Origin: Bacillota bacterium
GTDB taxonomy: Bacteria > Bacillota > Clostridia > Acetivibrionales > DTU013
Assembly (NCBI GenBank): GCA_023399355.1
Contig: JAEWQC010000006.1
Span: 8,422-72,421, forward strand
Direction of reading: 5' to 3'
Length of the DNA: 64,000 bases
Shown here: positions 1 through 64,000 of the stretch, piece by piece
Layout of the letters: each line of letters starts with the position of its first letter
How positions within the stretch are numbered: the stretch's first letter is position 1
Made by a program: the position numbers and the translations under genes
The notes under the pieces: model-generated
What the model saw: only the letters and a program-made list of their open reading frames with translations
Told to the model about the DNA's origin: nothing
Databases searched by the model: none

Positions 1-208
1 CTTCTTCCAATTCGTTTTCTATGCTCTCAAGCAAATCGTAGATACTTTGAAAATAAAAATAAAAGGTACTCCGGGTTACACCGGCATTCTCACAAACTTT
101 CCTGACCGTAATATTGGAGAGATTAGATTTTTTATATAACGTAATAAAGGCATCTTTAATCGCCGTACGGGTCTTGTCGGCTTTGCCGGTGATGATTTTA
201 TCTGCCAA
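1..208 (-). CDS. TetR/AcrR-family transcriptional regulator, N-terminal part (gene continues past the left edge)
   Basis: Not in the ORF track because it is open at the window edge. Reverse-strand translation from TTG (complement of 206-208) gives LADKIITGKADKTRTAIKDAFITLYKKSNLSNITVRKVCENAGVTRSTFYFYFQSIYDLLESIENELEE, a typical TetR N-terminal HTH. A GGAGG Shine-Dalgarno (complement of 217-221) lies 8 nt upstream. Confidence 0.7.
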   Translation of the reverse strand, partial: MADKIITGKADKTRTAIKDAFITLYKKSNLSNITVRKVCENAGVTRSTFYFYFQSIYDLLESIENELEE

Positions 209-411
209 GGCGTAAACCTCCGTTTGCAGTGCTGATATTTATTTTACACAATTCAATCCATAAATTTTCGTACAAAATGCAATGAATTGTTCTGTAAATT
301 CATCATTTACTTCAATATTATTATAATTGATAAAACAATATTTTTCACTTGTTTCAGTAATTATATTTAAATATGCAGGGATATCAAGAAAATCTGAAAG
401 GTGTGTCGTAC

Positions 412-660
412 ATGGAACTGAGAGAGAAAATCGTCGAAATGATAATAGGAAAGGCAGCGGCATTGCAGAAAGTGGATCCATCTACCTTGAATGAACAAAC
501 TGATTTAGCCAGGGATTTAAGTATGAAATCGGGAAATCTTGTTTTAATCATTGGTGCTATTGAAGATGAATATGACTGTAACATCGATTTTATGGCTTTC
601 CGAAAGAAAGCTACCATAGGTGCGGCTGCAGAATATGTCGCGGAACTGATTGAAGGTTGA
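412..660 (+). CDS. small acyl-carrier-protein-like protein
   Basis: ORF 373-660; the likely start is ATG 412 (MELREKIVEMI...). TDLARDLSMKSGNLVLIIGAIEDEYD aligns with the ACP DLGxDSLxxVELVxxLEEEF region. The Ser is kept, but the Asp before it is Lys. Confidence 0.5.
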   Translation: MELREKIVEMIIGKAAALQKVDPSTLNEQTDLARDLSMKSGNLVLIIGAIEDEYDCNIDFMAFRKKATIGAAAEYVAELIEG

Positions 661-694
661 TTGTTTTTTTACTAATGGGGATTGGAGAGAGGTT

Positions 695-2437
695 ATGTCT
701 AACTTAAAGAAAAAAATAAAAAAAGTAAAATATGGAGAGCAGGAACTGGAGGTAATCTATACCGAAATGATCCATCCTGCTACCGAGGATGAGCTGGCAG
801 AAATGGATCCGGATACACGTATGGATTACAAATTTCTTTCACCGTTCAATCAGCGGACTTATATTCCGGAGGAAGGCATTATCTGTGATCAGGATGTGGC
901 TGTTAAAATGCGCGACGGTATTACTATTTATGCGGACATTTACCGCCCGACAGGGGTAACGAATCTTCCGGTCATCATATCATGGAGTTTTTACGGAAAA
1001 CGCCCCTTTGACAGCCAGGACGACTGGAAGATCATGGGCGTTCCTCCACAAACGGTTTCCAACATGGCAAAATTTGAATCCGCCGATCCGGGCTATTGGT
1101 GCAGGCATGGATATGCGGTGGCCAACGTGGACCCGCGCGGTATCGGACATTCCGAAGGGGATTTTGCCCAGTTTGGTACTCAGGACGGAAAAGACGGATA
1201 TGATTTTATTGAATGGATTGCGGCTCAGCATTGGTGCAATGGCAGGGTGGGACTTTCGGGTAACAGCTGTGTTGCTATGACTCAATGGCGCATTGCCGCT
1301 CAAAAACCGCCGCACCTAAGCTGTATAGCGCCTTGGGAGGGAACAAGCGATCTATACCGTGAAAGCCTGTATGAAGGAGGGATCCCCGCAAAGGAATTCG
1401 TCCGTCTGGTTTTACGTGATGCCATAGGCACGAATTACATAGATAATACTGCTTTTAATGCGGATAAATACCCATACCTTGACAGCCCTTACTGGCAGGA
1501 TAAAATACCGGAGTTCAGTGAAATCCGCATTCCGGTTTATGCAACCGCCTGTTGGAATCATTTTCATCTGCGCGGTTCCATAAACGCCTTCAGGAAGATC
1601 CGTTCCTCAAAGAAGTGGCTCCGTTGCCACAGGGAATTTGAATGGCCCGATGCATACTGCAACAAGTATTTGACCGACCTGAACAAATTCTTTGACCGCT
1701 ATCTGAAACTTGAACGCAACGGCTGGGAACTGACGCCGAAGATCCGTATCGAGGTACAGGATGCCTTTGATTGCGATTATCAGACAGACCGACAGGAGAA
1801 TGAATTCCCCCTGAAGCGCACCCAATACCGGAAATTGTACCTGGATGCCGCAAATGGCGCCATGCATGCCAAACCGGTTGAAACAGAAAGCAAAATCAGC
1901 TATGACAGCGAAAAGGAAGAAGTTACCTTTGATTACCGGTTTGAGGAAGAAACCGAGATAACAGGATTTCTAAAACTGCGCATGTGGGTGGAAGCCGACG
2001 GATACGACGATATGGATCTTTTTATTAATGTACAAAAATTAAGCACCAAAGGGGACTGGCTGCCTGTGAACGTTCTGGGCGAACCGCATCCGGGCGCATG
2101 GGGTAAAATGCGTGTTTCCCGGCGAAAGCTGGATGAAAAGCTGTCAACGGACTACCAGCCGGTTCAGGCACATACCTGTGATGAAAAGCTGAAAAAAGGC
2201 GAGATCGTACCGGTGGATATAGAAATATGGCCGACCAGCCGTATCTGGCACAAAGGACAGCAGATTCGTGTACAGGTTGCAGGCCGTTATATCCGCGAAG
2301 ATTGGTTTGAGCCGCTTGTTTGGGATACTGACAATCATGGCAGGCATATTATCCATGCCGGCGGTAAATACGATTCCTTCCTGCAGATCCCGTTAATCGC
2401 GCCGAAATATGCAGACGGGGACTATATTTACCGGTAA
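695..2437 (+). CDS. CocE/NonD-family (S15 X-Pro dipeptidyl-peptidase-like) alpha/beta hydrolase
   Basis: ORF 650-2437; ATG 695 follows GGAGAGAGG. Motifs: PVIISWSFYGK, GYAVANVDPRGIGHSEGDF, nucleophile elbow GLSGNSCVAMTQW. The long C-terminal beta-sandwich half is typical of the family. Confidence 0.8.
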   Translation: MSNLKKKIKKVKYGEQELEVIYTEMIHPATEDELAEMDPDTRMDYKFLSPFNQRTYIPEEGIICDQDVAVKMRDGITIYADIYRPTGVTNLPVIISWSFYGKRPFDSQDDWKIMGVPPQTVSNMAKFESADPGYWCRHGYAVANVDPRGIGHSEGDFAQFGTQDGKDGYDFIEWIAAQHWCNGRVGLSGNSCVAMTQWRIAAQKPPHLSCIAPWEGTSDLYRESLYEGGIPAKEFVRLVLRDAIGTNYIDNTAFNADKYPYLDSPYWQDKIPEFSEIRIPVYATACWNHFHLRGSINAFRKIRSSKKWLRCHREFEWPDAYCNKYLTDLNKFFDRYLKLERNGWELTPKIRIEVQDAFDCDYQTDRQENEFPLKRTQYRKLYLDAANGAMHAKPVETESKISYDSEKEEVTFDYRFEEETEITGFLKLRMWVEADGYDDMDLFINVQKLSTKGDWLPVNVLGEPHPGAWGKMRVSRRKLDEKLSTDYQPVQAHTCDEKLKKGEIVPVDIEIWPTSRIWHKGQQIRVQVAGRYIREDWFEPLVWDTDNHGRHIIHAGGKYDSFLQIPLIAPKYADGDYIYR

Positions 2438-2476
2438 CCGGATCTGTAAAGCTTTTTATTGTGAGGAGCTAATACT

Positions 2477-3481
2477 ATGGAATATAACTTTATTGAAGAG
2501 CTGCAAAAAAAAGTACAGGCAAATCCCCCCAGTATCGTTTTTCCTGAATCTGAGGAAGAAAAGATCCTTCAGGTGGTTCGGATGGTAAAGGACCGTAATA
2601 TTGCGATTCCTGTCCTTCTGGGAAACAAAGAAGAAATATGCGCCCATGCTGCGCAGATGGGTATAAGCCTTGAGGGGATCGAATTTGTGAATCCTGCGGA
2701 CCCCGGAAGATTGGAACGCTATGCAAGGCTTTTCAGGGAGATGAATCCCGAATTCAGTGAAAAAATGATTGGACGCATGCTGCGAAGTCCTTTGAATTTT
2801 GCCGCCATGATGGTCAAATTTGACGATGCCGACACATTTATTGCCGGTCTCGCACATACTACGGGAGATGTTGTCCTGGCAAGCCAGACGATCATCGGGA
2901 TGATGGAAGGCATTAAAACCGTATCCAGCATAGGTATTCTTTCAGTGCCGGGATTTAAGGGCCCGCAGGGAAACCTGATGGTCATCGGCGATTGTGCCGT
3001 ATGCCCGAATCCTGATGCAAACGAGCTGGCGGATATTGCGATTGCTTCTGCGGACACTGTAAAGAACCTGCTGGAATGGGAGCCCCGTGTAGCGATGCTT
3101 TCTTTTTCAACAAAAGGCAGCGGTGAGCATGAGATCGTGCAGAAAGTGATCGATTCAGTGGGTATTGCAAGGCAGCGCTGCCCCGTTTTGAAAATCGACG
3201 GCGAATTCCAGCTGGATTCCGCCATTGTCCCTGAAGTGGCCGACAGGAAGGTAAAAATGGAAAGCGAGGTTGCAGGCAAGGCGAACATTCTGATATTCCC
3301 GGACCTGAATGCCGGGAATATCGGCGTCAAGCTGGTACAGAGATTCGCAGGCTGTTCTGCCTACGGTCCTCTGCTTCAGGGCTTCGCGAAGCCTGTAAGC
3401 GACATGTCCAGGGGGGCCCCGCTGGATGAAATGCTGGGCGGAATCACAATGCTGGCTGTCCGCGCAATGAAAAATAAATAG
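2477..3481 (+). CDS. phosphate acetyl/butyryl-transferase (Pta/Ptb family)
   Basis: 334 aa. Blocks IVFPESEEEKILQ, GDCAVCPNPDANELADIA, DGEFQLDSAIVPEVA and ILIFPDLNAGNIGVKLVQR match the PTA_PTB pattern. It sits directly upstream of a butyrate kinase. Confidence 0.85.
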   Translation: MEYNFIEELQKKVQANPPSIVFPESEEEKILQVVRMVKDRNIAIPVLLGNKEEICAHAAQMGISLEGIEFVNPADPGRLERYARLFREMNPEFSEKMIGRMLRSPLNFAAMMVKFDDADTFIAGLAHTTGDVVLASQTIIGMMEGIKTVSSIGILSVPGFKGPQGNLMVIGDCAVCPNPDANELADIAIASADTVKNLLEWEPRVAMLSFSTKGSGEHEIVQKVIDSVGIARQRCPVLKIDGEFQLDSAIVPEVADRKVKMESEVAGKANILIFPDLNAGNIGVKLVQRFAGCSAYGPLLQGFAKPVSDMSRGAPLDEMLGGITMLAVRAMKNK

Positions 3482-3496
3482 GGGGATGCTGGTACT

Positions 3497-4603
3497 ATGG
3501 AAAAGGTATATAAAATATTTGCAATAAACCCTGGCTCTACCTCCACTAAAATTGCCATGTTCGAAAATGACAGGGTTACGTTTTCCCAAAATGTTTCACA
3601 TGATGCGGAAAAGTTGAAGGAATTTGCAGATGTCAGCGACCAGCTGCCATACCGTAGGGAAACCATTCTGAAAATTCTGGGTGAAAACGGGATTTCACTG
3701 GAGGGCACCGATGCTTTTGCAGGACGAGGAGGAGGGCTGGTGGCGCTTACCGGCGGTACCTATCCGGTCAATGATATCCTGCTGCATCATGCCAAAGCAG
3801 GTTTTACCGTCAGGCACCCGGCAATGCTTGGCGCACAGCTGGCACATGATTTTGCCGCAGCATACGGAAGCCGGGCTTTTGTCGTCAATCCGCCCGACGT
3901 CGATGAATTTATCGATGTCGCCCGCGTCACCGGACTTGCCGGTATCTACAGGGAAAGCCGCATCCATGCGTTGAACCAGAAAGAGGTGGGAATCCGTTAT
4001 GCCGCCTCCATCGGAAAAAAGTACGGAGAAGTCAATCTGATCATCGTCCATATCGGCGGCGGAGTATCTGTTACTGCCCACCGGATGGGTTCTATGATTG
4101 ATTCTAATGATATCGTAAACGGAGATGGGCCGATGGCGCCAACGCGCTGCGGAGCGATGCCGGTGCGCGACATCGTGAAGATGTGCTTCAGCGGTAAATA
4201 TACCGAAAAGGATATGTATGACAAGGTCACCAAAGCGGGGGGGTTCGTAGATCATCTGGGAACTGCCGATTGCAGGGAGATCAATGCCCGCATTGAGGGT
4301 GGAGATAAACATGCCAAACTGGTTTATGATACATTTATCTATCAGATTTGCAAATATATAGGTTCCATGGCAGTCAGCCTTCATGGCCAAGTAAACGCAA
4401 TCATACTCACCGGAGGAATTGCCAGAGATAAATATCTAGTCGACGGAATCAGGGAGGCAGCGTGTTTTATTGCTCCAATCAAGGTAATGGCGGGAGAATT
4501 CGAAATGGAAGCGCTTGCGGCAGGGGCCATGCGGGTAATGAAAGGCGAAGAGGAACCGAAAAACTATACGGGTGAACCTGTATGGAGCGCGTTTGATTTC
4601 TAA
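3497..4603 (+). CDS. buk: butyrate kinase
   Basis: 368 aa. ASKHA-type motifs IFAINPGSTSTKIAMFE, IIVHIGGGVSVTAH and AIILTGGIARDKY. GGGGGAT RBS upstream; classic ptb-buk arrangement. Confidence 0.85.
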   Translation: MEKVYKIFAINPGSTSTKIAMFENDRVTFSQNVSHDAEKLKEFADVSDQLPYRRETILKILGENGISLEGTDAFAGRGGGLVALTGGTYPVNDILLHHAKAGFTVRHPAMLGAQLAHDFAAAYGSRAFVVNPPDVDEFIDVARVTGLAGIYRESRIHALNQKEVGIRYAASIGKKYGEVNLIIVHIGGGVSVTAHRMGSMIDSNDIVNGDGPMAPTRCGAMPVRDIVKMCFSGKYTEKDMYDKVTKAGGFVDHLGTADCREINARIEGGDKHAKLVYDTFIYQICKYIGSMAVSLHGQVNAIILTGGIARDKYLVDGIREAACFIAPIKVMAGEFEMEALAAGAMRVMKGEEEPKNYTGEPVWSAFDF

Positions 4604-4846
4604 ACCGGGAATAACCTTTTGCCGATTCATGAATTGGCTGAAATGGCAGCAGTACCTATTAGAGCTTGATTTCAAAAAGAAATAAGGTAAATTTTTCCGA
4701 GTATCTGATTAACAAAAGGGTGGAAACAACTGCATATGACTGCAATGTAAAACACGCAGAAAAGAATCTGGAGCGAGTGAGGCAAATAGCCAAAACAAAG
4801 AGTTTAATCGGCTAAAGATTAAAAAGTAAGGGGTGCGAAATTTTCT

Positions 4847-6952
4847 TTGAAAAAGATATCACTGACGATTGACAGTAAAATAATAGAAGCAGACGAGGGT
4901 ATGACTATATTGGAGGCTGCGCTTGCCGCTGATATGTATATCCCCCATCTTTGCCACCATCCGGATCTCCGCGATGTCGGCGAATGCAAAATGTGCGTGG
5001 TTGAAATTGAAAAGAAGGATGGCGTATTTACCTCCTGTACGACGCCTGTTGAAGATGGCATGGTAATACAGACCAGGACGAACAGGCTGAAGCAAATAAG
5101 AAACCTTTCGATGGAACTCATTCTTGCATCACATCCCTCGGAATGTACGGAATGTCCGAAATATCTTAAATGCGAGCTTCAGAATCTCATTCAGTACCTT
5201 GGAGTCAGCGACGCCAGATTGAGAAAACTTCAGAAAAACTATAGCATTGTAACGGAGAATCCATTATTCGTAAGGGATATGAAAAGATGCATCCTTTGCG
5301 GAAGATGCGTCAGAGCCTGCCAGGAATTAAGAGGCTGCAACGTGCTGCAATATAAGCGGGATAATGAGAAAACCTATATCGGGAGCGAACACGGCGGCCT
5401 TCTTGCGGATGACAATTGCCGTCTTTGTACAGCCTGTGTTGCCGTTTGCCCGACTGGTGCGCTCATGGATAAGACAGAGGTGCTTTCGAAGTTCCCGATT
5501 TTGGAAGAAAACCTTCTGCCATGTAAGGCCAGTTGCCCTGCCGGAACAGATGTGCCAAAGTATGTGCGCCTTATAAAGGAAGGAAAATACGCCGGGGCTT
5601 TGGCCGTTATCAGGCAGAAAGCCCCGTTCCCACTGACGCTGGGATATGTCTGTACCGCTTTCTGCGAGGGCAATTGCAGGCGTAATTATGTGAATGGTGC
5701 GGTATCGATCAGGGAACTGAAAAAGGTTGCGGCGCTGCATGACAACGGGTTGTGGAAAAAGAATTCAAAGATGGCGCCTTCGACAGGCAAAAGGGTGGCG
5801 GTGATCGGAGCCGGTCCGGCCGGACTGACGGCGGCATATTATCTGGCCAAGCAGGGCCATGAGGTAACCGTATATGAGAAGCTGCCCATTCCCGGGGGAA
5901 TGCTGAGTGTCGGCATACCCGAATACAGGCTTCCGCGCAGTGTTATTGAAGCTGAGATAGAAGAGATTCAAAATGCAGGAGTTAAGATCCTGACAAATAC
6001 AACAGTCGATTCAATAAACACATTGCTTCAGCAGGGGTACTCCGCCGTGCTGGTTGCGATCGGTACGCACAAAGGCGCCAGGCTTCCGATTGAAGGCAAG
6101 GATCTGGACTTTGTCATGGTAAATACGGATTTTCTGAGAGATGTCAGCCAACATAAGAAAGTTGCGGTCGGCGAAAGCGTTCTTGTCCTGGGCGGCGGAA
6201 ATGTTGCATTTGACTGCGCCCGAACGGCAAAGCGCCTTGGGGCGAAAAAGGTTATGCTTGCCTGCCTGGAAGACCGGAATAACATGACTGCGAGCGACGA
6301 TGAAATTGAAGAAGGAATAGAAGAAGAAATAGAAATATACAACTCGAAATCCTTCCTGCGGATTCTTTCCATGAATGGAAAACACGGGGTCGTATGCTCG
6401 GACGTGGAGTCCTTTTCCTTTGACGAAAGCAAAAGGCTGGTGGTTAAAACGGTGCCGGGTTCGGAAAGTACGATTTTTGCCGAAACGGTCATATTTGCCG
6501 CAGGCCAGTCCGTTGATGTTCCGGAAGGGTTCGACCTGCAGACCGGAAGGGGCGGGACATTTGTCGTAAACAGTTATATGACCAGCAAAGAAGGCGTTTT
6601 TGCCGCGGGGGATGATATCACAGGAACAACTTCCGTTGTCCAGGCTATTGCCGGGGGGAGAGGGGCTGCGTCTGCGATGGACAAGTATCTCGGAGGCACG
6701 GGAAATATAGATGAGGTGCTCGTTGATGTGAATGAACCGGATCAGTTTATCGGAGAAGCGGAGAGGTTTGCGTACGACGCAAGGGTAAAAGCCGACTGTA
6801 TTGCGGCAGAACAGAGGATGAAGAGTTTTGATGAATACAGGCTTCCTTTCGACGAATGCAAAGCGCATTGTGAAGCGGAACGCTGTATGCAGTGCGACCT
6901 CAGGCTGGATATGAAGAAGGTAAAATTCTGGGGAGATTACTCTATTAAATAA
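4847..6952 (+). CDS. multidomain Fe-S flavoprotein: 2Fe-2S + 4Fe-4S N-terminus fused to a GltD-like NAD(P)H oxidoreductase
   Basis: TTG start. The N-terminus is a NuoG/HydC-like 2Fe-2S region (LCHHPDL...CKMCVVEI). Cys clusters CPKYLKCE, CILCGRCVRAC and CRLCTACVAVCPTG follow. After those come CPAGTDVPKY and two Rossmann motifs (VAVIGAGPAGLTAAYYLA and VLVLGGGNVAFDCA), as in glutamate synthase small-subunit-like enzymes. Confidence 0.75.
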   Translation: MKKISLTIDSKIIEADEGMTILEAALAADMYIPHLCHHPDLRDVGECKMCVVEIEKKDGVFTSCTTPVEDGMVIQTRTNRLKQIRNLSMELILASHPSECTECPKYLKCELQNLIQYLGVSDARLRKLQKNYSIVTENPLFVRDMKRCILCGRCVRACQELRGCNVLQYKRDNEKTYIGSEHGGLLADDNCRLCTACVAVCPTGALMDKTEVLSKFPILEENLLPCKASCPAGTDVPKYVRLIKEGKYAGALAVIRQKAPFPLTLGYVCTAFCEGNCRRNYVNGAVSIRELKKVAALHDNGLWKKNSKMAPSTGKRVAVIGAGPAGLTAAYYLAKQGHEVTVYEKLPIPGGMLSVGIPEYRLPRSVIEAEIEEIQNAGVKILTNTTVDSINTLLQQGYSAVLVAIGTHKGARLPIEGKDLDFVMVNTDFLRDVSQHKKVAVGESVLVLGGGNVAFDCARTAKRLGAKKVMLACLEDRNNMTASDDEIEEGIEEEIEIYNSKSFLRILSMNGKHGVVCSDVESFSFDESKRLVVKTVPGSESTIFAETVIFAAGQSVDVPEGFDLQTGRGGTFVVNSYMTSKEGVFAAGDDITGTTSVVQAIAGGRGAASAMDKYLGGTGNIDEVLVDVNEPDQFIGEAERFAYDARVKADCIAAEQRMKSFDEYRLPFDECKAHCEAERCMQCDLRLDMKKVKFWGDYSIK

Positions 6953-6968
6953 AGCGGGGTGACTGACT

Positions 6969-7637
6969 ATGCAGTGTGATCGCACAAGCAAGGCGTTGAA
7001 CGATATAGATCTGGTATCTGCCAAAGCGGAAAATTGTTGCGTTGTTGACCGGGCAAGCACGCTGATGGGCCTGGTCAGGAAGGAAATCTGCGGCCATTGC
7101 GTCTATTGCCGAGAAGGGACTGCCCAGCTGCAGGCAATAATACTGGAGATATCAAACGGGAAGGGAAAGCCGGATGATCTTGATTTGATTCTTGAAATAT
7201 GCTCAACAATACGTGATATGGCAGATTGTGAGCTTTCAAAAACCGCCTGTGCGAATCTGGCCGAAGCCGTGGAGAACTTCCGGGATGAATGGGATGCGCA
7301 TATCAGGAGAAAAAAATGCCCGGCTGCCGTATGCAGGAGATTGGTGACCTATCATATATCTGGTGAGAAGTGCAACGGCTGCGGAGAATGCTTCGGCAAA
7401 TGTCCGGAAGGTGCTATAACCGGAGATAAGGATATGATCCATGTCATCAACCAGGATCAGTGCATGAACTGCGGGATCTGTTTCGATATTTGCAGTAAAT
7501 TGCAGAATGCTGTACTGAAAGCAGGTACGGTTAAGCCGCGGACTCCGGAAAAACCGATTCCGGTAGGCACGTGGCAGGACAAACCTGCAGGACTGGGAGG
7601 ACTTAATCGGGGGTTGGGTCTGAAAAAACAGAATTAG
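6969..7637 (+). CDS. NuoF-C-terminal-like 4Fe-4S protein with a 2x[4Fe-4S] ferredoxin domain
   Basis: 222 aa. CGHCVYCREGT resembles the NuoF/HydB N3-cluster motif. CNGCGECFGKCP and CMNCGICFDICS form a dicluster ferredoxin. Confidence 0.6.
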   Translation: MQCDRTSKALNDIDLVSAKAENCCVVDRASTLMGLVRKEICGHCVYCREGTAQLQAIILEISNGKGKPDDLDLILEICSTIRDMADCELSKTACANLAEAVENFRDEWDAHIRRKKCPAAVCRRLVTYHISGEKCNGCGECFGKCPEGAITGDKDMIHVINQDQCMNCGICFDICSKLQNAVLKAGTVKPRTPEKPIPVGTWQDKPAGLGGLNRGLGLKKQN

Positions 7638-7740
7638 GCAAAAATAAATCAAACTATTGTGCCGGAAAACGTCAATCACATTGTACGAGCGACCGGTATG
7701 TCAAATAATACAAAGAAACGAGGGGATAGTTCTGAAGAAC

Positions 7741-9192
7741 ATGGAATGTGATCTGGTTGTAATAGCGGCAGGCCCTGCAGGTCTGGCGGCGGCAGTTGCC
7801 GCGGCACAGAAGGAGGCAAGCGTAATTGTACTCGAAAAGTCCAATACAACCGGCGGAGCGGGAAATATGGGCATGGGCCCTTTCGGGGTCGGGACCAAGT
7901 ACCAGAAGGATCAGCTAATTAAAATTACAAAGGAAGAGGCCTTTGAAAAATTCATGAACTATACTCACTGGAGGTCGGACGGACGCCTGGTCAGAGAATA
8001 CATCTACAAATCCGCTGATACGATCCAATGGTTGGAAGACATGGGCGTGGAATTTGCAGGCGCATACAAGTATTTCCCGGAATCGGAGGCCACCTGGCAT
8101 ATTGTCAAGCCGGAAACGGGATGTTTCGGTCCGCGCGCCGCTTCAAGGATGTACAAGATTATGACGGAGCGGGCGGAAGAGCTTGGAGTGCAGTTCCTGT
8201 ATGAAACGCCGGCTGTAAAGATCCTGAAGGATGAAGGAAAGATAACGGGTGTCGTTGGCAGGGATAAAAACGGTGATGAAGTTCATATTCAATGCAACGC
8301 GGTAGTTGTGGCAACCGGCGGCTTCGGTGACAACCCGGAAATGGTCAAGCAGATGACGGGTTACGATTTGGGTAAGGATATGTTTTCCTTCAGAATTCCC
8401 GGCTTGGTCGGGGATGGAATCAGAATGGCCAGGGAGGTTGGGGCAGGCAAAACGGAAACGAATATCGAAATGGCTTACAGCTGTCCGAGTACAACAGGCT
8501 GTATCACGGTAACGACAGTGCATATGCAGCCGAACCTGCTGGTTAATCTCCAGGGAGAACGCTTTATGAACGAAGAAGTGATGGCAAATTCGACATTTAC
8601 AGCGAATGCGTTGGCCTTGCAGAAGGAGCGTTGCGGTATTTCCATAATTGACGACAGTATTAAAAAATATTATATGAAACATGAAATCGACAATGTCAGC
8701 CTGGTGTTTCAAGTGACCTCAGGAGAGAATTACGATGAAGAAATGGACAATGCGTTAAAGGCCGGAGACCCATATGTATTTGCAGCCGACTCCATTGAAG
8801 AACTGGCGGTGAAAACCGGTGTTGATCCCGAAACCCTTAAAAAGACCGTCGCGGAATATAATGAATACTGTAAGGGAAGAGACGAACTTTTCAATAAGAA
8901 CTACAGATATATGAAACCTCTTGTCGGACCGAGATTTTATGCTGTCAAGTTCTACCCGGGCGGCTATGGCACAGTGGGCGGTATAAAAATTAATTACAAG
9001 ACCGAAGTTGTAACAGATGACTTTGACGTCATACCCGGCCTTTACGCAGCCGGTACGGATGCCTGCACCATATATGGGGATTCCTATGTATTTATACTTC
9101 CCGGAAATACGATGGGCTTTGCAGTCAACAGCGGCAGGATGGCCGGCGAGCACGCCGTCGATTATTTGCTGAAGCTTTATAACGAGGTGTAA
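7741..9192 (+). CDS. FAD-dependent reductase (FAD_binding_2; fumarate reductase / flavocytochrome-c-like flavoprotein)
   Basis: ORF 7657-9192; ATG 7741 follows GAGGGGA. DLVVIAAGPAGLAAAVAAAQ is the dinucleotide fold; VVVATGGFG and GLYAAGTDA blocks follow. Confidence 0.75.
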   Translation: MECDLVVIAAGPAGLAAAVAAAQKEASVIVLEKSNTTGGAGNMGMGPFGVGTKYQKDQLIKITKEEAFEKFMNYTHWRSDGRLVREYIYKSADTIQWLEDMGVEFAGAYKYFPESEATWHIVKPETGCFGPRAASRMYKIMTERAEELGVQFLYETPAVKILKDEGKITGVVGRDKNGDEVHIQCNAVVVATGGFGDNPEMVKQMTGYDLGKDMFSFRIPGLVGDGIRMAREVGAGKTETNIEMAYSCPSTTGCITVTTVHMQPNLLVNLQGERFMNEEVMANSTFTANALALQKERCGISIIDDSIKKYYMKHEIDNVSLVFQVTSGENYDEEMDNALKAGDPYVFAADSIEELAVKTGVDPETLKKTVAEYNEYCKGRDELFNKNYRYMKPLVGPRFYAVKFYPGGYGTVGGIKINYKTEVVTDDFDVIPGLYAAGTDACTIYGDSYVFILPGNTMGFAVNSGRMAGEHAVDYLLKLYNEV

Positions 9193-9386
9193 GATATCCA
9201 CCACTTCTATAGTGGCGGGTACCGATTTAGTTTTCAGGCATTTTCTTTCGAATGATCGAAAGAAAACGGTGCGAATATATCTTCCACCTCGTTGAAACGC
9301 AGCAGCGGTAAGAAAAATTTTCTTTGAATAGATGCGTCATAATTCATGAATTGTTGAACCGAAAAATATTGCAGAGGAGAAAATGT

Positions 9387-10352
9387 ATGAGAGTTTTAGG
9401 AATATCCTTCGGAAGAAGGATGAAAAATTGCGAGATATTGGTAAAAGAAGCGTTGATGGAAGCGGAAAAGGCTGGTCACGAGGTAGCCCTCATACGTATG
9501 ATCGACTATGATGTCAAGCCTTGCATTGGCTGCGGCGGCTGCGGCAATTCCCTTGATAAGGGCGGGTCAGGCAGGTGTGTAATAAAGGACGATCTTCCGC
9601 TGATAGATGAAGAATTCCTGAAATCCGATGCAATCATCGTTGGTGCGCCGGTTTATGCATTGGGGCCGAGCGGTCAGCTGAAACAGATGGCTGATAGAAT
9701 GGGACCGTCCCATGACCTGGCATTTTTGACGATGGCGAATAAGCAAAGGATTGCCGAAGGAAAAACGGGCGACCAACTGCTGGATCCGAGAAATTTCAAG
9801 CAGAGGTACGCAGGACTTATCTCAGTCGGCGGAGCAGTGACGCATAACTGGGTTTCCTTTGGTCTGCCGACGATGCATATTCTCTGTTTCCCATCACAGA
9901 TCAAGGTCATTGACCAGATTGATGCCTATGGTATGGGTAGCAAGGGCAGCCCGCTTCTGGACGAGGATCTTATGGAGAGAACCAGAAGACTTGGCAGGAA
10001 TATTGTATCGGCAGTTGGCAAACCGCACGATGAAATAGGCTGGCTGGGGGACGATGACGGCGTTTGTCCCGTATGCCATTGCGACCTCGTTATGCTCAGC
10101 GGTACAACCAGAGTGGAATGTCCGGTATGCGGAAGCTATGGGCAGCTTTCCGTCGACGGAGACAAGGTGAAGGTTACCTTCAGCGAAGCGGAACAGAAGA
10201 GGTCCAGACTTTATCTGCCGGGTAAGATGGAGCATTATAACGAGATCAAGTCGTTCTCCGGTATTGCAGGTCCGAAAATCATGGCGGCAGGGGATGAACT
10301 GAAAAGGAAACTGAAGAAATATGAAGGTTACAGGGAACTGAAGCTGAAGTAA
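9387..10352 (+). CDS. flavodoxin-fold FMN reductase / iron-sulfur flavoprotein-like protein with C-terminal Cys4 ribbon
   Basis: ORF 9324-10352; ATG 9387 follows GAGGAGA. MRVLGISFGRR...CIGCGGC...AIIVGAPVYALGPSGQLKQMADRM matches the NADPH-dependent FMN reductase/Isf pattern. CPVCHC...CPVCGS lies in the C-terminal part. Confidence 0.6.
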   Translation: MRVLGISFGRRMKNCEILVKEALMEAEKAGHEVALIRMIDYDVKPCIGCGGCGNSLDKGGSGRCVIKDDLPLIDEEFLKSDAIIVGAPVYALGPSGQLKQMADRMGPSHDLAFLTMANKQRIAEGKTGDQLLDPRNFKQRYAGLISVGGAVTHNWVSFGLPTMHILCFPSQIKVIDQIDAYGMGSKGSPLLDEDLMERTRRLGRNIVSAVGKPHDEIGWLGDDDGVCPVCHCDLVMLSGTTRVECPVCGSYGQLSVDGDKVKVTFSEAEQKRSRLYLPGKMEHYNEIKSFSGIAGPKIMAAGDELKRKLKKYEGYRELKLK

Positions 10353-10514
10353 AGGAAATAAATGGGCATCATGGAAGTCTGCATGGAAGGAATACAGGAT
10401 GCCGTGAGTTATGGCTGTACAACAGCGGCAGAGATGGATTATCAATTTTTACGCAGACTTGCGGGTTGAAATAATAAAAATAAATGTAAACGAAACGAAG
10501 GGGAGAGGTATAGG

Positions 10515-11549
10515 ATGAAAACCAAAAGACTTGAATTTTTAAAACGTGATGTGAGCGGTATTATTTTAGGGACAATGCCGCTTTTTTCCGGAGATATGAA
10601 AGAGCATTTTTCACACCTTGACATGGCGAAAGAAGAAGGAATTAATTTTCTTGATACTGCCATCGGTTACGGCGGCGCGGAAATTTCCATCGGAAAATGG
10701 ATGAATGCCCGTAACAACCGCAAGGATATTGTCCTTATAACCAAGGGATGCCATCCAGGCCCGAATGGCAAACGTGTTAATGCAAAAGACCTCACGGAAG
10801 ATCTGAACAGATCGCTCGAAAGGCTTGAAACCAGCTATATCGACATATATCTGCTACACAGGGATGACCTTGATTTGCCGGTAGGTCCTATTGTTGAAGC
10901 TTTGAATGAACACTTTGCCGCCGGAAGGATAAAATCATTCGGTGGATCGAACTGGACGCACAAGCGGATCCAGGAAGCAAATGATTATGCAGAAGCTCAT
11001 GGATTGGAGCCTTTCAGAGCCAGCAGCCCAAGTTACAGCCTGGCCGAGCAGGCTGAAGAAGCCTGGGCTCCCGGTACAGTTACCATCAGCGGCTTGACGG
11101 AACAAACTGCCAGGGACTGGTATGCAGCTAATCAAATGCCTGTCCTGGCGTACTCCAGCCTGGCAAGAGGATTTTTTTCCGGTATGGTAACGCGTGAACG
11201 TTGGGAAGCTGAAAAGGATCATATTATGAGTCCTGGAATTTTGTTCTCCGGTAAGGCGACAAAAGACCAGCTGACCGGGCGCGGTGAAACCATTGACCCG
11301 ATCTGTGCCAAAGCTTACTGCGTCGAGAACAACTTTAAGCGTTTGGATCGAGCAGCAGAACTGGCTAAGGAAAAGGACTGTACCATTGCACAGATTGCTC
11401 TGGCCTTCATCATTAACAGTCCGATGAACGTATTCCCGATCTCGGGTGTTGCAAACCGTACAGAGCTTCAGTCATCCATTAATGCGGCTAATATCCTCCT
11501 GAATGAAAAAGAACATAGCTGGCTTGATTTGAAAACAGACAAAAGATAA
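10515..11549 (+). CDS. aldo/keto reductase
   Basis: 344 aa. Blocks GINFLDTAIGYGGAE, IDIYLLHRDD, SFGGSNW and PVLAYSSLARGFFSG. Confidence 0.85.
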   Translation: MKTKRLEFLKRDVSGIILGTMPLFSGDMKEHFSHLDMAKEEGINFLDTAIGYGGAEISIGKWMNARNNRKDIVLITKGCHPGPNGKRVNAKDLTEDLNRSLERLETSYIDIYLLHRDDLDLPVGPIVEALNEHFAAGRIKSFGGSNWTHKRIQEANDYAEAHGLEPFRASSPSYSLAEQAEEAWAPGTVTISGLTEQTARDWYAANQMPVLAYSSLARGFFSGMVTRERWEAEKDHIMSPGILFSGKATKDQLTGRGETIDPICAKAYCVENNFKRLDRAAELAKEKDCTIAQIALAFIINSPMNVFPISGVANRTELQSSINAANILLNEKEHSWLDLKTDKR

Positions 11550-11636
11550 CGGAACTAAAACATTGCATGGAAAATGAGTACGCAAAGGATGTTTTTGTTT
11601 TAGAAACATCCTTTGCGGTACGTGAAATAGGACTGC

Positions 11637-12077
11637 ATGGAAAGGAAGATGCGACAGATGGATTTTCAGGCATATAACGCAATATTGGTATGCAGTGATG
11701 AAATTAAAAATGTAACAGTCGGCGATATTACGATCGGCTATGAATTCAAAATCAAATATCCATCCTATAGAGGGGCTTTTCTCAGTTGTATTGAAAAACT
11801 GGAATTTGAGGAGGACGGTGAGAAAATTACCCCCAGGGATGTATATTTCTATCTGAATGGAAAACAGTTCCTGATAGATGAACTGCCGGAACTTTTCAAG
11901 GAATACTGGTTTGTCCGTGACAAGGCAACGATACGTGTAATGAAAGAAGGCGGCGTGAACAGGGGCGAACACAGCATCAGGGTATTTATGAAACATCGTG
12001 TCCCATATACGGGATATTTCGGACAATATCTCGTCCTGGACAGCGACGTTACACGGACGATCCTTGCACAAGGGTAG
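11637..12077 (+). CDS. small protein, candidate beta subunit of a C-glycoside deglycosidase (DUF6379-like); function uncertain
   Basis: ORF of 146 aa; the start may be ATG 11658, after AGGAAG. It ends 15 nt before the TIM-barrel gene, whose RBS (GAAGGAGG) overlaps the stop. The call rests mainly on the size and on the conserved small-subunit / TIM-barrel / Gfo-Idh-MocA arrangement. Confidence 0.45.
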   Translation: MERKMRQMDFQAYNAILVCSDEIKNVTVGDITIGYEFKIKYPSYRGAFLSCIEKLEFEEDGEKITPRDVYFYLNGKQFLIDELPELFKEYWFVRDKATIRVMKEGGVNRGEHSIRVFMKHRVPYTGYFGQYLVLDSDVTRTILAQG

Positions 12078-12092
12078 AAGGAGGCATGGAAC

Positions 12093-13055
12093 ATGGAAAA
12101 CGGTATTAAACTTGGTGTTTCGCTTTATAGTTTTTCCACTGAATATATTTCGGACAAACTGGATCTGGAGGGAGTACTTAAAAAGGCAAAAGATCTTGGC
12201 TTCGAAGGGATAGAAATCGTTGCAGCCCAGATGGTTCCCGGGTATCCTTATCCTTCCGGCGAGTGGCTTGAGTATTTTAAGAAGCTGCTGGCAAAATATG
12301 AACTGAAACCTGTATGCTGGAGCGCATATATTGATATGGGAATCCGTACTGACCGTGACTTGACGGAACATGAAATCATCCAATACACGGTGAATGATTT
12401 GCTTTATGCAAAAAAGGCAGGATTCCCGATGGTTCGTACACAGCATGCCATTTCACCGAAAATTTTCAAGGCAATGATTCCGTTCTGCAAGAAGCTCGGC
12501 ATGAAGCTGACCATTGAGATGCATCATCCGCATCATCCTGAGGTGCCTGTATGGAAAGATTACTTTGAGATAATGAAGGGAGAGGGCAAAGGGGTATTGG
12601 GGTTTGTACCGGATTTCAGCATCTTCCAGACAAGACCTCACCAGTTGTATATTAACCAGTCGGTTTCCTTCGGCTTCAGAAAGGACAAACTTGCCGGGAT
12701 CATTGAAAAGCATGACCGGAACGTTCCGCTGGAAGAAGTGCTGAAAGACGATTTTTCAGAAGTGGAACAGAGAATCACAGATGAAATATACCATAAATTC
12801 AGTGCTCCTGCCAATCTGAAACAATTGCAGGGTATCATCGACTGTGCATTTTATATACACGGGAAATTTTATTATCTGCCTGACGGCGAGCATGATCCGT
12901 GCATTCCATATGAAGAAATCCTGACAACGATACGGGATCTCGGATATAAGGGCTATATAGCCAGCGAATATGAAGGACACCATTTTGATGAGACGATAGA
13001 CTCTGCAGTGCAGCTGCAGAGGTATGTTGCGTTGAACAAAAGGATTCTTGGATAG
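12093..13055 (+). CDS. sugar phosphate isomerase/epimerase (xylose-isomerase-like TIM barrel)
   Basis: 320 aa. Blocks LGFEGIEIVAAQ, LTIEMHHPHHPE, GFVPDFSIF and YIASEYEGHH (metal-ligand-like H/E/D positions). Confidence 0.75.
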   Translation: MENGIKLGVSLYSFSTEYISDKLDLEGVLKKAKDLGFEGIEIVAAQMVPGYPYPSGEWLEYFKKLLAKYELKPVCWSAYIDMGIRTDRDLTEHEIIQYTVNDLLYAKKAGFPMVRTQHAISPKIFKAMIPFCKKLGMKLTIEMHHPHHPEVPVWKDYFEIMKGEGKGVLGFVPDFSIFQTRPHQLYINQSVSFGFRKDKLAGIIEKHDRNVPLEEVLKDDFSEVEQRITDEIYHKFSAPANLKQLQGIIDCAFYIHGKFYYLPDGEHDPCIPYEEILTTIRDLGYKGYIASEYEGHHFDETIDSAVQLQRYVALNKRILG

Positions 13056-13079
13056 TACAAATTTAGAAAGGATATCAGC

Positions 13080-14180
13080 ATGAAAAATGGAAAATTGCAA
13101 ATTGCGATTATAGGCTGCGGAGGTATTGCGAACAACAAGCATATGCCGGCGCTGAAACAACTGGCCGATTACGGCGTTATGACGGCATTCTGCGACATTG
13201 TTGAGGAGCGCGCCGCTAAAGCCGCCAAGGAATTTGGTACGGCGGATGCGAAGATTTATACCGATTATAAAAAGCTGTTGAACGACACATCCATTGACGT
13301 TGTCCATGTTTTGACGCCGAATGTTGCCCATTGCCCGGTAACGGTTGCCGCTTTTGAGGCCGGAAAGAACATCATGTGCGAAAAGCCTATGGCACATTGT
13401 TCTGCGGATGCCCGGAAGATGTTGGATGCGTGGAAGAAATCCGGAAAAAAATTCACGATAGGTTACCAGAACAGGTTCAGGAATGAAGTCCAGACTCTGC
13501 ATAAGGCTTGCGAGGCGGGAGAATTGGGAGACATTTATTTTGCAAAGGCTCACGCAATCCGCCGCCGTGCCGTCCCGACCTGGGGCGTATTCCCGAACAA
13601 GGCATTGCAGGGTGGGGGACCTTTGATTGATATCGGAACACATGCCTTGGATATTACGCTTTGGATGATGAATAACTACAGGCCGAAGTTGGTTGACGGA
13701 TCGGTATTCTTTAAAATGGCCGATAAGTTCGACGGAAATATGTTCGGACCGTGGAATCCCAAAACTTTCGAAGTGGAGGATTCCGCTTTTGGATTTATTA
13801 AAATGGAAAATGGAGCAACTATTTTCCTGGAAGCTTCATGGGCATTGAATGTACTGGATTCAAGGGAAGCCGCAACGACCCTGTGCGGTACGGAGGCTGG
13901 AGCTGAAATCAGGTCCGGTATGAGCTATAAAGACAATGAGCTTATTTTCAATAGGGCAAAGAATGGAAACCTTATGGAAGAAAGAATTTCTTCGGGTGGA
14001 AATATTGCGTACTTTGAAGGCGCAGGCAGTGAACCCGGTTACCTTGAAGCAAAACAATGGCTATTGTCCATAATAAATAATACGCAACCTTTGGTAAAAC
14101 CAGAGCAGGCCTTTACCATTACGCAGATTCTGGAAGCGATCTATACTTCAAATTCTACAGGAAAACCGGTCGTATTCTAA
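13080..14180 (+). CDS. Gfo/Idh/MocA-family NAD(P)-dependent oxidoreductase
   Basis: 366 aa. Rossmann KLQIAIIGCGGIANNKHMPAL, MCEKPMA (EKP motif) and LIDIGTHALD. Confidence 0.85.
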   Translation: MKNGKLQIAIIGCGGIANNKHMPALKQLADYGVMTAFCDIVEERAAKAAKEFGTADAKIYTDYKKLLNDTSIDVVHVLTPNVAHCPVTVAAFEAGKNIMCEKPMAHCSADARKMLDAWKKSGKKFTIGYQNRFRNEVQTLHKACEAGELGDIYFAKAHAIRRRAVPTWGVFPNKALQGGGPLIDIGTHALDITLWMMNNYRPKLVDGSVFFKMADKFDGNMFGPWNPKTFEVEDSAFGFIKMENGATIFLEASWALNVLDSREAATTLCGTEAGAEIRSGMSYKDNELIFNRAKNGNLMEERISSGGNIAYFEGAGSEPGYLEAKQWLLSIINNTQPLVKPEQAFTITQILEAIYTSNSTGKPVVF

Positions 14181-14290
14181 TAGCTTCTTCCCTGAGGGTC
14201 TATTGTGACTGGTTATCGGCAAAGCCCGACGGTAATTTATTCAGATTATGCACCCGTACAAAATTTAATGTGAAAGAATGGGAGACAGAT

Positions 14291-14923
14291 ATGAAAATGA
14301 CAACGGATGAAAAGCTTGAGCGGCTTTGGGATGCTCAGGAAATCGGTAAGGTTATGACCAGATATGCATTCCTTCATAACGCCCATGAGCATATGAGAAC
14401 AGTTGAGCTTTTTGCCCTTGACCGTGACGACGTGTGGATTGAATGCGGAGGTATGGGTATCTATAAAGGACCGGAGGGTATTAAAAAGTTCTTCTACACC
14501 TGGCATAAGTCCATGGAGGGCGATATGAAAGGCGCCTTTAACGAGCACCTGCTGACGACACCTCTGATCGAAGTGGCGAGGGATGGCAAAACGGCAAAAG
14601 CCGTTTGGATGTCGCCGGGCGCGGAGACAAGAAGAGTCAAACCCGAAAATGCGCTTGAGGCAATGTGGATTTGGGGTAAGTATGCCGTTGATTTCATTAA
14701 GGTGAATAACGCGTGGAAATTCTGGCATTTTACCATTACGCAGGATTTTATGTGCGATTATCATCATTCATGGGTCGAAGCCGAAACCTCGGCTGGTCAA
14801 AGGATCACACACAATGGGATGCCGTCGGCTGACGAACCTAATTCCTTCAAAGATGACGGATATATAAAAGATAAAATTGCTGCTTTATTTCCGGAATTGC
14901 CCGAGCCGTATGATACTTATTGA
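14291..14923 (+). CDS. SnoaL-like / NTF2-fold protein
   Basis: ORF 14270-14923; ATG 14291 follows GGGAGA. The size and the alternating hydrophobic pattern (LWDAQEIGKVMTRYAFLHN...WKFWHFTI) fit an NTF2-like cone fold. I recognise no catalytic motif. Confidence 0.5.
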   Translation: MKMTTDEKLERLWDAQEIGKVMTRYAFLHNAHEHMRTVELFALDRDDVWIECGGMGIYKGPEGIKKFFYTWHKSMEGDMKGAFNEHLLTTPLIEVARDGKTAKAVWMSPGAETRRVKPENALEAMWIWGKYAVDFIKVNNAWKFWHFTITQDFMCDYHHSWVEAETSAGQRITHNGMPSADEPNSFKDDGYIKDKIAALFPELPEPYDTY

Positions 14924-15017
14924 ATAAGAGATTTAAGCAGTACGGAAACAGACGATAGTTAGCATGAAACTTGCTAACTACAGCAATTAAAACAAAAATT
15001 TTTCAGGAGGCTTTATT

Positions 15018-15371
15018 ATGGTTAAACGGGAAGTAAAAGACTGCAAGCCTTATGAAGCGCCAAATCATTTTAACATGACAGCTATGAGGCTGCAAGGCAA
15101 AGATGAATCAGGTGCTGCGAAATTCTGGATGGGAATGTCACATTTTCTGCCGGGTGGAGGTGCGGAATACGATTATGAGAATTCACCGACAGAAAAGATA
15201 TATTTTGTTCTGGAAGGCGAAGTGGCAATCTATTCAAAAGATAAGAAGGACAAGTTTGTTCTGAAAAAGGGTGATTCCATATTTATTGGCCCGAATGAGG
15301 GCAGGTCGATGATGAATGAGACAAATATGCCTGCAACCACGCTTGTAATTATCAACTATCCCAATGCATAA
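15018..15371 (+). CDS. cupin-domain protein
   Basis: 117 aa; AGGAGG RBS. GMSHFLPGGGAEYDYE...IYFVLEGEVAI...GDSIFIGPNEG fits the two-motif cupin pattern. Confidence 0.7.
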   Translation: MVKREVKDCKPYEAPNHFNMTAMRLQGKDESGAAKFWMGMSHFLPGGGAEYDYENSPTEKIYFVLEGEVAIYSKDKKDKFVLKKGDSIFIGPNEGRSMMNETNMPATTLVIINYPNA

Positions 15372-15396
15372 ACGCACGAATAAGGAGGAAGGAAAC

Positions 15397-16191
15397 GTGA
15401 GTACGGAATTCGTAACGAAAGATTTTACCGAAACGATGTTCAATGTTAAAGGTAAAGTAGCGCTTGTAACCGGTGCAACCGGAAATCTCGGCAAGGCTGT
15501 TTCTCTGGGATATGGTCACCAGGGAGTAAAGGTTATGCTGACCGGACGTTCCGGGGAAAAATTGAAGGCGCTATGCGATGAAATGAAGGGAAAAGGTATG
15601 GACTGCGCCTATTCGACAGGCGATCCCGCGAAGGAAGAAGATGTGAAGCGTGTAGTAAACGATACTGTTGGCAAATACGGCGGCATCGATATTTTATTGA
15701 CCTCCGCCGGTATGAATAATCCCAAACCCATTCTGAAGCAGCCTTCAAGTGAATGGAAAGAAATAATGGATGCCAACGTACTGGGTACATGGCTCTTCTG
15801 TAAATACGCCGGAGAAGTCATGGCAAAGCAGGGCAGGGGCGGAAAGGTCATTCTGGTTTCGTCCACAAGAGGCAAACTGGGGATGAAGAACTATACAGCC
15901 TACAGCCCTTCCAAGGCGGCTATTGACCTGATGGCAAAATCGCTGGCCTGCGAATGGGGCGAATATGGCATCAATGTAAATGCAATAGGCCCGACGGTAT
16001 TTCGTTCGGAATTGACACAATGGATGTTTGATGACGATACGGCCCGTACCAGGTTCCTCACCCGCATACCGATCGGACGGCTCGGCGAGCCGGGGGATTT
16101 TGTAGGCGTCTGTACTTTCCTGGCATCCAGTGCGAGCGATTTTATCACTGGCACAACTATATACGTCGATGGTGGTTATCTGGCAGGATAA
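15397..16191 (+). CDS. short-chain dehydrogenase/reductase (SDR)
   Basis: ORF 15364-16191; GTG 15397 follows AGGAGGAAGG. TGATGNLGKA (TGxxxGxG-type), SAGMNNP, and VSSTRG...YSPSKAA (Ser...YxxxK). Confidence 0.85.
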   Translation: MSTEFVTKDFTETMFNVKGKVALVTGATGNLGKAVSLGYGHQGVKVMLTGRSGEKLKALCDEMKGKGMDCAYSTGDPAKEEDVKRVVNDTVGKYGGIDILLTSAGMNNPKPILKQPSSEWKEIMDANVLGTWLFCKYAGEVMAKQGRGGKVILVSSTRGKLGMKNYTAYSPSKAAIDLMAKSLACEWGEYGINVNAIGPTVFRSELTQWMFDDDTARTRFLTRIPIGRLGEPGDFVGVCTFLASSASDFITGTTIYVDGGYLAG

Positions 16192-16234
16192 TAAAGTAAA
16201 ACGGTAAGCATGCAGGACGCTAATCCTAAAAAAC

Positions 16235-16268
16235 CGGGGAAGTGAACAGGTGCTTCCCCGTATATTAA
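16235..16268 (+). terminator. possible intrinsic terminator after the SDR gene
   Basis: CGGGGAAG (16235-42) pairs perfectly with CTTCCCCG (16253-60) across a 10-nt loop. The tail TATATTAA is only weakly U-rich. Confidence 0.35.
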
Positions 16269-16278
16269 GGGGATAAAT

Positions 16279-18240
16279 ATGAGAAAATTGTTATGGAAGC
16301 CATCCGACCAGTATATCAAGGCGACAAATATATACTCCTTTATCAATCATGTAAATGAAAAATTCAACTTGAAAATGAATGACTATACATCTTTATATAA
16401 ATGGTCTGTTGATTTTCCTTCTGATTTCTGGGATACATTATGGCACTTCCTGGACATAAAATGTTCCATGCCCTATACGGCTGTTGTGGATGATATTAAG
16501 AAGTTCCCGGGTGCAAGCTGGTTTGTTGGCGCTAAACTCAATTATGCTGAAAATATACTGCGCTTTTCTGACAGCTTGGCTCCTGCAATTATATTCAGGG
16601 GAGAGGACCGGATCAGGGAGGAGTACAGCCATAAGGAACTGTATGAACAGGTGGTAAGGCTTGCCGACACATTAAGGAATGAAGGGATTAAACCAGGCGA
16701 TATGATTGCCGCGTATATGCCCAATATGCCTCAGACGATTATAGCTATGCTTGCCTGCTCAGCCATAGGCGCCGTCTGGTGCTCCTGTGCAACGGACATA
16801 GGACCGCAGGCTGCCATAGACAGGCTCGGACAAGTCAAACCAACTGTTTTGTTCACTGTGGACGGTTACTTCTATAAGGGTAAATGCTTTGACATTTTGC
16901 AAAATGCAAGCCAGGTTGCCAAGGGAATCGATTCTGTAAAAAAGGTTGTTGTTACTCATTACGCAGGTGATAAATCACAGGTAGGCACTATCCAGGGTGG
17001 AGTACTGTGGGAAAATTATATTTCAAATAATACACCGGAAAATTTCAAGTTTGAACAGCTTCCGTCGGAGCATCCTCTTGTCGTGATGTTTTCCTCGGGA
17101 ACGACCGGAAAGCCGAAATGCATGCTGCAGTCGGCTGCGGGTCTACTGCTCAACCAACTGAAAGAGCTTGTCTTGCAGAATGACCTGAAGCCCTCCGACC
17201 GCATGCTTTATATTACGTCCTGCAGTTGGATGATGTGGAACTGGCAGACGGCGGCTATAGGAACAGGCGCTTCCCTTGTCCTGTATGACGGGAATCCGTC
17301 CTACCCCGATACATCTGCAATATGGAAGATACTGCAAGAGGAAAAAGTCACCATTTTCGGACTTAGTGCAAGCTTTATCCTTGCACTTATGGCAGAGAAT
17401 TTTTCGCCGAAAAAGGCGGTTTCACTTCCTTGCTTAAGGGAAATTTCGCAAACGGGTTCTGCACTTTCCGATGACGGATTCGATTATATCTACAATGAGA
17501 TAAAGAAGGATTTGCATTTCAATTCGATTGCAGGAGGAACAGACATCAACGGATGCTTTTCTTCGGGCAATCCTATCAGCCCCGTATATTCCGGGGAGCT
17601 TCAGGGACCGGGGCTCGGCATGAAGATTAACTCCTTCAATGAAAAGGGCGAGCCAGTACGGGACGAACAGGGAGAACTTGTCTGTGAAATGCCTGCTCCG
17701 TCAATGCCTCTTCATTTTTGGAACGATCCGGAAAACAGCCGGTATATGGATGCTTACTTCAGAGTGTACCCAGGCATCTGGCATCATGGCGATTATGTAC
17801 TGATTCATTCAGATACGGGCGGAATAACTTATTACGGCAGATCGGATTCGGTCCTGAAGCCGTCCGGAGTCCGGATCGGGACAGCCGAAATTTACAACCA
17901 GGTAGAGAAGCTCCCCCAGATAAGAGAAAGCCTGGCGATAGGACAGAATTATAAGGGAGACCAGAGAATCCTTCTTTTTGTACAGACAATGGAGGGGGTT
18001 GAACTTGACGGGAATCTCAAGAAGGAGATTAAAAGAGTGTTAAGACAGAATGCCTCACCGCGTCACGTGCCTGCAGTCATTATGTCTGTACCGGATATTC
18101 CGAGAACCCTGAATATGAAGAAAGTGGAAAGTGCCGTGACAAATATCGTGAACGGCAGAAAGGTTACCAACAGGGATGCACTGGCTAATCCCGAATCGCT
18201 TGATTATTTTGAGCAAATATTGCCGCAGCTTAGTGAATGA
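16279..18240 (+). CDS. acetoacetate-CoA ligase (acetoacetyl-CoA synthetase)
   Basis: 653 aa. N-terminus LLWKPSDQYIKATNIYSFINHVNEKF...YKWSVDFPSDFW, MFSSGTTGKPKCM and YGRSDSVLKPSGVRIGTAEIY match the acetoacetyl-CoA synthetase subfamily of AMP-forming ligases. Confidence 0.85.
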   Translation: MRKLLWKPSDQYIKATNIYSFINHVNEKFNLKMNDYTSLYKWSVDFPSDFWDTLWHFLDIKCSMPYTAVVDDIKKFPGASWFVGAKLNYAENILRFSDSLAPAIIFRGEDRIREEYSHKELYEQVVRLADTLRNEGIKPGDMIAAYMPNMPQTIIAMLACSAIGAVWCSCATDIGPQAAIDRLGQVKPTVLFTVDGYFYKGKCFDILQNASQVAKGIDSVKKVVVTHYAGDKSQVGTIQGGVLWENYISNNTPENFKFEQLPSEHPLVVMFSSGTTGKPKCMLQSAAGLLLNQLKELVLQNDLKPSDRMLYITSCSWMMWNWQTAAIGTGASLVLYDGNPSYPDTSAIWKILQEEKVTIFGLSASFILALMAENFSPKKAVSLPCLREISQTGSALSDDGFDYIYNEIKKDLHFNSIAGGTDINGCFSSGNPISPVYSGELQGPGLGMKINSFNEKGEPVRDEQGELVCEMPAPSMPLHFWNDPENSRYMDAYFRVYPGIWHHGDYVLIHSDTGGITYYGRSDSVLKPSGVRIGTAEIYNQVEKLPQIRESLAIGQNYKGDQRILLFVQTMEGVELDGNLKKEIKRVLRQNASPRHVPAVIMSVPDIPRTLNMKKVESAVTNIVNGRKVTNRDALANPESLDYFEQILPQLSE

Positions 18241-18284
18241 CTCATAGTCAAAAGGGACTGCAGATAATGAAAGGGGGCTTCTGC

Positions 18285-19217
18285 ATGAAAGAAATCAGGA
18301 ATATAGCAATAATCGGCGGCGGCTTGATGGGGTGCGGCATTGCACAAACCTTTGCAGGCTGTGACAAACTGGAAGTCAGAATTTTTGACCAGTATATAAC
18401 CGGCGAAAAGGTGAGATCACGTATTAAATCTAATATAGATTTGCTGCTGAGCAAAGGGGTGTTCACCCTGGCTGAAGCCGATGCGCTGCTTGGCAGGATT
18501 GCTACATTTGACAATATGGCCGATGCGGTAAAGGATGCTGAATTTATCGTGGAGTGCATTCCAGAGAATATGACTAAAAAACAGGGCCTTTTTGCGGAGC
18601 TTGAGCCGCTTTGCAGCCCAACGACAATTTTTGCCACCAATACTTCGGTTATGAGCATAACGGAAATATCCGGAAAGGCAGCGAACAAAGCAAGGATCGT
18701 CGGAACTCACTTCTGGAATCCTCCGTATCTTATTCCGCTGGTTGAGATTGTAAAATCTGATTACACCTCGGATGAGGTTATGGACGCTACCATGAATTTA
18801 CTCAAACTGGCAGGCAAACACCCTATCCGTGTAAAAAAAGATGTTCCGGGTTTTGTGGCAAACAGGCTGCAGCATGCACTATGGCGCGAAGCCATCTCCA
18901 TTGTGGAAAAAGGAATTGCAGACGCAGCAACTGTAGATGAAGCTGTCAAAATGAGTTTCGGACTCAGACTGCCCGTCCTGGCTCCCCTGGAAAATGCGGA
19001 TCTGGTAGGAACTGATCTGACACTGTCCATTCACAGCTATTTGCTCAAACATCTGGAGAATTCAACAGAGCCTTCCCCTCTTCTTAAAGAGAAGGTTCAA
19101 AGCGGCGATCTGGGCTTCAAGACAGGGAAAGGCTTCCAGGAATGGTCACCGGATCAAATCGAGACATCCAGCAAAAATCTGACAGAATATTTAGTTAAAG
19201 CAATTTATGGCAAGTAA
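18285..19217 (+). CDS. 3-hydroxyacyl-CoA dehydrogenase-family NAD-dependent dehydrogenase
   Basis: ORF 18237-19217; ATG 18285 follows AAAGGGGG. IAIIGGGLMGCGIAQ, FATNTSVMSITE, HFWNPPYLIPLVEIV and FVANRLQHALWREA. Confidence 0.8.
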   Translation: MKEIRNIAIIGGGLMGCGIAQTFAGCDKLEVRIFDQYITGEKVRSRIKSNIDLLLSKGVFTLAEADALLGRIATFDNMADAVKDAEFIVECIPENMTKKQGLFAELEPLCSPTTIFATNTSVMSITEISGKAANKARIVGTHFWNPPYLIPLVEIVKSDYTSDEVMDATMNLLKLAGKHPIRVKKDVPGFVANRLQHALWREAISIVEKGIADAATVDEAVKMSFGLRLPVLAPLENADLVGTDLTLSIHSYLLKHLENSTEPSPLLKEKVQSGDLGFKTGKGFQEWSPDQIETSSKNLTEYLVKAIYGK

Positions 19218-19250
19218 TAATATAAAATATCAAATAAACCGGAGGTAAGT

Positions 19251-20195
19251 ATGATGGGTAAGAAAATTCTAGTTGATTTAAGTCATCCTTTTAGTGCGGA
19301 TATACCAGTGTGGCCGTATTTTGCAAAACCTAAAATAGACACCATGCACAATCTTGCAAAAAGTGGCGTTTTAACTCAGAAAATTGACGTTGTCATGCAC
19401 TGCGGCACACATGCGGATGCCCCGCGTCATGTTATGGAATATGAGTTTGATGGCAAACGTGCACGTTATACACATGAGCTTCCATTGGACGCTTATTATG
19501 GCGATGCGGTATGTTTGGATATCCGTGTTGAGGATTGGGGACTTATTAAACCGGCACATCTTGAAGATGCTTGCAAACGTGCAAATATCAAACCAGAAGA
19601 ACTCAAGGACATGGTTCTTTGCTTAAGAAGTGGAATGCATCTGAAATTTGATGATAGCAAGGATTACTATCATTATTCCTGCGGATGCGGCAGAGAAGCG
19701 GGAGAATGGTTTGCAAAGTACCATCCGAAATGCGTAGCGATGGATATGCAGGCCCTGGATCATCCTCTTCACACGACTATGGGCCAAAACGGGCCTCCGT
19801 CAATATCAATGGATCTCGCAGGCAAGTCGGGCAGACCGATTTCTGAAGAATATACCGAGAAATTCGGGATTGAAGCATATGCGGAATTCCACAAACCTAC
19901 CTTCATCAAAGTATTTGGAAAAGAAAGGTATATGCGGGCGTATGACAAACTGGAAGCAGCCGGTCAGCCCGGAACCTGGGAGCCGTGTCACAAGCTCATG
20001 ATGGGCAACGGCATTGTCGGTGTGGAAAACCTCGGAGGAGACCTTGACAAGGTCGTAGGAAAACGGTTCAAATTTATGGCATTCCCAATCCGCTGGTATC
20101 TTGGGGATGGTTCCATGGTCCGCTGTGTTGCTGAAATCGACGAAGACGATCTGAATCCTGTTCCCGATAGAACCTACAGATACGGCGGGTTCTAA
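19251..20195 (+). CDS. cyclase-family metal-dependent hydrolase (kynurenine-formamidase-like)
   Basis: 314 aa; GGAGG RBS. The signature HCGTHADAPRH (HxGTHxDxPxH) is present. Confidence 0.75.
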   Translation: MMGKKILVDLSHPFSADIPVWPYFAKPKIDTMHNLAKSGVLTQKIDVVMHCGTHADAPRHVMEYEFDGKRARYTHELPLDAYYGDAVCLDIRVEDWGLIKPAHLEDACKRANIKPEELKDMVLCLRSGMHLKFDDSKDYYHYSCGCGREAGEWFAKYHPKCVAMDMQALDHPLHTTMGQNGPPSISMDLAGKSGRPISEEYTEKFGIEAYAEFHKPTFIKVFGKERYMRAYDKLEAAGQPGTWEPCHKLMMGNGIVGVENLGGDLDKVVGKRFKFMAFPIRWYLGDGSMVRCVAEIDEDDLNPVPDRTYRYGGF

Positions 20196-20278
20196 ATAAG
20201 TTCGGGCTGCTTCTTCTGAAGTTTATTCAGGAAGTATGCGCAGACATGAATCAAAAATTTCAGGAAAGGAAGTAATCA

Positions 20279-21112
20279 GTGTTGGGAGAATTTGATAATA
20301 AAGTAATTTTGACTGTAGCCACAACAGGCGCCTGGCCGTCAAAGCAGGATAACCCCAATATACCCCTGCAGCCGCGTGAGATAGCGGACGAGATCTATGC
20401 TTGCTGGAAGGCGGGAGCTTCAGTCGCACATATACATGTGCGGGACGACAACAACAAATCGTCCATGAGCTTTGAAAAATTCAAGGAAACCGTAGAATAC
20501 ATCCGTGCGACTGACTGCGATATCGTTATCAACCTTACCACATCCGGTCAGCTTGGACTTGCGGATGAGGACAGGATGAAACACATTATTGCGTTGAAAC
20601 CGGAACTGGCTTCCTATGACTGCGGTTCAATGAACTGGCTGCACACATCCGTATTTGAGAACAGCCCGAAATTCCTGGAAAAGCTTGGCGTGGTGATGCA
20701 GGAGAATAACATCAAACCTGAAATCGAAATTTTTGACACCGGAATGATTTATAATGCGCTGTATTACCTTAAGAAAGGCATACTGAAGGCGCCGCTCCAC
20801 TTCCAGTTCGTATTGGGCGCCGCAGGCGGAATGGATGCCACGGTGGAAAATTTGGTTTTTCTGAAAGGATTGATCCCTGCCGGATCAACATGGGGAGCGC
20901 TCGGAATAGGAAAAGGACATCTGCCGGTCATGTATGCGGCACTTGCGCTCGGCGGACATTTAAGAGTTGGCATGGAGGACAATATTTATTACTCAAAAGG
21001 CGTTTTGGCAAAATCAAATGTTGAATTTGTCGAAAGAACAAAACGCATTGCGCGTGAATTGAACAAAGAAATTGCAACGCCTGACGAAGCAAGAAAAATA
21101 TTGGGCTTGTAA
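20279..21112 (+). CDS. beta-keto acid cleavage enzyme (BKACE / DUF849; 3-keto-5-aminohexanoate cleavage enzyme family)
   Basis: 277 aa; GTG start after [40 protein letters not shown] and the C-terminal [14 protein letters not shown] closely track the Kce sequence as I recall it. Confidence 0.85.
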
Positions 21113-21180
21113 CATATATTCATATTACGGTTGCTGGACTATTTGTGCCGCCGGCGACAGCGGCGGAATGGAGAATTTGT

Positions 21181-22365
21181 ATGGGAGAAGTTGTCATTAT
21201 CAGTGCGGCCAGGACTCCGGTGGGCAATTTTGGAGGGACTCTCGCGGGCCTTTCCGCGGTGGAATTGGGAAGAATTGCGGCGGAAGAGGCTATAAAAAGG
21301 GCGGGAATAGATAAGAAAATTATAGATGAAGTGATTATCGGGAATGTGCTGTCAGCCGGGTTGGGACAGAATCCTGCAAGGCAGGTTTCGGTCAATGCCG
21401 GATTGCCGCTGACGGCAAGTGCGTTTACAATAAACAAGGTTTGCGGATCGGGCTTAAGGGCGATCAGTCTGGCAGCGCAGATCATCAAAGCGGGCGATGC
21501 GGATGCGATACTTGCAGGCGGTATGGAAAGCATGAGCAATGCGCCGTATCTTTTGAACAAGGCAAGATTCGGCTACAGGATGGGAGATGGCACTCTTGTG
21601 GATTCCATGACCCAGGACGGACTCATGGATACATTTAATCATTATCATATGGGTATTACTGCGGAAAATATTGCTGAGAAGTGGAATATTACAAGGGCCG
21701 AGCAGGACGAATTTGCAGCTGCAAGCCAGCAGAAAGCTGAAAATGCCGTTAAGACAGGAAGATTCAATGATGAAATAGTGCCTGTGATGATTCCGCAGAA
21801 AAAAGGAGATCCGACCCTGTTTGACACGGATGAGTTCCCGAGATTCGGGACAACCTGCGAAATACTGTCCAGGCTCAGGCCGACCTTCAAAAAAGATGGA
21901 ACTGTTACTGCCGGAAATTCATCGGGCATTAATGACGGAGCTGCCATGATGATCGTAATGGATAGTGAAAAGGCTGCAAGGCTCGGACTTAAACCGATGG
22001 CAAAGATCGTTTCATACGACTCCGCCGGATTGGAGCCGGAAATCATGGGCTACGGGCCGGTGCCATCGTCAAGGAAGGCGCTTATAAAGGCCGGGCTTAG
22101 GGTTAAGGATCTTGATCTTGTTGAAGCCAATGAGGCTTTTGCAGCTCAAGCTCTTGCAGTTATGGCGGATCTGGAGCTTGATCCGCAGAAGGTTAATGTA
22201 AATGGCGGAGCCATAGCTCTTGGACATGCGGTCGGTGCATCCGGTGCACGGATTACAACTACGCTTTTGTATGAAATGCAAAAGCGCAAATCCAGATATG
22301 GTCTTGCAACCCTTTGCATAGGGGGAGGGCAGGGAACGGCATTGATCGTGGAAGGCTGCTGGTGA
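21181..22365 (+). CDS. acetyl-CoA C-acetyltransferase (thiolase II)
   Basis: ORF 21145-22365; start ATG 21181. [22 protein letters not shown] (active-site Cys), [24 protein letters not shown] and CIGGGQGTA. Confidence 0.9.
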
Positions 22366-22450
22366 ATCTGAAACAGTGCAGAATTTGAAAGGCGGCGTGC
22401 AACCCGGTTTGCCGAATAACCTCCGCCGCTCAACTTAATTTGGAGAAAAA

Positions 22451-23677
22451 ATGGTGAAGAATAATAAAAATGCGTGGCTGGTTTTATGGATGGCAACAGG
22501 TATCAATTTTGTCGGCGGCATGCTCTATATTTGGAGTGTAATCAGCAAAGGCCTGATCAATGAGCTGCGCTGGACAAGTAAACAGGCATCTTTGCCGTAT
22601 ACAATTGCAATCATCTCATTTGTTGTTTTCATGACCGTGTTCGGGAAAATTCAGGATAAATACGGTCCGAAACTCACGGCTATGTTTTCTGGAATATTTA
22701 TAGGCCTTGGACTTATTCTCTCCGGTTTTACTACAAATCCGGCCGTGATGGTACTGACCTTTGGTCTGATTACAGGCGCCGGTATAGGAATATCAAATAT
22801 TTCCACTACTCCTCCGGCCGTAAAATGGTTTCCGCCTGACAAAAAAGGTATGGTCACAGGTATTGTCGTTGCCGGAGTAGGCATTGCATCTGTTTTTTAT
22901 TCTCCTCTGGCTAATTACCTTATAAAAACCATCGGGATTTCAAAAACATTTATTTATATAGGAATTGGCGCCCTTGTACTGATTCTGACAGGGGCACGGT
23001 TCCTGACAAATCCACCCGGGGGGTATGAAGCAGGCGGTATTAACGGACAAAACCGTTTAGGGCAGGATTCATCAGGATTTGGAAGAGATCTGAATTGGAG
23101 AGGCATGTTAGGTCGCCCTGATTTTTATATGTTGTGGCTGATGCTGGCATTTTCTTCATCAGCAGGTCTTATGATTATAGGACATGCCGCAAACATTACA
23201 AAGATCCAGGTACACTGGGAAGGCGGATATATTCTGGTTATACTGCTTGCCATATTCAATGCAGGCGGAAGGCTGCTTGGCGGAATTATATCAGATCGGA
23301 TCGGACGGATTCCGTTGATGCGTGTAATATTTATCCTTCAGGCACTGAATATGTTGTTTTTCTCAAGGTATACTACTATCGTGCTGCTTGCGGGAGGAGT
23401 CGCACTGGCGGGATTTTGTTACGGCGCCACATTTTCCATATTTCCTGCCACTGTGCTTGACCTGTATGGAGTAAAAAATTTCGGCTCGAATTATGGGCTG
23501 ATAATGACAGCATGGGGTTGCGGCGGCGTAATAGGGCCGATGGTTGCGGCAGTATCCGTGGATTCCGCGAAGACATACAATATTGCATATTTGATAGCGT
23601 GCATACTTCTGCTTGCTGCATTTTCCATAACATTTCTAATGAAACATAAGAATGTCTCTAATAATGTGATTTTATGA
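22451..23677 (+). CDS. MFS transporter (oxalate/formate-antiporter-like subfamily)
   Basis: 408 aa with about 12 hydrophobic segments and a central hydrophilic loop (GGYEAGGINGQNRLGQDSSGFGRD). GGAGA RBS. Confidence 0.8.
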   Translation: MVKNNKNAWLVLWMATGINFVGGMLYIWSVISKGLINELRWTSKQASLPYTIAIISFVVFMTVFGKIQDKYGPKLTAMFSGIFIGLGLILSGFTTNPAVMVLTFGLITGAGIGISNISTTPPAVKWFPPDKKGMVTGIVVAGVGIASVFYSPLANYLIKTIGISKTFIYIGIGALVLILTGARFLTNPPGGYEAGGINGQNRLGQDSSGFGRDLNWRGMLGRPDFYMLWLMLAFSSSAGLMIIGHAANITKIQVHWEGGYILVILLAIFNAGGRLLGGIISDRIGRIPLMRVIFILQALNMLFFSRYTTIVLLAGGVALAGFCYGATFSIFPATVLDLYGVKNFGSNYGLIMTAWGCGGVIGPMVAAVSVDSAKTYNIAYLIACILLLAAFSITFLMKHKNVSNNVIL

Positions 23678-24124
23678 TCAGATCTATTTTTTCAGAAATA
23701 GGAACCGATGCATTATTTTTGATGTTCGCACTTTTGAATCTTGTTCTCGTGTTAACAGGAAAACGGCTTAACCGGATTATGATGCCACTGTTTATGTGTT
23801 TTATTGTCTGTATCAATTTTTTGATTTTATCATGATGAACAGGTGGCCCGAAGTTATCTTTGATCAAGTAAACAGTAATTTTTTTACCGGCTTCCTGCCT
23901 TATATTTTACTGGATATTGTCGCCCTTGTATACTTTCTGAAATCCCACAGGGTAAAAAGCACCTTTTTGGAATAGGATCGACTGCAGCCGCCAAAGGTCC
24001 GGCCAGTCGGTTGAGGCATCATTTTACGCCCGCAGCGTGTTGAGAGAAAATGCAACAATGACTTAGGTATTGTAAAAAAGTATTAATAGGAGTTGAAAAT
24101 AATTCATTTGTTTGATAAGCTAAA

Positions 24125-24215
24125 ATGGAAAGTAAAAAGGTAAACTTGTTGAAAGACAAGGGCACAAAGCTGCGAGCCTAAAGTGAAAGCCAGGGTAGTC
24201 GGGTTGCCACTGCAT
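24125..24215 (+). promoter_or_regulatory. candidate c-di-GMP-I (GEMM-I) riboswitch aptamer
   Basis: Five blocks occur in the same order as in the Vc2 aptamer as I recall it: GGTAAAC (24139-45); hairpin CTTGTT-GAAA-GACAAG (24145-60); GGCACAAAGC (24161-70); GCCTAAA (24176-82); GGGTAGTCGGGTTGCC (24193-208). ATG..AGT (24125-33) can pair with ACT..CAT (24209-15) as P1. Confidence 0.6.
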
Positions 24216-24235
24216 AAAACAGTAATAAAAGTCGT

Positions 24236-24258
24236 AGCTGTTACACCACGGCTTTTTT
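24236..24258 (+). terminator. short intrinsic terminator (riboswitch expression platform candidate)
   Basis: AGCTGT (24236-41) pairs with ACGGCT (24248-53), including one G-U pair, and runs into a T6 tract (24253-58) about 30 nt before the kinase GTG start. Confidence 0.4.
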
Positions 24259-24291
24259 CATTTGCATGGACAATCAGGAAAGGTTGATTCT

Positions 24292-27200
24292 GTGACTGAA
24301 AAAGTAAACAAGAAGCGTATATTACTGCTGTCCGGCATGGTTGCTGCAATTATTGCTTTTATATGCATATTCAGCTTCTCAAAAGCTGACATTAACCGGG
24401 TACACACTGAAACCGGGGTACTGGACCTGCAAAACCGTGAGCCGGAAGAAAGCAATGTTTTGAGCTTATCCGGCAAATGGGAGTTCTACTGGGAACGCTT
24501 TGTATCCCCCAGGGAACTCGCGTCTGACAGCTTGGCACCGGATTTGTACGCAGAGGTGCCAAAAGTCTGGAACAGCTACAAAATCAACGGCAAGGGTCTG
24601 CCGGGCTTCGGCTATGCCACTTACCGGCTCAAGGTCATAAATGCCCCGGCAGGTGAGCCGCTGTCCCTGAGGATTCCTACCTTTTCCACAGCTTATGCTT
24701 TGTATGTCAATGATCGCCTGCTTGCTTCCAATGGAAAGGTTGGTGCGGACAAGGAGCATTCTTCGCCCGGATACCAGCCTCGGGTGGCGGAGTTCACGCC
24801 GGAGGAATCCAGCTTCGAAATTATCGTTCATATCTCCAACTTCACCTATGCAAGGGGCGGGATGTGGTATGCTATCAATATGGGTACGCCGCAGCAAATC
24901 AGGGCAATGGATAAAGCCATTGCGGACAAGGACCTGTTTCTGTTCGGCGCCCTGTCTGTCATGGCCTTTTATTATCTTAGTATTTTTCTTCTGCGCCGCG
25001 AGGACAGGAGCAGCCTGTATTACGTATTCATGTGCCTCATCTTTGCCAGCCGGACAGTGATCTATGGGGATTTTCTGATTTACAGGCTGGTACCGTTTAT
25101 CAGCTTTGGATCGATCGTCGCCATAGACTACATCACCTTATGCTGGTTCCCCGTTTGCGCCGCTTTTATGTGCGGATCGCTGTTCCCGGAAGAAAGCGCG
25201 AAAAAGATTTTGAGAATATTCTTTATTTATGCCGTGTCCTTCACGCTGCTGTTCCTTCTGACTCCAATTTCATTTTACAGCGGGCTGGTCTACATCGTAC
25301 AGGTATTTTCAATTCTTATCGGAGCTTATGCCATTGCAGGCATAACCGCAGCCTTCCTGAAAGGCGGAAAGGACGCGCCGGTCGTATTACTGGGAGCGCT
25401 GACGGTCATTATTTGTGCTGTACACGATATGTTGTTCCAGAACAATATCCTGCTCAGCAATATAGGGGAACTGGTGCCTTTCGGATTATTCGTCCTTCTT
25501 CTTCTGCAATCCTTCGTTCTTGCAAGGCGCTCTGCGGAGGCATTCAGAAATGTCAGCGGGTTGTCTCAAAAGCTGCTTCGGCTGGATAAAATCAAGGATG
25601 AATTTCTTGCAAATACCTCCCATGAGCTTCGTACGCCTCTGAGCGGTATCCTTGGCATCTCGGAGGCCATGCTCAAGGGCAGTGACGGGGAGATGAGCAG
25701 CCTTCAAAAGAAGGATCTTGCCGTTATTGCCGGCAGCAGCCGCAGGCTGGCCAATCTGGTGAACGACATCCTTGATTACTCTAAAATGAAAAACGGGGAC
25801 ATTCTGCTAAATATTCGTTCCATACAGATAGAGGGCTTGATTTATACAGTCAGGAAAGTATTTCAACAATTGAGTCAATCAAAGGAATACGAAGTCATCT
25901 CCGATATTCCGCAAGACCTGCCCCCGGTGATGGCAGACGAAAACCGGGTAGTTCAGATCCTCTACAATCTTGTGGGAAATGCCGTGAAATTTACCGTCAG
26001 AGGTCGCATAGAAATATCGGCAAAGATAATGGGAAGTATGGTGGAAGTCTGTGTCAGCGATACGGGAGAAGGAATTCCGGAAGATAAGCTGGAAGACATC
26101 TTTAAACCCTTTGAACAGGTAGATACATCTCTTACACGCAGACATGGCGGCACCGGACTGGGTCTTCCCATCACAAAGAAACTTGTGGAATTGCAGGGAG
26201 GCAGCATCCGGGTCGAATCCCATCCGGGGTCTGGTTCCAGGTTCATCTTTACGCTGCCGTTGGCGGATGTATCTCCGGCAGCTTCAGATCAGGTCATGGA
26301 AGATAGCGGGTCGGATATGATGGTGCAGGAATTGGGCGTATCTCTTGAAGAAGCGCCTGGTACGACGAAAAAAGCGGAGGGGGGCGTTCGCGTTCTACTG
26401 GTGGATGATGACGCGGTTAATTTGCAGGCCGCCGCATCCACCCTCCGGTTGGGCGGCTATGGTGTCGTAACGGCTGGCAGCGGCAAAGCCGCCCTGGCAG
26501 AACTGGAGAAACATCGGGAGTATTCGATTGTCCTATTGGATGTAATGATGCCGGAAATGTCCGGCTATGAAGTGTGCAGGAAGCTCCGCGAAAACAGGTC
26601 TCTCTTCGATCTGCCCGTGTTGATTCTGACTGCCAAGGCTTCCACGGAGGATATTGTAATGGGCTTTGAAGCGGGAGCAAACGATTACCTGCCAAAGCCG
26701 TTTGAACCGGAGGAACTGCTGGCAAGGGTCAGGACCCTCACCGGGCTGAAGGCTTCCGTGGACAGGGCGATGGCTGCGGAGGTTGCTTTTATGCAGGCGC
26801 AGATCAAGCCCCACTTCCTGTTCAATACCCTCAACGCCATTTCATCCTTCTGCGACAGCGATACACAGCGGGCCCAGCAGCTCATCGACGATTTTTCCAA
26901 TTACCTGCGGCAATGTTTTGATTTCAAGAGCCTTGAAATGTGCGCACCGCTGGAAAGGGAACTTAGCCTGGTGAACTCTTATGTGGAGATAACAAAGGCA
27001 CGGTTTGGAGATAAACTTAGAGTGGAATTCGACATTGACAATAGGATAAAGACCCGGATTCCTGTGCTTTCCATACAGCCTCTGGTTGAAAACGCCATCA
27101 TTCACGGCCTCAGGAAAAAGGGCGGTAAAGGCACCGTCACCATAAGCGTGAAAAAGGTAGCGGAAGGTGTATTGGTCAAAGTGGAGGATGATGGTCAGGG

Positions 27201-27372
27201 TATCCCCGCCGACAGGCTTGAGGCAGTGTTCCTGTCTGAGGCGGAGCAAGGGATCGGACTTTGGAATATAGATACAAGGCTGAAAAAATTGTTCGGGAAA
27301 GGGCTTACCATAGAAAGTGTGCCGGGAAAAGGCACCAGGGTAGCCTATGTCATCCCGCCGGAGGTGGATTGA
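24292..27372 (+). CDS. hybrid sensor histidine kinase: 7TMR-DISM sensor + HisKA/HATPase + REC + second LytS/YehU-type His_kinase/HATPase
   Basis: ORF 24262-27372. The TTG at 24262 lies inside the terminator T-tract, so GTG 24292 after AGGAAAGG is preferred. Domains in order: extracytoplasmic WEFYWERF...YATYRLKV... domain; seven TM helices; FLANTSHELRTPLSGILG (H-box); NLVGNAVKFT...DTGEGI...GGTGLGL; receiver VLLVDDD...LLDVMMPEMSG...LTAK...KPF; then QIKPHFLFNTLNAISSF and PLVENAIIHGL...GIGLWNIDTRL (PF06580-type core). Confidence 0.85.
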   Translation: MTEKVNKKRILLLSGMVAAIIAFICIFSFSKADINRVHTETGVLDLQNREPEESNVLSLSGKWEFYWERFVSPRELASDSLAPDLYAEVPKVWNSYKINGKGLPGFGYATYRLKVINAPAGEPLSLRIPTFSTAYALYVNDRLLASNGKVGADKEHSSPGYQPRVAEFTPEESSFEIIVHISNFTYARGGMWYAINMGTPQQIRAMDKAIADKDLFLFGALSVMAFYYLSIFLLRREDRSSLYYVFMCLIFASRTVIYGDFLIYRLVPFISFGSIVAIDYITLCWFPVCAAFMCGSLFPEESAKKILRIFFIYAVSFTLLFLLTPISFYSGLVYIVQVFSILIGAYAIAGITAAFLKGGKDAPVVLLGALTVIICAVHDMLFQNNILLSNIGELVPFGLFVLLLLQSFVLARRSAEAFRNVSGLSQKLLRLDKIKDEFLANTSHELRTPLSGILGISEAMLKGSDGEMSSLQKKDLAVIAGSSRRLANLVNDILDYSKMKNGDILLNIRSIQIEGLIYTVRKVFQQLSQSKEYEVISDIPQDLPPVMADENRVVQILYNLVGNAVKFTVRGRIEISAKIMGSMVEVCVSDTGEGIPEDKLEDIFKPFEQVDTSLTRRHGGTGLGLPITKKLVELQGGSIRVESHPGSGSRFIFTLPLADVSPAASDQVMEDSGSDMMVQELGVSLEEAPGTTKKAEGGVRVLLVDDDAVNLQAAASTLRLGGYGVVTAGSGKAALAELEKHREYSIVLLDVMMPEMSGYEVCRKLRENRSLFDLPVLILTAKASTEDIVMGFEAGANDYLPKPFEPEELLARVRTLTGLKASVDRAMAAEVAFMQAQIKPHFLFNTLNAISSFCDSDTQRAQQLIDDFSNYLRQCFDFKSLEMCAPLERELSLVNSYVEITKARFGDKLRVEFDIDNRIKTRIPVLSIQPLVENAIIHGLRKKGGKGTVTISVKKVAEGVLVKVEDDGQGIPADRLEAVFLSEAEQGIGLWNIDTRLKKLFGKGLTIESVPGKGTRVAYVIPPEVD

Positions 27373-27373
27373 A

Positions 27374-28462
27374 ATGATCAGGGCGATTGTTGTGGATGAT
27401 GAACAGCCTTCCCTTGACAAGCTGGATAAGCTGCTGAAGGACAGCGGTCTTGCAGAGATTGAAGGAAAGTTTACCGAGCCGCTGGCTGCATTGGCGTTTT
27501 TGCAGGAAAACAAGGTGGATGCCGTATTCCTGGATATAGAAATGCCGGAGATAGACGGTATTGAGCTCTCAAACCATATTGCCGACCTGCAGGCGGAGAT
27601 TGCCGTTGTTTTTGTAACGGCTTATAATCAGTATGCGGTGGAGGCCTTCCGCCTGAATGCCCTTGATTACCTTATGAAACCGGTATCGGCTGACAGGCTT
27701 GGTGAAACCCTTTGCAGGATCATAAAAGAAAAAAGCATTCCTGTAAGTTCCGGAGAAATCCATGTCCGTTGCTTTGGCGGATTCAAAGTGGATATCGGAA
27801 TGAAAGATGTGAAGTTCCGCACCGAAAAAGCGGAAGAACTCCTGGCCTTTCTGATTGACAGGAAGGAGACTTTTGTCAGCCGGATCGAAATCATTGACAA
27901 CCTTTGGGAGAATTTTGACGGAGACAGGGCACTCATTCATTTCAACACCACACTTCATTATGTTAAAAAAGCATTGCTCCCACATGGAGTCCGCATATCC
28001 ATCCTGCATGAAAGAGGATGCTACAGACTTGATGCGGCAGGCCTATCCTGCGATTATCTGAAATTTTTGGAGTTTGCGGAAAAAAACAAAACTGCCGGAC
28101 AGGAAAACATCCTGAAATATGAAGAGGCGGCAGGCCTTTATACGGGAGAATACCTTTACGGTCTGGAATATGATTGGGCGCTGGCAGGAAGGCTGCTGCT
28201 GGAAGAAGAATTCATCCGTCTGCTGCTTGAAATGTCGAGGTATTACACAGAGACAGGCGACAATCAGAAAGCCGTTAAATGGCTGAAATCAGGCCTGCAG
28301 AAGCAGCCACTCCACAGAGAGCTGAATTACAGGCTGATCGAAGCCTTACTTCTGACCAATGAGCGTATGCTGGCTGTAAAGTATTATGAGATTTACAGGA
28401 ACGGCTTGAAAAAAAAGCTGAAAATAGAAGCGGATGATGAATTTAGGAAACTATTCCAATAG
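27374..28462 (+). CDS. response regulator: REC + OmpR/SARP-type winged helix + BTAD
   Basis: ORF 27347-28462. ATG 27374 follows GGAGGTGG and lies 1 nt after the kinase stop. IRAIVVDDEQ...FLDIEMPEIDG...TAYNQYAVEAFRLNALDYLMKP is a LytR-style receiver. VRCFGGFKV...AEELLAFLI is a SARP-like DNA-binding domain. The TPR-like BTAD tail is YTGEYL...WALAGRLLLEEEFIRLLLEM. Confidence 0.8.
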   Translation: MIRAIVVDDEQPSLDKLDKLLKDSGLAEIEGKFTEPLAALAFLQENKVDAVFLDIEMPEIDGIELSNHIADLQAEIAVVFVTAYNQYAVEAFRLNALDYLMKPVSADRLGETLCRIIKEKSIPVSSGEIHVRCFGGFKVDIGMKDVKFRTEKAEELLAFLIDRKETFVSRIEIIDNLWENFDGDRALIHFNTTLHYVKKALLPHGVRISILHERGCYRLDAAGLSCDYLKFLEFAEKNKTAGQENILKYEEAAGLYTGEYLYGLEYDWALAGRLLLEEEFIRLLLEMSRYYTETGDNQKAVKWLKSGLQKQPLHRELNYRLIEALLLTNERMLAVKYYEIYRNGLKKKLKIEADDEFRKLFQ

Positions 28463-28525
28463 TGCTGCACTATCTCCTTACAGGACTACAAAATAAATTT
28501 TAATATATCTCAGATTTTTTTTACG

Positions 28526-28660
28526 CATTGTGCCCGGCAGAAGTTGTTTGTTGAAACAGGGGTCGCCGGCGGAAATGGCGGAAAGCTGTCTCCGGCAGGT
28601 ACGGCGACCAGAGCGGAAATGGTACAGATACTGTATAACCTGTTGGTAAAGCGCGGGTAA
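28526..28660 (+). pseudogene. orphan 3' remnant of an SLH-domain gene
   Basis: The frame ending at TAA 28658-60 reads ...GVAGGNGGKLSPAGTATRAEMVQILYNLLVKRG*, the typical end of an S-layer-homology domain. Compare ...LLNPLGGSTRAEAAVMLYRLF at the end of the giant ORF. No start codon or upstream domain is present. Confidence 0.35.
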
Positions 28661-28859
28661 TAACGAGCTGCGTTTCAACGAGGCGGGAGATATGCCTGTC
28701 GCCTGCAAACCAAATCGGTACCCACCGCCTATAAAAGTGGGGGACATGTTGAGCCTCGTTATAAGTTATTTTTATGTTGACATAAATTCTATAAATAGAA
28801 ACAAAATTCGGCAAATTTTTTACAATCTTCATTTCTCCCAGAAAAATGAAATTATGCTT

Positions 28860-28884
28860 AGAACCCTTGTATAACAGGGGTTCT
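28860..28884 (+). other. strong stem-loop between the two-component operon and the giant ORF
   Basis: AGAACCCTTG (28860-69) pairs with CAGGGGTTCT (28875-84): 10 bp including one G-U pair, with a 5-nt loop. No U-tract follows, so a terminator role is uncertain. Confidence 0.4.
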
Positions 28885-28904
28885 GTCTTACGTGCCCTAA
28901 AAAT

Positions 28905-28939
28905 CGGTTAAGTCCCGGTTCAGTGGGATTTTATATAAT
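28905..28939 (+). promoter_or_regulatory. 11-bp-phased direct repeat (CGGTTAAGT / CGGTTCAGT) abutting a TATAAT -10 box; candidate activator-dependent promoter of the giant ORF
   Basis: CGGTTAAGT lies at 28905-13 and CGGTTCAGT at 28916-24, a period of 11 nt. TATAAT lies at 28934-39, 9 nt after the second repeat. There is no recognisable -35 hexamer. The site is 100 nt upstream of ATG 29039. Confidence 0.4.
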
Positions 28940-29038
28940 AAAGTCGAACAGGTAACTTTTATCGTCACATATAAGAAAATCATAACAATTGTAATTGATA
29001 GGAAACTCAATATTTATTGATATGGGAGTGACTTTTTT

Positions 29039-32000
29039 ATGAAAAAGAGAATCAACCGATTTATTGCCGTCCTGTTATCATTTTTAGTACTTTTCGCATA
29101 TTTCCCCGCTTTCATTGTCGTCCATGCCGCCGAGCCTCTATTGACGGTTTCGGAGTGCAACGAATACAAGAAACTGATCAGCAGCAGCCTTGATTATACA
29201 ATAGCGATCTCGTCCGACAAGAGAGTAGTTTACTGGGGGTCTCCAACCAGCCCTGCAAGGAATGTGCCGACTGATCTTGAAAATGTCAGGATGGTGGCTG
29301 CCGGATACAGATTTGCTTTGGCTTTGAAGGATGACGGCAAGGTTGTGGCCTGGGGCGACAACGAATTCAATCAGTGTCAGGGAAACGGTCTCACTGATGT
29401 GAAATACATCACAGCCGGTAATTCCTTTGCTCTGGCGTTGAAAAATGACGGTACGGTTGTGGCCTGGGGCGCAAATGAAGGCGGTCAATGCGATGTGCCA
29501 GCCGGTCTCAGTGATGTTGTTGCCATCGAAGCGGGCAGTAACCATGCGCTTGCATTAAAAAGCGACGGCACCGTCATTGCCTGGGGAGCCAACTATACCG
29601 ATTGGAAACAGTGTGATATTCCCATCGACAAAATAGATCCGGCCAATACGGCACTGCCGAAGATTGTCGCACTTGATGCGCCATGGGGACACAATCTGGC
29701 GGTCCGGGAGGATGGATCGGTTGTTGCATGGGGAAATAATGAAAAATTACAGGCGACTGTTCCAGCCGGAATTACAAATGCCGTGGCTGCATCAGGTTCG
29801 CTTTGGTGCTCAATGGTACTCATGGCGGACGGTACGGTAAAGGAATGGGGCAAAACCTACAGCGCCATGGGCATATCGGAACCGTCGGGACTACCCTTTG
29901 TAAAAGCTGTTTCCTCCCAGCAGGATATGTCATTTGCATTGGTTGAAAATGACAGCGGTTATTATAAGGTCATCCCATGGGACGGTAGTGGGAAAAAAGA
30001 GGAGATAAACCTGTCCGTAGGACCTAAAATCGTTTCCTGCGCCTTGCCGGCAGGAGGGGATAAGGATGGGGACAATTCCTATATTGATGTGAGCTTCAAT
30101 CGTGGGATATACGGGGATGCGACCGGGACAAGCGCCGTTTCCGCCTCGGCATTTGTACTGGAGTATCGGAAAAACGAGGGGTCGGCAAATAGTGTCACCA
30201 TTACTTCCGCGACGCGAACGGATGGAACGGAACTTCAGGGCGGAGAAACAACTGTACGGTTCCATCTGGCTGTAAATGGAACACCGAGCGGACAGGAAAC
30301 GATCGAAATCAAGCCGGCATATGATTCAGGCAATGTACCGGTTTACGACGGTAACGGTACCATGATTGAGCCTTCGCAGACCACTGGTGCGACATTCCTG
30401 AATACAACAATGCTTCGTTTCGTATCATCAACGATTGATGATGCCAATACATATATAGATGTGGTTTTCAATAAGGGGATTTACGGGGATGTTCAGGGAA
30501 AAACCGGGGTTTCGGTCAGCGATTTCAAATTCTCCTTCTACCGGAACGACGGTTCCGCGACCGGAGCAACGCTGGTGTCCCTGACCGATAAGGATTTCGT
30601 ATCAACCACGCCCGGAGCGGAGACGGTAAGGTTCAATTTTTCAATCGACGGTACGGTAAACGGGAAAGAGACGATTGAAATCAAGCCGGCCGATGGAAAC
30701 TCCGTATTTACCTCCTCCGGTGAAGCGATGCAAGCCAGCCGCACCACCGGACGCATCCCATTGTCACCGCCGGCGCCGGAGATTGTCGGGATGGAGCTTG
30801 CAAATGACAACAGCCACCTTGATATCACCTTTAACACAGGAGTGTATGGAGACAGGGATAATATCACTAAAGCCGGCTTTAACCCCGTTACCTCCGGAGC
30901 AATCATTTGCCATCTCCAGTCTTTTGGAGGGGGAGCGACGAACGTCAGTATCAGCAGCTTTACCAGGCTTGACGGAATAACGCCGCTGATCGGAGGGGAG
31001 ACTGCTGTCCGGCTGAACCTGAGTTTCACCGGCAGCCCTACGGGAGTAGAATATTTCGGCATATGGGTGGAGCACCTGTATAATTCCAAAGGTGTGTTTT
31101 TGGGATCGGAGAATTCGACGATGATCAAGTTGAAGGCGTTATCGCCAGCGATCGGACTTTGTTCCGCCGCGCCGGATAACGAATATATTGACGTAAACTT
31201 CAACATGGGAGTATACGGCGGGGTGCAAGGATTCGACGAAAAAGGCAGGCCGACGGGTGTAGATAAGGATGATTTCAAGCTCGAATATGTAAAAGGCAGC
31301 GGAACCACTGAGAATGTGACTATTCGGGCCATCGGCGCAAATACGGGTTCAGACCCTGCAAATCCCGCTGTATTGAAAGGAGGAGAGAAAACGGTCCGGG
31401 TCTTTCTTTCTCTTACAAATCCGGCAACCGGCGGGGCGGGGGCGGAGACTGTCAAAATCTCTCCGAAGAATGATGAATCCATTTACAGTGAGGATAAACA
31501 ACCTGTACCTTCCAGCAGTTCGACCGGAAATGTCAATCTCCATGCTTCGTTCCCCGTGATTGAATCCTATAAGCTAGCAGCGGACAACAGCCATATTGAT
31601 GTCGACTTCAATCTGGGCGTTTATGGGGACAGTGCGCATACTCTCCCTGTTTCCGCACCCAACTTCAGCGTGAATTTCTATACCTATTCCTATAACGGCG
31701 GACGTGCAACTGTCGCAACCATCGGAGCAATAACAAGACAGGACGGATCGCCGCTTGAAGCCGGTGACAAAAATCTGAGGCTGCGGCTCAATATCACGGG
31801 AAAACCCAGCGGCGCTGAAACGATTGCGATCTACCCTTCCTCAGCCAACCAGATCTATAATTCCATGGGCAAGTCCATTCTTTCCGGTTCCAGCCAAAGG
31901 GTGCCGGACACCTTCCTGAATCCTGTTCCGGAAATTCTTACAGGGACTCTGGCTGCGAATCTGAGTTATATGGACGTTACGTTCAGCTGCGGTGTTTATG

Positions 32001-35000
32001 GGGATGCGGCTCATACTGCGGCAGTGGATGCAGATGACTTCAAAATCGTATTCAACAAAAATACCGGAGGCTCTGCAACCGGCGTAACAATTGATTCAGT
32101 AAAGAAAACGGATACGGAGGACAAGGACGATGCTGCTTCCGAGCTGACAGGAGGAGAGACGGCGTTTCGTTTTTTCCTATCGATTGACGGCAGCCAGAAT
32201 GGGCAGGAAACGATCCGGATCATGCCTGCCGACGGCAACTCCGTATACTCCGGCGCCGGCAACCCTATGGCGCAGGAACAGTCAACTCCGTCCAGAAACC
32301 TGACCGTTGGACCTCCCGAGATTACCAGCGCAAAGCTTGCGCGGGATAACAGCTATATCGATATCAATTTTAGTTCAAGCGTATATGGTGACAGTATTCA
32401 CAGTACAGGTCTAAATGAGGAGGATTTCAGCCTGTCCGTCGAAAGCAACAACGGGGATGTAAACAGAGCGCATATTTCTTCTGTAAGGCAGATCGACGGA
32501 ACGACCCCGCCCTCAGGCGGCGAAAAAGCTCTGAGACTGTATCTTGTTACCCAGAAAGTCGTTACAGATGAAAAAACAAATGAGACGATGCTTGTGGCGA
32601 CGTCGGCAAGCGGGACAGAGAAAATTGAAGTGAAGCCGGCCGGCGGGAGCTCAATCTATTCCTTCTCCGGGACGGCAATGGATGCCGCGCAGACAACAGG
32701 TAAAATCAGCCTTGCCGAAATTCCCAGGATTGTCTCCGGCGTGATGGCGGCGGATTACAGCTATGTCGACGTGACCTTCAGCAAGGGAGTGTATGGCGGA
32801 AGCAACGGCAGGACACCCCTTTCGGCAGGCAGCTTCCTGCTGTATTTCGAGCGGAATGGAGGCATCGCAACGAATGTCTCCATCAAAGCCGTGCGCAAGG
32901 CATCCGGTACGTCGCTCTCAAGCGCGCCGGCACTCACGGGCGGGGAGACGACTGTCCGCGTATTCCTCAGCGTACTCGGAGCCGCCGACGGCAAAGAGTG
33001 GATCAAAATCCTGCCGGCTGGTGCCAGGGCGATCTATGACTCGTCCGGCCGCGCGATGTCGGATGATAAATCGACAGGAATGCTTTACCTGAAGGGCAGT
33101 ACGCTTCAAATCGTATCGTCTTTCATTGCTGAGGATAACAGCTACGTTGATGTCAATTTCAATGTCGGTGTGTACGGAGCTGCCGACGGCGATTCTCCGG
33201 TCACTCTGAATTGTTTCGGGATTGCCGCCACCGACGGCAGAATCGCTTCAGTTACCAAAACGGACGGGGAAGCATTGACGGGTGGCGAGACGACCCTGAG
33301 GTTCCACTTGAACTTCCCGTATGTGCAGTATCCGGGAGCCGCTTTTGCAATTGTTCCGGCTTCTTCATCGGGGGGACCGAAGGTATATAACGCAAACGGG
33401 GCCGAAATGCCGCTGAACCAGCAGACCGGCATGATCCCGCTGAACAATGTGGCGTTGGATTCCAGCGAATTGTCCCAAAACAATGCGTATATCGACTTAA
33501 AATTCGATATGGGCGTTTATGGAAACAATGCGCAAAATACGCCCATCGGCCCGGAGGATCTGGCGCTGGAATTCAGACAGAACGGAGGTACGGCGACAGG
33601 CGCAGCGATAAGCTCCATCCGTCCGGCGGACAATGCCGTCGAGGCGGATGCAGGTACGCTCAAAGGCGGTGAGGCAACCGTAAGGGTATTCCTGAAGGTG
33701 AGCGGAAATCCGGATGGTAAGGAAACGGTAAGCCTTTCGACTGTTCCGGGAAGCGTCATCGGATCGCATATTCTCGCGGGAGTATTGACGACGGGCGCAA
33801 TATCCATGTACTCCGGCGCTTTCAAGGCCGTTTCCGCTGCCATGGGCGACGATAACGCCTATGTTGACATGACCTTCAGCCAGGGGATATACGGGGATGC
33901 CGCAGGCAGGACTCCCGTGGACGCAAACGATTTTGCGGCAAGCTTCTCCGGAGGACCGGGATCCCTGACCGGCGTGAGTATTGCAGCCGTCGGGAAACCG
34001 GACGGTGAAAAACCGGGAACGGCTTCCATGCTGACAGGCGGAGAAAAGACGGTCCGTATTTTCCTTTCCGTGTCGGGAACCTTAAGCGGATCGGAAAGCC
34101 TTAAAATAGAACCGAAAACAACGTCATCCATCTATCCGCTGCATGGTGCGGCCTTGTCCGGAGAGAACTCTTCAGCCACTGTACAGATGATTTCCAACAA
34201 GCCGGAAATTCTCTCATCGGTGATGGCAGCCGGCAGCAAATATGTAGATGTCATATTCAATATAGGCGTATATGGGACCGCCTCTTCAGGACCGGTGACC
34301 AGGGACAGCTTCGATTGCGCTTTCAACGCCAATGCGGGAAATGGCGGGAACGGCAAAATCACCGTATCCGTAAACTCCGTCAGGAAGCCTGACAGCGGGA
34401 GCGAAGCATTTGCTTCCGCTCTGACGGGCGGGGAAAAAACGCTCCGCTTTTTCCTCAAAATCAACAAGGCTCCCGGTTCGACGGCAACGGATTCCATCAT
34501 ACCCACCGGCCTGGAGACGATTGTCATCACCCCTGCGCAAACCATATATTCCAGTACAGGGCAGCAATTGAGCACGTCCGCGTCCACCGGCCCGGTCGGC
34601 CTCCTTGCCCCGGAGCCGGAATTCGGGGATTGCTCCGCGTCGCAGCAGAGCGGTACCGATAAGAAGCTCCAGTATATTGATGTCAAATTTACCACCGACG
34701 TTTTTGGGGCCGCCGACGGTTCCACCCCTGTCGATCCGTCCGATTTTGAATTGCTGTTCGCCAGGAACTCCGGAAATGCGGAGAGGGCGGAGATCCTGTC
34801 CGTCTGCAGGCCTGATCCGGCCGAGCCTGCAAAGGACTCGGAGCTGACGGGAGGAACCTCCGCCATCAGGTTCTATCTGAAGACCTATTTTGGAAATGGC
34901 GCTAACGCAGTCGAAGCTTCGACTTCGGGTGTGGAGACTGTGGTTATCAAGCCAAAAGACAATTCCATTTTCAACAGATCAGGACAGGCAATGGCTGTGA

Positions 35001-38000
35001 CAAAAGCAACAGATGCGCTGAAGCTTGCGAATATGTTTCCAAGGGTCGTTTCGGCAAGAGTGGGACCCGGGAACGGTTATGTCGACGTTACCTTCAGCAC
35101 CGGTATTTACGGTAATTCCGGGAGTACCGGCAAGGCGGCTTATTATTCCAATTTCCAGGCCGTGTTCACCAGAAACGGAGGTGCGGCGACAAACGCAAAC
35201 ATCAACTGGGCTGCGAAACCCGACAACTCCGACAGGCTGCTGGCAACGACGCTGGTCGGGGGCGAGGAGACGATCCGGTTCTTCCTTACGGTAACCAATG
35301 TGCCAAGCGGAGTCGAGATGGTAGAGATCGTACCTGCCAGTCCCCAATTGAGGGACGCAGACGGGCTGACGCTGAAAGCAGCGCAGTCAACCGGCAGGCT
35401 CAGGCTTGTCACCCCGTACCCTCCCCAGTGGTCATTGTCCGGTTCAAGCGAAGAAGCCCCGGGATGGATGTCGGACTATAGAATCAGTACGGGAAATGCG
35501 CATACGCTTGTCGTAAAAAACGACGGTACCGTCGCGGCATTCGGGGAGAACTCCCAGGGACAGGCAAATGTGCCGGGAACTTTGTCCGGCGTGGACTCTG
35601 TGGCTGCCGGGGATACATTTTCGGCAGCTCTGAAAAAGAATGGAACACTTGTCGGGTGGGGTGCGCTCAAGATACCGGCTGGAATGACAAACGTAAAAAT
35701 GATTGCAGCCGGCGGCAGCACGTTGTTCGCACTCAGGGCCGATAGCAGCGGGGAGTACATATCATTGGTCGGGGACGATTACTATAAGTATGACGATGAC
35801 AACGACAGGAATTATTATGTTGAGAAACTGAAGCTAATGGACAAGGATGTGCCGGTCAAGGCAATATCAGCAGGCAGCGACGAGCATCTGCTAGTGCTCA
35901 GGAACGACGGCACGGTTGAAGCCTACGATTATAATGACCGGTTGACTTCCGACTATTATGGGCAGTGCAGCATACCTGAAGGCCTGAAGGAGGTCAGAGC
36001 CGTTTCCGCCGGATTCGGCTTCTCCCTGGCGCTGAAGAAGGACGGCACCGTCGCGGGATGGGGAAATGTCAGGCTGCCGACGGGTGGACTCGTCAATGTT
36101 TCCGCGATATCCTCCTCTCTGAGGGGGTACTGCGTGCTCAAGACGGACGGTACCGCAGAGGTTTATGATATCAACGGCGTCAAGCTTATAAATAGCGGTA
36201 CGGCTGTCCTTAGCGGCATAATCGGGGTCAGCGCGGGAGCGGATACCTATCTTTTTGTCAGCAGGGACGGCACTGTGGATGGCCTGCGGGATACGGGAGT
36301 ATTCGGGTATATGGAGGATATCGATACTCCGGCGGACTTAAACATTTATAAGCATGTGCTGAATGGGACGATCTCCGGTAACGCATTCGTAACTCTCGAA
36401 CTAAGGGATTCAACCGCGGTAAATGCCGCAAAACTTGGCATGTATGGCGGCAACGGCTTGAGAGGCATCACCGCGGCGGATCTGAAGGTGGAAATTGTAA
36501 AGGGCAGTCAAAGCCTGCTGGGGATAACGATCACGGATGTGAAAAAAGGATCGAGCATATATGAGGATGCCGCCGCCGGCGATACGGCTGTCAGAGTTAT
36601 GCTCAGGGTAGCGGGAGTGCCCGACGGTACCGAGAGATTCGTCATCAAGCCCACTACGAGCTTCTCTGTGGCGGATGCTTCCGGCAATTCCATTTTCGCC
36701 TCACAGCCGTCAAATGTGATCGCGCTGGACAGGGGCTCCGAATACGAGCTGTATTCCAGGAGGATAGACGCAGGCTGGAGCCATACCGTTGCGATGAAGG
36801 ATACGGGATACGTCTTCAACTGGGGGGACAACACCTATGGACAGGCTCCCGCAATGCTGAACCGGGACAATGCGGTGCAGGTTTCCGCCGGATATCATCA
36901 CACGGTGGTTCTGCTCCATGACGGAACAGTGAAGGAATGGGGCGAGAATTATTACGGTCAGCTGGATATGCCCGGTAACGTTAAAAATATCATGCAAATA
37001 TCGGCCGGCGGATACCATACGCTGGCGTTGAAGTCGGACGGCACCGTTCTTGCATGGGGGGATGATTTCTATAAACAATGCACGGTACCTCTGGGTCTGT
37101 TCAATGTGATTGCCGTTTCCGCGGGCGGGCATCATTCCCTCGCCCTGAAGTCCGACGGCACGGTGGCCGCCTGGGGGGACGACAGCTTCAGGCAGTGCAG
37201 CGGCATGCCTTCCGGACTGAAGGAGGTGGTCGCGGTTTCGGCGGGCGACAACTTCTCCCTTGCATTGAAGCGGGACGGGACAGTCGTCGCCTGGGGGAAT
37301 AACGATAAAGGCCAATGTACGGTACCTTCTGGTCTGGCAAACATAAAAGCGGTCTCTGCCGGCTACAGGCATGCGCTCGCTCTGAAGTCGGACGGTACGG
37401 TGGTCGCCTGGGGGGACAACAGCAAAGGTCAATGCACGGTACCTTCAGACCTGACAGGTGTATTTGCTGTTTCTGCAGGGGCATATCACAATGCCGCCAT
37501 TAAAAGCGACGGCAAAATTATAGCCTGGGGCGACAACAGCGCCGGACAGGCCGCTGTTCCCGAAAGCGGACTGCCGCCGAAGGTCGTGTCGGCTGTAATG
37601 GCTGAGGACAACAGTTATATAGATCTGCAGTTCAATGCAGGCGTATACGGATCTCCTGATGGAACGGGCCCGCTGAAGACCGGTAATTTCAAAGTGGTAT
37701 TTGACGGAAAATCCGCTGGCGGCGCTACGGGAGTTTCCATCTCATCCGTCAGAAAAAACGACAATCCGCTGGAGAGCAAAGCTTCCGCTCTTACCGGAGG
37801 TGAAAATACCGTCCGTGTATTCCTCACATTCTCCGGCGTGATAAAAGGCGTCGAAACGGTCCAGCTGACGCAGGATAGTGCAAAACCGATCTATGACATG
37901 TACAAGGTGCCAATACAGAATGCAAACCTGACACCGGTATTTACGCTCAAGTTACAGAAAACCGGAAATGACATTATGGTCGACAATATCAGTTCCGGCG

Positions 38001-41000
38001 TGGGGACAAAATATGAAGTCGTGGCTATTGACAGCACAGACGGCAAATCGGCGCCCGTCTACGATTATGTTCCGTCAAACAATTGTTACAGCATATCCTG
38101 GGAGCATGAACTTAAAACGGCGGGTGCTACAAAAAATGCGGACGGGTTTTATGAAAGCAATAATACAATGCTCATTGCCGGTTTCTACAGTAAAGAGAAA
38201 AACCATGCCAACCAGGATATAACACAGGTGACATTCAACAGCAAGCCTATGAAATTCCTGAAGACAGCAGCCATCGGCGACATGAAGCTTGATCTGTACT
38301 ACATGCTCGGCAAGGATTTTCCGACTAATCCCGGCAAGTATAAGGTTACTGCGTATTACAGGGGTTCAAACAATTTACTTTACGGGAAAGCGGTATCCCT
38401 GACAAATGTTGCCCAGATGGCGCCTGAGAATGCCGCGTCCACTCTGGATGACGGAACGTACTGGAATATGAGTACGGCCCTGGAAACCAAAACAGATCAT
38501 GCAATGCAGGTCGATTTTACCGCAACGCCAAACAACAATGAAGTGGCAATGAAGACAACGAACCGGGACAAGGCCGGCGCCTATGTGACAAATTGCAACG
38601 ATTCCGTCTATTATAAAGACTGGGCGACAATATCCGCATCCGTACGGAGCGCCGAATATCCCAAAGAAGACATATCCTATGAATTAACTCCGACATATGA
38701 CACTCTGCCCGAGCTGCCTGCCGGAAACAAAATCGCTTTTGTCCAGGACGCCGGCAGTTCAGGGAATGCGGCAGCAGGACGCCAATTTACCTTCACGTCC
38801 GGTGACGATGGCGCAACTGTCACAATACTCAGCTCGCCGGATGGAAATAGCTGGACCACCTCGACATGCTCGCTGCCCGCTATTACCTATCAAGGTTTTA
38901 CCTATACCTATTTTGGCAAAACGGAGATTACGGACTGGGCTGCATATCAGGATACCGCATCCGGCACGACCAGGTATGTAGCTATTGGAAATGCAAATGT
39001 CGGCCGATACAAACAGGACGGCTCAGCCGAATATGAAACGGAAGAGTATACGGATGAAGGCGGGCACCCGCAAACACACAGATGGACCTATGAGACAAGT
39101 ATCAAGGTCTACCTTATGTCTTCGGACGGCGAGCATTGGACATCGGGTTATTACCCGGACTTTGTATTCGGGAATTATGAGAATGTAAAAAACGGATCTT
39201 TGTATACAAAATTCAAAGAGATCGTGTGCAACAACAATGGATTGTTTGTTGCATACGACAATGCAAATGTCTATTATATGATCTACTCCGATACGGAATG
39301 GACATTGGGGAAATCCTTTGAGAAGGACAGCCAGGGGAAGGTTGTAAACACGCAGTACAATTACCTGACGGGGCTGTTTACCAGGAATAATATCCTTGTG
39401 CTGACCGGCAGGGGACTGGATGATGAAAACCTGAATATTTACTGGTCAACGGGGGGCAGGGATTGGAAGCAGGCTGCCGTCACGTACAGGGATCCAAAGT
39501 TCTACGAGTACGACAAAACAGCCAGGAAGACGATCTGGACATACAGCAGGTCATTTACCGGAATGACTTATGCGCATGATACGTTCGCCGCCTCCAATGA
39601 ATATACCATCGCGGCGTCGCAGGACGGGAAAAACTGGAGCGTGTACAAATCGGACAAACAGGGTTCCGATCTTGTGGCGTTCCATGACACCTTCTTCCGG
39701 ACGGTATATTACCATACGGCTTCGGGAAATGCATGCTGGCTGCTGAGCTCCGACGACCTTCTGGACTGGCAGGTGGAAGACAAGGACTTCCTGCTGAGCG
39801 AGTTCACTCCGGAGGGAGCCAAGAAAACACTTACCGCAAATACCGTTCGCAATGGGTTCGAAGCCATGACGCTGGAGTTGGCGGCACCGGAAGACGGGGA
39901 TGTCAAAGTGCCTGTGAACAGTGTCCTGACCATAAGCTATACTGATGAATTGAAGCAGGGCGCAGATTTTAAAAGAATCTCACTGACAACCGCGGCCGGG
40001 ATCAATGTACCTGCCGGTCTCCTGCTTGACGGCGAAAACGGGACCATGAGCATTCTGCCCAAAGATGATCTTTCGCCAATCACGAAGTATATATTGACTA
40101 TACCTGAAGGTGCTTTGATAAACACGACCAGTATGAAGGCAAACAAACTGCTGAGGATTGCATTCACAACGGGCACCTCCACACTCCCGGAGATAACCGG
40201 TGATAATCTCGGATCGGCTGAGAATCCCTTCGATGTCGATTCGCCGCTGAACCTTTGTTATTCGCGGGATATTGCCGTAAATTTACAGACATTGTTCGAT
40301 AAGATAACGGTTGCTCCAAAAAACAATCTGTCAAATAAAGTTCAACTGGACAGGAGGATTGAGGGAACAAAGCTGATTCTGACACCGGCTGTGCCTCTGC
40401 AATATACTACTGCATATATGATCACAATACCGGACGGGGCCGTTAAAGATTTGTTCGGCATTGAGGCGGGTGGGAAAAGCATAGAGTTTATGACCGGAGC
40501 GGACAGCAAATTACCTGTGGTTGAAAGAACCGATCCGGTTGACTTGGGCGAACGGATTGCGACTGCTAATCCGATCTGTGCATATTTCAGCGAAGCGGTT
40601 ACGAAGGGAGCCGGTTTCGGCGGGATTACACTCCGGGATATCCGGTCCGATACTGCAACTGAAGCAGAGGTTACTCTTAAGGATGAAATTGTAAATGGGA
40701 CCACAAGAACCGCACTGATCATCCAGCCTGCAGCCGAACTGGCCCTCCACCACACCTACCGCGTAACGATTCCGTCCGATGCGGTCAGGGATGCGTCAAA
40801 CAATACGTTGGCTTCCGAATACTCCTTTGAGTTTACGGAGGAGATCAGAAAATCTTATCCTGTGCTTGTCGGATCGTCTCCCTCGAACAATGCCACCGAG
40901 GTGGACTTCATGGGCGATATCGTACTCACCTATGATCGCCCGATTAAAATGACGGATTCCTTCAGCCTGCCGGGATTTGTCTCCATCAAAAGCCAGGATG

Positions 41001-44000
41001 CAAACCATAGCGGAGTGGTCCTGTTCACCGCCAGGGTCGAAGGTAGTAAACTGATCATCACACCCAACCGGACGCCGAAGGATACACCCTATGATGCGTT
41101 GCTCTACGGCTGGCCTTATGAATTGCGCTATACCGGAGAATGTATCAGCGATTTATATGGGAATAAAGATATCACTGACATCCATTCGATTCTGTTTACC
41201 ATTGAAAGCCAGAAAATTGAATCAAGGTATCCGGCTGCGGACGGTTCGGACATTCCGCTCAATGCGGGCATCAGGGTGATGTTTGGCTCCAGGTTCGACA
41301 ATGCTGTCAAGGGAGCAAATTTTGCGGATATCAGGGTGAGCAGGATGGATGTGAGCGGAGGAAAGACAACCTATACGGACATCGCCTCCCATGCGGTTCT
41401 AAGCGGAAACAGCCTTTACATCTCCCCGGAAGAAGATATGAGCCCCCTGAAGACATATGCCGTCGAGATTCCAAGAGGCGCAGTCAAAGGTTCCGGAACA
41501 GGTGTGAACAATTATGATGCGTTCAGCTTCACCACAGGCACCGATTCCTCCAATACCGGCAGCATCGAGGGACCTGATGCGCTCAGAACCGGAAACGGAC
41601 TTTTGGAGGGGGCAGCGGCAAATTTCAAATCCGTGGGCTATCCTGAGGGCACCGGCTTCGTCTGGGATTTCGGAGACGATGCAACCGCATCGGGCGCAGC
41701 TGTATCTCATATGTTCACAACACGCGGCGAATATAACGTGATGCTGGTTTATACAAATTCAGCAGGCGAGCCGCGTACTATACGCAAAGCTGTCAGCGTA
41801 CTCAAACGACCTGATCTCTCATCTGTACAGCTTGATGCCACACCTTCGGCTCCTGTTGCGGTTCCGGCCGGGAGCAGCGCCGAATGGGTGGTTTCGCTCA
41901 GGAGCGGAGGACAGCCCCTCGGAAAGGCGCCGATCCTTGTCAGCAGGGTCTATCCGGTTACGGAAAACAGGCCGCCGGAGGTCCTGACGACGATCGAAAC
42001 CGACTCCAATGGGTATGCGAGCTACACCGGCACGCTTCCTGAAGGAGTATCGGAGTACTATGTGAAATTTACGTATGAAAACAGTTACAATGGCGTGACA
42101 GTGAAAAAAGAAATCAGAAGGATCATGAAGAGTGCGGTAGGAAAGGTTGAGGTATCCGGATACGTCATCAACGACAGGAATGTTGTCCAGTCAGGTGCTG
42201 CCGTGAAGATTGGAACCACCTCTGTCAGGACGGACAACACCGGATATTACAAGATAACCGGACTGGACGTCGGTACATATACCATGCTCGTCAGTGCGAA
42301 CATGCATTATGACAGTGTAACGGAAATATCGCTTGCTCAAAAGAGCCTGGTCAAAAACATTACGCTCACAAAACGGTCGCCCACCGGCAATCCGTCAGTC
42401 AGTACCATATACATAAACAATGCCGCTCCGGCATACGGACAGAATTTTTACTTCCTGCAGGGGATTGACGCGCCGATAGCGGTACACGCACTCATCGACT
42501 GGAATGGTCATGATCCGGGGTACGTTGAATTCAACCTGAACGGCACGGTCACCAGGAGTACAAACTTTGAGTTTTCGTTGAATGCAAAGAATCTCAAACA
42601 GGGCGATCAGCTCCTGATTGCCTGTGTGACTGCCGATGGCGTCCGGTCGGCTGCTTCCAACGCCCGCATCAATATCATCGAATCGCTTCCGAGAGAGTTT
42701 CCCGTCGATTTGAAACCGACATTTGTCGGGAATAAATATGTCATCGACCAGTATATTCCCCTGACAGGCATCAGTACTCCCTATATCGACAATATCCCGC
42801 TGCTCTCGGGAGGACCGATTTCCTTCCTGTCGCAGCCGGCCCGCGTAACCGGGTTTATGGGCCTGGACGGCACATTCACCGCTGTCGTCGGGAAAGGGGT
42901 CGATGCCAAAGCCATCAGTTATGCGGCGCAGAACAATATGCTGCAGAAATATCTGGCGAGGCAAAACGCATCGACCCAGGCGGAAATAGATGAGATCAAC
43001 GGCAGAAGGTCAAGCTCCCAGTTTGGCAGCTTCGAGTTCAGCGCGAACCTGGACGCCAACTTTAACTGGAACTATATCCCGGATTTAGGCAGGTGGCAAT
43101 ATCTCACGGGAGATATTGCCCTGAATGTGGATACCGAACTGTACGGCAAGAGATCATGGGGCATCAAGGGGATCCCGGTGAGCGCTTTCCTTGCCGGACA
43201 ATTCACACTTGAGATGGATGCGTCCCTGAAGTCGACGGGATCGATAGGAAACTACACCAGCGGATACCTTGACTTCTCCAAAATCGAGATCGAGATTTCC
43301 GGCGGATTGGATGCGTTTATTGCAAGCGCGGGCATCTACTTCGCAGGAGGCGGAAAGGTCAGGATCGATTTCCCGTCGGCGGATGTCAAACATTACATCT
43401 ACGTCAAGGGCTACGCGAAGCTGAAAGCGCTGCTCTGGAGCGTAAATTACCCATTCCTGGAGTACGGCTGGGGCGATGACTATGCCACCGGCAGCAAGGT
43501 TTCCTCCTTGATGTACGATAAAGCCGCCGGTCTTTATGATGTGAAGGAAAATGAGCTTCAGGAAATGAGCAGGGATTACATCAATGGCCAATCGGGATGG
43601 GAGCCATACGGGACGGAGATTACAGGGTCGGTGCCGGTGTCAGACGACTCAGCTTCAATGCCGGGCAGCAGAGCTTCGGCATCAGCAAATGCAGCTTCAG
43701 ATTCATACAGCACAGCTTCGGTACCGGACAATGCTGTTTCAATGCGAAGCAGCGCAGTTACGGCATTAAGCGGAACAGCCACAGCGACAAGCAATACTGC
43801 CCAAATGCAAAGCAGTCCAGCTTCGGCATCAAACAGCACGACAAAGACGACGCTGCGAAGCAATACCTACCCGTATACCGATCAGAAGCTTGTACCGTAT
43901 GACGGCGGTGCGCTGATGGTGCTACTTGAAGATGATCCGGGCAGAACCTCCCTCAACAGGACAAGAGCGTCTTATTCCATCTACAACGGCAGCACATGGA

Positions 44001-47000
44001 CAGCTCCGCTGCCGATAGAACCGGATGATGAGACGGCGGACTTCAAACCTGTGGCGGCTGCCACAACCAACTGTGTCCTGGCGGCATGGGAAAACCTGAA
44101 GGATGTTATGCCAGGGGACGCCAAGCTTGGAGATGCGCTTAAAAGTGAAGAGATCCGCGCCGGCTTTTATGATTCGGCGACGGGAAAATGGAACAGCCCC
44201 TACGACCTGACATCGGACAGCTACCTTGACCATTCGCCCCAAATAGCTGCGGGCGGTGGCAGCGGCATTCTGACCTGGGTCAAGAGCAAATCGGACAATT
44301 ACGATTCCGCCCTGAGCAATGCCTATTCGGCTAAAGATGAGATCATGTTCTCGAAATGGGACGGGAGCAGCTTCAGCAAACCGGACGTCATTGCTTCGCC
44401 CGACGGGATCGTCATTGATTCCTCCATTGCATATGATGGGACTAACGGAGCGTTCGCATGTACGCTGGACGGAGATAACGACCTTAGTACCACCGATGAC
44501 CGCGAGATTTATATCATGACGTACGACGGAACAAAGTGGAGCCCGCTCAGCCGGATGACAGATAATACCGTCAGGGACTCTTCACCCCAGGTTTGCATCG
44601 ATAAAAACGGGAAAGCTTTCCTTGCCTGGAGCGAAGACAAAAAGCTCATGTACGCGGCGGATGCGGGTTCGGATCAGCCTCAGCTCAAAACGGCTCTTGA
44701 GGATACGATCGTCACCGAGCCTCTCACAATGACCCTGAAAAGTGACGGCAGTATTGCTCTGATCTGCCCCGGCAAGTCGTCTGAAGGCGGACAGGAACTG
44801 TATATGATGACATATGACTTTGAATATGATGCCTGGAGTAACGAAATAGAGCTTACGTCGGATCAGGCAAACAACTACTCGCCCAGTTCGGTATTTATCG
44901 GCAATCAGCTTGTGACCGTCTACAACAGGGCGCAGGTGGTTGAGGAAACCAATCCTGCGGATGGGCAAACCTACCCGGCAGCGAGCGACTGTGCCGATCT
45001 TGTGATGTCCTCCGTAACACTCAGTCACGATCTGTCAGTTACATCTGCTGCAATTACGATGTCGGATAATAATCCGTATCCCGGAAGTGTCATTACCATC
45101 GGTGCAACGATAGAGAACAAGGGAATGTTCGCCGAACCGGGAGTTGAGGTTTCATTCTACTACGGAGATCCCGGCAAGGGCGGAACACTGATAAAAACGG
45201 TGACCGTTCCCGGCCCCGTCGTTCCGGGTGACGCGGCATATGCCTCGACCGAATGGGAAGTGCCTTCCGGCGGGACGGAAACCGAACTGTATGTTGTGGC
45301 GAATTATAAGGATAAATCAACCACGGACGGGAACCCAACGGACAATACCGCGGTCAGAAAGATCGTGAGTCCCGATCTCGAGATATCGGCGCTGAAATGT
45401 ACACCGGCAGGAGAAGGAAAATACGCTATTTCGGCAACAGTAACCAATATCGGCCGTTCGGATGTCGCAAATGCAACCGTCTCATTCAACCGCGGCGACC
45501 AGGCAGGCAGCCTGCAGGCTGTCGGAACGGCAGACACCGGAGCGCTGGGCAAGGGCGAGGCAAAGGATGTATTATACCTGTGGCCGGCGGACCCAGGCGT
45601 GTGGATAACGGAAGAAAACAGCTCCAATCCCGGCAAAGTGGATATTTTTGCTTCGGTTGAGGCAACGGGCGGTACGGCTGAGACGGAGCTTTCGAATAAT
45701 CTGTCGACGACAACTCTTGTAAGGAAAAGCCTGAACATACTGGCAACCGATCCGTCCAACTACGGAAAAAACGTCGGTATTGACAAGACTGTCAATATGA
45801 CCTTTGACAGTACAATCAAGAAAGGCGGCGCTTTTGAGAACATTACGCTGGCAGGTCCGGATAATATACCGGCAGCTGTCACAAAAACCATAAGCGAGGA
45901 TACGTTAACCATCAAACCGAATTCACCGCTTAAGTACGGCAGTACCTATACGCTCAGAATTCCAGCTTCTGCGGTCATTATTGCGGAGAGCGGCATATCC
46001 GGCAGCGAGTGTACAATCACTTTCAGCACGGAAACGAACCCCCAAGGCCCGGGTAATCCTGACAACCCGGGCAATCCAGGCGGGAATCCGGGCAATCCGG
46101 CTTCCGGCAACCCAGGTACGAACTCGGATAAGGATAACGGAACCAACACCGCCATCGTATCCGGGGCTTATAAAGGAACGGTTGAAGTGAAGACGGATGC
46201 CGGAAAGGGACAGGCGACAGCCATCCTTGAGGAGGCATTCCTTCGGCAATCAAAGGATTCTCTCTCCATACGGCTGCCCAAAATTGAAAAAGCCGTATCC
46301 TATGGTTTGCAGCTGCCATCGTCCGCCTTATTTGCGAAACCGGGAGACCGTAAGATTAAAATGATATGTGAAAACGGCTCTATCACGCTTCCATCCAATA
46401 TGCTTACGAAGGATCAAGCCGGGAGTCATGAGACTGTGTCTGTCACTATGACAAAAGTTAATGCCGGGAATCTGCCGGGCGAAGTTCAAAAGCTGGTTGG
46501 AAATAAGCCTGTTATTGAGCTGAAGCTGAAGGCTGACGATAAAATGATGGAATGGAGCAATCCCGATGCGCCTGTTACGGTGTCCATTCCATACAAGCCG
46601 ACTGCGGCGGAGCTGTCGGATCCCGATAAGATCGTGATCTGGTACATTGACGGTTCAGGCAGCCTTACTCCGGTTTTTGCCAGCTTTTATGACCCGGAGA
46701 CGGGAATGGTGACATTCAGGACAACCCACTTCAGCTATTATGCAGTAGCGTATGTAAAAAAGAGCTTTACGGACCTGAAAGGTTATTCCTGGGCAAAAGC
46801 TCCCATAGAGGCGCTGGCTGCCAGAGGAATCCTGAACGGCATGCCTAAAACCATGTATTATCCGGGAAAGAATATCACAAGAGCGGATTTCCTGTATATG
46901 CTCGTAAGAACGTTGGGGCTGAGCACCGGGTTCAAATCCAATTTCTCCGATGTAGACAAAAATGCATACTACTGGAACGAACTTGGTACCGCAAGACAGC

Positions 47001-47305
47001 TCGGCATTTCTCTCGGAAGCGGGAACAATCAATTCCGTCCGAATGACAAAATATCAAGACAGGACATGATGGTGCTGACCGTCCGTGCAATTGAGAAGCT
47101 CGGAGAAATGAAAACGCAAGGCGCATCGGATAATCTGGCTCAGTTCAGCGATAAAAAACTCCTTTCGGCATATGCAATCGACAGTGCGGAGTATGCAGTA
47201 AATGCAGGAATGATCAAAGGAAACAAAGGCCTTTTGAATCCGTTGGGAGGCTCGACCAGGGCTGAAGCGGCCGTCATGCTTTATCGATTGTTCAAATCAA
47301 GGTAA
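29039..47305 (+). CDS. giant (6,088 aa) SLH-anchored multidomain cell-surface protein
   Basis: A single uninterrupted 18,267-nt ORF with a GGGAG RBS. The N-terminal signal peptide is MKKRINRFIAVLLSFLVLFAYFPAFIVVHA/AEP. The internal RCC1, Ig-like, Asp-box, PKD and CARDB regions are listed below as separate features. Three C-terminal SLH domains follow. Confidence 0.9.
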   Translation: MKKRINRFIAVLLSFLVLFAYFPAFIVVHAAEPLLTVSECNEYKKLISSSLDYTIAISSDKRVVYWGSPTSPARNVPTDLENVRMVAAGYRFALALKDDGKVVAWGDNEFNQCQGNGLTDVKYITAGNSFALALKNDGTVVAWGANEGGQCDVPAGLSDVVAIEAGSNHALALKSDGTVIAWGANYTDWKQCDIPIDKIDPANTALPKIVALDAPWGHNLAVREDGSVVAWGNNEKLQATVPAGITNAVAASGSLWCSMVLMADGTVKEWGKTYSAMGISEPSGLPFVKAVSSQQDMSFALVENDSGYYKVIPWDGSGKKEEINLSVGPKIVSCALPAGGDKDGDNSYIDVSFNRGIYGDATGTSAVSASAFVLEYRKNEGSANSVTITSATRTDGTELQGGETTVRFHLAVNGTPSGQETIEIKPAYDSGNVPVYDGNGTMIEPSQTTGATFLNTTMLRFVSSTIDDANTYIDVVFNKGIYGDVQGKTGVSVSDFKFSFYRNDGSATGATLVSLTDKDFVSTTPGAETVRFNFSIDGTVNGKETIEIKPADGNSVFTSSGEAMQASRTTGRIPLSPPAPEIVGMELANDNSHLDITFNTGVYGDRDNITKAGFNPVTSGAIICHLQSFGGGATNVSISSFTRLDGITPLIGGETAVRLNLSFTGSPTGVEYFGIWVEHLYNSKGVFLGSENSTMIKLKALSPAIGLCSAAPDNEYIDVNFNMGVYGGVQGFDEKGRPTGVDKDDFKLEYVKGSGTTENVTIRAIGANTGSDPANPAVLKGGEKTVRVFLSLTNPATGGAGAETVKISPKNDESIYSEDKQPVPSSSSTGNVNLHASFPVIESYKLAADNSHIDVDFNLGVYGDSAHTLPVSAPNFSVNFYTYSYNGGRATVATIGAITRQDGSPLEAGDKNLRLRLNITGKPSGAETIAIYPSSANQIYNSMGKSILSGSSQRVPDTFLNPVPEILTGTLAANLSYMDVTFSCGVYGDAAHTAAVDADDFKIVFNKNTGGSATGVTIDSVKKTDTEDKDDAASELTGGETAFRFFLSIDGSQNGQETIRIMPADGNSVYSGAGNPMAQEQSTPSRNLTVGPPEITSAKLARDNSYIDINFSSSVYGDSIHSTGLNEEDFSLSVESNNGDVNRAHISSVRQIDGTTPPSGGEKALRLYLVTQKVVTDEKTNETMLVATSASGTEKIEVKPAGGSSIYSFSGTAMDAAQTTGKISLAEIPRIVSGVMAADYSYVDVTFSKGVYGGSNGRTPLSAGSFLLYFERNGGIATNVSIKAVRKASGTSLSSAPALTGGETTVRVFLSVLGAADGKEWIKILPAGARAIYDSSGRAMSDDKSTGMLYLKGSTLQIVSSFIAEDNSYVDVNFNVGVYGAADGDSPVTLNCFGIAATDGRIASVTKTDGEALTGGETTLRFHLNFPYVQYPGAAFAIVPASSSGGPKVYNANGAEMPLNQQTGMIPLNNVALDSSELSQNNAYIDLKFDMGVYGNNAQNTPIGPEDLALEFRQNGGTATGAAISSIRPADNAVEADAGTLKGGEATVRVFLKVSGNPDGKETVSLSTVPGSVIGSHILAGVLTTGAISMYSGAFKAVSAAMGDDNAYVDMTFSQGIYGDAAGRTPVDANDFAASFSGGPGSLTGVSIAAVGKPDGEKPGTASMLTGGEKTVRIFLSVSGTLSGSESLKIEPKTTSSIYPLHGAALSGENSSATVQMISNKPEILSSVMAAGSKYVDVIFNIGVYGTASSGPVTRDSFDCAFNANAGNGGNGKITVSVNSVRKPDSGSEAFASALTGGEKTLRFFLKINKAPGSTATDSIIPTGLETIVITPAQTIYSSTGQQLSTSASTGPVGLLAPEPEFGDCSASQQSGTDKKLQYIDVKFTTDVFGAADGSTPVDPSDFELLFARNSGNAERAEILSVCRPDPAEPAKDSELTGGTSAIRFYLKTYFGNGANAVEASTSGVETVVIKPKDNSIFNRSGQAMAVTKATDALKLANMFPRVVSARVGPGNGYVDVTFSTGIYGNSGSTGKAAYYSNFQAVFTRNGGAATNANINWAAKPDNSDRLLATTLVGGEETIRFFLTVTNVPSGVEMVEIVPASPQLRDADGLTLKAAQSTGRLRLVTPYPPQWSLSGSSEEAPGWMSDYRISTGNAHTLVVKNDGTVAAFGENSQGQANVPGTLSGVDSVAAGDTFSAALKKNGTLVGWGALKIPAGMTNVKMIAAGGSTLFALRADSSGEYISLVGDDYYKYDDDNDRNYYVEKLKLMDKDVPVKAISAGSDEHLLVLRNDGTVEAYDYNDRLTSDYYGQCSIPEGLKEVRAVSAGFGFSLALKKDGTVAGWGNVRLPTGGLVNVSAISSSLRGYCVLKTDGTAEVYDINGVKLINSGTAVLSGIIGVSAGADTYLFVSRDGTVDGLRDTGVFGYMEDIDTPADLNIYKHVLNGTISGNAFVTLELRDSTAVNAAKLGMYGGNGLRGITAADLKVEIVKGSQSLLGITITDVKKGSSIYEDAAAGDTAVRVMLRVAGVPDGTERFVIKPTTSFSVADASGNSIFASQPSNVIALDRGSEYELYSRRIDAGWSHTVAMKDTGYVFNWGDNTYGQAPAMLNRDNAVQVSAGYHHTVVLLHDGTVKEWGENYYGQLDMPGNVKNIMQISAGGYHTLALKSDGTVLAWGDDFYKQCTVPLGLFNVIAVSAGGHHSLALKSDGTVAAWGDDSFRQCSGMPSGLKEVVAVSAGDNFSLALKRDGTVVAWGNNDKGQCTVPSGLANIKAVSAGYRHALALKSDGTVVAWGDNSKGQCTVPSDLTGVFAVSAGAYHNAAIKSDGKIIAWGDNSAGQAAVPESGLPPKVVSAVMAEDNSYIDLQFNAGVYGSPDGTGPLKTGNFKVVFDGKSAGGATGVSISSVRKNDNPLESKASALTGGENTVRVFLTFSGVIKGVETVQLTQDSAKPIYDMYKVPIQNANLTPVFTLKLQKTGNDIMVDNISSGVGTKYEVVAIDSTDGKSAPVYDYVPSNNCYSISWEHELKTAGATKNADGFYESNNTMLIAGFYSKEKNHANQDITQVTFNSKPMKFLKTAAIGDMKLDLYYMLGKDFPTNPGKYKVTAYYRGSNNLLYGKAVSLTNVAQMAPENAASTLDDGTYWNMSTALETKTDHAMQVDFTATPNNNEVAMKTTNRDKAGAYVTNCNDSVYYKDWATISASVRSAEYPKEDISYELTPTYDTLPELPAGNKIAFVQDAGSSGNAAAGRQFTFTSGDDGATVTILSSPDGNSWTTSTCSLPAITYQGFTYTYFGKTEITDWAAYQDTASGTTRYVAIGNANVGRYKQDGSAEYETEEYTDEGGHPQTHRWTYETSIKVYLMSSDGEHWTSGYYPDFVFGNYENVKNGSLYTKFKEIVCNNNGLFVAYDNANVYYMIYSDTEWTLGKSFEKDSQGKVVNTQYNYLTGLFTRNNILVLTGRGLDDENLNIYWSTGGRDWKQAAVTYRDPKFYEYDKTARKTIWTYSRSFTGMTYAHDTFAASNEYTIAASQDGKNWSVYKSDKQGSDLVAFHDTFFRTVYYHTASGNACWLLSSDDLLDWQVEDKDFLLSEFTPEGAKKTLTANTVRNGFEAMTLELAAPEDGDVKVPVNSVLTISYTDELKQGADFKRISLTTAAGINVPAGLLLDGENGTMSILPKDDLSPITKYILTIPEGALINTTSMKANKLLRIAFTTGTSTLPEITGDNLGSAENPFDVDSPLNLCYSRDIAVNLQTLFDKITVAPKNNLSNKVQLDRRIEGTKLILTPAVPLQYTTAYMITIPDGAVKDLFGIEAGGKSIEFMTGADSKLPVVERTDPVDLGERIATANPICAYFSEAVTKGAGFGGITLRDIRSDTATEAEVTLKDEIVNGTTRTALIIQPAAELALHHTYRVTIPSDAVRDASNNTLASEYSFEFTEEIRKSYPVLVGSSPSNNATEVDFMGDIVLTYDRPIKMTDSFSLPGFVSIKSQDANHSGVVLFTARVEGSKLIITPNRTPKDTPYDALLYGWPYELRYTGECISDLYGNKDITDIHSILFTIESQKIESRYPAADGSDIPLNAGIRVMFGSRFDNAVKGANFADIRVSRMDVSGGKTTYTDIASHAVLSGNSLYISPEEDMSPLKTYAVEIPRGAVKGSGTGVNNYDAFSFTTGTDSSNTGSIEGPDALRTGNGLLEGAAANFKSVGYPEGTGFVWDFGDDATASGAAVSHMFTTRGEYNVMLVYTNSAGEPRTIRKAVSVLKRPDLSSVQLDATPSAPVAVPAGSSAEWVVSLRSGGQPLGKAPILVSRVYPVTENRPPEVLTTIETDSNGYASYTGTLPEGVSEYYVKFTYENSYNGVTVKKEIRRIMKSAVGKVEVSGYVINDRNVVQSGAAVKIGTTSVRTDNTGYYKITGLDVGTYTMLVSANMHYDSVTEISLAQKSLVKNITLTKRSPTGNPSVSTIYINNAAPAYGQNFYFLQGIDAPIAVHALIDWNGHDPGYVEFNLNGTVTRSTNFEFSLNAKNLKQGDQLLIACVTADGVRSAASNARINIIESLPREFPVDLKPTFVGNKYVIDQYIPLTGISTPYIDNIPLLSGGPISFLSQPARVTGFMGLDGTFTAVVGKGVDAKAISYAAQNNMLQKYLARQNASTQAEIDEINGRRSSSQFGSFEFSANLDANFNWNYIPDLGRWQYLTGDIALNVDTELYGKRSWGIKGIPVSAFLAGQFTLEMDASLKSTGSIGNYTSGYLDFSKIEIEISGGLDAFIASAGIYFAGGGKVRIDFPSADVKHYIYVKGYAKLKALLWSVNYPFLEYGWGDDYATGSKVSSLMYDKAAGLYDVKENELQEMSRDYINGQSGWEPYGTEITGSVPVSDDSASMPGSRASASANAASDSYSTASVPDNAVSMRSSAVTALSGTATATSNTAQMQSSPASASNSTTKTTLRSNTYPYTDQKLVPYDGGALMVLLEDDPGRTSLNRTRASYSIYNGSTWTAPLPIEPDDETADFKPVAAATTNCVLAAWENLKDVMPGDAKLGDALKSEEIRAGFYDSATGKWNSPYDLTSDSYLDHSPQIAAGGGSGILTWVKSKSDNYDSALSNAYSAKDEIMFSKWDGSSFSKPDVIASPDGIVIDSSIAYDGTNGAFACTLDGDNDLSTTDDREIYIMTYDGTKWSPLSRMTDNTVRDSSPQVCIDKNGKAFLAWSEDKKLMYAADAGSDQPQLKTALEDTIVTEPLTMTLKSDGSIALICPGKSSEGGQELYMMTYDFEYDAWSNEIELTSDQANNYSPSSVFIGNQLVTVYNRAQVVEETNPADGQTYPAASDCADLVMSSVTLSHDLSVTSAAITMSDNNPYPGSVITIGATIENKGMFAEPGVEVSFYYGDPGKGGTLIKTVTVPGPVVPGDAAYASTEWEVPSGGTETELYVVANYKDKSTTDGNPTDNTAVRKIVSPDLEISALKCTPAGEGKYAISATVTNIGRSDVANATVSFNRGDQAGSLQAVGTADTGALGKGEAKDVLYLWPADPGVWITEENSSNPGKVDIFASVEATGGTAETELSNNLSTTTLVRKSLNILATDPSNYGKNVGIDKTVNMTFDSTIKKGGAFENITLAGPDNIPAAVTKTISEDTLTIKPNSPLKYGSTYTLRIPASAVIIAESGISGSECTITFSTETNPQGPGNPDNPGNPGGNPGNPASGNPGTNSDKDNGTNTAIVSGAYKGTVEVKTDAGKGQATAILEEAFLRQSKDSLSIRLPKIEKAVSYGLQLPSSALFAKPGDRKIKMICENGSITLPSNMLTKDQAGSHETVSVTMTKVNAGNLPGEVQKLVGNKPVIELKLKADDKMMEWSNPDAPVTVSIPYKPTAAELSDPDKIVIWYIDGSGSLTPVFASFYDPETGMVTFRTTHFSYYAVAYVKKSFTDLKGYSWAKAPIEALAARGILNGMPKTMYYPGKNITRADFLYMLVRTLGLSTGFKSNFSDVDKNAYYWNELGTARQLGISLGSGNNQFRPNDKISRQDMMVLTVRAIEKLGEMKTQGASDNLAQFSDKKLLSAYAIDSAEYAVNAGMIKGNKGLLNPLGGSTRAEAAVMLYRLFKSR
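29192..29993 (+). repeat. RCC1-repeat beta-propeller cluster 1 (inside the giant ORF)
   Basis: About seven blades of the form ..AAGxxFALALKxDGxVVAWGxNxxGQCxVPxGL.., for example VAAGYRFALALKDDGKVVAWGDNEFNQC and ITAGNSFALALKNDGTVVAWGANEGGQCDVPAGL. Confidence 0.75.
30020..35410 (+). repeat. 14 tandem copies of an unassigned ~115-135-aa repeat domain (inside the giant ORF)
   Basis: Each unit contains three conserved blocks: (D/N)NxY(I/V)D(V/I/L)xF(N/S)xG(V/I)YG; then L(T/K)GGExx(V/I/L)R(V/F)xL; then GxE(T/S)(I/V)x(I/V)xP; and ends ...TTGxxxL. The anchors read in order: DNSYIDVSF, ANTYIDVVF, DNSHLDITF, DNEYIDVNF, DNSHIDVDF, NLSYMDVTF, DNSYIDINF, DYSYVDVTF, DNSYVDVNF, NNAYIDLKF, DNAYVDMTF, GSKYVDVIF, KLQYIDVKF, GNGYVDVTF. 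Confidence 0.8.
35477..36287 (+). repeat. RCC1-like propeller cluster 2 (more degenerate)
   Basis: ISTGNAHTLVVKNDGTVAAFGENSQGQANVPG, VAAGDTFSAALKKNGTLVGWG, VSAGFGFSLALKKDGTVAGWG and similar blades. Confidence 0.6.
36752..37562 (+). repeat. RCC1-repeat propeller cluster 3 (best conserved; blades also similar at the DNA level)
   Basis: Seven blades, for example VSAGGHHSLALKSDGTVAAWGDDSFRQC, VSAGDNFSLALKRDGTVVAWGNNDKGQCTVPSGL and VSAGYRHALALKSDGTVVAWGDNSKGQCTVPSDL. The nucleotide strings around 37129-37200, 37250-37320 and 37369-37440 are visibly alike. Confidence 0.8.
38831..39778 (+). repeat. Asp-box (BNR, SxDxGxxW) repeat region, probable beta-propeller
   Basis: Five Asp-box-like motifs: SSPDGNSW (38831), SSDGEHW (39119), STGGRDW (39446), SQDGKNW (39617) and SSDDLLDW (39746). 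They are spaced about 40-110 codons apart. Confidence 0.6.
39871..41550 (+). repeat. five tandem SbsA/Big_5-like Ig domains
   Basis: Units of about 110 aa with the pattern P.dg..vpvns.l.i.f......g..f..i.l......v.....l.g..l.i.P...L...T.Y.v.IP.GAv.d..gn......f.F.T. Examples are ...YILTIPEGAL..., ...YMITIPDGAVKD..., ...YRVTIPSDAVRD... and ...YAVEIPRGAVKG.... Confidence 0.6.
41560..41805 (+). other. PKD domain
   Basis: FVWDFGDDATASGAAVSHMFTTRGEYNVMLVYTNSAGE (WDFGDG-type PKD signature). Confidence 0.7.
42139..42375 (+). other. carboxypeptidase-regulatory-like (CarboxypepD_reg) beta-sandwich domain
   Basis: VEVSGYVINDRNVVQSGAAVKIGTTSVRTDNTGYYKITGLDVGTYTMLVSANMHY. Confidence 0.6.
45028..45730 (+). 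repeat. two CARDB-like domains
   Basis: DLSVTSAAITMSDNNPYPGSVITIGATIENKGMFAEPGVEVSFYYGDP...AYASTEWEVP and DLEISALKCTPAGEGKYAISATVTNIGRSDVANATVSFNRGD.... Confidence 0.6.
46766..47302 (+). repeat. three S-layer homology (SLH) domains (cell-wall anchor)
   Basis: FTDLKGYSWAKAPIEALAARGILNGM...ITRADFLYMLVRTL; FSDVDKNAYYWNELGTARQLGISLGSGNNQFRPNDKISRQDMMVLTVRA; FSDKKLLSAYAIDSAEYAVNAGMIKGNKGLLNPLGGSTRAEAAVMLYRLF. Confidence 0.85.
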
Positions 47306-47344
47306 TGCGTCAGCCTGCAACCTGACGGGAAATTGGGAAAGCCG

Positions 47345-47382
47345 TGAGGCCGCTGAAACATAGCGGCTTCAGGGCTTTGTTG
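47345..47382 (+). terminator. probable intrinsic terminator of the giant ORF
   Basis: TGAGGCCGCT (47345-54) pairs with AGCGGCTTCA (47362-71): 10 bp with one G-U pair and a 7-nt loop. The tail is GGGCTTTGTTG. It starts 40 nt after the stop codon. Confidence 0.45.
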
Positions 47383-47430
47383 TAACATAAATAAACCCCC
47401 GGCTCTGCCGGGGGAGACAAAGAGCTTTAG

Positions 47431-47766
47431 CTTCAAATAGATAAAAAAAACCTCCAATGTAAGAATTACCACATAGTATTTGCAGCGAAGTATCGCAGGC
47501 AAGTGATATTTGGGAAGATAAAGCAAGACATAGGAAAAATGCTAAGGGAGCTGTGCGAAAGAAAAGGAATAGAGATAATAGAAGCGGAGTGTTACAAAGA
47601 CCATGTACATATGCTCGTATGGATACCACCCAAATACAGCGTATCAGAGATTGTGGGTTATCTAAAAGGAAAAAGCTCACTGATGATATTTGATCGGTTC
47701 GCCAATTTAAAGTACAAATATGGCAACCGACATTTCTGGTGTAAGGGAAAAATATTAAGTATGTAA
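47431..47766 (+). mobile_element. tnpA: decayed IS200/IS605-family tnpA (Y1/HUH transposase) remnant
   Basis: The frame open from 47431 reads ..NLQCKNYHIVFAAKYRRQVIFGKIKQDIGKMLRELCERKGIEIIEAECYKDHVHMLVWIPPKYSVSEIVGYLKGKSSLMIFDRFANLKYKYGNRHFWCKGKILSM*. The HUH motif (HVHMLV) is present. No start codon exists for the first ~10 residues, and the C-terminal helix that carries the catalytic Tyr is missing. A GC-rich hairpin CCCCCGGC-tct-GCCGGGGG lies at 47396-47414, just upstream. Confidence 0.75.
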
Positions 47767-48355
47767 TACTTCAATGTGCTGCAATGCAGGGCATTTATAT
47801 CATAAATATGGAAGAGACGACAAATATGTTTTTTATCTTGAAACTCATTTGGAAAAGGGAAGTGAAACATATGTAGCGCTGATAAATTATTATAAGGAGC
47901 ATGATAATTTTGACGGGGCATGCCGAGTGGCAGAACAGGCGCTGGAAAAATGCAAAGATGATCTGACGGAGGCTTTTATATATCTCCTTGTTGATGCGGA
48001 AAAGAGAGAAGATAAAGACAAGTGCAAAAAAATTGTATAGCAGTGCGAAGAGAAGGCGATTGGCAGATATTAACCGAATAGATCAAGTGTTAAGTGATTT
48101 TAATTCAGGTAGTTATACTTGAAAAAAGATATTGTATGGGACTTGGCTTCAAATGACGAATTGATTTTATGACAAATTGAGAAGTATATATTTGACAGAA
48201 TTACACTTATAACTCTTTACACAGGTGAATATTTCAGATAGAATAAATGCGAACAAATGTTTGGCACAGAGAAAAAAATGAAACAATCACAAATTGTGAC
48301 CGTTAGGTATTTGGATATAGATCATCAATAAATCAAAGCGGAGGAAATAAACCTT

Positions 48356-48707
48356 ATGGCAAAGAAAAAGAATAACGAAATCACCATCCGTTCCAGTGCA
48401 GCAGAATACTTGACATACGTTGCAGCGACAGGAGATGATCCTCAAAGCTTTGAAATGCACTATAAGGACGAAAACATCTGGCTTACGCAGAAAATGCTAG
48501 CAACACTATACAATGTAGAGGTTCATACTATAAACGAGCATATTTCTAAGATTTATACGGATAGTGAACTTGTACAGGAAGCAACTATTCGGAATAATTG
48601 CTAAAGCTCATGCTGAAAGTGAGTTTGAGAAGTATCGCATTATCCAGGACAGGCTGTTTCAATCTGACTTTGATAAATTAATTGAGGGCATAAGGAATGA
48701 AGAATAA
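48356..48707 (+). pseudogene. RhuM-family gene remnant (N- and C-terminal pieces joined by deletion and frameshift)
   Basis: 48356-48604 encodes ...FEMHYKDENIWLTQKMLATLYNVEVHTINEHISKIYTDSELVQEATIRNNC*, which resembles a RhuM N-terminus. From 48600, in the +1 frame, the sequence continues AKAHAESEFEKYRIIQDRLFQSDFDKLIEGIRNEE*, the typical RhuM C-terminus. The central bulk of the protein is absent. Confidence 0.55.
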
Positions 48708-48724
48708 CATTTAAAGGCGTGGCA

Positions 48725-48817
48725 GCGGCAAAGTAAAGTACCGAGAAAACGGCAAGTAAAGTGAGGAAATCCGGCAATGAAATGTCAGAGATTTCGGCAA
48801 TGGAAGTGAGGATTTAG
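48725..48817. repeat. four degenerate ~23-bp tandem direct repeats (CGGCAA-N-GNAAGTGAGGAAAT-like)
   Basis: GCGGCAAAGTAAAGTACCGAGAAAA / CGGCAAGTAAAGTGAGGAAATC / CGGCAATGAAATGTCAGAGATTT / CGGCAATGGAAGTGAGGATTTAG, read directly from 48725-48817. Confidence 0.5.
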
Positions 48818-49067
48818 CCGAAACAGAACCCAATTGGTGATAGGATTTTTGTATCTTACCTCAAAAGGGGGACAAATGATTGGGGGATTTCGAAATGTAT
48901 TCAAAGATTCAGCAAGAAAAGGAACAGGGCTTTTCCCGAGAAACAGCAGCACGTCATCTGCCCTGTCTCCAATCGTCCCTTGTCTCCCCTGGCTCCAGAA
49001 AATAGGAGAATAATGAAAATTGTCGAAACATGTCGAGTTATAAGATATATGGCATATAAGTAAACCA

Positions 49068-49096
49068 TTGACATTTGACTTGGCGAAGATTATAAT
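49068..49096 (+). promoter_or_regulatory. perfect sigma-A/sigma-70 consensus promoter (TTGACA-17 nt-TATAAT)
   Basis: TTGACA at 49068-73, a 17-nt spacer TTTGACTTGGCGAAGAT, and TATAAT at 49091-96. It points toward loaP, whose ATG is at 49600. Confidence 0.55.
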
Positions 49097-49325
49097 ATAA
49101 ATCATCACATATTTTCCAATAATATGATGGTTTATGCACAAAAATGAAAGAAAAGTCTAGTAATCGTTTAAAAGCCAGATTAAGTGGAAACTCTCATAAA
49201 GAAGCTAAAAGAGCAGGATAGATGATGTTTCGATATATTGGTGGATTGATGAGAACATATAGCAATTATTGTGTATCTCATTTTTTGAAGGAAAGAAATT
49301 ACTCAAAAAAATTGTTATATAGTAA

Positions 49326-49506
49326 AAGTACTTATCGGCGGTTAATCTCTGGCGGGTCACGTTAATCGCTGATAAGTATTATATGATAAAAAATCGATTC
49401 AACCTACTATTTAGAATATGTCAGATGACGAAGATTTGTCGTTGGCTGATTTCAAGTACTTATTGGAAGTTGGGTGGCGGGTCGCTTGATGGAAGATAAG
49501 GATTAT
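49326..49506 (+). promoter_or_regulatory. duplicated ~55-nt hairpin element in the loaP leader
   Basis: Copy 1 (49326-49385) is AAGTACTTATCGGCGGTTAATCTCTGGCGGGTCACGTTAATCGCTGATAAGTATTAT. Its arms AGTACTTATCGGCG and CGCTGATAAGTATT form 14 bp including two G-U pairs. Copy 2 (49454-49506) is AAGTACTTATTGGAAGTTGGGTGGCGGGTCGCTTGATGGAAGATAAGGATTAT. Both copies share the apical TGGCGGGTC(A/G)C. Confidence 0.45.
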
Positions 49507-49599
49507 ACAGAGGTTAACCGCTAGTGTGCCAATTGGAAAAGTATGGCAGATAAAAGGGCGGAGCTGTATCTTGGCAGCATAGGCAGTGGAGGGGAACCA

Positions 49600-50148
49600 A
49601 TGTCTTTCTGGTATATATTTTGGGTCTTGACGGGTCATGAGAGAAAAATTGAAAACAGGATACAGAGTCAGTTGTGTAATGAGGACATCGTACCTTTTAT
49701 TCCCATGAGGGAAGTACTTTTTAAAAGAGCCGGTAAGGTGAAGAAAGAACTTAATATTGCGTTTCCGGGATACTTGTTTATCGAATCAGATTTGGAAAGC
49801 GTAGAGTTTTTACAACGCACACATCATTTTGTGAGAATATCAAAGGACATCATCGGGATCTTAAAATACAGTAATTCAAATGAGATTGCTGTCAGAGAAG
49901 AAGAGCGTGCAGCATTCTTGAGCTTATGTAATGTTAATCATTGTGTTGAGTCCTCAATGGGCTTTATTGAAGGAGATAAGTTTTACATTGAAAGCGGTCC
50001 TTTGGTTGGTATGGAAAACATTATAAAGGAGATTAACAGAAAAAAGATGGAAGCTTCTTTTGATATGGAGTTTCTGGGCGGAACAAGGCGGTTCACCGTA
50101 GGGCTTGAGTTATTGAGAAAAATAGAAATGGACAGTTCGATAATATAG
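49600..50148 (+). CDS. loaP: LoaP-type NusG paralog (processive antiterminator associated with polyketide clusters)
   Basis: ORF 49543-50148; ATG 49600 lies 5 nt after GGAGGGG. The NGN-like N-terminus is FWYIFWVLTGHERKIENRI...AFPGYLFIES. The KOW-like C-terminus is GDKFYIESGPLVGMENIIKEINRKK. The 182-aa protein lies directly upstream of an NRPS/PKS cluster. Confidence 0.7.
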   Translation: MSFWYIFWVLTGHERKIENRIQSQLCNEDIVPFIPMREVLFKRAGKVKKELNIAFPGYLFIESDLESVEFLQRTHHFVRISKDIIGILKYSNSNEIAVREEERAAFLSLCNVNHCVESSMGFIEGDKFYIESGPLVGMENIIKEINRKKMEASFDMEFLGGTRRFTVGLELLRKIEMDSSII

Positions 50149-50441
50149 ATAGGTGCTTGATGTGGAGAGTGTGCAATTTGGTGATTTCACAGTATATATT
50201 ATCAAAAATTAATGCAAATACAATTCTATGTCAATGTGAAATTCAAAATTTTAAATCTATCACACGAAAAACTTTGGATATATCGTGTGCAGCACCTATC
50301 AATCTACACACAAATTTACCATTAATGGTTGGCTTGAGTCATTCGCTGAGGGAAAAAGATATCAATTTTTTAATTTTACACTAAAGTAGCGATGTAAGAG
50401 TAATAATGGAGTTGTCGCGGGATGGCAGCACTGTGTAAAAG

Positions 50442-52010
50442 GTGAGTGAGAATATTATGAAAAACACATATGAGATCATTAATAACACGGAATATCCATA
50501 TGATCATTCAAAAACAGTGATTGACTATTTTGATCAGCAAGCTATGGAACATCCGGAAAATAAAGCTTTATATTTTTTGAAGGATTATATGACATATGGT
50601 GCCTTCCGGCAAAAAGTAAATCAACTTGCTAATTATTTGATCAGCTTGAATTTAAAGAATGCAGTTATTGGTGTTTTAATGGACAAATCATTTGATATGA
50701 TGATCGCCATATACGGTATACTGAAATCAGGTAACATATATATGCCGATTTCTCAGGATTATCCGGATCAAAGAATTTTATTTGTCTTAGAGGACAGTAA
50801 TGCTGCCATCGTTATCGTAAACAAAGATTCCTGCATACAATTAAGTAACATAAAATCGAACGTAAATTATTTAGATATTGAATATGAAAAGATCCAGGTT
50901 CAAAGCAATGAATGCAAAGCTCGTTGCCTTCCAAATGATTTGGCATATATTATTTATACATCAGGTACTACCGGCAATCCAAAAGGTGTTATGGTAGCCC
51001 ATCATTCTTTAATGAATCGCTTAAATTGGATGCAGCATACATACCGATTAACTGAAAATGATGTATTATTGCAAAAAACGTCGATATCGTTTGATGTTTC
51101 TTTATGGGAATTATTTTGGTGGCCTATGGCAGGAGCAAGTTTGTGTCTGCTTGCAAAAGGGCTTGAAAAATTTCCAATGGCATTAACTGAAATAATAGAA
51201 AAGTTTTCAATCTCAGTCATTCATTTTTGCCCTTCTTTGCTTAATTCGTTTTTAAATTATGTTATTGAAAACAAGAAAGAAGAATCAGTTAAATCGATAA
51301 GGCAAGTTATTTGCAGTGGCGAAGAATTACTCAAGTCGCATGTGGAGAAATTCAAGACAAGCTTGTATTTCAATAATAATACGCAGCTTGCAAATTTATA
51401 TGGGCCGACTGAGGCGACTATCGATGTCACTTTTTATAACTGCGATTTTACATTTATTCCGAACAAAATACCTATTGGCAAGCCCATCCATAATACTAGG
51501 GTTTATGTCATCGGGGACAATGATAAATTGATGCCCATTGGTGAAGAAGGTGAATTGTGTCTTTCGGGAGTTTGCCTGGCAAAAGGATACATAAATAATA
51601 AGGAATTAACTGAAAAACAATTTGTCTTATCTGGCATTGTAAAAGATACGTATTATAAAACGGGTGATTTGGTTAAGCTATTGCCTGATATGAATTTGGT
51701 ATTTCTTGGAAGAATAGATGAACAAGTAAAAATCAGGGGTTACAGGATTGAACTTGGAGAAATAGAAACTATTTTGGGAAAATACAATGGAATTCATGAA
51801 TGTTGTGTCATTCACAAAAAGGTTGATGATCTTAATTATTTAGTGGCATTTATAGTGGCAGATGAAAAATTGGACGAGAAAAGTTTGAGAGAATATGTAC
51901 ATCAATTTTTACCATACTATTGTGTTCCTAATAAGTATATTTATGTTGATAAACTGCCTGTGAATATGAGTGGAAAAGCTGATAAAAAGGCATTGCTCTC
52001 TATGATATAA
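50442..52010 (+). CDS. stand-alone adenylation enzyme (NRPS A domain; hand-derived specificity code resembles Ser)
   Basis: Core motifs: YTSGTTGNPKGV (A3), FDVSLWE (A4), NLYGPTEAT (A5), YKTGDL (A7), GRIDEQVKIRGYRIELGEIE (A8), NMSGKADKK (A10). The start may be ATG 50457. No C or T domain is present. Confidence 0.85.
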   Translation: MSENIMKNTYEIINNTEYPYDHSKTVIDYFDQQAMEHPENKALYFLKDYMTYGAFRQKVNQLANYLISLNLKNAVIGVLMDKSFDMMIAIYGILKSGNIYMPISQDYPDQRILFVLEDSNAAIVIVNKDSCIQLSNIKSNVNYLDIEYEKIQVQSNECKARCLPNDLAYIIYTSGTTGNPKGVMVAHHSLMNRLNWMQHTYRLTENDVLLQKTSISFDVSLWELFWWPMAGASLCLLAKGLEKFPMALTEIIEKFSISVIHFCPSLLNSFLNYVIENKKEESVKSIRQVICSGEELLKSHVEKFKTSLYFNNNTQLANLYGPTEATIDVTFYNCDFTFIPNKIPIGKPIHNTRVYVIGDNDKLMPIGEEGELCLSGVCLAKGYINNKELTEKQFVLSGIVKDTYYKTGDLVKLLPDMNLVFLGRIDEQVKIRGYRIELGEIETILGKYNGIHECCVIHKKVDDLNYLVAFIVADEKLDEKSLREYVHQFLPYYCVPNKYIYVDKLPVNMSGKADKKALLSMI

Positions 52011-52037
52011 ACAGACTAATAAGTGCGGGGATGTTTC

Positions 52038-52985
52038 ATGAATATTTCTCTTGTTTACCCGGGAGTCGGGTCGCAATATACCGGCATGGGTAAAGCGCAT
52101 TATGATCGGTTTAATATAGTCCGGGATACTTTTGATGAAGTGAGTGAGATTGCTAAAACCAATATAGCTACTATTTGTTTTGATAATGCTCGGAAAGAAG
52201 ACTTAAATATTCTTGCAAATGCCCAAATATGCATATTCACATTAAGTATTGCTTATCATAGATTATTGAATTTATATTTATCGATATCTCCCCGTTTTTG
52301 TTGCGGTTATAGTCTTGGAGAATATTCTGCTTTGTGCAGCTCAGGCGCGCTCAGTTTACATGACGCAGTAAAGCTAATAGAGTTGCGCTCAAAAATATTA
52401 CAGAAGATAACAGATTTAAAAATTGGAAGTATGCTCTGGATCGTTGAACTAGATGTAAATATGACGGAACAAATTTGTAAAGACTTGCGTGATGACGGAT
52501 ATTACATATATGTTTCAGGATACAATTCGCAAAAACAAACTGCCGTTTCAGGAGATAATACCTCAATAAAAAAAGCGATAGAGTTATTTGAGGAATTTGG
52601 TGCGTTGGTTATTCCTTTGGATTTATCGGGTCCATATCACTGTTCATTAATGCATGAAGCATTTGAATATATGAAAGACGTAACAGAAAAATATACATTT
52701 AAAAAATTATCGGATCCGGTCATAGCCAATTGGAATGCGTGTTTATATAAGGATGGACAATACTCTCAATACCTGATGAATCAATTGGTTCACCCCATAT
52801 ATTGGATGCAGACCATACAGAAGATATACAGCAGCAATCCGGATTTAATAATTGAGGTGGGACCTAAAGAAGTATTAACATATATTTCAAAAAAGAACTA
52901 TGCAGACGTGCATGCTTTATCAATAGATAAAATAGAAAATTTTGAGAGAATATGTGATCTTTGTGAAAATAATTGTATGCATTAA
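52038..52985 (+). CDS. discrete acyltransferase (FabD-like malonyl-CoA:ACP transacylase; trans-AT candidate)
   Basis: ORF 52023-52985; start ATG 52038. LVYPGVGSQYTGMG, active-site GYSLGEYSAL (GxSxG), and SGPYHCSLM. Confidence 0.8.
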   Translation: MNISLVYPGVGSQYTGMGKAHYDRFNIVRDTFDEVSEIAKTNIATICFDNARKEDLNILANAQICIFTLSIAYHRLLNLYLSISPRFCCGYSLGEYSALCSSGALSLHDAVKLIELRSKILQKITDLKIGSMLWIVELDVNMTEQICKDLRDDGYYIYVSGYNSQKQTAVSGDNTSIKKAIELFEEFGALVIPLDLSGPYHCSLMHEAFEYMKDVTEKYTFKKLSDPVIANWNACLYKDGQYSQYLMNQLVHPIYWMQTIQKIYSSNPDLIIEVGPKEVLTYISKKNYADVHALSIDKIENFERICDLCENNCMH

Positions 52986-53703
52986 GGGAATTGCTGTTTC
53001 TAAAATTAGTAAAAATGATAGTGATGATGAGTACAAAGTAGGCACAAAAGATATGTATGCTTTGAAAACAGCATTGGCATTAAAAGAAAGATATCCTTTA
53101 GTTATAGAAGTTATTTGTATGGCTCCTCACTCTTTATGTGATATTTTAAAAAGTCTATATATTTATGATATAAATAAGATTTATTTAGCAGCGGATAGCT
53201 TGTTTGCCGGCGCTGATACGTTTGCCACATCATTTGTCCTGCATAAGATGATAGAGAAAATAGGAATGGCAGATATCATATTATGCGGCAAGTCCAGTGA
53301 TGACAGCGGAACGGCGCAAATTGGTCCAAGTTTAGCTGAACGATTGAAATATGAGCTTATCAACAATATATCATCAATTGAAATCGATGGACATCATATT
53401 AAATGCGAAAGTAGTTCGGAAAAAATAAAATATATGATTGAAACAGAGCAATCAATAGTTGGCACAATTGATTGCCCACCTATTGATAGCACATACCCAT
53501 CGTTGAGAAATATTCTCGGACAAAAGAAAGATGTTACTATATTTAGTGCAAATGATTTAGGAATATCAATAAATCAGATACAATCAAAGACAAAAGTAGT
53601 AAAGTTATTTTCTTATGAAAAATCTGAAATCGGTGAGTTCATTACAGGAGATATTTCTGATATGGCAATAAAGTTTATTGATATTATTAAGTTATACAAT
53701 TAA
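52963..53703 (+). CDS. etfB: electron transfer flavoprotein beta subunit (EtfB-like)
   Basis: ORF 52942-53703; GTG 52963 gives VKIIVCIKGIA.... DMYALKTALALKE, GADTFATSFVLHKMI and DDSGTAQIGPSLAERL match the EtfB pattern. It overlaps the AT stop by 23 nt. Confidence 0.75.
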   Translation: MKIIVCIKGIAVSKISKNDSDDEYKVGTKDMYALKTALALKERYPLVIEVICMAPHSLCDILKSLYIYDINKIYLAADSLFAGADTFATSFVLHKMIEKIGMADIILCGKSSDDSGTAQIGPSLAERLKYELINNISSIEIDGHHIKCESSSEKIKYMIETEQSIVGTIDCPPIDSTYPSLRNILGQKKDVTIFSANDLGISINQIQSKTKVVKLFSYEKSEIGEFITGDISDMAIKFIDIIKLYN

Positions 53704-53708
53704 CCGTT

Positions 53709-54692
53709 ATGCAGCAAGAAGTAAGCATGTCATTTAAGAATGCAAGGGTTTGGGTATTTGGAGAACATGCCGATGGTGTGTTGTCCGGCATTTCACATCA
53801 GCTTTTAGGCATTGCATGCAAGCTTGCAAAAAAAATAGAATCAAAAATTATTATTGTATTGGTTGAATCAAATGAGACAATACATCGAGAGTGTATAGGT
53901 TATGGAGCAGACTATGTTATCAATGTATCTTCATATACCAATATTGATATTTTAGTTGACCTTGCTGACAAAATGCGGTTGATTGAAGAACCGGATATAG
54001 TTATATGCGGATCTACTGAATGGGGGATAAATCTTGCTCCAAGATTAGCTGTAAAATTAGGTGCAGGTTTGACGGCACATTGTGTCAACCTTGAGATATG
54101 CAGTGAAACTGGTCGTTTATTACAGACGCGGCCTACATCCTTTAATAATTTATTTGCGACAATTATCTCCACAAGTAAAATACAAATGGCGACTATAAAA
54201 CCAAATCTGTTTTCTCCCAGTATTATTGATCAAAATAAAAAAGGACAGGTTATAGAATATCAGTCTTCGGAGTTTAAAAATGGTTACACTCTGCAAAAAA
54301 TTATCCAATGTATTGAAGAGAATGCTGCGGATACTAACAGAATCATAATAGGAGTTGGAAATGGTATAGTAGATTATCAGGCATTTAAACTGGTTGAGTC
54401 TTTCGCCAATCTTATTCATGCGCCTATCTATGGATCACGGGAAGCTGTTGCTAAAGGATTGGTCGGGTTTGATCGACAGATTGGCATTACTGGTAAAACA
54501 ATTAATCCGAAATTATATATTGCAATAGGGATATCCGGCTCGCATAACCATTTGCTCGGGATTTCAAAAACTACGAAAATTGTTGCTATAAACACAGACA
54601 TTGGATCAGAAATGATAAAAGCAGCCAATTATAAAATTATATCGGATGCAAAGGATTTTCTTAAATTGATCCTTCAAAAAATTGTCGTTTAA
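53709..54692 (+). CDS. etfA: electron transfer flavoprotein alpha subunit (EtfA-like)
   Basis: 327 aa; the start may be ATG 53727. VWVFGEH..., and the C-terminal FAD region PKLYIAIGISGSHNHLLGISKTTKIVAINTDIGSEMIKAANYKIISD. Confidence 0.75.
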   Translation: MQQEVSMSFKNARVWVFGEHADGVLSGISHQLLGIACKLAKKIESKIIIVLVESNETIHRECIGYGADYVINVSSYTNIDILVDLADKMRLIEEPDIVICGSTEWGINLAPRLAVKLGAGLTAHCVNLEICSETGRLLQTRPTSFNNLFATIISTSKIQMATIKPNLFSPSIIDQNKKGQVIEYQSSEFKNGYTLQKIIQCIEENAADTNRIIIGVGNGIVDYQAFKLVESFANLIHAPIYGSREAVAKGLVGFDRQIGITGKTINPKLYIAIGISGSHNHLLGISKTTKIVAINTDIGSEMIKAANYKIISDAKDFLKLILQKIVV

Positions 54693-54718
54693 ATATAATA
54701 AAACAATACGAATAAAGA

Positions 54719-55573
54719 GTGATGAATAACATGGAATATAGTATTATCGAGATAGTACTGCGTTTTAATGGGAAATATTCACCAGGATATCAATATACTC
54801 CTGCTGAAAAAAACTCTTTACCGGTAATTTTACTTTGTCATGGAAATTATCAGGAAGGAAAGGATTCGAGAATTATACTGTCTATAGCAGAAAATTTAAC
54901 TAAAAAGGGTTTTATTGTAGTGACATTTGATAACCTTTGTTATAATAAAGCATGGAAACCCGATGATGGTGAAATTCACAGTTCTGAAGAAATTGATATG
55001 CGATGGGCGGCATTTGCTGCTATTACATATATCCGAAATAATTACATTGAAAAGAAAATAATTGTTATCGGACATTCTATGGGGGCTTCAATTGCGCTAT
55101 CAGTCAGTGCTTTGAGTGATTATATCAATGAAACTATTGCAATATCTCCAACAAGAATATCCGCATTTATTTTTGATGATAATGAATTAAATGATTTTTG
55201 GATGCAAAATAAAGACATTATTGAAACAAAAATTGATAAAAACGTTACGCGTTCAATTCGTTTAGATATGATGGCGGAAAATTACATCCCCTTTTTAAAT
55301 AAAAAGAGAACTCTATTTATCTGTGGATATAAAGAACGATATTATAATTATAAAAAATGGATTAAATCCCTGGCAGAGTCAATAGGAGAAAGTTGTGAAT
55401 CAATAATCATTCCCAATGCAGATCATTATTTTGGAATAACTCCCGGCAATGAAAATCAGGAAGTTTTTAACAATTTTATGAATAGTATATTTACATGGAT
55501 AAATAAAAAATACGGAGAGATTAATATAAACCTGGTGAATGAACAAAAGACTGTGAATGAAACTTTGAAATGA
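54719..55573 (+). CDS. alpha/beta-fold hydrolase
   Basis: 284 aa. LLCHGNY..., nucleophile elbow IGHSMGASIAL, and a late NADHYF (His). Confidence 0.7.
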   Translation: MMNNMEYSIIEIVLRFNGKYSPGYQYTPAEKNSLPVILLCHGNYQEGKDSRIILSIAENLTKKGFIVVTFDNLCYNKAWKPDDGEIHSSEEIDMRWAAFAAITYIRNNYIEKKIIVIGHSMGASIALSVSALSDYINETIAISPTRISAFIFDDNELNDFWMQNKDIIETKIDKNVTRSIRLDMMAENYIPFLNKKRTLFICGYKERYYNYKKWIKSLAESIGESCESIIIPNADHYFGITPGNENQEVFNNFMNSIFTWINKKYGEININLVNEQKTVNETLK

Positions 55574-55649
55574 TATAAAACGATACAATGTCTGCAGCGG
55601 GATTTATTGCTATGTGCAAAGACTCTCTTGAGCTTCGGAGAATTATGTT

Positions 55650-56264
55650 ATGAATTGTTTTATATGCATATCCGGACTTGATGGCTCGGGTAAAACGACA
55701 CAATGCAAACTATTGTGTGAGTATCTATTGCAAGAAGATCCGATATATTATATTTTTGGAAACATAGAAGATAACAAGTACGTAAATAGAGCAACGATAA
55801 ACTACTTGAAAAAAACGAATTTGTTTTTAAACAATACGCAGAAACATCTTATCAAGTCGGCATTTCACATGTATTTTGACATTGAGCAGCTTACTCATAA
55901 TAAGTTCTATCATGACAGAATCGTAATTATGGACAGATATGTGGAAACGATATATGCACATGCCCAATTATATGGTTTAGAGCCGGAAATTATTAGTGAT
56001 ATCTTTAAAGATATATATATCAGACCTGATTTTTATTTATTTCTGGATCTTGACCCCGAAATATGTTACAAAAGGGTATTACAGAGAGGGAAAGCGGTCA
56101 GTACACATGAAGAATTATTCAATTTGATTGAACTGCATGAATTATATAAAAGTACAGTTAAGGAATTAGGTATAAAACTAATTGATGCGGACAGAACTCC
56201 TTCTGAAATACATCAAAGCATTGTTTCACATCTAAAGTTAAATAACACTGGAGAACTACGATAA
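55650..56264 (+). CDS. thymidylate-kinase-like P-loop (d)NMP kinase family protein
   Basis: 204 aa. ISGLDGSGKTTQCKLL (P-loop as in dTMP kinase), MDRYVETIYAHAQ (DRY-type motif) and a lid-like QRGKAVSTHE. Confidence 0.6.
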   Translation: MNCFICISGLDGSGKTTQCKLLCEYLLQEDPIYYIFGNIEDNKYVNRATINYLKKTNLFLNNTQKHLIKSAFHMYFDIEQLTHNKFYHDRIVIMDRYVETIYAHAQLYGLEPEIISDIFKDIYIRPDFYLFLDLDPEICYKRVLQRGKAVSTHEELFNLIELHELYKSTVKELGIKLIDADRTPSEIHQSIVSHLKLNNTGELR

Positions 56265-56376
56265 TACGGTGCTGTATCTGGTCAAACCGAATGCTATTTT
56301 CCGCCGTGCAAACTGCCCACTCGTTTTATCATTGTATAGAAATCAATGAAAATATACCATAATTTGGAGGGTAACT

Positions 56377-56613
56377 ATGTTGGAGAAAAGGATTCTGGAA
56401 ACAATAAAAGATAATCTTGAAATTAAAGTCGACCGCGATTTGGTGCCTGAAGACAATATTGAAGACTTGGGCATTGATTCCATAACCTTCATGGATGTTA
56501 TTGTCGGCTTGGAAGATGAATTCAACATTGAAATAGATGACGATAGACTTTTCTTTCCAAAAGGGAAAAAGCTGGAGTATATTATTAAAATGATAATGGA
56601 TACCATGGCTTAG
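56377..56613 (+). CDS. discrete acyl/peptidyl carrier protein 1
   Basis: 78 aa; GGAGGG RBS. LGIDSITFMDVIVGLEDEF (DSI phosphopantetheine site). Confidence 0.8.
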   Translation: MLEKRILETIKDNLEIKVDRDLVPEDNIEDLGIDSITFMDVIVGLEDEFNIEIDDDRLFFPKGKKLEYIIKMIMDTMA

Positions 56614-56805
56614 GCCATAGTATTGTTAGATGGCCGGCTATTATTGCCAGTACATTCTCTGCAAATACTATTTTATGGAGATGATTCTTATGAAAACCAA
56701 CTAAAAAGGGTCTGCTCGTCATAGTTTCGACTGAAGATGTGAGATACTGTGAAAACATGAATAAATCAGAGAAATTCCAAGGCTATTTAAGGAGGTAAAT
56801 AATTC

Positions 56806-57828
56806 ATGATGAAATATAGATTGGATGAGAGTAAGTTAAGGTATCAGAATTCAGAAACAATTGATAGATTTAAATATATGTTGCAACGGCTGGAACCCGA
56901 AATACTTGAATTCCTGAAGACCATACCATATGCCCTAATTAATGGTGAGGCACTGTCAGTCATGGCATACGGGGATATCGGTTATCGTACATCCATGGAT
57001 TACGATTTTTTAGTTTCGATCAAGCATTCTAAAGAGATTAAAAGTGCTTTCTTTGAGCACGGCTATGTTGAGTTTTTATATGATAAAAACGGAAACGCAA
57101 GAAAGCCAACCCGCAAAGAACAGATCATGCTTATCAATGCAAATCGCTTAACCGCATTTGAAAAGTTAACAGAGGATGGGATAAAACTTTCTTTTGATTT
57201 TAATACCGGCATTTTTTGGAGTGAATATAGAGGAAAACAAATTGATATTGAAGAGTTTGTGTCAGATGCTGAAGAAGTTCAGATCCATGGCGTCAAATTG
57301 AAAATGTTAACTGACATAAAGTGCTTTATTCAAACTTGTTTGCATCACTACATATTGATGAATTCACCTTTTCATTTGTTTGAGCCTAGAAAACTTGTGA
57401 TGACTGAATGTTGGTTTCAAGACATTTATTATCTTTATAAATCTCAGATCCATAAAAAAACGCATATGTTAGAGACTTTTATAAATGAATATGAGCTTCA
57501 AGATGAATTCTTTTATGTGCTGTATTATACCAGTGTTGTTTTCCAGGACAACGAGCTGTATAATTTTGCACAAATATTCAGAACCGAATCGGGTATGGAA
57601 AAGTTGAATCAATTTGGCCTCAGCGACAGTGAAAGAAAAACCTGGCCAATTTCATTTGAAGAAAGAATGAATCATCCCCAACTATTTAAGGTACTCAAAC
57701 CATTAATGAACGATAGAGAACTTGAAAAAATCATAAAGAATTCAACAAGGACAACTTATCGTATGGAGATGTCGACTGATTACACTTATGATCCCTACTT
57801 TTATGAAAAATCGCGGAAAGTGAAATGA
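56806..57828 (+). CDS. nucleotidyltransferase-family protein (NTP_transf_5-like)
   Basis: 340 aa; AGGAGG RBS. LINGEALSVMAYGDIGYRTSMDYDFLVSIKHSKEIKSAFFEHGY fits the G..L......R...D.D.LV pattern of the uncharacterised nucleotidyltransferase family. Confidence 0.5.
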   Translation: MMKYRLDESKLRYQNSETIDRFKYMLQRLEPEILEFLKTIPYALINGEALSVMAYGDIGYRTSMDYDFLVSIKHSKEIKSAFFEHGYVEFLYDKNGNARKPTRKEQIMLINANRLTAFEKLTEDGIKLSFDFNTGIFWSEYRGKQIDIEEFVSDAEEVQIHGVKLKMLTDIKCFIQTCLHHYILMNSPFHLFEPRKLVMTECWFQDIYYLYKSQIHKKTHMLETFINEYELQDEFFYVLYYTSVVFQDNELYNFAQIFRTESGMEKLNQFGLSDSERKTWPISFEERMNHPQLFKVLKPLMNDRELEKIIKNSTRTTYRMEMSTDYTYDPYFYEKSRKVK

Positions 57829-57950
57829 ATACTATAATTTCCGTTGAAGAAATTGATATTTTATAGTCTTTTAGAGGCGGGCAGGTTTTCCTGAAATGAG
57901 ATAAATGGCGGTCGGCACAAAAAATTACAATATATTAAAGGGGATGTATT

Positions 57951-58217
57951 ATGATTAATCAAAACAACAGTAAAATAAAAAGTATACTAAAAAACTACAT
58001 AATGGAAGATATTTTGTTAGGAGACCGGAGTTTTGAGATCAACGATGATACTGCATTGATTAATGATAACATCATTGATTCTATCAATCTGATGAAATTG
58101 ATTTCCTTTATAGAGAAGAAGATGAATATTACCTATAGCCACGACGATTATTCTGTTGATAATTTTAACACCATTAATGACATCGTTGAATTAATAAATA
58201 AAAAATGTGAGGAGTAA
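57951..58217 (+). CDS. discrete carrier protein 2
   Basis: 88 aa. NIIDSINLMKLISFIEKKM (DS site). Confidence 0.75.
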   Translation: MINQNNSKIKSILKNYIMEDILLGDRSFEINDDTALINDNIIDSINLMKLISFIEKKMNITYSHDDYSVDNFNTINDIVELINKKCEE

Positions 58218-58222
58218 CGGTC

Positions 58223-58483
58223 ATGGAAAGAAAAGTTATAGGAGATACCATACTTTGTCTTATTAAAGAAGAACTGGAAATCAGCACCAGCCAAAAGGTT
58301 GAATTAACATCGAAATTATTAAGCATAGGAATAGACTCGATAGCAATGATGACATTGTTAGTCTTTATCGAAGAAAAGTTTAATTTTGCGGTAGATGAAG
58401 ATGTGCTGATTTCCAATCGTTTTGTAACAGTAAACGAAATTGTTGATTATGTTGAAGAAAAAACCAATAAGAACATTGCATGA
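58223..58483 (+). CDS. discrete carrier protein 3
   Basis: 86 aa; starts 5 nt after carrier protein 2. LSIGIDSIAMMTLLVFIEEKF. Confidence 0.75.
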   Translation: MERKVIGDTILCLIKEELEISTSQKVELTSKLLSIGIDSIAMMTLLVFIEEKFNFAVDEDVLISNRFVTVNEIVDYVEEKTNKNIA

Positions 58484-58531
58484 ACTAGGATGAAAGAATG
58501 ATATCGGTATCACACATATAGGAGAAATAAC

Positions 58532-59647
58532 GTGGACTTTAGTTTTGACAATGAATCTGTTGAATTGGCTGAACATACAAAGCAATTCATTATAAATGAA
58601 ATCAATCCTATACTGATAAATTGCAAAACATCTTTCTCTCCAAAAGCATGGAATGCGTGTTGTGACTTTGGATTGACGGGCATTACTTTTGATGCTTCAT
58701 ATGGAGGATTAGGAGTTGGCCCTGTCACAGCAGTGCTTTTGGTGGAGACATTGGGAAGACATTGTAATGACAATGGGTTCGTATTTGCATTAACAAATCA
58801 TGTTTTTGCTGCGGGAATCAGTATATATCTTTTTGGAAGACCGTCAATAAAGAGAAAATACATGGAAGGATTAATCAGTGGACAAGCAATAGGCGCTTAT
58901 GCAATTACCGAAGAAGTATCAGGATCAGACGCATTCAATATGAAAACAACGTATAGAAAAGTTGGAAGCGAATACATACTAAACGGATTCAAAACTTTTA
59001 TAACAAACGGTCCGATTGCTTCTACATTCATTGTATTCGCAAAATCTGAAGACGAAAATAAAATATCTGCATTTATTCTTGATAAAAATAATGACAAACT
59101 TAACGTCGGCATGCCTTTGAAAAAATTAGGCCTTGCATGTGCACCAATGTCTGAGATAAAAATGAAAGACTATAATATAGGTGAAGACCATATATTAGGG
59201 AAAGAAGGAGACGGAAAGTTAATATTCAACCATGTGATCCAATGGGAAAGATGTTATAACATGGCAGCTTGTTTGGGAATAATGAAAAAGAACCTTGAGG
59301 TATCCATTAGAAGGGTACTTGATAAAAAACTTGGTAAACATCAAAGCATAAGCAACAAGATCGCAGATATGAAAATAGCGATAGAACTCAGTGAATTATC
59401 TTTATATAAAAGTGCATGGTTATTAGAGAATAAAAAGTCATGCTATCTTGAATCTGCTATAGCCAAATATTACACAAGTCAAAACTACATACAAGCATGT
59501 TTGGATTTGCTTAATATTCACGGGGCGTATGGATATATTGAAGAAACAAAAATAGGTTCTGAAATAAATGACGCACTTGCATCCAGCATTTATTCCGGTA
59601 CAAATGATATATTAAAAAACATCATAGCCAGATATTGTAATATATAA
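58532..59647 (+). CDS. acyl-CoA (acyl-carrier-protein) dehydrogenase-family flavoenzyme
   Basis: 371 aa; GTG start after AGGAGA. GAYAITEEVSGSDAF, FITNGPIAS, and a C-terminal YGYIEE...DALASSIYSGTNDILKNIIAR. This is the typical ACAD three-domain layout. Confidence 0.85.
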   Translation: MDFSFDNESVELAEHTKQFIINEINPILINCKTSFSPKAWNACCDFGLTGITFDASYGGLGVGPVTAVLLVETLGRHCNDNGFVFALTNHVFAAGISIYLFGRPSIKRKYMEGLISGQAIGAYAITEEVSGSDAFNMKTTYRKVGSEYILNGFKTFITNGPIASTFIVFAKSEDENKISAFILDKNNDKLNVGMPLKKLGLACAPMSEIKMKDYNIGEDHILGKEGDGKLIFNHVIQWERCYNMAACLGIMKKNLEVSIRRVLDKKLGKHQSISNKIADMKIAIELSELSLYKSAWLLENKKSCYLESAIAKYYTSQNYIQACLDLLNIHGAYGYIEETKIGSEINDALASSIYSGTNDILKNIIARYCNI

Positions 59648-59660
59648 AAGAAGGGTATTT

Positions 59661-62600
59661 ATGATTTGTTACTATGATATGTCAGAACAGCAAAAACAAT
59701 TATATGTAGCACAAAATATAGCAGGAAACAACAATTTATATACGCTCTCTTTTACGATGACCTTTGAAGGTAACCTGGATTGCCCTTGTTTATATAAATC
59801 AATACAAAAAGTATTTGATTATAATGAAATATTAAAAAGCCGGATTGTAGACTGCGGAGATGTCGCCAAACTAACAATTGATTGCGGTGATGTAAAAATT
59901 GAATATGTTGAAAATTCTTCTGCAGATATCAATGATTATATCGCATCGGAAAATATCGACTTAAAATCAGATGCACTATATAAAATCAAACTAATAAAAA
60001 TAATGAATGATCTGCATATACTTTATTTTTCATTCCATCATATTATAATAGACGGAGACTCAATAAAACTTTTCTGCGACTCACTTAGAAAGACTTATAA
60101 TGAAGAATTAAATACAGTAAAGCAAGCAGTTAAAAACCCTCAGTTAAGTCAAAATAAAAGCTTAAGTTATTTCGATTATATATTCTACCAAGATATTTTT
60201 AGAAAAAGCAGCTTTTACCGTCAACAAAAAGAATATTTTCAAGATCAATTCAAAGATCAATATAATTTCCTTGACTTTCCGGGTATACAGGCTGAAATAC
60301 ACAATTTATATGATTCGGACTCTGAAAGTCTTTTATTTGATTTCAATACTTTTGTTGAGATGCAAAAGTATGCATTGGCAAATAAGATTCAGATAAATTC
60401 TCTATTTTTATCTGGATTAGCATTGCTGTTAAGCAGTTATTGCGACACTGACGATATTGCAATTGGTTGTATTTCAAATGGAAGAGAGAACAATATCTTA
60501 TTTAAAAATATTATTGGTTTCTTCTCCAATATAATGGCACTGCGGTTAAAGCTTGAGCCTGAAATGAATTTCAAAGACTTTATATCATATGTGAATGAAA
60601 AGATAAAAGAAGGCTTAATAAATCAGGACTATTCTTATGGTGAAATAGTGCGGGACATGAACGCATACGGAAACAGGAGCAATAAATCACTAATTCAAGT
60701 TATTTTTAACATGCAGAAATCCTATGACATAAAAAATCAATGGGACAGTATTCATAAAGTTAGTTTTAAACTTAATGAAAAAGATAAGATTAACTATGAC
60801 CTGATAATAGATATAAAATATAGTAACGAAGAAGTTATTATTAAAATAGAGTATTCGAACAAAATATTTTCAAGTTCATTAATAAAAAGGCTTGTCAAGA
60901 ATTATCAATATGTCCTGGAAAACATTTTAAAGAATCTTAATTGCCCTCTTGTTGGTGTGCCATGTGTCAATACCAGTGAACAAGAGCTTGTTTTAAAGAG
61001 CTTTAATAATACGTTTGAAGTAATAAAATATAAAAATATTTTTGATATATTCTTTGAATCTATGAATAACAATCTCGATAAGCTGGCCATTATAGATGAG
61101 GATATGCAATTTACCTATGGTGAAATAAAAAAATACATAAACAGCTTTGTTTCTGTTTTATTAAAGAATAAGACAGAAAAAGAAATTATCGCTTTATTAT
61201 TGGACCGCTCTTCTTTATATGTTATCAGCTTATTAAGTGTTTTAAGTGTCAATGCAGCCTTTGTACCCATTGATCCAAGCATACCGGAAGAAAATAAAAT
61301 AAGCATTTTGAAGGACTGCTCTGTTAAAAGGATCATCACTTCAAAATCTTATAAAGATATGGCGGAAAATTTAAAAAATGAAATAAAAGAAACCTTAATT
61401 GTATATGCGGATGATATAGATGTTCATGAAGTCGATTACAAAATGCCCATAATCGCACCTCGCGATTTAGCGTATGTAATATTCACATCCGGTACTACAG
61501 GCACCCCAAAAGGGGCGATGATAAATCATGAGAACCTTGTAAATCTTTTTTTGCTATTTAAGAAGTTTTTTAATATCAGCAATGAAAACAGAATCATACA
61601 ATTTGCCAATATCTCATTTGATGCTTCAATATGGGAAATATTTATGGCGTTATACCATGGGGCTACACTTTATATTCCTCCCAAAACCGTTATTTTAGAC
61701 ACACATGATTTTTGCAAGTATATCGACACATATCAAATCGATACAATGACTCTGCCCCCGGTATATGCAAGACAATTAGAAAATTATAAATTGAAATCAA
61801 TAAAAAAATTAATTGTAGCCGGATCTGTTTCTTTTCATGAAGATTATATTCAATGGAAAGATAAAGTTAATTTTTATAACGCTTATGGATTGACAGAAAC
61901 TACCATATGCGTAACTGTCTATAATGGAAATGATGGAACTTGTAAAAGTTATAAAAACGAGCTCTCGGTTGGCAAACCTGCTCCTAACACTAAATTATTC
62001 ATTTTGGATAAATGGAATAGAATCACGCCAATGGGAGTTACGGGGGAATTATATGTTTCAGGTAAATGTTTAAGCAATGGATATATTAACAATGAGTTTT
62101 TAACTGAAGAAAAGTTTCTTTCGAATAAATATTCTGATAACAGTAAAATGTACAGAACCGGCGATCTGGCTCTGTGGTTAGAAGATGGAAGCATTATCAT
62201 TACAGGCAGAAATGATGAACAAATAAAAATAAAAGGTATACGAATTGAATTGCCGGCTATCGAGAGTGTCTATTTAAGACATGAGAAAATTAATCAGTTT
62301 GCGGTTGTAGCATCAAAAAGAAACAACGATTACATGATAAAAGCATTCTATACTGCAGAGGACAAACTAGATGAAGAAGATTTGAGAAATTATGGGAATC
62401 AAAAATTACCCGGATATATGATCCCTCACCAGTTTATAAGATTAGAAAAGCTACCGATTTCCAATAGCGGAAAGATAGATAAAAAACATCTTCTAAGTGT
62501 AGATACAACTCAAAAACATCTTGATGGAAAAAACGTTGGCAACAAAATATGCGAATCGGTAACAGATAAGATTTATACCATTGTATCAGGCTTGACAGAA

Positions 62601-62783
62601 CACGACATTGATTTTGATGATAATTTTTTTGAAATGGGACTGGATTCATATTTGTTGATGTTTCTTAGAAATGAAATACTGGAAATTTTCAATGTTGATA
62701 TTCGAATCGTAGAATTATTTAAATACACAACAATAAATTCTCTAGGTGAATATTTGGCAAATCTTTTACAGATAACCGTCTGA
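59661..62783 (+). CDS. NRPS module C-A-T (A-domain code identical to GrsA Phe)
   Basis: 1040 aa. C domain HHIIIDGDS. A domain FTSGTTGTPKGA, FDASIWE, NAYGLTETT, YRTGDL, GRNDEQIKIKGIRIELPAIE and SNSGKIDKK. T domain FFEMGLDSYLLM. Confidence 0.9.
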   Translation: MICYYDMSEQQKQLYVAQNIAGNNNLYTLSFTMTFEGNLDCPCLYKSIQKVFDYNEILKSRIVDCGDVAKLTIDCGDVKIEYVENSSADINDYIASENIDLKSDALYKIKLIKIMNDLHILYFSFHHIIIDGDSIKLFCDSLRKTYNEELNTVKQAVKNPQLSQNKSLSYFDYIFYQDIFRKSSFYRQQKEYFQDQFKDQYNFLDFPGIQAEIHNLYDSDSESLLFDFNTFVEMQKYALANKIQINSLFLSGLALLLSSYCDTDDIAIGCISNGRENNILFKNIIGFFSNIMALRLKLEPEMNFKDFISYVNEKIKEGLINQDYSYGEIVRDMNAYGNRSNKSLIQVIFNMQKSYDIKNQWDSIHKVSFKLNEKDKINYDLIIDIKYSNEEVIIKIEYSNKIFSSSLIKRLVKNYQYVLENILKNLNCPLVGVPCVNTSEQELVLKSFNNTFEVIKYKNIFDIFFESMNNNLDKLAIIDEDMQFTYGEIKKYINSFVSVLLKNKTEKEIIALLLDRSSLYVISLLSVLSVNAAFVPIDPSIPEENKISILKDCSVKRIITSKSYKDMAENLKNEIKETLIVYADDIDVHEVDYKMPIIAPRDLAYVIFTSGTTGTPKGAMINHENLVNLFLLFKKFFNISNENRIIQFANISFDASIWEIFMALYHGATLYIPPKTVILDTHDFCKYIDTYQIDTMTLPPVYARQLENYKLKSIKKLIVAGSVSFHEDYIQWKDKVNFYNAYGLTETTICVTVYNGNDGTCKSYKNELSVGKPAPNTKLFILDKWNRITPMGVTGELYVSGKCLSNGYINNEFLTEEKFLSNKYSDNSKMYRTGDLALWLEDGSIIITGRNDEQIKIKGIRIELPAIESVYLRHEKINQFAVVASKRNNDYMIKAFYTAEDKLDEEDLRNYGNQKLPGYMIPHQFIRLEKLPISNSGKIDKKHLLSVDTTQKHLDGKNVGNKICESVTDKIYTIVSGLTEHDIDFDDNFFEMGLDSYLLMFLRNEILEIFNVDIRIVELFKYTTINSLGEYLANLLQITV

Positions 62784-62802
62784 CGGATATAAGGAGTATA
62801 AT

Positions 62803-64000
62803 ATGTACTCATATAAAGATACAGATATTGCGGTAATAGGATTGGCCGGCAGATTTCCAGGTGCGGCAGATATAGGTGAGTATTGGACTAATTTAAAAAA
62901 TGGCGTTGAATCCATATGCTTTTTTTCAGACGAAGAATTACTTGAAAATGGGATCTCTAAGGATTTATTACATAATGAAAATTATGTGAAAGCAAAAGGT
63001 TATTTGGAAAATACAGATTATTTTGATTCTCAATTCTTTCGTTATTCATTAAAAGAAGCCGGTTTAATGAATCCTCAGACAAGACTCTTTCATGAATATG
63101 TATACGCAGCACTTGAAGATGCGGGATATTCAAAAAATAATCAGGATAACAAAATCGGTTTATTTGCCGGAGCCTCTTGTGATGATACATGGAGAAAACA
63201 TTTAGGCCTTCAGGATAACGGGAATACAGCGTCTCAATTTAATAGTGAACTGCTGGTAAATAAAGATTTCATGTGCTCAAGCGTGGCATATAGGTTAGGA
63301 CTAAAGGGACCATGTTACATAATTAATACAGCCTGCTCAACATCCTTGACTGCTGTTCATATAGCTTGTCAATCAATTTTAAACAATGAGTGTGAAATGG
63401 CGGTCGCGGGAGGCGTATCCATAACTTTTCCACAAAAGAACGGATATATTTTTGAAGAAGGAATGCTAAACTCTCCGGATGGGCATTGTTGCTCATTTGA
63501 TAAAGATTCTAAAGGAACAATAGCAGGAAATGGTGTTGGAGTAATCGTAATCAAAAAATTAAGCAAAGCAATAGAAGATAAGGACACCATATACGCAATC
63601 ATTAAGGCTTCGGCAGTAAATAATGACGGGAACAATAAGCTTAATTTTACAGCGCCTAGCTTTTTGGGTATAGAGTCTGTAGTTAGGGAAGCATATAAAA
63701 AAGCAGAGATAGATCTCAAAAACGTTAAATATATTGAAATGCATGGTACCGGCACTCCTTTGGGCGATGCGGTTGAGATAGCAGCTTTAAAATCTGTTTT
63801 TGACGGAAAAGGCATCAATGAGTGCATCATTGGTTCAGTAAAAGCAAATATAGGTCATTTAGATGCTGCAGCAGGGATTGCCGGCTTTATAAAAACTGTT
63901 TTGGTGCTTTATTATAAGCAAATACCACCGGCAATTAACTTTAACTCACCCAATGATGAACTGATTGCAGAAAATGGGATATTTTCCGTAAATACCAGCT
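62803..64000 (+). CDS. polyketide synthase, N-terminal ketosynthase domain (runs off the right edge)
   Basis: Not in the ORF track because it has no stop in the window. ATG 62803 follows AAGGAG. My translation reads MYSYKDTDIAVIGLAGRFPGA...INTACSTSLTAVHIACQS...EMHGTGTPLGD...KANIGHLDAAAG, so the Cys-His-His triad is intact. Confidence 0.9.
   Translation, partial: MYSYKDTDIAVIGLAGRFPGAADIGEYWTNLKNGVESICFFSDEELLENGISKDLLHNENYVKAKGYLENTDYFDSQFFRYSLKEAGLMNPQTRLFHEYVYAALEDAGYSKNNQDNKIGLFAGASCDDTWRKHLGLQDNGNTASQFNSELLVNKDFMCSSVAYRLGLKGPCYIINTACSTSLTAVHIACQSILNNECEMAVAGGVSITFPQKNGYIFEEGMLNSPDGHCCSFDKDSKGTIAGNGVGVIVIKKLSKAIEDKDTIYAIIKASAVNNDGNNKLNFTAPSFLGIESVVREAYKKAEIDLKNVKYIEMHGTGTPLGDAVEIAALKSVFDGKGINECIIGSVKANIGHLDAAAGIAGFIKTVLVLYYKQIPPAINFNSPNDELIAENGIFSVNTS

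Follow-up and report, generated by a model that had tools for sequence, protein, structure and literature searches.

The window analysed here, a stretch of 64,000 nt whose own numbering is used throughout, carries at its 3' end a promoter-like site, a structured leader, loaP and a hybrid NRPS/PKS gene cluster, all on the + strand (Table 1). Pfam and NCBIfam scans of the window reproduced the gene order that a sequence-only reading had given, from loaP to the NRPS gene and then the KS, and its description of the cluster as a hybrid NRPS/PKS system was likewise correct. The genes are co-directional, as that reading stated, but its "short or overlapping junctions" do not hold throughout, since neighbouring genes overlap by as much as 44 nt or lie as far as 293 nt apart, and the spacers near CP1 and the nucleotidyltransferase (NTase) gene measure 112, 192 and 122 nt. 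The reported AT-richness was confirmed, the GC content being 27-39% per cluster gene (~33% overall) versus 45-55% upstream.

Table 1 Features of the loaP-NRPS/PKS region (window positions).
Feature	Position	Strand	Supporting evidence
Candidate promoter-like site, sigma-70 consensus	49068..49096	+	TTGACA-17-TATAAT, consensus match
5' leader, two similar hairpins	49328..49510	+	Hairpins 49328-49375 and 49453-49510
loaP, NusG-family processive antiterminator	49543..50148	+	NF033641 149.4 bits (cutoff 125); PF02357
DAHP synthase remnant, 75-codon ORF between loaP and A	50157..50384	+	PF00793 E 5e-6
Stand-alone adenylation (A) enzyme, predicted L-serine	50442..52010	+	TIGR01733 395 bits
Discrete FabD-like acyltransferase (AT)	52023..52985	+	PF00698
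EtfB, electron transfer flavoprotein beta	52942..53703	+	PF01012; NF040731
EtfA, electron transfer flavoprotein alpha	53709..54692	+	PF01012 and PF00766
Serine alpha/beta hydrolase (GHSMG)	54719..55573	+	PF00561 and PF12146
Thymidylate-kinase-like (TMK-like) P-loop kinase	55650..56264	+	PF02223 E 4.7e-21, full profile
Carrier protein CP1 (LGIDS)	56377..56613	+	PF00550 E 8e-12
NTP_transf_5 nucleotidyltransferase (NTase), pol-beta fold	56806..57828	+	PF14907 43.8 bits (cutoff 31.2)
Carrier protein CP2, divergent (IIDS)	57951..58217	+	PF00550 E 0.0045, weak; Ser motif present
Carrier protein CP3 (IGIDS)	58223..58483	+	PF00550 E 8e-10
ACAD, FAD-dependent acyl/aminoacyl-carrier-protein dehydrogenase	58532..59647	+	NF053553 PigA E 5e-92, below cutoff
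NRPS module C-A(Phe)-T	59661..62783	+	PF00668, PF00501, PF00550
PKS gene, 5' part (KS)	62803..64000 (window end)	+	CSTS, HGTGT and NIGHL motifs intact

Integrity and origin of the cluster

None of the 13 complete genes is disrupted, and purifying selection acts on each, with dN/dS values of 0.07-0.25 against a ~90% identical metagenomic copy (A 0.13, EtfB 0.24, EtfA 0.21, CP2 0.07). Two metagenome contigs and one Logan contig (L007, L008, L010) hold the same 13 genes in identical order at ~90% nucleotide identity, which begins exactly at the A gene. The arrangement is therefore not fortuitous. The region is a horizontally acquired, complete-looking gene island kept by selection. Located behind the gene for a LoaP antiterminator, it specifies the first half of a compact thiotemplated assembly line; the window ends inside the KS gene, and the back half is known from relatives. 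Ptb/Buk-like genes and Fe-S flavoproteins lie upstream of the cluster, and its relatives have radical SAM and ferredoxin-like genes on the downstream side; both point to an anaerobic, Firmicute-like host. Across cluster types I, II and III, the order CP2-CP3-ACAD-NRPS is invariant. The A-AT-EtfB-EtfA genes form one block, found in type I clusters but missing from the visible ~34 kb of type II clusters, which retain CP2-CP3-ACAD.

The loaP leader and a DAHP synthase remnant

The promoter-like site is the sole 12/12 sigma-70 match within 47-64 kb and lies ~450 nt 5' of loaP. Between them, the predicted fold of 49310-49545 has a dG of -61.4 kcal/mol (z -2.45), and each of the two hairpins bears UGGCGGGUC near its apex, a motif found exactly twice in the window. 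Over 95 nt, the segment 49437-49533 matches the leader of a related cluster (L021:1415-1509) at 83% identity, the flanks being unrelated, and we regard the leader as a candidate LoaP-responsive element. LoaP itself is 32% and 24% identical to the NusG-like proteins of related clusters (L021 and L017, respectively). The setting resembles that of the dfn and mln trans-AT PKS operons, which LoaP controls in Bacillus velezensis: loaP heads a long biosynthetic operon of co-directional genes and is preceded by a structured leader of ~440 nt. Unlike dfn and mln, whose trans-AT PKSs are multimodular, the present cluster has one PKS module, and neither the UNCG tetraloop described for dfn/mln (PMC12691694) nor a leader terminator was recognised in the loaP leader.

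In L021, an intact 271-aa DAHP synthase, which scores 317 bits on TIGR01361 (cutoff 268), takes the place of the ORF between loaP and A, and its residues 149-205 align with that ORF at 35% identity. The ORF is a pseudogene fragment of a DAHP synthase gene. The remnant, the Ser and Phe specificities and the AnaB/PigA affinity of ACAD are additions to the sequence-only reading.

A two-protein assembly line with a single PKS module

The assembly line comprises two multidomain proteins, an NRPS (C-A-T) and an AT-less PKS. The NRPS C domain has HHIIIDG, and the A domain code, DAWTIAAICK, is the Phe code of GrsA and is identical in L010, L021 and L002. A contig identical to the window (L001) lengthens the PKS to 749 aa without an AT domain, and homologues of 1758-1764 aa are organised as KS-linker-KR-ACP-C, the full-length 1764-aa homologue (L010:7601-12895) again lacking an AT. 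The proposed trans-AT character thus stands as far as a PKS without a cis-AT and a discrete AT are concerned, but a large multimodular synthase does not: past the KS, the relatives contain no multimodular trans-AT PKS genes, and the PKS modules expected beyond the window come down to one. The free CP2-CP3 pair always precedes a C-starting NRPS, in four different architectures (L002, L010, L017, L021), which fits the earlier proposal that the C-domain donor is built on a free carrier protein.

After the PKS, the relatives encode hydrolases, radical SAM enzymes, an AANH/PAPS-reductase-like protein, a BtrH-like protein and an acyl ligase; a conserved non-amino-acid AMP ligase is present in relatives (code SYAFIADVIK, without Asp235). 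As a lead, the AANH/PAPS-reductase-like, BtrH_N papain-like, acyl ligase, radical SAM and free carrier genes downstream of the PKS, which lie outside the window and are known from the relatives' loci, resemble by description the closthioamide enzymes (the AANH thioamide synthetase CtaC, the papain-like ligase CtaG and free PCPs). Homologues of CtaC have been reported beside NRPS and PKS genes in anaerobes (PMC6772006).

Predicted serine activation, ACAD and the ETF pair

The specificity code of the stand-alone A enzyme, DVWHISLIDK, matches that of ClbH-A1 (DVWHFSLIDK) at 9 of 10 positions, with 37% overall identity, and the enzyme is predicted to activate L-serine. Its likely start is the ATG at 50457, after AAAGGTGAG, and the true start of EtfB is probably ~20 nt inside its ORF. 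The AT has GYSLG for GHSLG and GVGSQ for GQGSQ, and keeps the Arg. Its best PDB match is FabD (3ptw, E 5.6e-45), and it is ~29% identical to ClbG and likewise to E. coli FabD; with ClbG it shares two departures from FabD, the lost Gln of GQGSQ and a PYH before the catalytic His.

The top PDB matches of ACAD are AnaB (4irn, 281 bits, ~41% identity), 6cxt (230 bits) and PigA (205 bits), and it shares with them the catalytic Glu (WER in AnaB) and an xSGT motif in place of YEGT. It falls in the AnaB/PigA carrier-protein dehydrogenase clade; its profile matches include the 3-sulfinopropanoyl-CoA desulfinase family (E 1.5e-40). Outside the family, the ACAD closest to it (44% identity) is that of Vallitalea pronyensis (CP058649.1), situated in an uncharacterised locus, ACAD-EtfB-EtfA-(3 NodU-like)-HADH-ACP-FkbH, which has the FkbH/J/K/I-type logic of a hydroxymalonyl-ACP extender cassette with an ETF pair. 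Among the window carriers, CP2 comes closest to the ACP of this cassette (BLASTP E 2e-11) and to ClbE (E 3e-7, a weak match). In contrast to the Vallitalea locus with its FkbH and HADH, the window has a Ser-specific A enzyme and no HADH, and the ETF subunits are 26-30% identical.

A Ser-specific A enzyme acting in trans, a free ACP, a FAD-dependent ACAD-fold oxidase, a discrete AT and an adjoining hybrid NRPS/PKS are also found in the aminomalonyl-ACP pathways of colibactin (ClbH-A1/E/D/F with the AT ClbG) and, compared by description, zwittermicin (ZmaJ/H/G/I with the AT ZmaF). Unlike both, the window cluster has a dedicated ETF pair, and no 3-hydroxyacyl-CoA dehydrogenase (HADH) of the ZmaG/ClbD type occurs in the window cluster or any related locus; the canonical aminomalonyl pathway is therefore incomplete here.

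The model that we favour, tentatively and at somewhat less than even odds, is that the Ser-specific A enzyme, a carrier protein, ACAD/ETF and the AT furnish an oxidised aminomalonyl-type serine unit to a collinear NRPS-PKS line, with the hydrolase-kinase-carrier-NTase cassette activating the beta-hydroxyl. The A enzyme would put Ser on a free carrier protein, and ACAD would oxidise the seryl thioester towards an aminomalonyl-type unit; since the lineage is anaerobic, ETF would serve to re-oxidise ACAD. ACAD alone would then do the job that is divided between ZmaG and ZmaI or between ClbD and ClbF, a four-electron oxidation by a single ACAD that we assume. The AT would shift the aminomalonyl-type unit, or plain malonyl, to the PKS ACP. 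The missing HADH counts against this model, as do three further observations: the best-characterised ACAD relatives work on prolyl-carrier proteins, ACAD is just 26.5% identical to ClbF, and the AT is no nearer to ClbG than to housekeeping FabD. Furthermore, type II clusters keep ACAD without a visible Ser-A, AT or ETF, so ACAD may have a non-Ser substrate.

This last observation also favours a somewhat less likely alternative in which ACAD and ETF build the starter. Here, in the manner of AnaB or PigA, they would desaturate an acyl or aminoacyl substrate carried by CP3 or CP2, and the initial C domain would couple the resulting enoyl or dehydro-aminoacyl unit to Phe. The AT would be an ordinary malonyl trans-AT serving the single PKS module, and Ser-A with CP1 would form a split terminal module supplying Ser as the acceptor for the C-terminal C domain. 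The invariant CP2-CP3-ACAD-NRPS order, the AnaB/PigA-clade affinity of ACAD with its retained catalytic base, the Arg and His that the AT has in common with malonyl-specific FabD, the similarity of CP1 to carriers that receive beta-hydroxy acids, and the relatives' AMP ligase, which could load a carboxylic acid, are all consistent with it. However, A-AT-EtfB-EtfA travel as a block and so link Ser activation with electron transfer, the nearest outside ACAD lies in an extender-unit (FkbH) cassette, CP2 resembles extender-unit ACPs, and there is no Pro-type A domain. The cassettes of anatoxin-a (AnaB/C/D), PltF/L/E, PigI/G/A and Bmp pyrroles likewise combine a stand-alone A enzyme with free carriers and feed a PKS/NRPS, but the codes in the window are for Ser and Phe, the relatives' ligase lacks Asp235, and an ETF pair is present, whereas prolyl-carrier-protein dehydrogenases are described as O2-using oxidases.

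The hydrolase-kinase-CP1-NTase cassette

The hydrolase, whose nucleophile motif is kept in L007 and L009, is the first gene of a conserved cassette with the kinase, CP1 and the NTase; the cassette stands at a different position in L009 and moves as a unit between cluster types. The kinase scores 76.5 bits on TIGR00041, under the cutoff of 83.25, and its P-loop (GLDGSGKTT), DRY and RxLQR lid are invariant among four homologues. In the NTase, the catalytic Asp triad (D65, D67, D131) is intact and invariant in 20 homologues. Its AF2 model (pLDDT 83) gave Foldseek matches to MenT1, ANT(2''), LnuA and FKRP, and the modelled fold resembles those of small-molecule O-nucleotidyltransferases. In all six architectures seen, at 34-86% identity, the NTase adjoins a carrier protein, often with overlapping stop and start codons. 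The loader is A(Ser) in the window and FkbH in L011 and L015 (TIGR01686, 223 and 198 bits); in L013, an A-T carrying a Thr code takes this role. The Thr and FkbH-glycerate loaders occur in radical-SAM loci. Every NTase locus also carries a TMK-like or HPr-kinase-like kinase, and CP1 is closest to the carriers of the NT-CP-FkbH triads (BLASTP, L011 E 6e-9, L015 E 2.5e-7). The NTase belongs to a small subfamily whose members always adjoin a carrier with a beta-hydroxy-acid loader, with a kinase nearby.

In the weakest steps of the favoured model, the kinase and the NTase would phosphorylate or nucleotidylate Ser, either carrier-bound or at the chain end, on its beta-hydroxyl, readying it for elimination or phosphodiester formation, and the hydrolase may free the product. 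A precedent is the lasso peptide pseudomycoidin, in which the kinase PsmK and the uncharacterised pol-beta-fold NTase PsmN, which models on ANT(2''), modify a Ser side-chain hydroxyl (PMC6993621); for the window enzymes, such a target is a proposal. Compared by description, the psm system differs in that PsmK is HPr-kinase-like while the window kinase is TMK-like, and a carrier protein and loader next to the NTase are not described for it.

The substrate of PsmK and PsmN is a finished or precursor peptide, not a carrier-bound unit (PMC6993621), which agrees with an improbable alternative: that the kinase and NTase are self-protection or pro-drug enzymes acting, like APH, ANT and Lnu, on a hydroxyl of the finished metabolite, their adjacency to a carrier being incidental. 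The best matches of the NTase model include antibiotic O-nucleotidyltransferases (ANT(2''), LnuA), and two or more hydroxyls are predicted for the product, one from the KR and one from Ser. Against this stand the constant pairing of the NTase with a carrier that has a beta-hydroxy-acid loader and the transfer of the four-gene cassette as a unit.

Still less probable, in our estimate, is a non-redox dehydration, in which the kinase phosphorylates seryl-S-CP and the ACAD-fold enzyme takes the alpha proton and expels phosphate to give a dehydroalanyl- or pyruvoyl-S-CP as a starter or terminal unit. In L017-L019, the kinase is translationally coupled to ACAD with 1 nt between stop and start, the ACAD catalytic base is kept, ACAD-fold enzymes that eliminate without oxidising exist (such as the 3-sulfinopropanoyl-CoA desulfinase family), and Ser phosphorylation followed by elimination is the established chemistry of class III/IV lanthipeptide synthetases. 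However, purifying selection acts on a dedicated ETF pair, which speaks for genuine electron transfer, and the Vallitalea ACAD relative lies in a redox cassette.

Predicted product and cluster family

Under the favoured model, collinearity would have the first C domain condense the CP3- or CP2-borne unit to Phe, the KS would add one (amino)malonyl unit to Phe, and reduction by the KR would give a statine-like gamma-amino-beta-hydroxy acid derived from Phe. The last C domain would hand the chain to an amine, most simply that of Ser on a free carrier protein. Our search for a characterised pathway with the same accessory genes (ETF pair, kinase, nucleotidyltransferase, free carriers) gave none, in agreement with the sequence-only reading, which had not recognised the combination either. 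The cluster is real and intact and belongs to an orphan cluster family, for which the predicted product class is a small peptide-polyketide built around phenylalanine and serine.

Gene content and integrity of the cluster

Gene calling by ORF listing combined with Pfam and NCBIfam profile scans reproduced the gene order that the sequence-only reading had proposed for the hybrid NRPS-PKS cluster, with every gene on the + strand, and we hold this anatomy with high confidence. The AT-richness noted in the same reading was also recovered, as the GC content falls from 45-55% to about 33% near 48 kb of the window; the gene junctions, which had been described as short or overlapping throughout, span -44 to +293 nt and are not all short. 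The attachment-motif serine is present in all three free carrier proteins (CP1, CP2 and CP3), the C domain of the NRPS carries HHIIIDG, the KS domain of the PKS carries CSTS, HGTGT and NIGHL, and the discrete AT, an enzyme predicted from its sequence, has its active-site Ser, Arg and His.

Genes of the cluster and the profile matches that identify them
Feature	Position (nt)	Strand	Profile match or remark
loaP	49543-50148	+	NF033641, 149.4 bits (cutoff 125); PF02357 (NGN domain)
DAHP synthase fragment, 75-codon ORF	50157-50384	+	between loaP and the A gene
Stand-alone A enzyme (Ser-A)	50442-52010	+	
FabD-like discrete AT	52023-52985	+	PF00698
EtfB	52942-53703	+	
EtfA	53709-54692	+	
Alpha/beta hydrolase (ABH)	54719-55573	+	
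Thymidylate-kinase-like protein (kin)	55650-56264	+	
Carrier protein CP1	56377-56613	+	
NTP_transf_5 protein (NTase, NT)	56806-57828	+	PF14907, 43.8 bits (cutoff 31.2)
Carrier protein CP2	57951-58217	+	
Carrier protein CP3	58223-58483	+	
FAD dehydrogenase (ACAD)	58532-59647	+	
NRPS C-A-T	59661-62783	+	
PKS, KS domain	62803 to window end (cut there)	+	

From 50441 to 64000 the window is ~90% identical in nucleotide sequence to three other contigs (L007, L008 and L010), and the match begins exactly at the A gene. The dN/dS ratio between the two copies is 0.07-0.25 in all 13 genes, the small CP2 included, which shows a working cluster with no sign of decay. It is a conserved, selected unit rather than a chance arrangement of genes. 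A megablast search of the 14.5 kb cluster region against the plasmids of PLSDB returned no match.

Upstream of the cluster, a single 6088-aa ORF (29039-47305) has the highest GC content of the window (about 52-55%) and encodes many RCC1 repeats, Big_5, PKD and CARDB domains, and C-terminal SLH domains. We considered this ORF as an NRPS and rejected the assignment, since the RCC1, Big_5 and SLH domains identify a giant cell-surface protein outside the cluster. Just upstream of it lies a sensor-regulator pair (24262-28462), in which the gene for a 1036-aa hybrid sensor (7TMR-DISM, HisKA, HATPase, receiver, His_kinase) overlaps that for a BTAD-domain response regulator. Ptb- and Buk-like genes and Fe-S flavoproteins encoded upstream point to an anaerobic fermentative Firmicute as the host.

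Architectures of related clusters

The closest relatives of the NTase led to L007, L008 and L010, which carry the same genes in the same order from A through PKS. Together with the window they form type I, with the order A-AT-EtfB-EtfA / ABH-kin-CP1-NT / CP2-CP3-ACAD-NRPS-PKS / tailoring genes. Type II (L021 and L009) opens with a divergent NusG gene and DAHP synthase-CP2-CP3-ACAD-NRPS-PKS-261-258-..., and continues with ABH-Flavin_Reduct-kin-CP1-NT and then tailoring genes; Ser-A, AT and ETF genes were not found in the roughly 34 kb visible of these clusters. Type III (L017-L019) reads NusG-NT-CP2-CP3-ABC-ABC-[IS110]-kin-ACAD-NRPS-PKS-261-258, the IS110 transposase being inserted within the cluster. 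A remnant type (L002 and L003) retains CP2-CP3-NRPS and a KS-KR stub ending at a phage integrase. This decayed relative (L002:5656-9919 and L003) has its PKS cut after the KR, and the integrase, on the opposite strand, begins 2 nt past the PKS stop. Comparison of types I-III and the remnant identifies CP2-CP3-(ACAD)-NRPS-PKS as the invariant core and A-AT-EtfB-EtfA as a separate block, and ABH-kin-CP1-NT, placed differently in different architectures, moves as a cassette.

The head of the cluster appears to have a different history from its body. In L007, the metagenomic type I copy starts just 3' of a tRNA-Ala(GGC) gene (L007:3140-3215) and a terminator, a location where genomic islands typically insert; this copy lacks loaP, and its GC content (32%) is lower than that of the flank (40%). 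In the window, the short ORF that follows loaP represents a piece of the DAHP synthase found at the start of type II clusters, where an intact 271-aa gene occupies the same position (L021:1608-2423); the fragment records an earlier rearrangement at this end of the cluster. Furthermore, the segment just 5' of loaP (49437-49533) is 83% identical over 95 nt to type II L021:1415-1509, with unrelated flanks. The DAHP synthase fragment and this leader segment suggest that, in the window copy, a head resembling that of type II has been fused to the body of a type I cluster.

LoaP and its leader

The first gene of the co-directional cluster is assigned to LoaP by the curated model, and its place agrees with that of LoaP genes at the start of long operons for secondary metabolites or polysaccharides. 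L017 and L021 likewise open with a NusG-like gene. Some 450 nt 5' of loaP there is a perfect match to the sigma-70 consensus (leader region 49068-49542), and the leader of ~440 nt contains two similar hairpins (49328-49375 and 49453-49510), both with UGGCGGGUC; the region of the second hairpin is the one conserved in the related cluster. The LoaP leaders of dfn and mln contain an UNCG-type hairpin and an intrinsic terminator (PMC12691694). In the leader hairpins of the window no UNCG loop was recognised, and the scan found no + strand terminator in the leader. Recruitment of LoaP may depend on this two-hairpin leader, which would then differ from the UNCG hairpin of dfn. An Rfam search returned nothing credible between 47 and 64 kb of the window.

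A single AT-less PKS module and the predicted chain

The PKS had been read as a probable trans-AT system. The lack of an integrated AT was borne out: in L001, a Logan contig identical to the window, the PKS extends to 749 aa with no PF00698/AT domain, and the cluster encodes the discrete AT. A homologue of complete length (L010:7601-12895, 1764 aa) has the domain order KS-linker-KR-ACP-C, and on this comparison the PKS is a single AT-less module and not a multimodular trans-AT synthase. One module of 1758-1764 aa is found in every relative, unlike the multimodular megasynthases with non-canonical module architectures that typify trans-AT systems. No full-length PKS occurred among the homologous-protein matches, the longest of which reach about 1300 aa, and against a genome contig set lacking the source genome and its close relatives, the KS matched at only 31-34% (Mycetohabitans). 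The terminal C domain of the L010 homologue carries the motif HHAIFDD; the best PDB match of both C domains is TycC, and these matches do not distinguish C-domain subtypes.

The A-domain codes were extracted by alignment to GrsA-PheA, using a GrsA sequence that reproduced its own published code. The NRPS A domain has the code DAWTIAAICK, the GrsA Phe code, unchanged across the relatives. From collinearity, Phe would be extended by one C2 unit and then reduced by the KR, giving a gamma-amino-beta-hydroxy acid of the statine type. Since Phe is the predicted building block, the DAHP synthase of type II makes sense as a supplier of its precursor; we dropped the idea of a starter-unit enzyme for this explanation, the protein being a true DAHP synthase of which only a remnant is left in the window.

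The genes downstream of the PKS are known from the relatives. In L010 they encode two hydrolase-like proteins (261 and 257 aa), a HemN-like radical SAM enzyme, a PAPS-reductase/AANH-like protein, a BtrH_N protein, a PEP-utiliser mobile domain, a 340-aa protein without assigned family, a DUF362/ferredoxin protein and an acyl ligase whose code lacks Asp235. A 700-aa citrate-lyase-ligase-domain protein, an AANH/PAPS-reductase-like protein and a papain-like BtrH_N protein were observed at L009:19827-21038 and L010:15909-17816. Closthioamide-type enzymes are a possible analogue of these downstream genes (PMC6772006), which hint at a closthioamide-like carrier-protein chemistry, possibly thioamidation.

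A putative serine-derived unit

The code of Ser-A is DVWHISLIDK, compared with DVWHFSLIDK in ClbH-A1 (E. coli CFT073), which loads serine for aminomalonyl formation in colibactin biosynthesis. This points to a Ser-specific A enzyme of the kind used in aminomalonyl pathways, predicted to load a free ACP.

The best solved relatives of the ACAD are AnaB (4irn, 281 bits), 6cxt and PigA. The Glu of its WER motif aligns with the catalytic base of AnaB (Glu244, helix-G), and xSGT replaces the YEGT of MCAD-type enzymes. It scores below the NCBIfam equivalog cutoffs (309 versus 500 bits), is only 26.5% identical to ClbF, and does not have FkbI (1r2j) among its PDB matches below 1e-20. Identity within its own family is 78-84%; the next relatives, all from Clostridia, reach at most 46%. 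The matches to PigA and AnaB prompted us to consider a pyrrole or P5C starter as the main model. No proline-activating A enzyme is encoded, the two codes being those for Ser and Phe and the ligase downstream in relatives being of the kind without Asp235, and we therefore did not file the ACAD as a pyrrole/P5C cassette.

A relative of the ACAD in Vallitalea pronyensis (L016, CP058649.1 1441275-1462414) lies in the order ACAD-EtfB-EtfA-(3 NodU-like)-HADH-ACP-FkbH, where HADH is a 3-hydroxyacyl dehydrogenase and FkbH scores 265 bits (cutoff 147). The locus follows the scheme by which four enzymes form hydroxymalonyl-ACP, supplemented here by an ETF pair. The three NodU-like proteins of the cassette are carbamoyltransferases. 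Its own EtfB/EtfA suggests that ETF-coupled oxidation on carrier proteins may be a general solution in anaerobes. Among the carriers of the window, CP2 is the most similar to the Vallitalea ACP (E 2e-11) and to ClbE (E 3e-7).

The AT is 29.5% identical to ClbG and 28-29% to FabD, a comparison that does not discriminate between them. It shares two deviations with ClbG, GQGSQ to GxGSQ (loss of Gln11) and PSH to PYH. GHSLG is near-universal in AT active sites; here GYSLG replaces it and GVGSQ replaces GQGSQ, and both changes are kept in L007 and L008.

Because Ser-A, AT and ETF also move as one block, we prefer a scheme in which Ser on a free carrier would be oxidised by ACAD/ETF to an aminomalonyl-type unit that the AT would deliver. 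Such a role for these proteins is plausible, and we rate it a little short of probable. The main objection concerns the NAD-dependent HADH of zwittermicin (ZmaG) and colibactin (ClbD): tblastn searches with ClbD and the Vallitalea HADH gave no match in the cluster or in L007-L021, and the sole match was a host gene at 18300-19163 of the window. With the HADH apparently missing across the family, the ACAD would need to do the first oxidation too, which we assume to be an alpha,beta-dehydrogenation giving a tautomer of the aldehyde.

The kinase, CP1 and NTase cassette

A search by shared words among 5.8 billion proteins yielded 20 homologues of the NTase, and a full profile search among 1.84 billion proteins yielded 239 representatives at E<=1e-30. 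Residues G47, S51, D65, D67 and D131 are invariant, the pol-beta Asp triad is intact, and the structural model (pLDDT 83) matches MenT1, ANT(2''), LnuA and FKRP.

Distant homologues (34-39% identity) are located in radical-SAM/PqqD loci. In two of these (L011:10001-12755 and L015:8001-10706), the genes directly after the NTase encode a carrier protein and a protein with an FkbH domain (TIGR01686, 223 and 198 bits), and in a third (L013:7107-9761) the NTase is directly followed by an A-T didomain whose code, DFWNFGMVHK, is that for threonine; all three encode an HPr-kinase-like P-loop protein upstream. A partner kinase is found in every NTase locus, and CP1 is the window carrier most like those of the NTase-CP-FkbH triads. 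What recurs across these loci is an NTase accompanied by a kinase and by a carrier protein with its own loader, which supplies a beta-hydroxy acid (Ser, Thr or glycerate). The gene set of the RiPP-like loci (NTase, carrier or A-T, FkbH, HPrK-like protein) appears undescribed.

The kinase motifs GLDGSGKTT, MDRY and RVLQRGK (P-loop, DRY and lid arginines) are invariant in four homologues. As a true dTMP kinase the protein falls under the equivalog cutoff (TIGR00041, 76.5 versus 83.25 bits), its best PDB match to a TMK reaches only E 1e-10, and its gene is embedded in a biosynthetic operon. The only characterised precedent we found for the kinase/NTase pair is pseudomycoidin: a serine hydroxyl is first phosphorylated by PsmK, an HPrK-like kinase, and the phosphate is then extended by PsmN, an uncharacterised NTP transferase that models on ANT(2'') (PMC6993621). 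Correspondingly, the pair in the cluster might activate the beta-hydroxyl of a Ser that is bound to a carrier or ends the chain, for elimination, phosphodiester formation or protection of the product; we consider this hydroxyl-activation role unlikely, if worth stating.

A joint reading of both gene sets is more speculative still, and we give it a low probability. It holds that kinase, NTP_transf_5 protein, carrier and loader are a hitherto unrecognised four-part system shared by NRPS-PKS and radical-SAM RiPP-like loci, and that in anaerobes a lone ETF-coupled AnaB-clade dehydrogenase turns seryl-carrier protein into an aminomalonyl-type unit. Ser, Thr or FkbH-derived glycerate, each a beta-hydroxy acid, would sit on a carrier protein reserved for it and be phosphorylated or nucleotidylated at the hydroxyl; the unit would next either undergo elimination, leaving a dehydro unit on the carrier, or be linked through a phosphodiester to a peptide or polyketide. 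Literature searches on PF14907/NTP_transf_5, on FkbH with an NTase in RiPP loci and on ETF in biosynthetic gene clusters of anaerobes returned nothing useful.

Comparison with characterised systems

Each part of the cluster has a known analogue, in the aminomalonyl supply of zwittermicin and colibactin, the AnaB/PigA dehydrogenases, PsmK/PsmN and the LoaP operons. The cluster departs from each known family in a defining feature: the HADH of the zwittermicin and colibactin pathways is missing, the AnaB/PigA-clade ACAD of pyrrole/P5C cassettes is present without a Pro-specific A enzyme, there is one PKS module unlike in trans-AT PKS systems, and the kinase lies below the TMK cutoff. We found no characterised cluster or paper matching the accessory set, MIBiG lying outside this comparison, in agreement with the earlier impression that the combination is unfamiliar, and we classify the cluster as an orphan hybrid NRPS-PKS family. 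It is one of very many orphans, and its value lies in enzymology, not in phenotype.

The most interesting aspect is the carrier-protein-linked kinase/NTase system common to the cluster and the RiPP-like loci. The four-part system, if true, would represent a new way of tailoring in thiotemplated biosynthesis. Should the model hold, the small NTP_transf_5 subfamily would gain its first functional context, as a consistent partner of beta-hydroxy-acid carriers in both NRPS-PKS and RiPP-like loci, and the ACAD, linked to its ETF pair, would make an extender or starter from serine without oxygen and without the canonical HADH step. The product would then likely be a statine-like, Phe-derived metabolite from an anaerobe lineage, under LoaP control outside Bacillus.

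Follow-up and report, generated by a model that had tools for sequence, protein, structure and literature searches.

The free-standing adenylation (A) protein encoded at 50442..52010 (+ strand) of the 64-kb stretch of DNA analysed here (the window) is, judging by its specificity code and its relatives, almost certainly a serine-activating enzyme similar to ZmaJ and ClbH-A1, and, together with the acyltransferase (AT) encoded next to it, it most likely feeds an aminomalonyl unit into a hybrid peptide–polyketide assembly line. As a polyketide extender unit, aminomalonyl-ACP is rare, and few pathways are known to use it: those of zwittermicin, colibactin, guadinomine and lumiquinone (PMC5055756). 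The reading favoured in the present study, with moderate confidence, is a pathway from seryl-ACP to aminomalonyl-ACP, where a ZmaJ-type A enzyme and a ZmaF-like AT would supply an AT-less PKS, and a dehydrogenase of the ACAD fold (ACAD) with an electron transfer flavoprotein (Etf) would perform the flavin-dependent step. An aminomalonyl-ACP pathway had been suggested in a preliminary description of this DNA; the serine-type A protein, the ZmaF-like AT and the ZmaG/ZmaH-like genes of sister loci speak for it, but the ACAD and the carriers do not correspond to the zwittermicin parts they had been matched with.

The serine-type adenylation enzyme and the adjacent acyltransferase

Pfam searches revealed AMP-binding (267 bits) and AMP-binding_C domains in the ORF 50442-52010, and neither a C nor a T domain; the core motifs A3, A5, A7, A8 and A10 are intact in the translation. 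The intact free A domain reported earlier is retained, but its start is probably to be moved to ATG 50457, which lies a short distance 3′ of an AGGTGA sequence; GTG 50442 belongs to this Shine–Dalgarno sequence, and the orthologous proteins have 517 aa. An exact-sequence look-up with the protein translated from the GTG gave no match, the gene having probably been called from another start.

The specificity code DVWHISLIDK was obtained both by counting from the FDxS motif and by a separate MAFFT column mapping; the two agree with each other and with the preliminary description. The same columns return DAWTIAAICK, the textbook Phe code of GrsA, for the A domain of the NRPS encoded in the cluster, and DVWHFSLIDK for ZmaJ and ClbH-A1, which indicates that the register is correct. 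The code of the window protein is identical to the latter at 9/10 positions and is common to its orthologues in sister loci (L010, L007, L011 and L008, 73–91% identity, with L007 and L011 at 80–84%), and the pattern DVWH.SL[IV]DK is present in all of the 120 best database relatives. The protein shares 42% identity with ZmaJ and 37% with ClbH-A1, versus 32% with the in-cluster NRPS A domain, and the earlier assignment of serine specificity gains support from both the code and these identities. ZmaJ, taken from a Bacillus cereus locus where zmaD-E-R-F-G-H-I-J-K are all present in this order, is likewise a free serine A protein of ~520 aa; in colibactin biosynthesis (the pks island of E. coli), by contrast, the serine A domain is the first domain of the NRPS ClbH. 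Serine activation for aminomalonyl-ACP has been reported for both ZmaJ and ClbH-A1 (PMC6395733; PMC5055756). When the contigs of reference genomes were scanned with the A protein, all matches were generic NRPS A domains (23–35% identity), with no close relative among them, and the loci carrying these domains contain no Zma-like parts.

Several relatives with 40–43% identity bear the automatic JGI name 'D-alanine--poly(phosphoribitol) ligase subunit 1', and the A protein scores 310 bits with the DltA subfamily model of NCBIfam, as would be expected if the enzyme were a generic acyl-CoA ligase, or a D-alanine carrier ligase like DltA, acting outside secondary metabolism. This score, however, does not reach the DltA cut-offs of 476 and 560, whereas the score with the model for amino-acid adenylation domains exceeds its own (394.7 vs 317.4), and such an identity is contradicted by the serine code in 120/120 relatives and by the location of the gene within an NRPS/PKS operon; it was rejected on the NCBIfam cut-offs and the code, and is considered extremely improbable.

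The discrete AT (52038..52985, +; Pfam Acyl_transf_1), whose start coincides with that given earlier, is encoded immediately 3′ of the A gene in 5/5 loci and is the single AT across the inspected loci of the cluster family. It shows 38% identity to ZmaF and 29% to ClbG. Besides PGVGSQ, it has the motifs GYSLG, GPYH and a hydrophobic L-V-I at the RXR site, which differ from those of FabD and ZmaK-AT and agree with those of ZmaF, where GYSLG is identical, GPFH corresponds to GPYH and the RXR site is hydrophobic as well. Malonyl-CoA ATs have R/K at the L-V-I site, and the motifs match those reported for ATs taking ACP-tethered extender units (PMC4207774, tables 2-3), the comparison covering few characterised enzymes and ClbG itself retaining GHSLG where the window AT has GYSLG. 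At the level of sequence, the AT is thus predicted to be specific for an ACP-tethered unit, like ZmaF and ClbG.

Organisation of the cluster and its sister loci

The cluster occupies an island of 33% GC that is led by a LoaP gene and extends beyond the window. At the island border the composition profile falls from ~50% to 33% GC, and a fragment of an IS200-type transposase is located there (47503..47766, +; Pfam Y1_Tnp, profile positions 20-100 of 121). The first island gene (49543..50148, +) encodes a LoaP-type NusG paralogue, a processive antiterminator (Pfam NusG; NCBIfam NF033641 antiterm_LoaP, 149.4 bits vs a cut-off of 125); it heads the operon, and all genes 3′ of it are co-oriented and closely spaced, as in a LoaP-controlled antibiotic operon. 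A putative promoter, the 12/12 consensus match TTGACA-17-TATAAT (49068..49096, +), lies ~450 nt 5′ of LoaP and is the best such match in 47–64 kb; an Rfam scan of the cluster leader found no known RNA element. A possible relic of a DAHP synthase gene (50190..50360, +; a weak match, 35% over 57 aa) corresponds to residues 149-205 of an intact DAHP synthase in L002 (E 1e-5 within the window).

The A, AT, EtfB and EtfA genes follow closely on one another, at distances of 27, −44 and 5 nt, with the gene for the Etf beta subunit (EtfB, 52942..53703, +; Pfam ETF) overlapping the 3′ end of the AT gene by 44 nt and being followed by that for the alpha subunit (EtfA, 53709..54692, +; Pfam ETF, ETF_alpha); this pair, between the AT and hydrolase genes, had been overlooked earlier. 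The next genes encode an alpha/beta hydrolase (54719..55573, +; Pfam Abhydrolase_1 and related), conserved after the AT in L008/L009 and L010, and a dTMP-kinase-like P-loop kinase (55650..56264, +; Pfam Thymidylate_kin, 75.7 bits; TIGR00041, 76.5, under the cut-off of 83), conserved in the cluster family. An NTP_transf_5 family protein (56806..57828, +; PF14907, 43.8 bits) is conserved in L001, L003, L004 and L010.

The three carriers listed in the preliminary description are indeed free carriers, but none is an orthologue of ZmaH. ACP1 (56377..56613, +; PP-binding, 45.7 bits; orthologues in L010, 88%, and L011_ACP78, 51%) has no detectable similarity to ZmaH. ACP2 (57951..58217, +) scores 17.7 bits with PP-binding, below the Pfam cut-off of 20.8, and has a DSI serine motif and orthologues at 85–89% (89% to L002_ACP88); it is the only visible carrier with weak similarity to ZmaH, ZmaD and ClbE (29%, E 2e-9; 32%; 27%). 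ACP3 (58223..58483, +; PP-binding, 39.2 bits) has orthologues at 68–82%. The ACAD gene is followed by that of the Phe-type NRPS module C-A-T (59661..62783, +; Pfam Condensation, AMP-binding, PP-binding) and by the start of an AT-less PKS gene (62803..64000, +), which continues past the window end and whose KS shows the motifs TACSTS, HGTGT and NIGH in translation. In L001, where this gene is identical, and in its orthologues in L002 and L003, the predicted architecture is KS, RhiE-like linker, KR, ACP and C, with no AT; an AT-less PKS module that could receive an aminomalonyl unit is present. For the ACAD and the NRPS, exact look-ups led to nothing but a 7.7-kb twin contig.

No ZmaG or ZmaH orthologue was found in the cluster part of the 64-kb window, in line with the preliminary description, which had noted no ZmaG-like dehydrogenase in the part then visible. 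A ZmaG/FkbK-like gene is found instead in the sister loci L007 and L011, where the gene order is GT2, 3HCDH, ACP84, A, AT, EtfB, EtfA and the 3HCDH gene is directly 5′ of ACP84-A. The sister 3HCDH is 54% identical to ZmaG and 46% to ClbD; ACP84 is 49% identical to ZmaH and is the best match of ClbE in the compared set (33%), so that counterparts of both zwittermicin proteins stand beside the A gene in these loci. ACP84 adjoins the A gene in L007 and L011, is also seen in L023 and L024, and has a 65% relative in L008. A metagenome scan with the sister 3HCDH yielded L023 and a 1-kb fragment, L024; in L023 the 3HCDH gene, again 5′ of ACP84, stands with it at the cluster end, followed by no A-AT-Etf genes and having no flanks in common with the window, which indicates that 3HCDH-ACP84 and A-AT-Etf are two separable units. 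The L008/L009 variant keeps ACP-A-AT, with neither 3HCDH nor Etf at the usual positions, and this joint absence hints at a shared role of 3HCDH and EtfBA. The gene order of the window looks like a permutation of that of the sister clusters, with the possible DAHP synthase relic just 5′ of the A gene, and extrapolation from the 80–84% identical relatives suggests that ZmaG/ZmaH-type genes may lie further along the source contig. The window's only 3HCDH gene (18237-19217) was weighed as a ZmaG counterpart and rejected (33% identity to ZmaG, host region of ~47% GC, BKACE/thiolase catabolic operon). The cluster family was found in none of 185,579 reference genomes and comprises at least five sequence variants, only in metagenome assemblies; L002 and L007 lie on the same contig. 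The phosphotransacetylase of the host matches database sequences at 70% identity at best, and its named relatives, at ~60%, are scattered over several phyla.

The ACAD-fold dehydrogenase and the EtfB/EtfA pair

The ACAD noted in the preliminary description is present (58532..59647, +; three ACAD Pfam domains), but it is not the counterpart of ZmaI: placed against ZmaI, ZmaE and ClbF, it falls into a separate NJ clade and represents an AnaB/PigA-type acyl-carrier-protein dehydrogenase. PDB searches gave 281 bits with AnaB, 230 with 6cxt_B and 205 with PigA, versus at most 175 with generic ACADs, and FkbI was absent among the best 60 PDB matches. Identity to ZmaI, ZmaE and ClbF is 26–29%, compared with 34–36% within that group; ClbF is 34–35% identical to each of ZmaI and ZmaE and 27% to the window ACAD. 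The window protein has YSGT, i.e., Ser in place of the glutamate of canonical YEGT, and an AnaB/PigA-type 'WER' Glu, whereas ZmaI, ZmaE and ClbF retain (I/V)EG(T/S); zwittermicin biosynthesis differs in having a ZmaI-type ACAD, the sole ACAD here carrying its catalytic Glu elsewhere. Alignments to 4irn, 6cxt_B and 5zw0 show the 'WE(R/K)' Glu and no Glu at the YEGT position, and it is precisely this Glu that is replaced in PDB 6af6 relative to 5zw0 (WEK to WAK). AnaB, PigA and the Bmp3-like 6cxt_B share the WE(R/K) Glu and the Ser at YEGT with the window ACAD, and their substrates are carrier-bound alpha-aminoacyl thioesters; the role of the glutamate in prolyl-S-carrier dehydrogenases and the dehydrogenation of alpha-aminoacyl-S-carrier thioesters by the AnaB/PigA clade have been described (PMC10849742).

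The similarity to AnaB prompted a pyrrole-type reading (Pro-A, PCP, ACAD), which was rejected: the cluster contains no Pro-specific A domain, the free A protein having a Ser code and the NRPS a Phe code, and, in a further difference from the AnaB/PigA systems, the ACAD scores below the NCBIfam equivalog cut-offs for PigA (308.9 vs 500) and RedW (263.8 vs 650). To our knowledge, AnaB/PigA/Bmp3-like dehydrogenases come from aerobes and have no dedicated Etf. The ACAD and EtfB/EtfA genes of the window belong to one operon, 3.8 kb apart, and EtfBA is the probable redox partner; the nearest ACAD relatives from outside the cluster (44–46%) are encoded adjacent to EtfB-EtfA (L021, L022), once also with an ACP, the closest outgroup (46%) being part of an ACP-ACAD-EtfB-EtfA operon. 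Unlike clostridial Bcd, the ACAD lacks the Bcd-type catalytic glutamate, and the location of its gene among carrier genes in an NRPS/PKS operon makes an ACP-bound substrate more probable than a CoA ester. Its conserved neighbours are ACP2-ACP3 and the NRPS, not the A gene, and for this reason it may serve another substrate.

The best PDB matches of EtfB (orthologues in L010, L007 and L011, 69–85%) are B subunits of bifurcating-type Etfs (4kpu_B, CarD). EtfA gave 156 bits with CarE, 147 with 4kpu_A and 141 with 5ol2_A versus 80 with human ETF; overall, the scores are 141–156 bits against CarE/CarD, 4kpu, 7koe and 5ol2, and at most 80 against non-bifurcating ETFs. Both subunits thus rank with the bifurcating lineage, as represented by clostridial Bcd-EtfAB, CarCDE and AcrABC. 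The usual physiological direction in this lineage is reductive, the NADH-linked members normally driving enoyl reduction. The clb island has no Etf, and the window cluster differs from that of zwittermicin in its EtfB/EtfA genes, its permuted gene order and its low-GC, anaerobe-like, LoaP-controlled context. A literature search for Etf within NRPS/PKS clusters found nothing relevant.

Predicted pathway, competing readings and implications

In the favoured scheme, the A enzyme would convert L-serine to seryl-AMP and load the seryl group onto a discrete carrier, at the thiol of its phosphopantetheine, and the seryl thioester would be oxidised twice to give aminomalonyl-ACP. The first oxidation (alcohol to aldehyde) would be performed by a ZmaG/ClbD-type NAD-dependent dehydrogenase, seen beside the A gene in the sister clusters only; the second, flavin-dependent one would probably be performed by the AnaB/PigA-type ACAD instead of a ZmaI/ClbF-type enzyme, with the electrons passing to the cluster-encoded EtfB/EtfA (52942-54692), which would make the pathway O2-independent. 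The ZmaF-like AT, 27 nt 3′ of the A gene, would then supply the AT-less KS-KR-ACP module that follows the Phe-specific NRPS module with the aminomalonyl unit. The identity of the serine-loaded carrier and the roles of the ACAD and Etf are the parts of this scheme that we infer. Colibactin biosynthesis follows the same logic, with a serine A domain (37%), a discrete ACP, a counterpart of the sister 3HCDH (46%) and a discrete AT (29%).

The A protein might instead belong to a split NRPS module, loading serine as an ordinary residue on a free carrier that is the acceptor (or donor) substrate of a C domain, with the AT acting as a malonyl trans-AT. A candidate partner is the terminal C domain of the PKS in L002 and L003, a domain lacking A-T, and the genes following there are not A-T; L008/L009 keeps ACP-A-AT with no 3HCDH/Etf nearby, the window has no ZmaG/ZmaH orthologue, and the AT-less KS module requires some AT, of which a single one is seen in the inspected loci. 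This reading is nevertheless unlikely: the AT lacks both the His of GHSxG and the basic RXR residue and is ZmaF-like at both sites, genes for proteins 46–54% identical to characterised ZmaG/ZmaH-like ones flank the A gene in L007/L011, and aminomalonyl sub-clusters are recognised by the combination of a free Ser-A, a 3HCDH and separately encoded ACP and AT proteins (PMC6395733). A rather less remote, though still doubtful, alternative keeps the serine enzyme and the AT in an aminomalonyl pathway and assigns to ACAD-EtfBA the oxidation or reduction of an acyl or aminoacyl starter bound to ACP2/ACP3, before the C domain of the NRPS joins it to Phe; a reduction would run from NADH through Etf to the ACAD, and the ZmaI-type step would fall to a further ACAD outside the inspected sequence or to another enzyme. 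The window, L001, L010 and L002 share the order ACP2, ACP3, ACAD, NRPS, and the ACAD-NRPS adjacency extends to L003-L006; the NRPS opens with a C domain requiring a carrier-bound donor, the Etf ranks with NADH-linked Etfs of the reductive type, and the ACAD clade is known to modify starter aminoacyl thioesters, prolyl to pyrrolyl or pyrrolinyl (PMC10849742). Against it, only Ser and Phe A domains were seen, two further ligases of the sister clusters scoring as acyl-CoA-ligase-like; EtfBA travels with A-AT and not with the ACAD; and ~60 kb of inspected sister-cluster sequence contains no ZmaI-type ACAD. A ZmaI-type ACAD or another AT may nevertheless be encoded in the 54 kb of the source contig outside the window or in ~6 kb of the L002/L007 contig.

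Within the favoured aminomalonyl pathway, a more specific proposal can be put forward tentatively: an O2-independent route to aminomalonyl-ACP, where the ZmaI/ClbF-type enzyme would be replaced by an AnaB/PigA-type dehydrogenase wired to a bifurcating-lineage EtfAB, the aldehyde-to-acid step would be coupled to NAD+ (or ferredoxin) and not to O2, and, more broadly, carrier-dependent ACADs paired with Etfs of their own would recur as a module in the secondary metabolism of anaerobes, as the L021 operon suggests. A literature search yielded no relevant account of aminomalonyl pathways from anaerobes, and we know of no established physiological electron acceptor for the FkbI/ZmaI/ClbF reaction class.

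An aminomalonyl extender installs a reactive alpha-amino group. Acyl-Phe extended with aminomalonate and ketoreduced might give a 2,4-diamino-3-hydroxy-5-phenylpentanoyl unit, which resembles the pharmacophores of statine-type protease inhibitors. The cluster family would add an aminomalonyl pathway from uncultured, apparently anaerobic bacteria, and, if the ACAD-Etf assignment is true, it shows a flavin-dependent oxidation re-engineered for life without oxygen and offers a testable electron acceptor for the FkbI/ZmaI/ClbF reaction class.

A free-standing adenylation enzyme with a serine code

The ORF at 50442-52010 of the plus strand encodes a 522-aa protein in which Pfam recognises AMP-binding (267 bits) and AMP-binding_C and no other domain; it is therefore a free-standing adenylation enzyme (A), as the preliminary description had stated. 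The NCBIfam model for amino-acid adenylation domains matches it at 394.7, above the cut-off of 317.4, and readings as DltA or an acyl-CoA ligase were rejected, the NCBIfam models for both being below cut-off. The core motifs TSGTTGNPKG, NLYGPTE, YKTGD, GRIDEQVKIRGYRIELGEIE and the lysine of SGKADKK are intact. The start adopted earlier is less likely, because four orthologues, as called elsewhere, begin at the residue-6 methionine and a Shine-Dalgarno sequence (AAAAGGTGAGTGAGAATATTATG) lies ahead of ATG 50457; the real gene is most likely 50457-52010, with GTG 50442 as part of the ribosome-binding site.

The specificity code was counted by hand from the FDxS motif, indel-free to position 278, with the remainder placed via the (I)xSGE, YGPTE and GK motifs; this independent count and MAFFT column mapping both bore out the code proposed previously, D V W H I S L I D K. 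The same columns return DAWTIAAICK, identical at 10/10 positions to the textbook GrsA phenylalanine code, from the C-A-T module of the NRPS at 59661-62783, and DVWHFSLIDK from both ZmaJ (zwittermicin) and ClbH-A1 (colibactin), which provides an internal control on the register. DVWHISLIDK is kept in 4/4 orthologues (73-91% identical), and all of the best 120 database relatives read DVWH.SL[IV]DK. The enzyme very probably activates serine, an assignment as safe as any sequence-based call.

Identity is 42% with ZmaJ and 37% with ClbH-A1 but drops to 32% with the NRPS A domain of the same cluster, and the match to ZmaJ, together with the serine code, upholds the suggested correspondence between the two. 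In zwittermicin biosynthesis, L-serine is loaded on ZmaH by ZmaJ and then oxidised to (2S)-aminomalonyl-ACP through the action of ZmaG and ZmaI (PMC6395733); in colibactin biosynthesis, ClbH-A1, ClbE, ClbD and ClbF perform the equivalent steps (PMC5055756). The colibactin references used here were clbD-clbH of E. coli CFT073, as annotated in RefSeq. The locus of one relative of A, P0163 from B. cereus (42%), has the order ACP, ACAD, GNAT resistance, AT, 3-hydroxyacyl-CoA dehydrogenase (3HCDH), ACP, ACAD, A and large NRPS-PKS, matching zmaD-E-R-F-G-H-I-J-K of the zwittermicin cluster.

The island and its sister clusters

In the composition profile, GC content is about 50% up to 47-48 kb and about 33% beyond, a sharp drop coinciding with the end of a 6088-aa surface-protein gene and an IS200 Y1 transposase fragment (47503-47766); taken as a whole, the cluster has the look of a horizontally acquired island. 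At the border (47300-49500) there are also short fragments, TPR-like and other. The giant cell-surface protein is a single ORF (29039-47305) ending at the island border, and its translation, inspected by eye, contains RCC1-like repeats, many Ig-like repeats and an apparent C-terminal SLH region. The region upstream of 47 kb represents anaerobe-like ordinary metabolism, with phosphotransacylase and kinase genes, Fe-S flavoproteins and a BKACE/thiolase operon; this host catabolic operon (15364-23677) comprises genes for an SDR, an acetyl/acetoacetyl-CoA-synthetase-like protein, a 3HCDH (18237-19217), a cyclase, BKACE, a thiolase and an MFS transporter. At 24129-24211, directly ahead of the gene for a 1036-aa hybrid histidine kinase/response regulator (24262-27372), lies a c-di-GMP-I riboswitch (RF01051, 69.3 bits).

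Past the GC border, all genes lie on the plus strand with short gaps, in the order LoaP antiterminator (above the NCBIfam cut-off), A, AT (52038-52985), EtfB (52942-53703, overlapping AT by 44 nt), EtfA (53709-54692), alpha/beta hydrolase, dTMP-kinase-like protein, ACP1 (56377-56613), NTP_transf_5 protein, ACP2 (57951-58217), ACP3 (58223-58483), ACAD (58532-59647), the C-A(Phe)-T NRPS and a KS gene (from 62803) running off the window end; in an identical 7.7 kb twin contig and in relatives, the KS gene encodes an AT-less KS-KR-ACP-C protein. The NRPS opens with a C domain and therefore requires a carrier-bound donor. A putative promoter, perfectly matching the sigma-70 consensus TTGACA-17-TATAAT (49068-49096), is located some 450 nt ahead of the LoaP gene, with a long leader in between; in Rfam, the cluster leader has no match. 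The dTMP-kinase-like P-loop kinase (55650-56264) and the NTP_transf_5 protein (56806-57828) are both conserved throughout the cluster family; tailoring or self-resistance via phosphorylation or nucleotidylation are possibilities for them.

The cluster family was found in metagenome assemblies only, and a scan of 185,579 reference genomes revealed no close relative. In the sister clusters L007 and L011, the A gene (product 84% and 80% identical, respectively, to that of the window) lies in the order GT2, 3HCDH (281 aa), ACP (84 aa; ACP84), A, AT, EtfB, EtfA, and L007 is on the same contig as the ACP-ACP-ACAD-NRPS-PKS block of locus L002. This 3HCDH shares 54% identity with ZmaG and 46% with ClbD; ACP84 shares 49% with ZmaH, and within the sequence set compared no protein matches ClbE better. 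Thus, a ZmaG-type dehydrogenase, reported earlier as not visible, exists in the family where zwittermicin logic predicts it, and its absence from the cluster part of the window stands, tblastn having found neither ZmaG- nor ZmaH-type genes there. The window's only 3HCDH (18237-19217) was rejected as a ZmaG counterpart, being 33% identical to ZmaG and belonging to the host catabolic operon.

Gene order is permuted in the window and in L010, its 91% relative: the block from the A gene comes first. A weak DAHP synthase relic between LoaP and A (50190-50360; 35% over 57 aa) matches an intact DAHP synthase at the front of the L002 arrangement, and may be a trace of the rearrangement that brought A-AT-Etf forward. 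In locus L023, GT2-3HCDH-ACP84 comes last and is not followed by A-AT-Etf, which shows that the two blocks are separable. Extrapolation from the L002/L007 order predicts ZmaG- and ZmaH-type genes for the window cluster about 30 kb beyond ACP2, outside the window and inside the 118 kb source contig. In the variant L008/L009 (8774-14616), GT2-ACP-A-AT is kept, and the 3HCDH (before ACP) and EtfBA (after AT) are both absent from these positions; IS110 copies lie near this variant. The sister clusters (L007 1-9000, L011 1-9000, L023 1-10000) contain extra conserved genes for a DUF362-4Fe4S protein, two acyl-ligase-like enzymes, a HemN-like radical SAM protein, a citrate-lyase-ligase-like protein (ACP-fused in L008/L009), GT2 and a 73-aa Cys-rich protein (..DKECGxCGCEYD..); these genes are probably also present past the window end in the source cluster.

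Acyltransferase, carriers, ACAD and Etf pair

In ATs using ACP-tethered extender units, Tyr replaces the His of GHSxG; ZmaF, an aminomalonyl-ACP-specific AT, has GYSLG (PMC4207774, tables 2 and 3), GPFH at the YASH site, and a hydrophobic I-A-I where malonyl-CoA ATs carry Arg/Lys (FabD R-A-L) (PMC4207774). The window AT and three orthologues have GYSLG, GPYH and L-V-I (or I-V-I, I-V-V) at these positions, a motif rule that rests on few characterised enzymes, the aminomalonyl AT ClbG of colibactin keeping GHSLG. All four have PGVGSQ where ZmaF has PGVGSH and FabD PGQGSQ. With 38% identity to ZmaF (29% to ClbG) and ZmaF-type motifs, the AT is, at the sequence level, the counterpart of the dedicated zwittermicin AT that the preliminary description took it for. 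No second AT was found in any inspected locus of the cluster family, and the only PKS module seen is AT-less, a picture in keeping with a single PKS module supplied with a single unusual extender unit.

Two other proposed correspondences were not borne out. ACP1, ACP2 and ACP3 each carry the DSI serine motif (ACP1 and ACP3 above the Pfam threshold; ACP2 below it, at 17.7 bits, yet with 85-89% orthologues); their equation with ZmaH is not supported, because none is an orthologue of ACP84 and ACP2 alone is weakly similar to ZmaH, ZmaD and ClbE (27-32%, E 1e-6 to 2e-9). The ACAD, described as a ZmaI counterpart, shares no more than 27-29% identity with ZmaE and ZmaI and 27% with ClbF, those three being mutually 34-36% identical. 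Its best structural-database matches are the prolyl-ACP dehydrogenase AnaB (281 bits), 6cxt_B (230 bits), which we take to be the pyrrole-forming enzyme Bmp3, and PigA (205 bits), with generic ACADs at no more than 175 bits and FkbI not among the best 60; ZmaI matches generic short-chain ACADs best (195 bits), then FkbI (152) and AnaB (139). In alignments, Ser replaces the canonical catalytic glutamate of the window ACAD (IYSGT vs. YEGT) and the glutamate of the 'WE(R/K)' motif is present, whereas ZmaI, ZmaE and ClbF retain the canonical residue and carry Gly in the 'WE(R/K)' position. The PigA entries 5zw0 and 6af6 differ at exactly the 'WE(R/K)' glutamate (WEK vs. WAK), and the conserved catalytic glutamate of AnaB/Bmp3 is described as the base deprotonating C2 of the prolyl thioester (PMC10849742).

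A neighbour-joining tree gave ZmaI, ZmaE and ClbF their own clade and grouped the window ACAD with AnaB/PigA and a large clostridial family; the enzyme is thus neither ZmaI-like nor like butyryl-CoA dehydrogenases (Bcd), the other placement considered, and by sequence falls within the aminoacyl-carrier dehydrogenases, on an Etf-associated branch of that clade. In both inspected outgroups (46% and 44%), the nearest non-cluster relatives, EtfB and then EtfA directly follow the ACAD: L021 (229-3410), where an 80-aa PP-binding protein and the end of a PLP enzyme precede the operon, and L022 (8001-10932). This suggests that Etf-coupled carrier-protein dehydrogenases may be a wider class in anaerobes. 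The EtfB/EtfA pair of the window (52942-54692), which the first account lacked, lies within the NRPS/PKS operon, translationally coupled to the AT gene. Both proteins score about twice as high against bifurcating-type anaerobe Etfs (a set including CarDE, Acidaminococcus 4kpu, Thermotoga 7koe and C. difficile 5ol2) as against human, Paracoccus and Methylophilus ETFs, and EtfBA accompany A-AT in the window, L010, L007 and L011.

Proposed pathway and its alternatives

The A enzyme would make seryl-AMP and acylate a discrete ACP; a ZmaG-type dehydrogenase, placed by synteny in the relatives and presumed for the window contig, would convert the side-chain alcohol to the aldehyde. The AnaB-type ACAD would then strip the alpha-proton and beta-hydride from the hydrated aldehyde, yielding aminomalonyl-ACP and passing electrons to EtfBA; formally, this step would equal the alpha,beta-dehydrogenation of an alpha-aminoacyl thioester, as the clade performs with prolyl thioesters. 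The ACP of the KS-KR-ACP module would receive the unit from the ZmaF-like AT, and the module would condense it with an acyl-Phe thioester from the C-A(Phe)-T module. We regard the aminomalonyl pathway as a whole as fairly probable, and the assignment of ACAD-Etf to aminomalonyl oxidation as tentative, at somewhat under an even chance.

Unseen sequence, amounting to about 6 kb in the L002/L007 contig and 54 kb in that of the window, leaves room for two other readings. Serine might be an ordinary NRPS building block supplied via a split module, with the AT a plain malonyl trans-AT; this is improbable, and has to be set beside the ZmaF-type AT motifs and the 3HCDH next to A in the sister clusters. 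Alternatively, ACAD-Etf might act, possibly reductively, on a starter held by ACP2/ACP3, with a ZmaI-type step encoded in the unseen part; this is unlikely, though less so. Every Etf needs a flavoprotein dehydrogenase to work with, and the AnaB-type ACAD is the one candidate in the sequence seen.

A literature search of incomplete coverage found no paper on Etf genes within an NRPS/PKS cluster or on an aminomalonyl pathway in anaerobes, and novelty is unproven. The A domain itself is of a known kind, serine-activating and ZmaJ/ClbH-A1-like. The cassette is a new variant, pairing ZmaJ-, ZmaF-, ZmaG- and ZmaH-like parts with a dedicated EtfBA and an ACAD that is AnaB-type and non-orthologous, and its setting is a low-GC island under LoaP control in an uncultured anaerobe-like organism.

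Follow-up and report, generated by a model that had tools for sequence, protein, structure and literature searches.

An intact and unusually divergent EtfB/EtfA pair built into the serine-activating sub-cassette of a peptide-polyketide cluster of uncultured anaerobes

The stretch of DNA analysed here (64,000 nt, hereafter the window) carries an NRPS/PKS cluster in which two adjacent genes encode the small and large subunits of an ETF. The features of the cluster are collected in Table 1. No strong terminator-like site was found on the + strand between positions 50442 and 64000; the ETF genes and the gene for an ACAD-fold enzyme are co-oriented with no strong terminator between them, and in the window they appear to belong to one transcription unit.

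Table 1. Genes and signals of the cluster in the window
Feature	Position	Strand	Basis or remark
Promoter-like site, perfect TTGACA-17-TATAAT	49068..49096	+	12/12 matches; upstream of cluster
LoaP-type NusG paralogue (antiterminator), first island gene	49543..50148	+	NF033641 antiterm_LoaP, 149 bits (cut-off 125); NusG
Stand-alone adenylation enzyme A1, serine code, ClbH-A1-like	50442..52010	+	code and homology
FabD-like discrete acyltransferase (AT), 3' end overlapping etfB	52023..52985	+	Pfam Acyl_transf_1
EtfB, small (beta) subunit, a divergent protein of two-FAD ETF descent	52963..53703	+	Pfam PF01012, structure matches
EtfA (large/alpha subunit), without ferredoxin domain	53709..54692	+	Pfam PF01012 and PF00766
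Alpha/beta hydrolase	54719..55573	+	Pfam, synteny
dTMP-kinase-like P-loop protein	55650..56264	+	domain match, synteny
Carrier protein, 78 aa, candidate serine carrier	56377..56613	+	absent from first ORF lists
NTP_transf_5 family nucleotidyltransferase	56806..57828	+	domain match, synteny
Carrier protein CP1, weakly ClbE-like	57951..58217	+	27% identity to ClbE, E = 2e-7
Carrier protein CP2	58223..58483	+	PP-binding
ACAD-fold enzyme, aminoacyl-carrier-protein dehydrogenase type (AnaB/PigA/Bmp3-like)	58532..59647	+	structure and family matches
NRPS module C-A-T	59661..62783	+	A domain with GrsA Phe code DAWTIAAICK
Trans-AT-type PKS module start, running off the window	62803..64000	+	orthologues

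Both ETF products matched the expected Pfam families (EtfB: PF01012, 5e-19; EtfA: PF01012, 3e-29, and ETF_alpha PF00766, 3e-23) and gave full-length matches to solved structures. The GTG at 52963 is in frame for EtfB and the AT reading frame ends at 52985, which confirms the 23-nt overlap described in the first-pass annotation. Orthologues of EtfB carry an ATG at the homologous codon ('MKIIVCIKG'), and the overlap with the AT gene is likewise 23 nt in L001, L004 and L005 and 35 nt in L007/L022; further possible EtfB start codons are TTG 52942 and GTG 52954. EtfA may begin at ATG 53709 or at ATG 53727, the orthologues beginning at the equivalent of the latter. The GC contents of EtfB (31.3%) and EtfA (35.7%) fit the cluster (30-39%), not the flank (46.7% over positions 1-29000, 52.2% in the giant gene), as expected from the earlier remark that the pair shares the AT-rich composition of the island. 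No second ETF was found in the 64,000-nt window.

The distribution of the pair was narrow. For EtfA, seven cluster representatives were recovered at 72-100% identity, all on related metagenomic contigs, and the next relatives stood at 37%; for EtfB, one 50%-identity cluster reached E < 1e-30 among 1.84 billion representatives. No close ETF relatives were found in GTDB genomes or plasmids. Wherever DNA upstream of EtfB was visible (L001, L004, L005, L007, L022, L023, L024 and the window), the genes formed an A-AT-EtfB-EtfA block, and the EtfB-EtfA pair also occurred in five more contigs that were short or cut. Reading frames were intact in all loci and dN/dS of the pair was 0.12-0.25, like that of the neighbouring biosynthetic genes; the ETF pair is under purifying selection. 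These observations bear on the possibility that the pair is a redundant, drifting housekeeping copy carried along with the island and playing no part in the pathway. ETF genes are indeed abundant and easily duplicated in Clostridia, but the selection pattern, the intact frames, the fixed synteny and an identity of no more than 37% to any other ETF make such a copy unlikely, to the point that we find it barely credible. Conserved synteny, an isolated clade, purifying selection and a GC content equal to that of the island instead indicate, at the level of sequence, that the pair is cluster-borne and co-inherited, which bears out the earlier proposal that it was acquired with the cluster and is dedicated to it.

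We compared the flavin sites with those of related ETFs. The closest solved relatives of the pair were bifurcating (CarE/CarD, the EtfAB of A. fermentans and of C. difficile, and 7koe; 1e-44 to 4e-40 for EtfA), whereas canonical ETFs matched at about 1e-21. By sequence, EtfB and EtfA stem from the two-FAD ('bifurcating') lineage of ETFs in anaerobic Firmicutes, within which they form an isolated clade. EtfB keeps a Y-P-S-L-(R/K)-N loop (L181) that aligns with the loop by which other ETFs recognise their partner, as in the human ETF:MCAD complex. At the ET site, where an Arg (Afe R253/human R249), a Ser/Thr at N5 and a His at O2 with a supporting Tyr are the characterized residues (PMC8958531, PMC10279923), EtfA keeps the equivalents of R253, T/S270, Y279, H290 and Q266. 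In its own numbering R244, T261, Y270 and H281 are invariant in the clade; at the ET site only the equivalent of Gln289 is altered, to Asn. Key residues of the Bf site are also retained: EtfA keeps the equivalents of R146 and I157, the Arg (Afe R146/Rpa R165) being the clade-invariant R141 of a 'TRP' motif, and EtfB keeps the clade-invariant D93, T94 and T97 in the motif GADTxATS ('GADTFATS' in the window), together with C116, G117, D122, T125 and Q127 (residue roles: PMC8958531, PMC12630350, PMC10279923).

The first-pass annotation had singled out the EtfA motif GISGSHNH (residues 274-281) as deviant. The motif is present, and most of the deviation is ordinary variation: A. fermentans EtfA has the Ser as well (GISGSVQH), and the flavin-O2 His is kept. 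The real oddity is the Gln-to-Asn change, with Asn invariant in the clade and Gln in 109/112 relatives. Larger changes surround the second (beta) flavin site. Over its whole length EtfB is altered at N35G, G62A, G77D, G217Q and G123S and has an N-terminal protrusion about 8 residues shorter, and EtfA is altered at Q289N, G150F, G151N and D130H. EtfB Gly123 makes room for the isoalloxazine, canonical ETFs being bulky there (PMC8958531, PMC12630350, PMC10279923), and has been called invariant in bifurcating ETFs (PMC12630350); position 123 is Ser, a small residue but not Gly, throughout the clade and likewise in 21/130 related EtfBs. Since several of the altered residues near the beta site (EtfB N35G, G62A, G217Q and the short protrusion; EtfA G150F, G151N, D130H) are otherwise highly conserved, cofactor content and reactivity with NADH are uncertain. 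The pair represents a deep branch of the bifurcating lineage with an intact ET site and an altered bifurcation-site periphery, and is useful for asking which residues bifurcation truly requires.

We next considered the immediate neighbours of the ETF genes, which are, without exception where in view, the serine A domain followed by the AT. The A1 code was DVWHISLIDK in all orthologues, identical at 9/10 positions to that of ClbH-A1 (DVWHFSLIDK), and A1 shared 37% identity with ClbH-A1 (340 bits). The AT scored 211 bits against the fabD model, under the cut-off of 260.9; its best solved match was a clostridial MCAT (157 bits), and it shared 29.5% identity with ClbG (139 bits). Being at least as FabD-like as ClbG-like, the AT may simply load malonate. 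In three sister clusters (L001, L005, L024), homologues of ClbD and ClbE lie directly upstream of A1-AT-EtfB-EtfA, in the same order as in clb. The 3HCDH proteins share 46-54% identity with ClbD (45.6%; 54% for the L005 fragment), and the ACP matches ClbE at E = 2e-17. Neither a ClbD homologue nor a clear ClbE homologue was found in the cluster part of the window, which has CP1, weakly similar to ClbE, and the 78-aa carrier protein, or in the next 10 kb after the ACAD that orthologues show. What is visible of window-type clusters therefore lacks part of the aminomalonyl route. No ClbF-like ACAD was found beside the A1-AT-EtfB-EtfA cassette in any locus examined.

The colibactin enzymes ClbD and ClbF, which produce aminomalonyl-ACP, are homologous to ZmaG and ZmaI (PMC12390127). 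The present clusters resemble the ClbD-ClbE-ClbF-ClbG-ClbH(A1) and zwittermicin ZmaF-J systems in having a serine A domain, a discrete AT and an AT-less PKS module downstream. They differ in that EtfB and EtfA stand in place of the ClbF/ZmaI-type ACAD, that the A domain is free-standing and that the AT is FabD-sized, without the ClbG C-terminal extension. The ClbD and ClbE homologues directly before the cassette in sister clusters suggest that the cassette is an anaerobe's version of the colibactin/zwittermicin pathway.

Overall, the ETF pair, intact and unusually divergent, forms part of the serine-activating sub-cassette in a peptide-polyketide cluster of uncultured anaerobes, and it probably removes electrons from an oxidation for which air-breathing bacteria need no such helper. 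Tentatively, and with a confidence that falls just short of even, we read it as the anaerobic exit for electrons when carrier-bound serine is oxidised, with the ACAD as the probable intermediary. Within the four-gene cassette of serine A domain, FabD-like AT, EtfB and EtfA, the ETF would be the constant redox part. As in the colibactin/zwittermicin pathway, serine would be loaded on a carrier protein and its CH2OH oxidised to a carboxylate, giving aminomalonyl-ACP, from which the AT would transfer the aminomalonyl unit to the AT-less PKS module. The ETF genes occupy the position that the gene for ClbF/ZmaI, a FAD-dependent dehydrogenase of the ACAD fold, has in clb and zma. Most probably the exposed alpha-FAD would accept single electrons from a flavin dehydrogenase acting on the carrier-bound, serine-derived intermediate, and the ETF would pass them to cellular acceptors and not O2, either NAD+/ferredoxin via the beta-flavin site or another carrier. 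For the oxidations of serine to aminomalonate and of proline to pyrroline/pyrrole on carrier proteins, reconstitution has to date relied on O2 or an unspecified acceptor. A private ETF joined to serine A-domain and AT genes offers a concrete and testable answer to electron disposal in strict anaerobes, and the Ser-A/AT/EtfB/EtfA order could serve as a genomic marker for aminomalonate-type extender-unit pathways when metagenomes of anaerobes or of the gut are searched.

A more radical reading has the ETF itself replacing ClbF/ZmaI: hydride would pass directly from a carrier-bound serine-derived aldehyde or alcohol to a remodelled beta site, or to a complex of AT and EtfAB, and the ACAD would not be needed for aminomalonyl formation. 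The ETF genes do occupy the place of the clb/zma ACAD, no ClbF-like gene lies near the cassette, AT and EtfB are apparently translationally coupled in all loci, and the clade-specific changes cluster at the beta site, where bifurcating ETFs take hydride from NADH. However, conservation of the first-shell Bf residues and of the partner-recognition loop is what an ordinary carrier would show, every long contig has an ACAD somewhere, and we know of no ETF that oxidises a substrate other than a nicotinamide. We consider this reading highly improbable; if true, it would make this the first ETF to serve natural-product biosynthesis as a substrate dehydrogenase.

The ACAD lies where the first-pass annotation had located it. 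Its best matches were 4irn (1.5e-82), 6cxt (3e-67) and 5zw0 (2e-59), with W-E-R and Y/F-S-G-T motifs in common, and it scored 309 bits with the PigA family and 264 bits with RedW. Similarity was highest to AnaB (about 40% identity), PigA, RedW, PltE and Bmp3. The W-E-R glutamate lines up with the residue that acts as catalytic base in AnaB and Bmp3, Ser occupies the MCAD Glu376 position, and free-standing carrier proteins lie upstream as in AnaB/PigA-type systems. The known prolyl systems are A(Pro)-PCP-ACAD triads of aerobes, assayed with O2, whereas no Pro-activating A domain was in view here, the codes seen being Ser and Phe only, and an ETF is co-encoded. Our literature search found no paper linking an ETF with an aminomalonyl or prolyl-carrier-protein pathway and no dedicated ETF in a known prolyl-carrier-protein dehydrogenase system; nor do we know of such a system. 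The ACAD type is described in the literature as O2-using 'oxidases', and an O2-free acceptor is thus a sensible need in an anaerobe. Set against the serine-oxidation reading, the ACAD is much nearer to prolyl-carrier-protein dehydrogenases (281 bits) than to ClbF (26.5% identity, 88 bits), and it is tied to a CP-CP-NRPS arrangement, not to the serine cassette.

The earlier proposal that the ACAD is the ETF partner holds in so far as the enzyme is of the carrier-protein-dependent type and shares an apparent transcription unit with the ETF genes. It is not the sole obvious partner that it was taken to be, the invariant neighbours of the pair being the serine A domain and AT, preceded in sister clusters by the ClbD/ClbE homologues. 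The ACAD was always found in a CP-CP-ACAD-NRPS block of two carrier proteins and a Phe module. The distance from ETF to ACAD was 3.8 kb in the window and about 35 kb on one sister contig, and both were present on every sufficiently long contig. L014/L015 carry CP-CP-NRPS-PKS without the ACAD, and L018/L019 carry the ACAD block without the ETF cassette in the 21 kb visible, with no clade EtfA recorded on that 33-kb contig.

An alternative, the earlier proposal in its strictest form, is that the ETF serves solely to re-oxidise the AnaB/PigA-like ACAD, whose substrate would be unrelated to serine (for example a prolyl- or acyl-thioester on CP1/CP2 that provides the C-A(Phe)-T module with its starter). 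The ETF genes would then lie behind the serine A domain and the AT through operon history, with no bearing on function. The prolyl-type matches with their retained catalytic Glu, the two carrier proteins immediately upstream of the ACAD, and the constant sharing of long contigs by ACAD and ETF favour it, as do the description of AnaB/PigA-type enzymes as oxidases or 4-electron oxidants and the ACAD-fold enzymes Bcd and CarC among the well-studied partners of Firmicute ETFs in this lineage. On the other hand, the gap between ETF and ACAD varies from 3.8 to about 35 kb while ETF, AT and A1 never separate and the AT/EtfB overlap is conserved; a Pro-specific A domain is missing from view; the ClbD/ClbE homologues beside the cassette point to serine chemistry; and the L018/L019 block, though not conclusively, shows the ACAD apart from the cassette. 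We regard this alternative as unlikely but still worth serious attention. Under the serine-oxidation reading, the AnaB/PigA-like ACAD is the only ETF-compatible dehydrogenase in the cluster and is hence the probable proximal donor; enzymes of this type can oxidise an aminoacyl thioester twice in succession, by 2 electrons each time.

The closest known ETF systems are the bifurcating ETF-dehydrogenase complexes Bcd-EtfAB (C. difficile, A. fermentans) and CarCDE (A. woodii) of anaerobic Firmicutes. Shared features are the EtfB-then-EtfA order, best matches to 6fah, 4kpu and 5ol2, the first-shell residues of the ET and Bf sites, and an ACAD-fold enzyme in the same apparent transcription unit. Here, however, the ACAD is non-adjacent and depends on a carrier protein instead of CoA; NRPS/PKS genes surround the pair in place of crt/hbd/thl; the EtfB protrusion is shortened, with NPYD changed to GTKD; the GG after the Bf-site Arg is FN; EtfA has no ferredoxin domain, which its nearest non-clade relatives (36-37% identity) possess; and the direction is likely oxidative. 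A further alternative is that the pair is a true bifurcating ETF working reductively, as in Bcd-EtfAB, CarCDE and acryloyl-CoA reductase, with NADH reducing beta-FAD, one electron passing to ferredoxin and the other, via alpha-FAD, to the ACAD, which would reduce an enoyl thioester. The NADH could come, for example, from a ClbD-like dehydrogenase. AT, Etf and ACAD would then form an anaerobic counterpart of the AT-ER pairs in trans-AT PKS clusters. The reductive bifurcating systems CarCDE, Bcd-EtfAB and AcrABC are the nearest solved and NCBIfam relatives of all three proteins, Bf-site R146, D93, T94 and T97 are kept, and the PKS is of trans-AT type. Yet the PKS module (KS-linker-KR-ACP-C, 1764 aa in orthologues, with no AT domain) has no recognisable dehydratase and hence no evident enoyl intermediate, the ACAD groups with oxidising aminoacyl-carrier-protein dehydrogenases, the beta-site surroundings and EtfB protrusion are altered, and the constant serine A domain is left unexplained. 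A reductive role therefore appears improbable.

A private ETF beside the pathway whose flavoenzyme it serves is also found in FixAB-CaiA (carnitine), LctBC-lactate dehydrogenase and mycofactocin-associated EtfAB. The pathways served there are catabolic or concern cofactors, and their substrates are free or bound to CoA, whereas the present one belongs to an NRPS-PKS cluster and its substrate would be carrier-protein-bound. Orthologues of the 78-aa carrier protein, the candidate serine carrier, were present in L001, where it directly follows EtfA, and in L002, L007, L022 and L023. In window-type clusters the next gene after EtfA is that of the alpha/beta hydrolase, which in L002 comes two small genes later.

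The EtfB/EtfA pair was recovered on 15 related metagenomic contigs (loci L001-L005, L007, L010-L013 and L022-L024), and in every locus with upstream DNA visible the gene order was A1-AT-EtfB-EtfA, where A1 is a stand-alone adenylation enzyme and AT a FabD-like acyltransferase. The A1 Stachelhaus code is DVWHISLIDK in all orthologues and DVWHFSLIDK in ClbH-A1, which loads serine in colibactin aminomalonyl synthesis (sequence from E. coli CFT073). The code register was validated with the GrsA reference segment, which gave the published code DAWTIAAICK. A1 matched ClbH-A1 at 340 bits and AT matched ClbG at 139 bits. Two further genes stand immediately 5' of the cassette in L001, L005 and L024: a 3-hydroxyacyl-CoA-dehydrogenase-fold gene with 45.6% identity to ClbD (54% for the L005 fragment), then an 84-aa ACP matching ClbE (E = 2e-17). 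No ClbF-like gene was found near the sister cassettes, which therefore read ClbD-ClbE-(no ClbF)-A(Ser)-AT-EtfB-EtfA. Aminomalonyl-ACP is made by two dehydrogenases, ClbD and ClbF, which are homologous to ZmaG and ZmaI of zwittermicin biosynthesis (PMC12390127). Relative to colibactin and zwittermicin, the ClbF slot of the serine cassette is filled in the anaerobe clusters by the ETF pair. That the ETF itself does the work of ClbF we consider very unlikely. Each component, whether ETF, aminomalonyl cassette or aminoacyl-carrier dehydrogenase, was known before, and the literature searched held no paper joining ETF with aminomalonyl or prolyl-carrier-protein dehydrogenases; what is new is the combination, above all the position of the ETF pair.

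Farther 5' in L001 (1-6500) and L024 (1-5600) lie a radical-SAM enzyme, a carrier protein, a further AMP-binding enzyme and a family-2 glycosyltransferase, together with a DUF362 iron-sulfur protein and one more AMP-binding enzyme in L001 and a 700-aa protein with a citrate-lyase-ligase domain in L024. These genes are a second, non-canonical carrier-protein pathway. Small flavin proteins occur near the ETF genes in L002 (Flavin_Reduct and PNPOx-like, 4180-5201) and L001 (PNPOx-like, 13013-13483) and are candidate alternative redox partners.

The ETF cassette and the ACAD, an acyl-CoA-dehydrogenase-fold enzyme, appeared at first sight to be independent modules, as L001 and L002 have the ETF without a nearby ACAD, and L017 and L018 have the ACAD block without the ETF. 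This was rejected because an EtfA (P0470) and an ACAD (P0392) lie on one 41,839-bp contig, with the ACAD block and the ClbD-ClbE-A1-AT-EtfB-EtfA block on the same strand approximately 35 kb apart. Window-type contigs of at least 25.8 kb carry both blocks, as do sister contigs of 41.8 and 43.3 kb; no ACAD of this clade was recorded on the 42.8-kb L001-type contig. The spacing between them is 3.8 kb in the window type and ~35 kb in one sister type, the ETF is never parted from A1 and AT, and the ACAD is never parted from its two carrier proteins and NRPS. The relation between ETF and ACAD is thus one of variable distance, not independence. L014 and L015 carry CP-CP-NRPS-PKS without the ACAD. In one relative (L014 8903-9919 and L015), the PKS gene ends after KS-KR at 1081 aa and a phage-type integrase follows directly on the opposite strand, so that the L014-type cluster looks truncated by insertion.

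The ACAD clade is tight (78-100% identity, next match 40%) and always found in the block CP-CP-ACAD-NRPS(Phe). Its best solved matches were the prolyl-ACP dehydrogenase AnaB (1.5e-82), 6cxt (3e-67), the Bmp3-carrier complex, and PigA (2e-59). In NCBIfam it scored 309 bits for PigA and 264 bits for RedW, both under the equivalog cut-offs, and it shares only 26.5% identity (88 bits) with ClbF. As in AnaB and 6cxt, Ser occupies the MCAD Glu376 position, and the ACAD shares the W-E-R glutamate, which serves AnaB and Bmp3 as catalytic base (PMC10849742). No Pro-specific A domain was visible; the A domain of the adjoining NRPS has the exact 10-residue GrsA-PheA code, as it does in L007, L014 and L017. 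The kinship with prolyl enzymes would suit an ETF that serves the ACAD on a substrate other than serine; we regard this alternative as unlikely.

The reading that we favour, tentatively, is that the ETF is an O2-free electron outlet for the oxidation of carrier-bound serine, probably via the ACAD. The PKS module 3' of the NRPS is organized as KS-linker-KR-ACP-C without an AT domain and so needs a trans-acting AT. The cassette would make a serine-derived, aminomalonate-type extender unit for this module, and the ETF would provide the O2-independent outlet of a flavin-dependent oxidation, its proximal donor likely being the ACAD, the only ACAD-fold enzyme of the cluster. Enzymes of this type oxidize an aminoacyl thioester twice in succession, by two electrons each time (PMC10849742). 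This model, the most economical one, accommodates both the serine-cassette linkage and the ACAD linkage. It has three weaknesses: the window-type cluster shows neither a ClbD homologue nor a clear ClbE homologue, the ACAD is nearer to proline enzymes than to ClbF, and AT is indistinguishable from a malonyl transferase by sequence comparison.

The first-pass annotation had raised a bifurcating couple as a possibility. In comparison with bifurcating and canonical Etf sequences, the bifurcating lineage is closest and the first shell is kept; the surroundings of the beta site are altered. Among solved structures, the best EtfA matches were all bifurcating (CarE, 1e-44; A. fermentans EtfA, 6e-42; 7koe, 2e-40; C. 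difficile EtfA, 4e-40) and canonical ETFs matched only at ~1e-21; EtfB likewise placed bifurcating ETFs ahead of canonical ones. In the alignment, the EtfB loop Y-P-S-L-(R/K)-N, which contains Leu181, falls on the loop region that recognizes the partner in the human ETF:MCAD complex. Residues of the ET-flavin site are kept (R253, Ser/Thr270, Tyr279, His290 and Gln266 in A. fermentans numbering), as is the first shell of the bifurcating site (EtfA Arg146 and Ile157; EtfB Asp93, Thr94 and Thr97), their roles having been described (PMC8958531, PMC12630350, PMC10279923). EtfB Gly123, stated to be invariant in bifurcating ETFs (PMC12630350), is Ser in the window pair and in 21 of its 130 nearest EtfB relatives. 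Clade-specific changes at otherwise conserved positions are grouped round the beta site: in EtfB, N35G (NPYD to GTKD, with Tyr37 also lost), G62A, G77D, G217Q (GSPT to QSKT) and KQVPD to KGIAV, along with a protrusion ~8 residues shorter, and in EtfA, D130H, G150F, G151N and R170K. The EtfA motif GISGSHNH, previously set against an expected GISGAIQH, is present; its Ser proved ordinary, since A. fermentans EtfA has GISGSVQH, and it is the Gln to Asn change that is clade-invariant and rare (Gln in 109 of 112 relatives). The electron-carrier function of the pair is very probably intact and a second FAD is likely, though sequence settles neither it nor NADH-driven bifurcation. A reductive bifurcating role, to which the lineage would lend itself and the altered beta site less so, seems to us distinctly unlikely.

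The clade is isolated. In a search of 5.8 billion proteins, EtfA had seven cluster representatives at 72-100% identity before a fall to 37%, and in an exhaustive HMMER search over 1.84 billion representatives only one 50%-identity EtfB cluster had E < 1e-30, the next match having 36% identity. Scans of 185,579 GTDB species-representative genomes with the protein and with the clade alignment returned nothing close and no cultured host, the sole match to the pair being a 30%-identical housekeeping bcd-etfBA locus. The closest ETF match in a plasmid collection was FixB at 35%, and the ACAD matches there were ordinary A-PCP-ACAD triads. Values of dN/dS against orthologues were 0.12-0.24 for EtfB and 0.14-0.25 for EtfA, beside 0.08-0.25 for adjoining genes (comparisons of AT with L005 and L001 were left out). 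That the pair is a redundant copy is hardly credible alongside this distance and these ratios. The higher-GC part of the window contains a housekeeping-type set (16279-22365) of an acyl/acetyl-CoA synthetase-like enzyme, a 3-hydroxyacyl-CoA dehydrogenase (32-33% identity to ClbD), a cyclase-family protein and a thiolase; bcd and etf genes are absent from this set.

Profile matches confirmed both etf genes as real. The 23-nt overlap of etfB with AT also held, running from the GTG start at 52963 to the end of the AT stop codon at 52985; orthologues have ATG at the precisely homologous codon and overlap AT by 23 nt (L001, L004, L005) or 35 nt (L007/L022).

Genes of the cluster in the window
Feature	Position	Strand	Profile match
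LoaP antiterminator (NusG paralogue)	49543-50148	+	NF033641, 149 bits
A1, stand-alone A domain	50442-52010	+	
FabD-like AT	52023-52985	+	
EtfB	52963-53703	+	Pfam ETF 5e-19
EtfA	53709-54692	+	Pfam ETF 3e-29, ETF_alpha 3e-23
Alpha/beta hydrolase	54719-55573	+	
dTMP-kinase-like P-loop protein	55650-56264	+	
78-aa carrier protein (phosphopantetheine-binding)	56377-56613	+	
NTP_transf_5 nucleotidyltransferase	56806-57828	+	
Carrier protein CP1	57951-58217	+	
Carrier protein CP2	58223-58483	+	
ACAD	58532-59647	+	
NRPS module C-A-T	59661-62783	+	
Ketosynthase, extends past window end	62803 onwards	+	

The pair shares the GC content of the island, as had been claimed (EtfB 31.3%, EtfA 35.7%). GC is 46.7% over 1-29000, 52.2% in a giant gene at 29039-47305 and 30-39% from ~48 kb to the window end, the switch lying at ~47.3-48 kb with a drop from ~52% to ~37% within 47300-49500. 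An 87-aa remnant of an IS200-type (Y1_Tnp) transposase at the GC break (47503-47766) is consistent with a boundary left by insertion of the island, and the steady cluster GC of ~31-34% across hosts with flanks of 39-52% fits a mobile cluster. The giant gene is a single plus-strand ORF for a 6088-aa surface protein with many RCC1-type repeats, Big_5, PKD, CARDB and C-terminal SLH domains, and a terminator-like hairpin (47345-47371) lies at its end. A perfect sigma-70 consensus (TTGACA-17-TATAAT, 49068-49096) stands 450 bp 5' of the LoaP gene; downstream of it all genes are on the plus strand with short gaps, and no strong plus-strand terminator-like site separates them (50442 to the window end). 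The 78-aa carrier protein gene, which ORF lists missed in favour of a longer ORF on the opposite strand (56343-56606, minus), is kept in L001 (directly after EtfA), L002, L007, L022 and L023. The dTMP-kinase-like and NTP_transf_5 genes recur together in the cluster family, including L018, which has no ETF cassette in view. LoaP acts in antitermination of long polyketide operons, and homologues also lie beside the sister clusters L017, L018 and L019.
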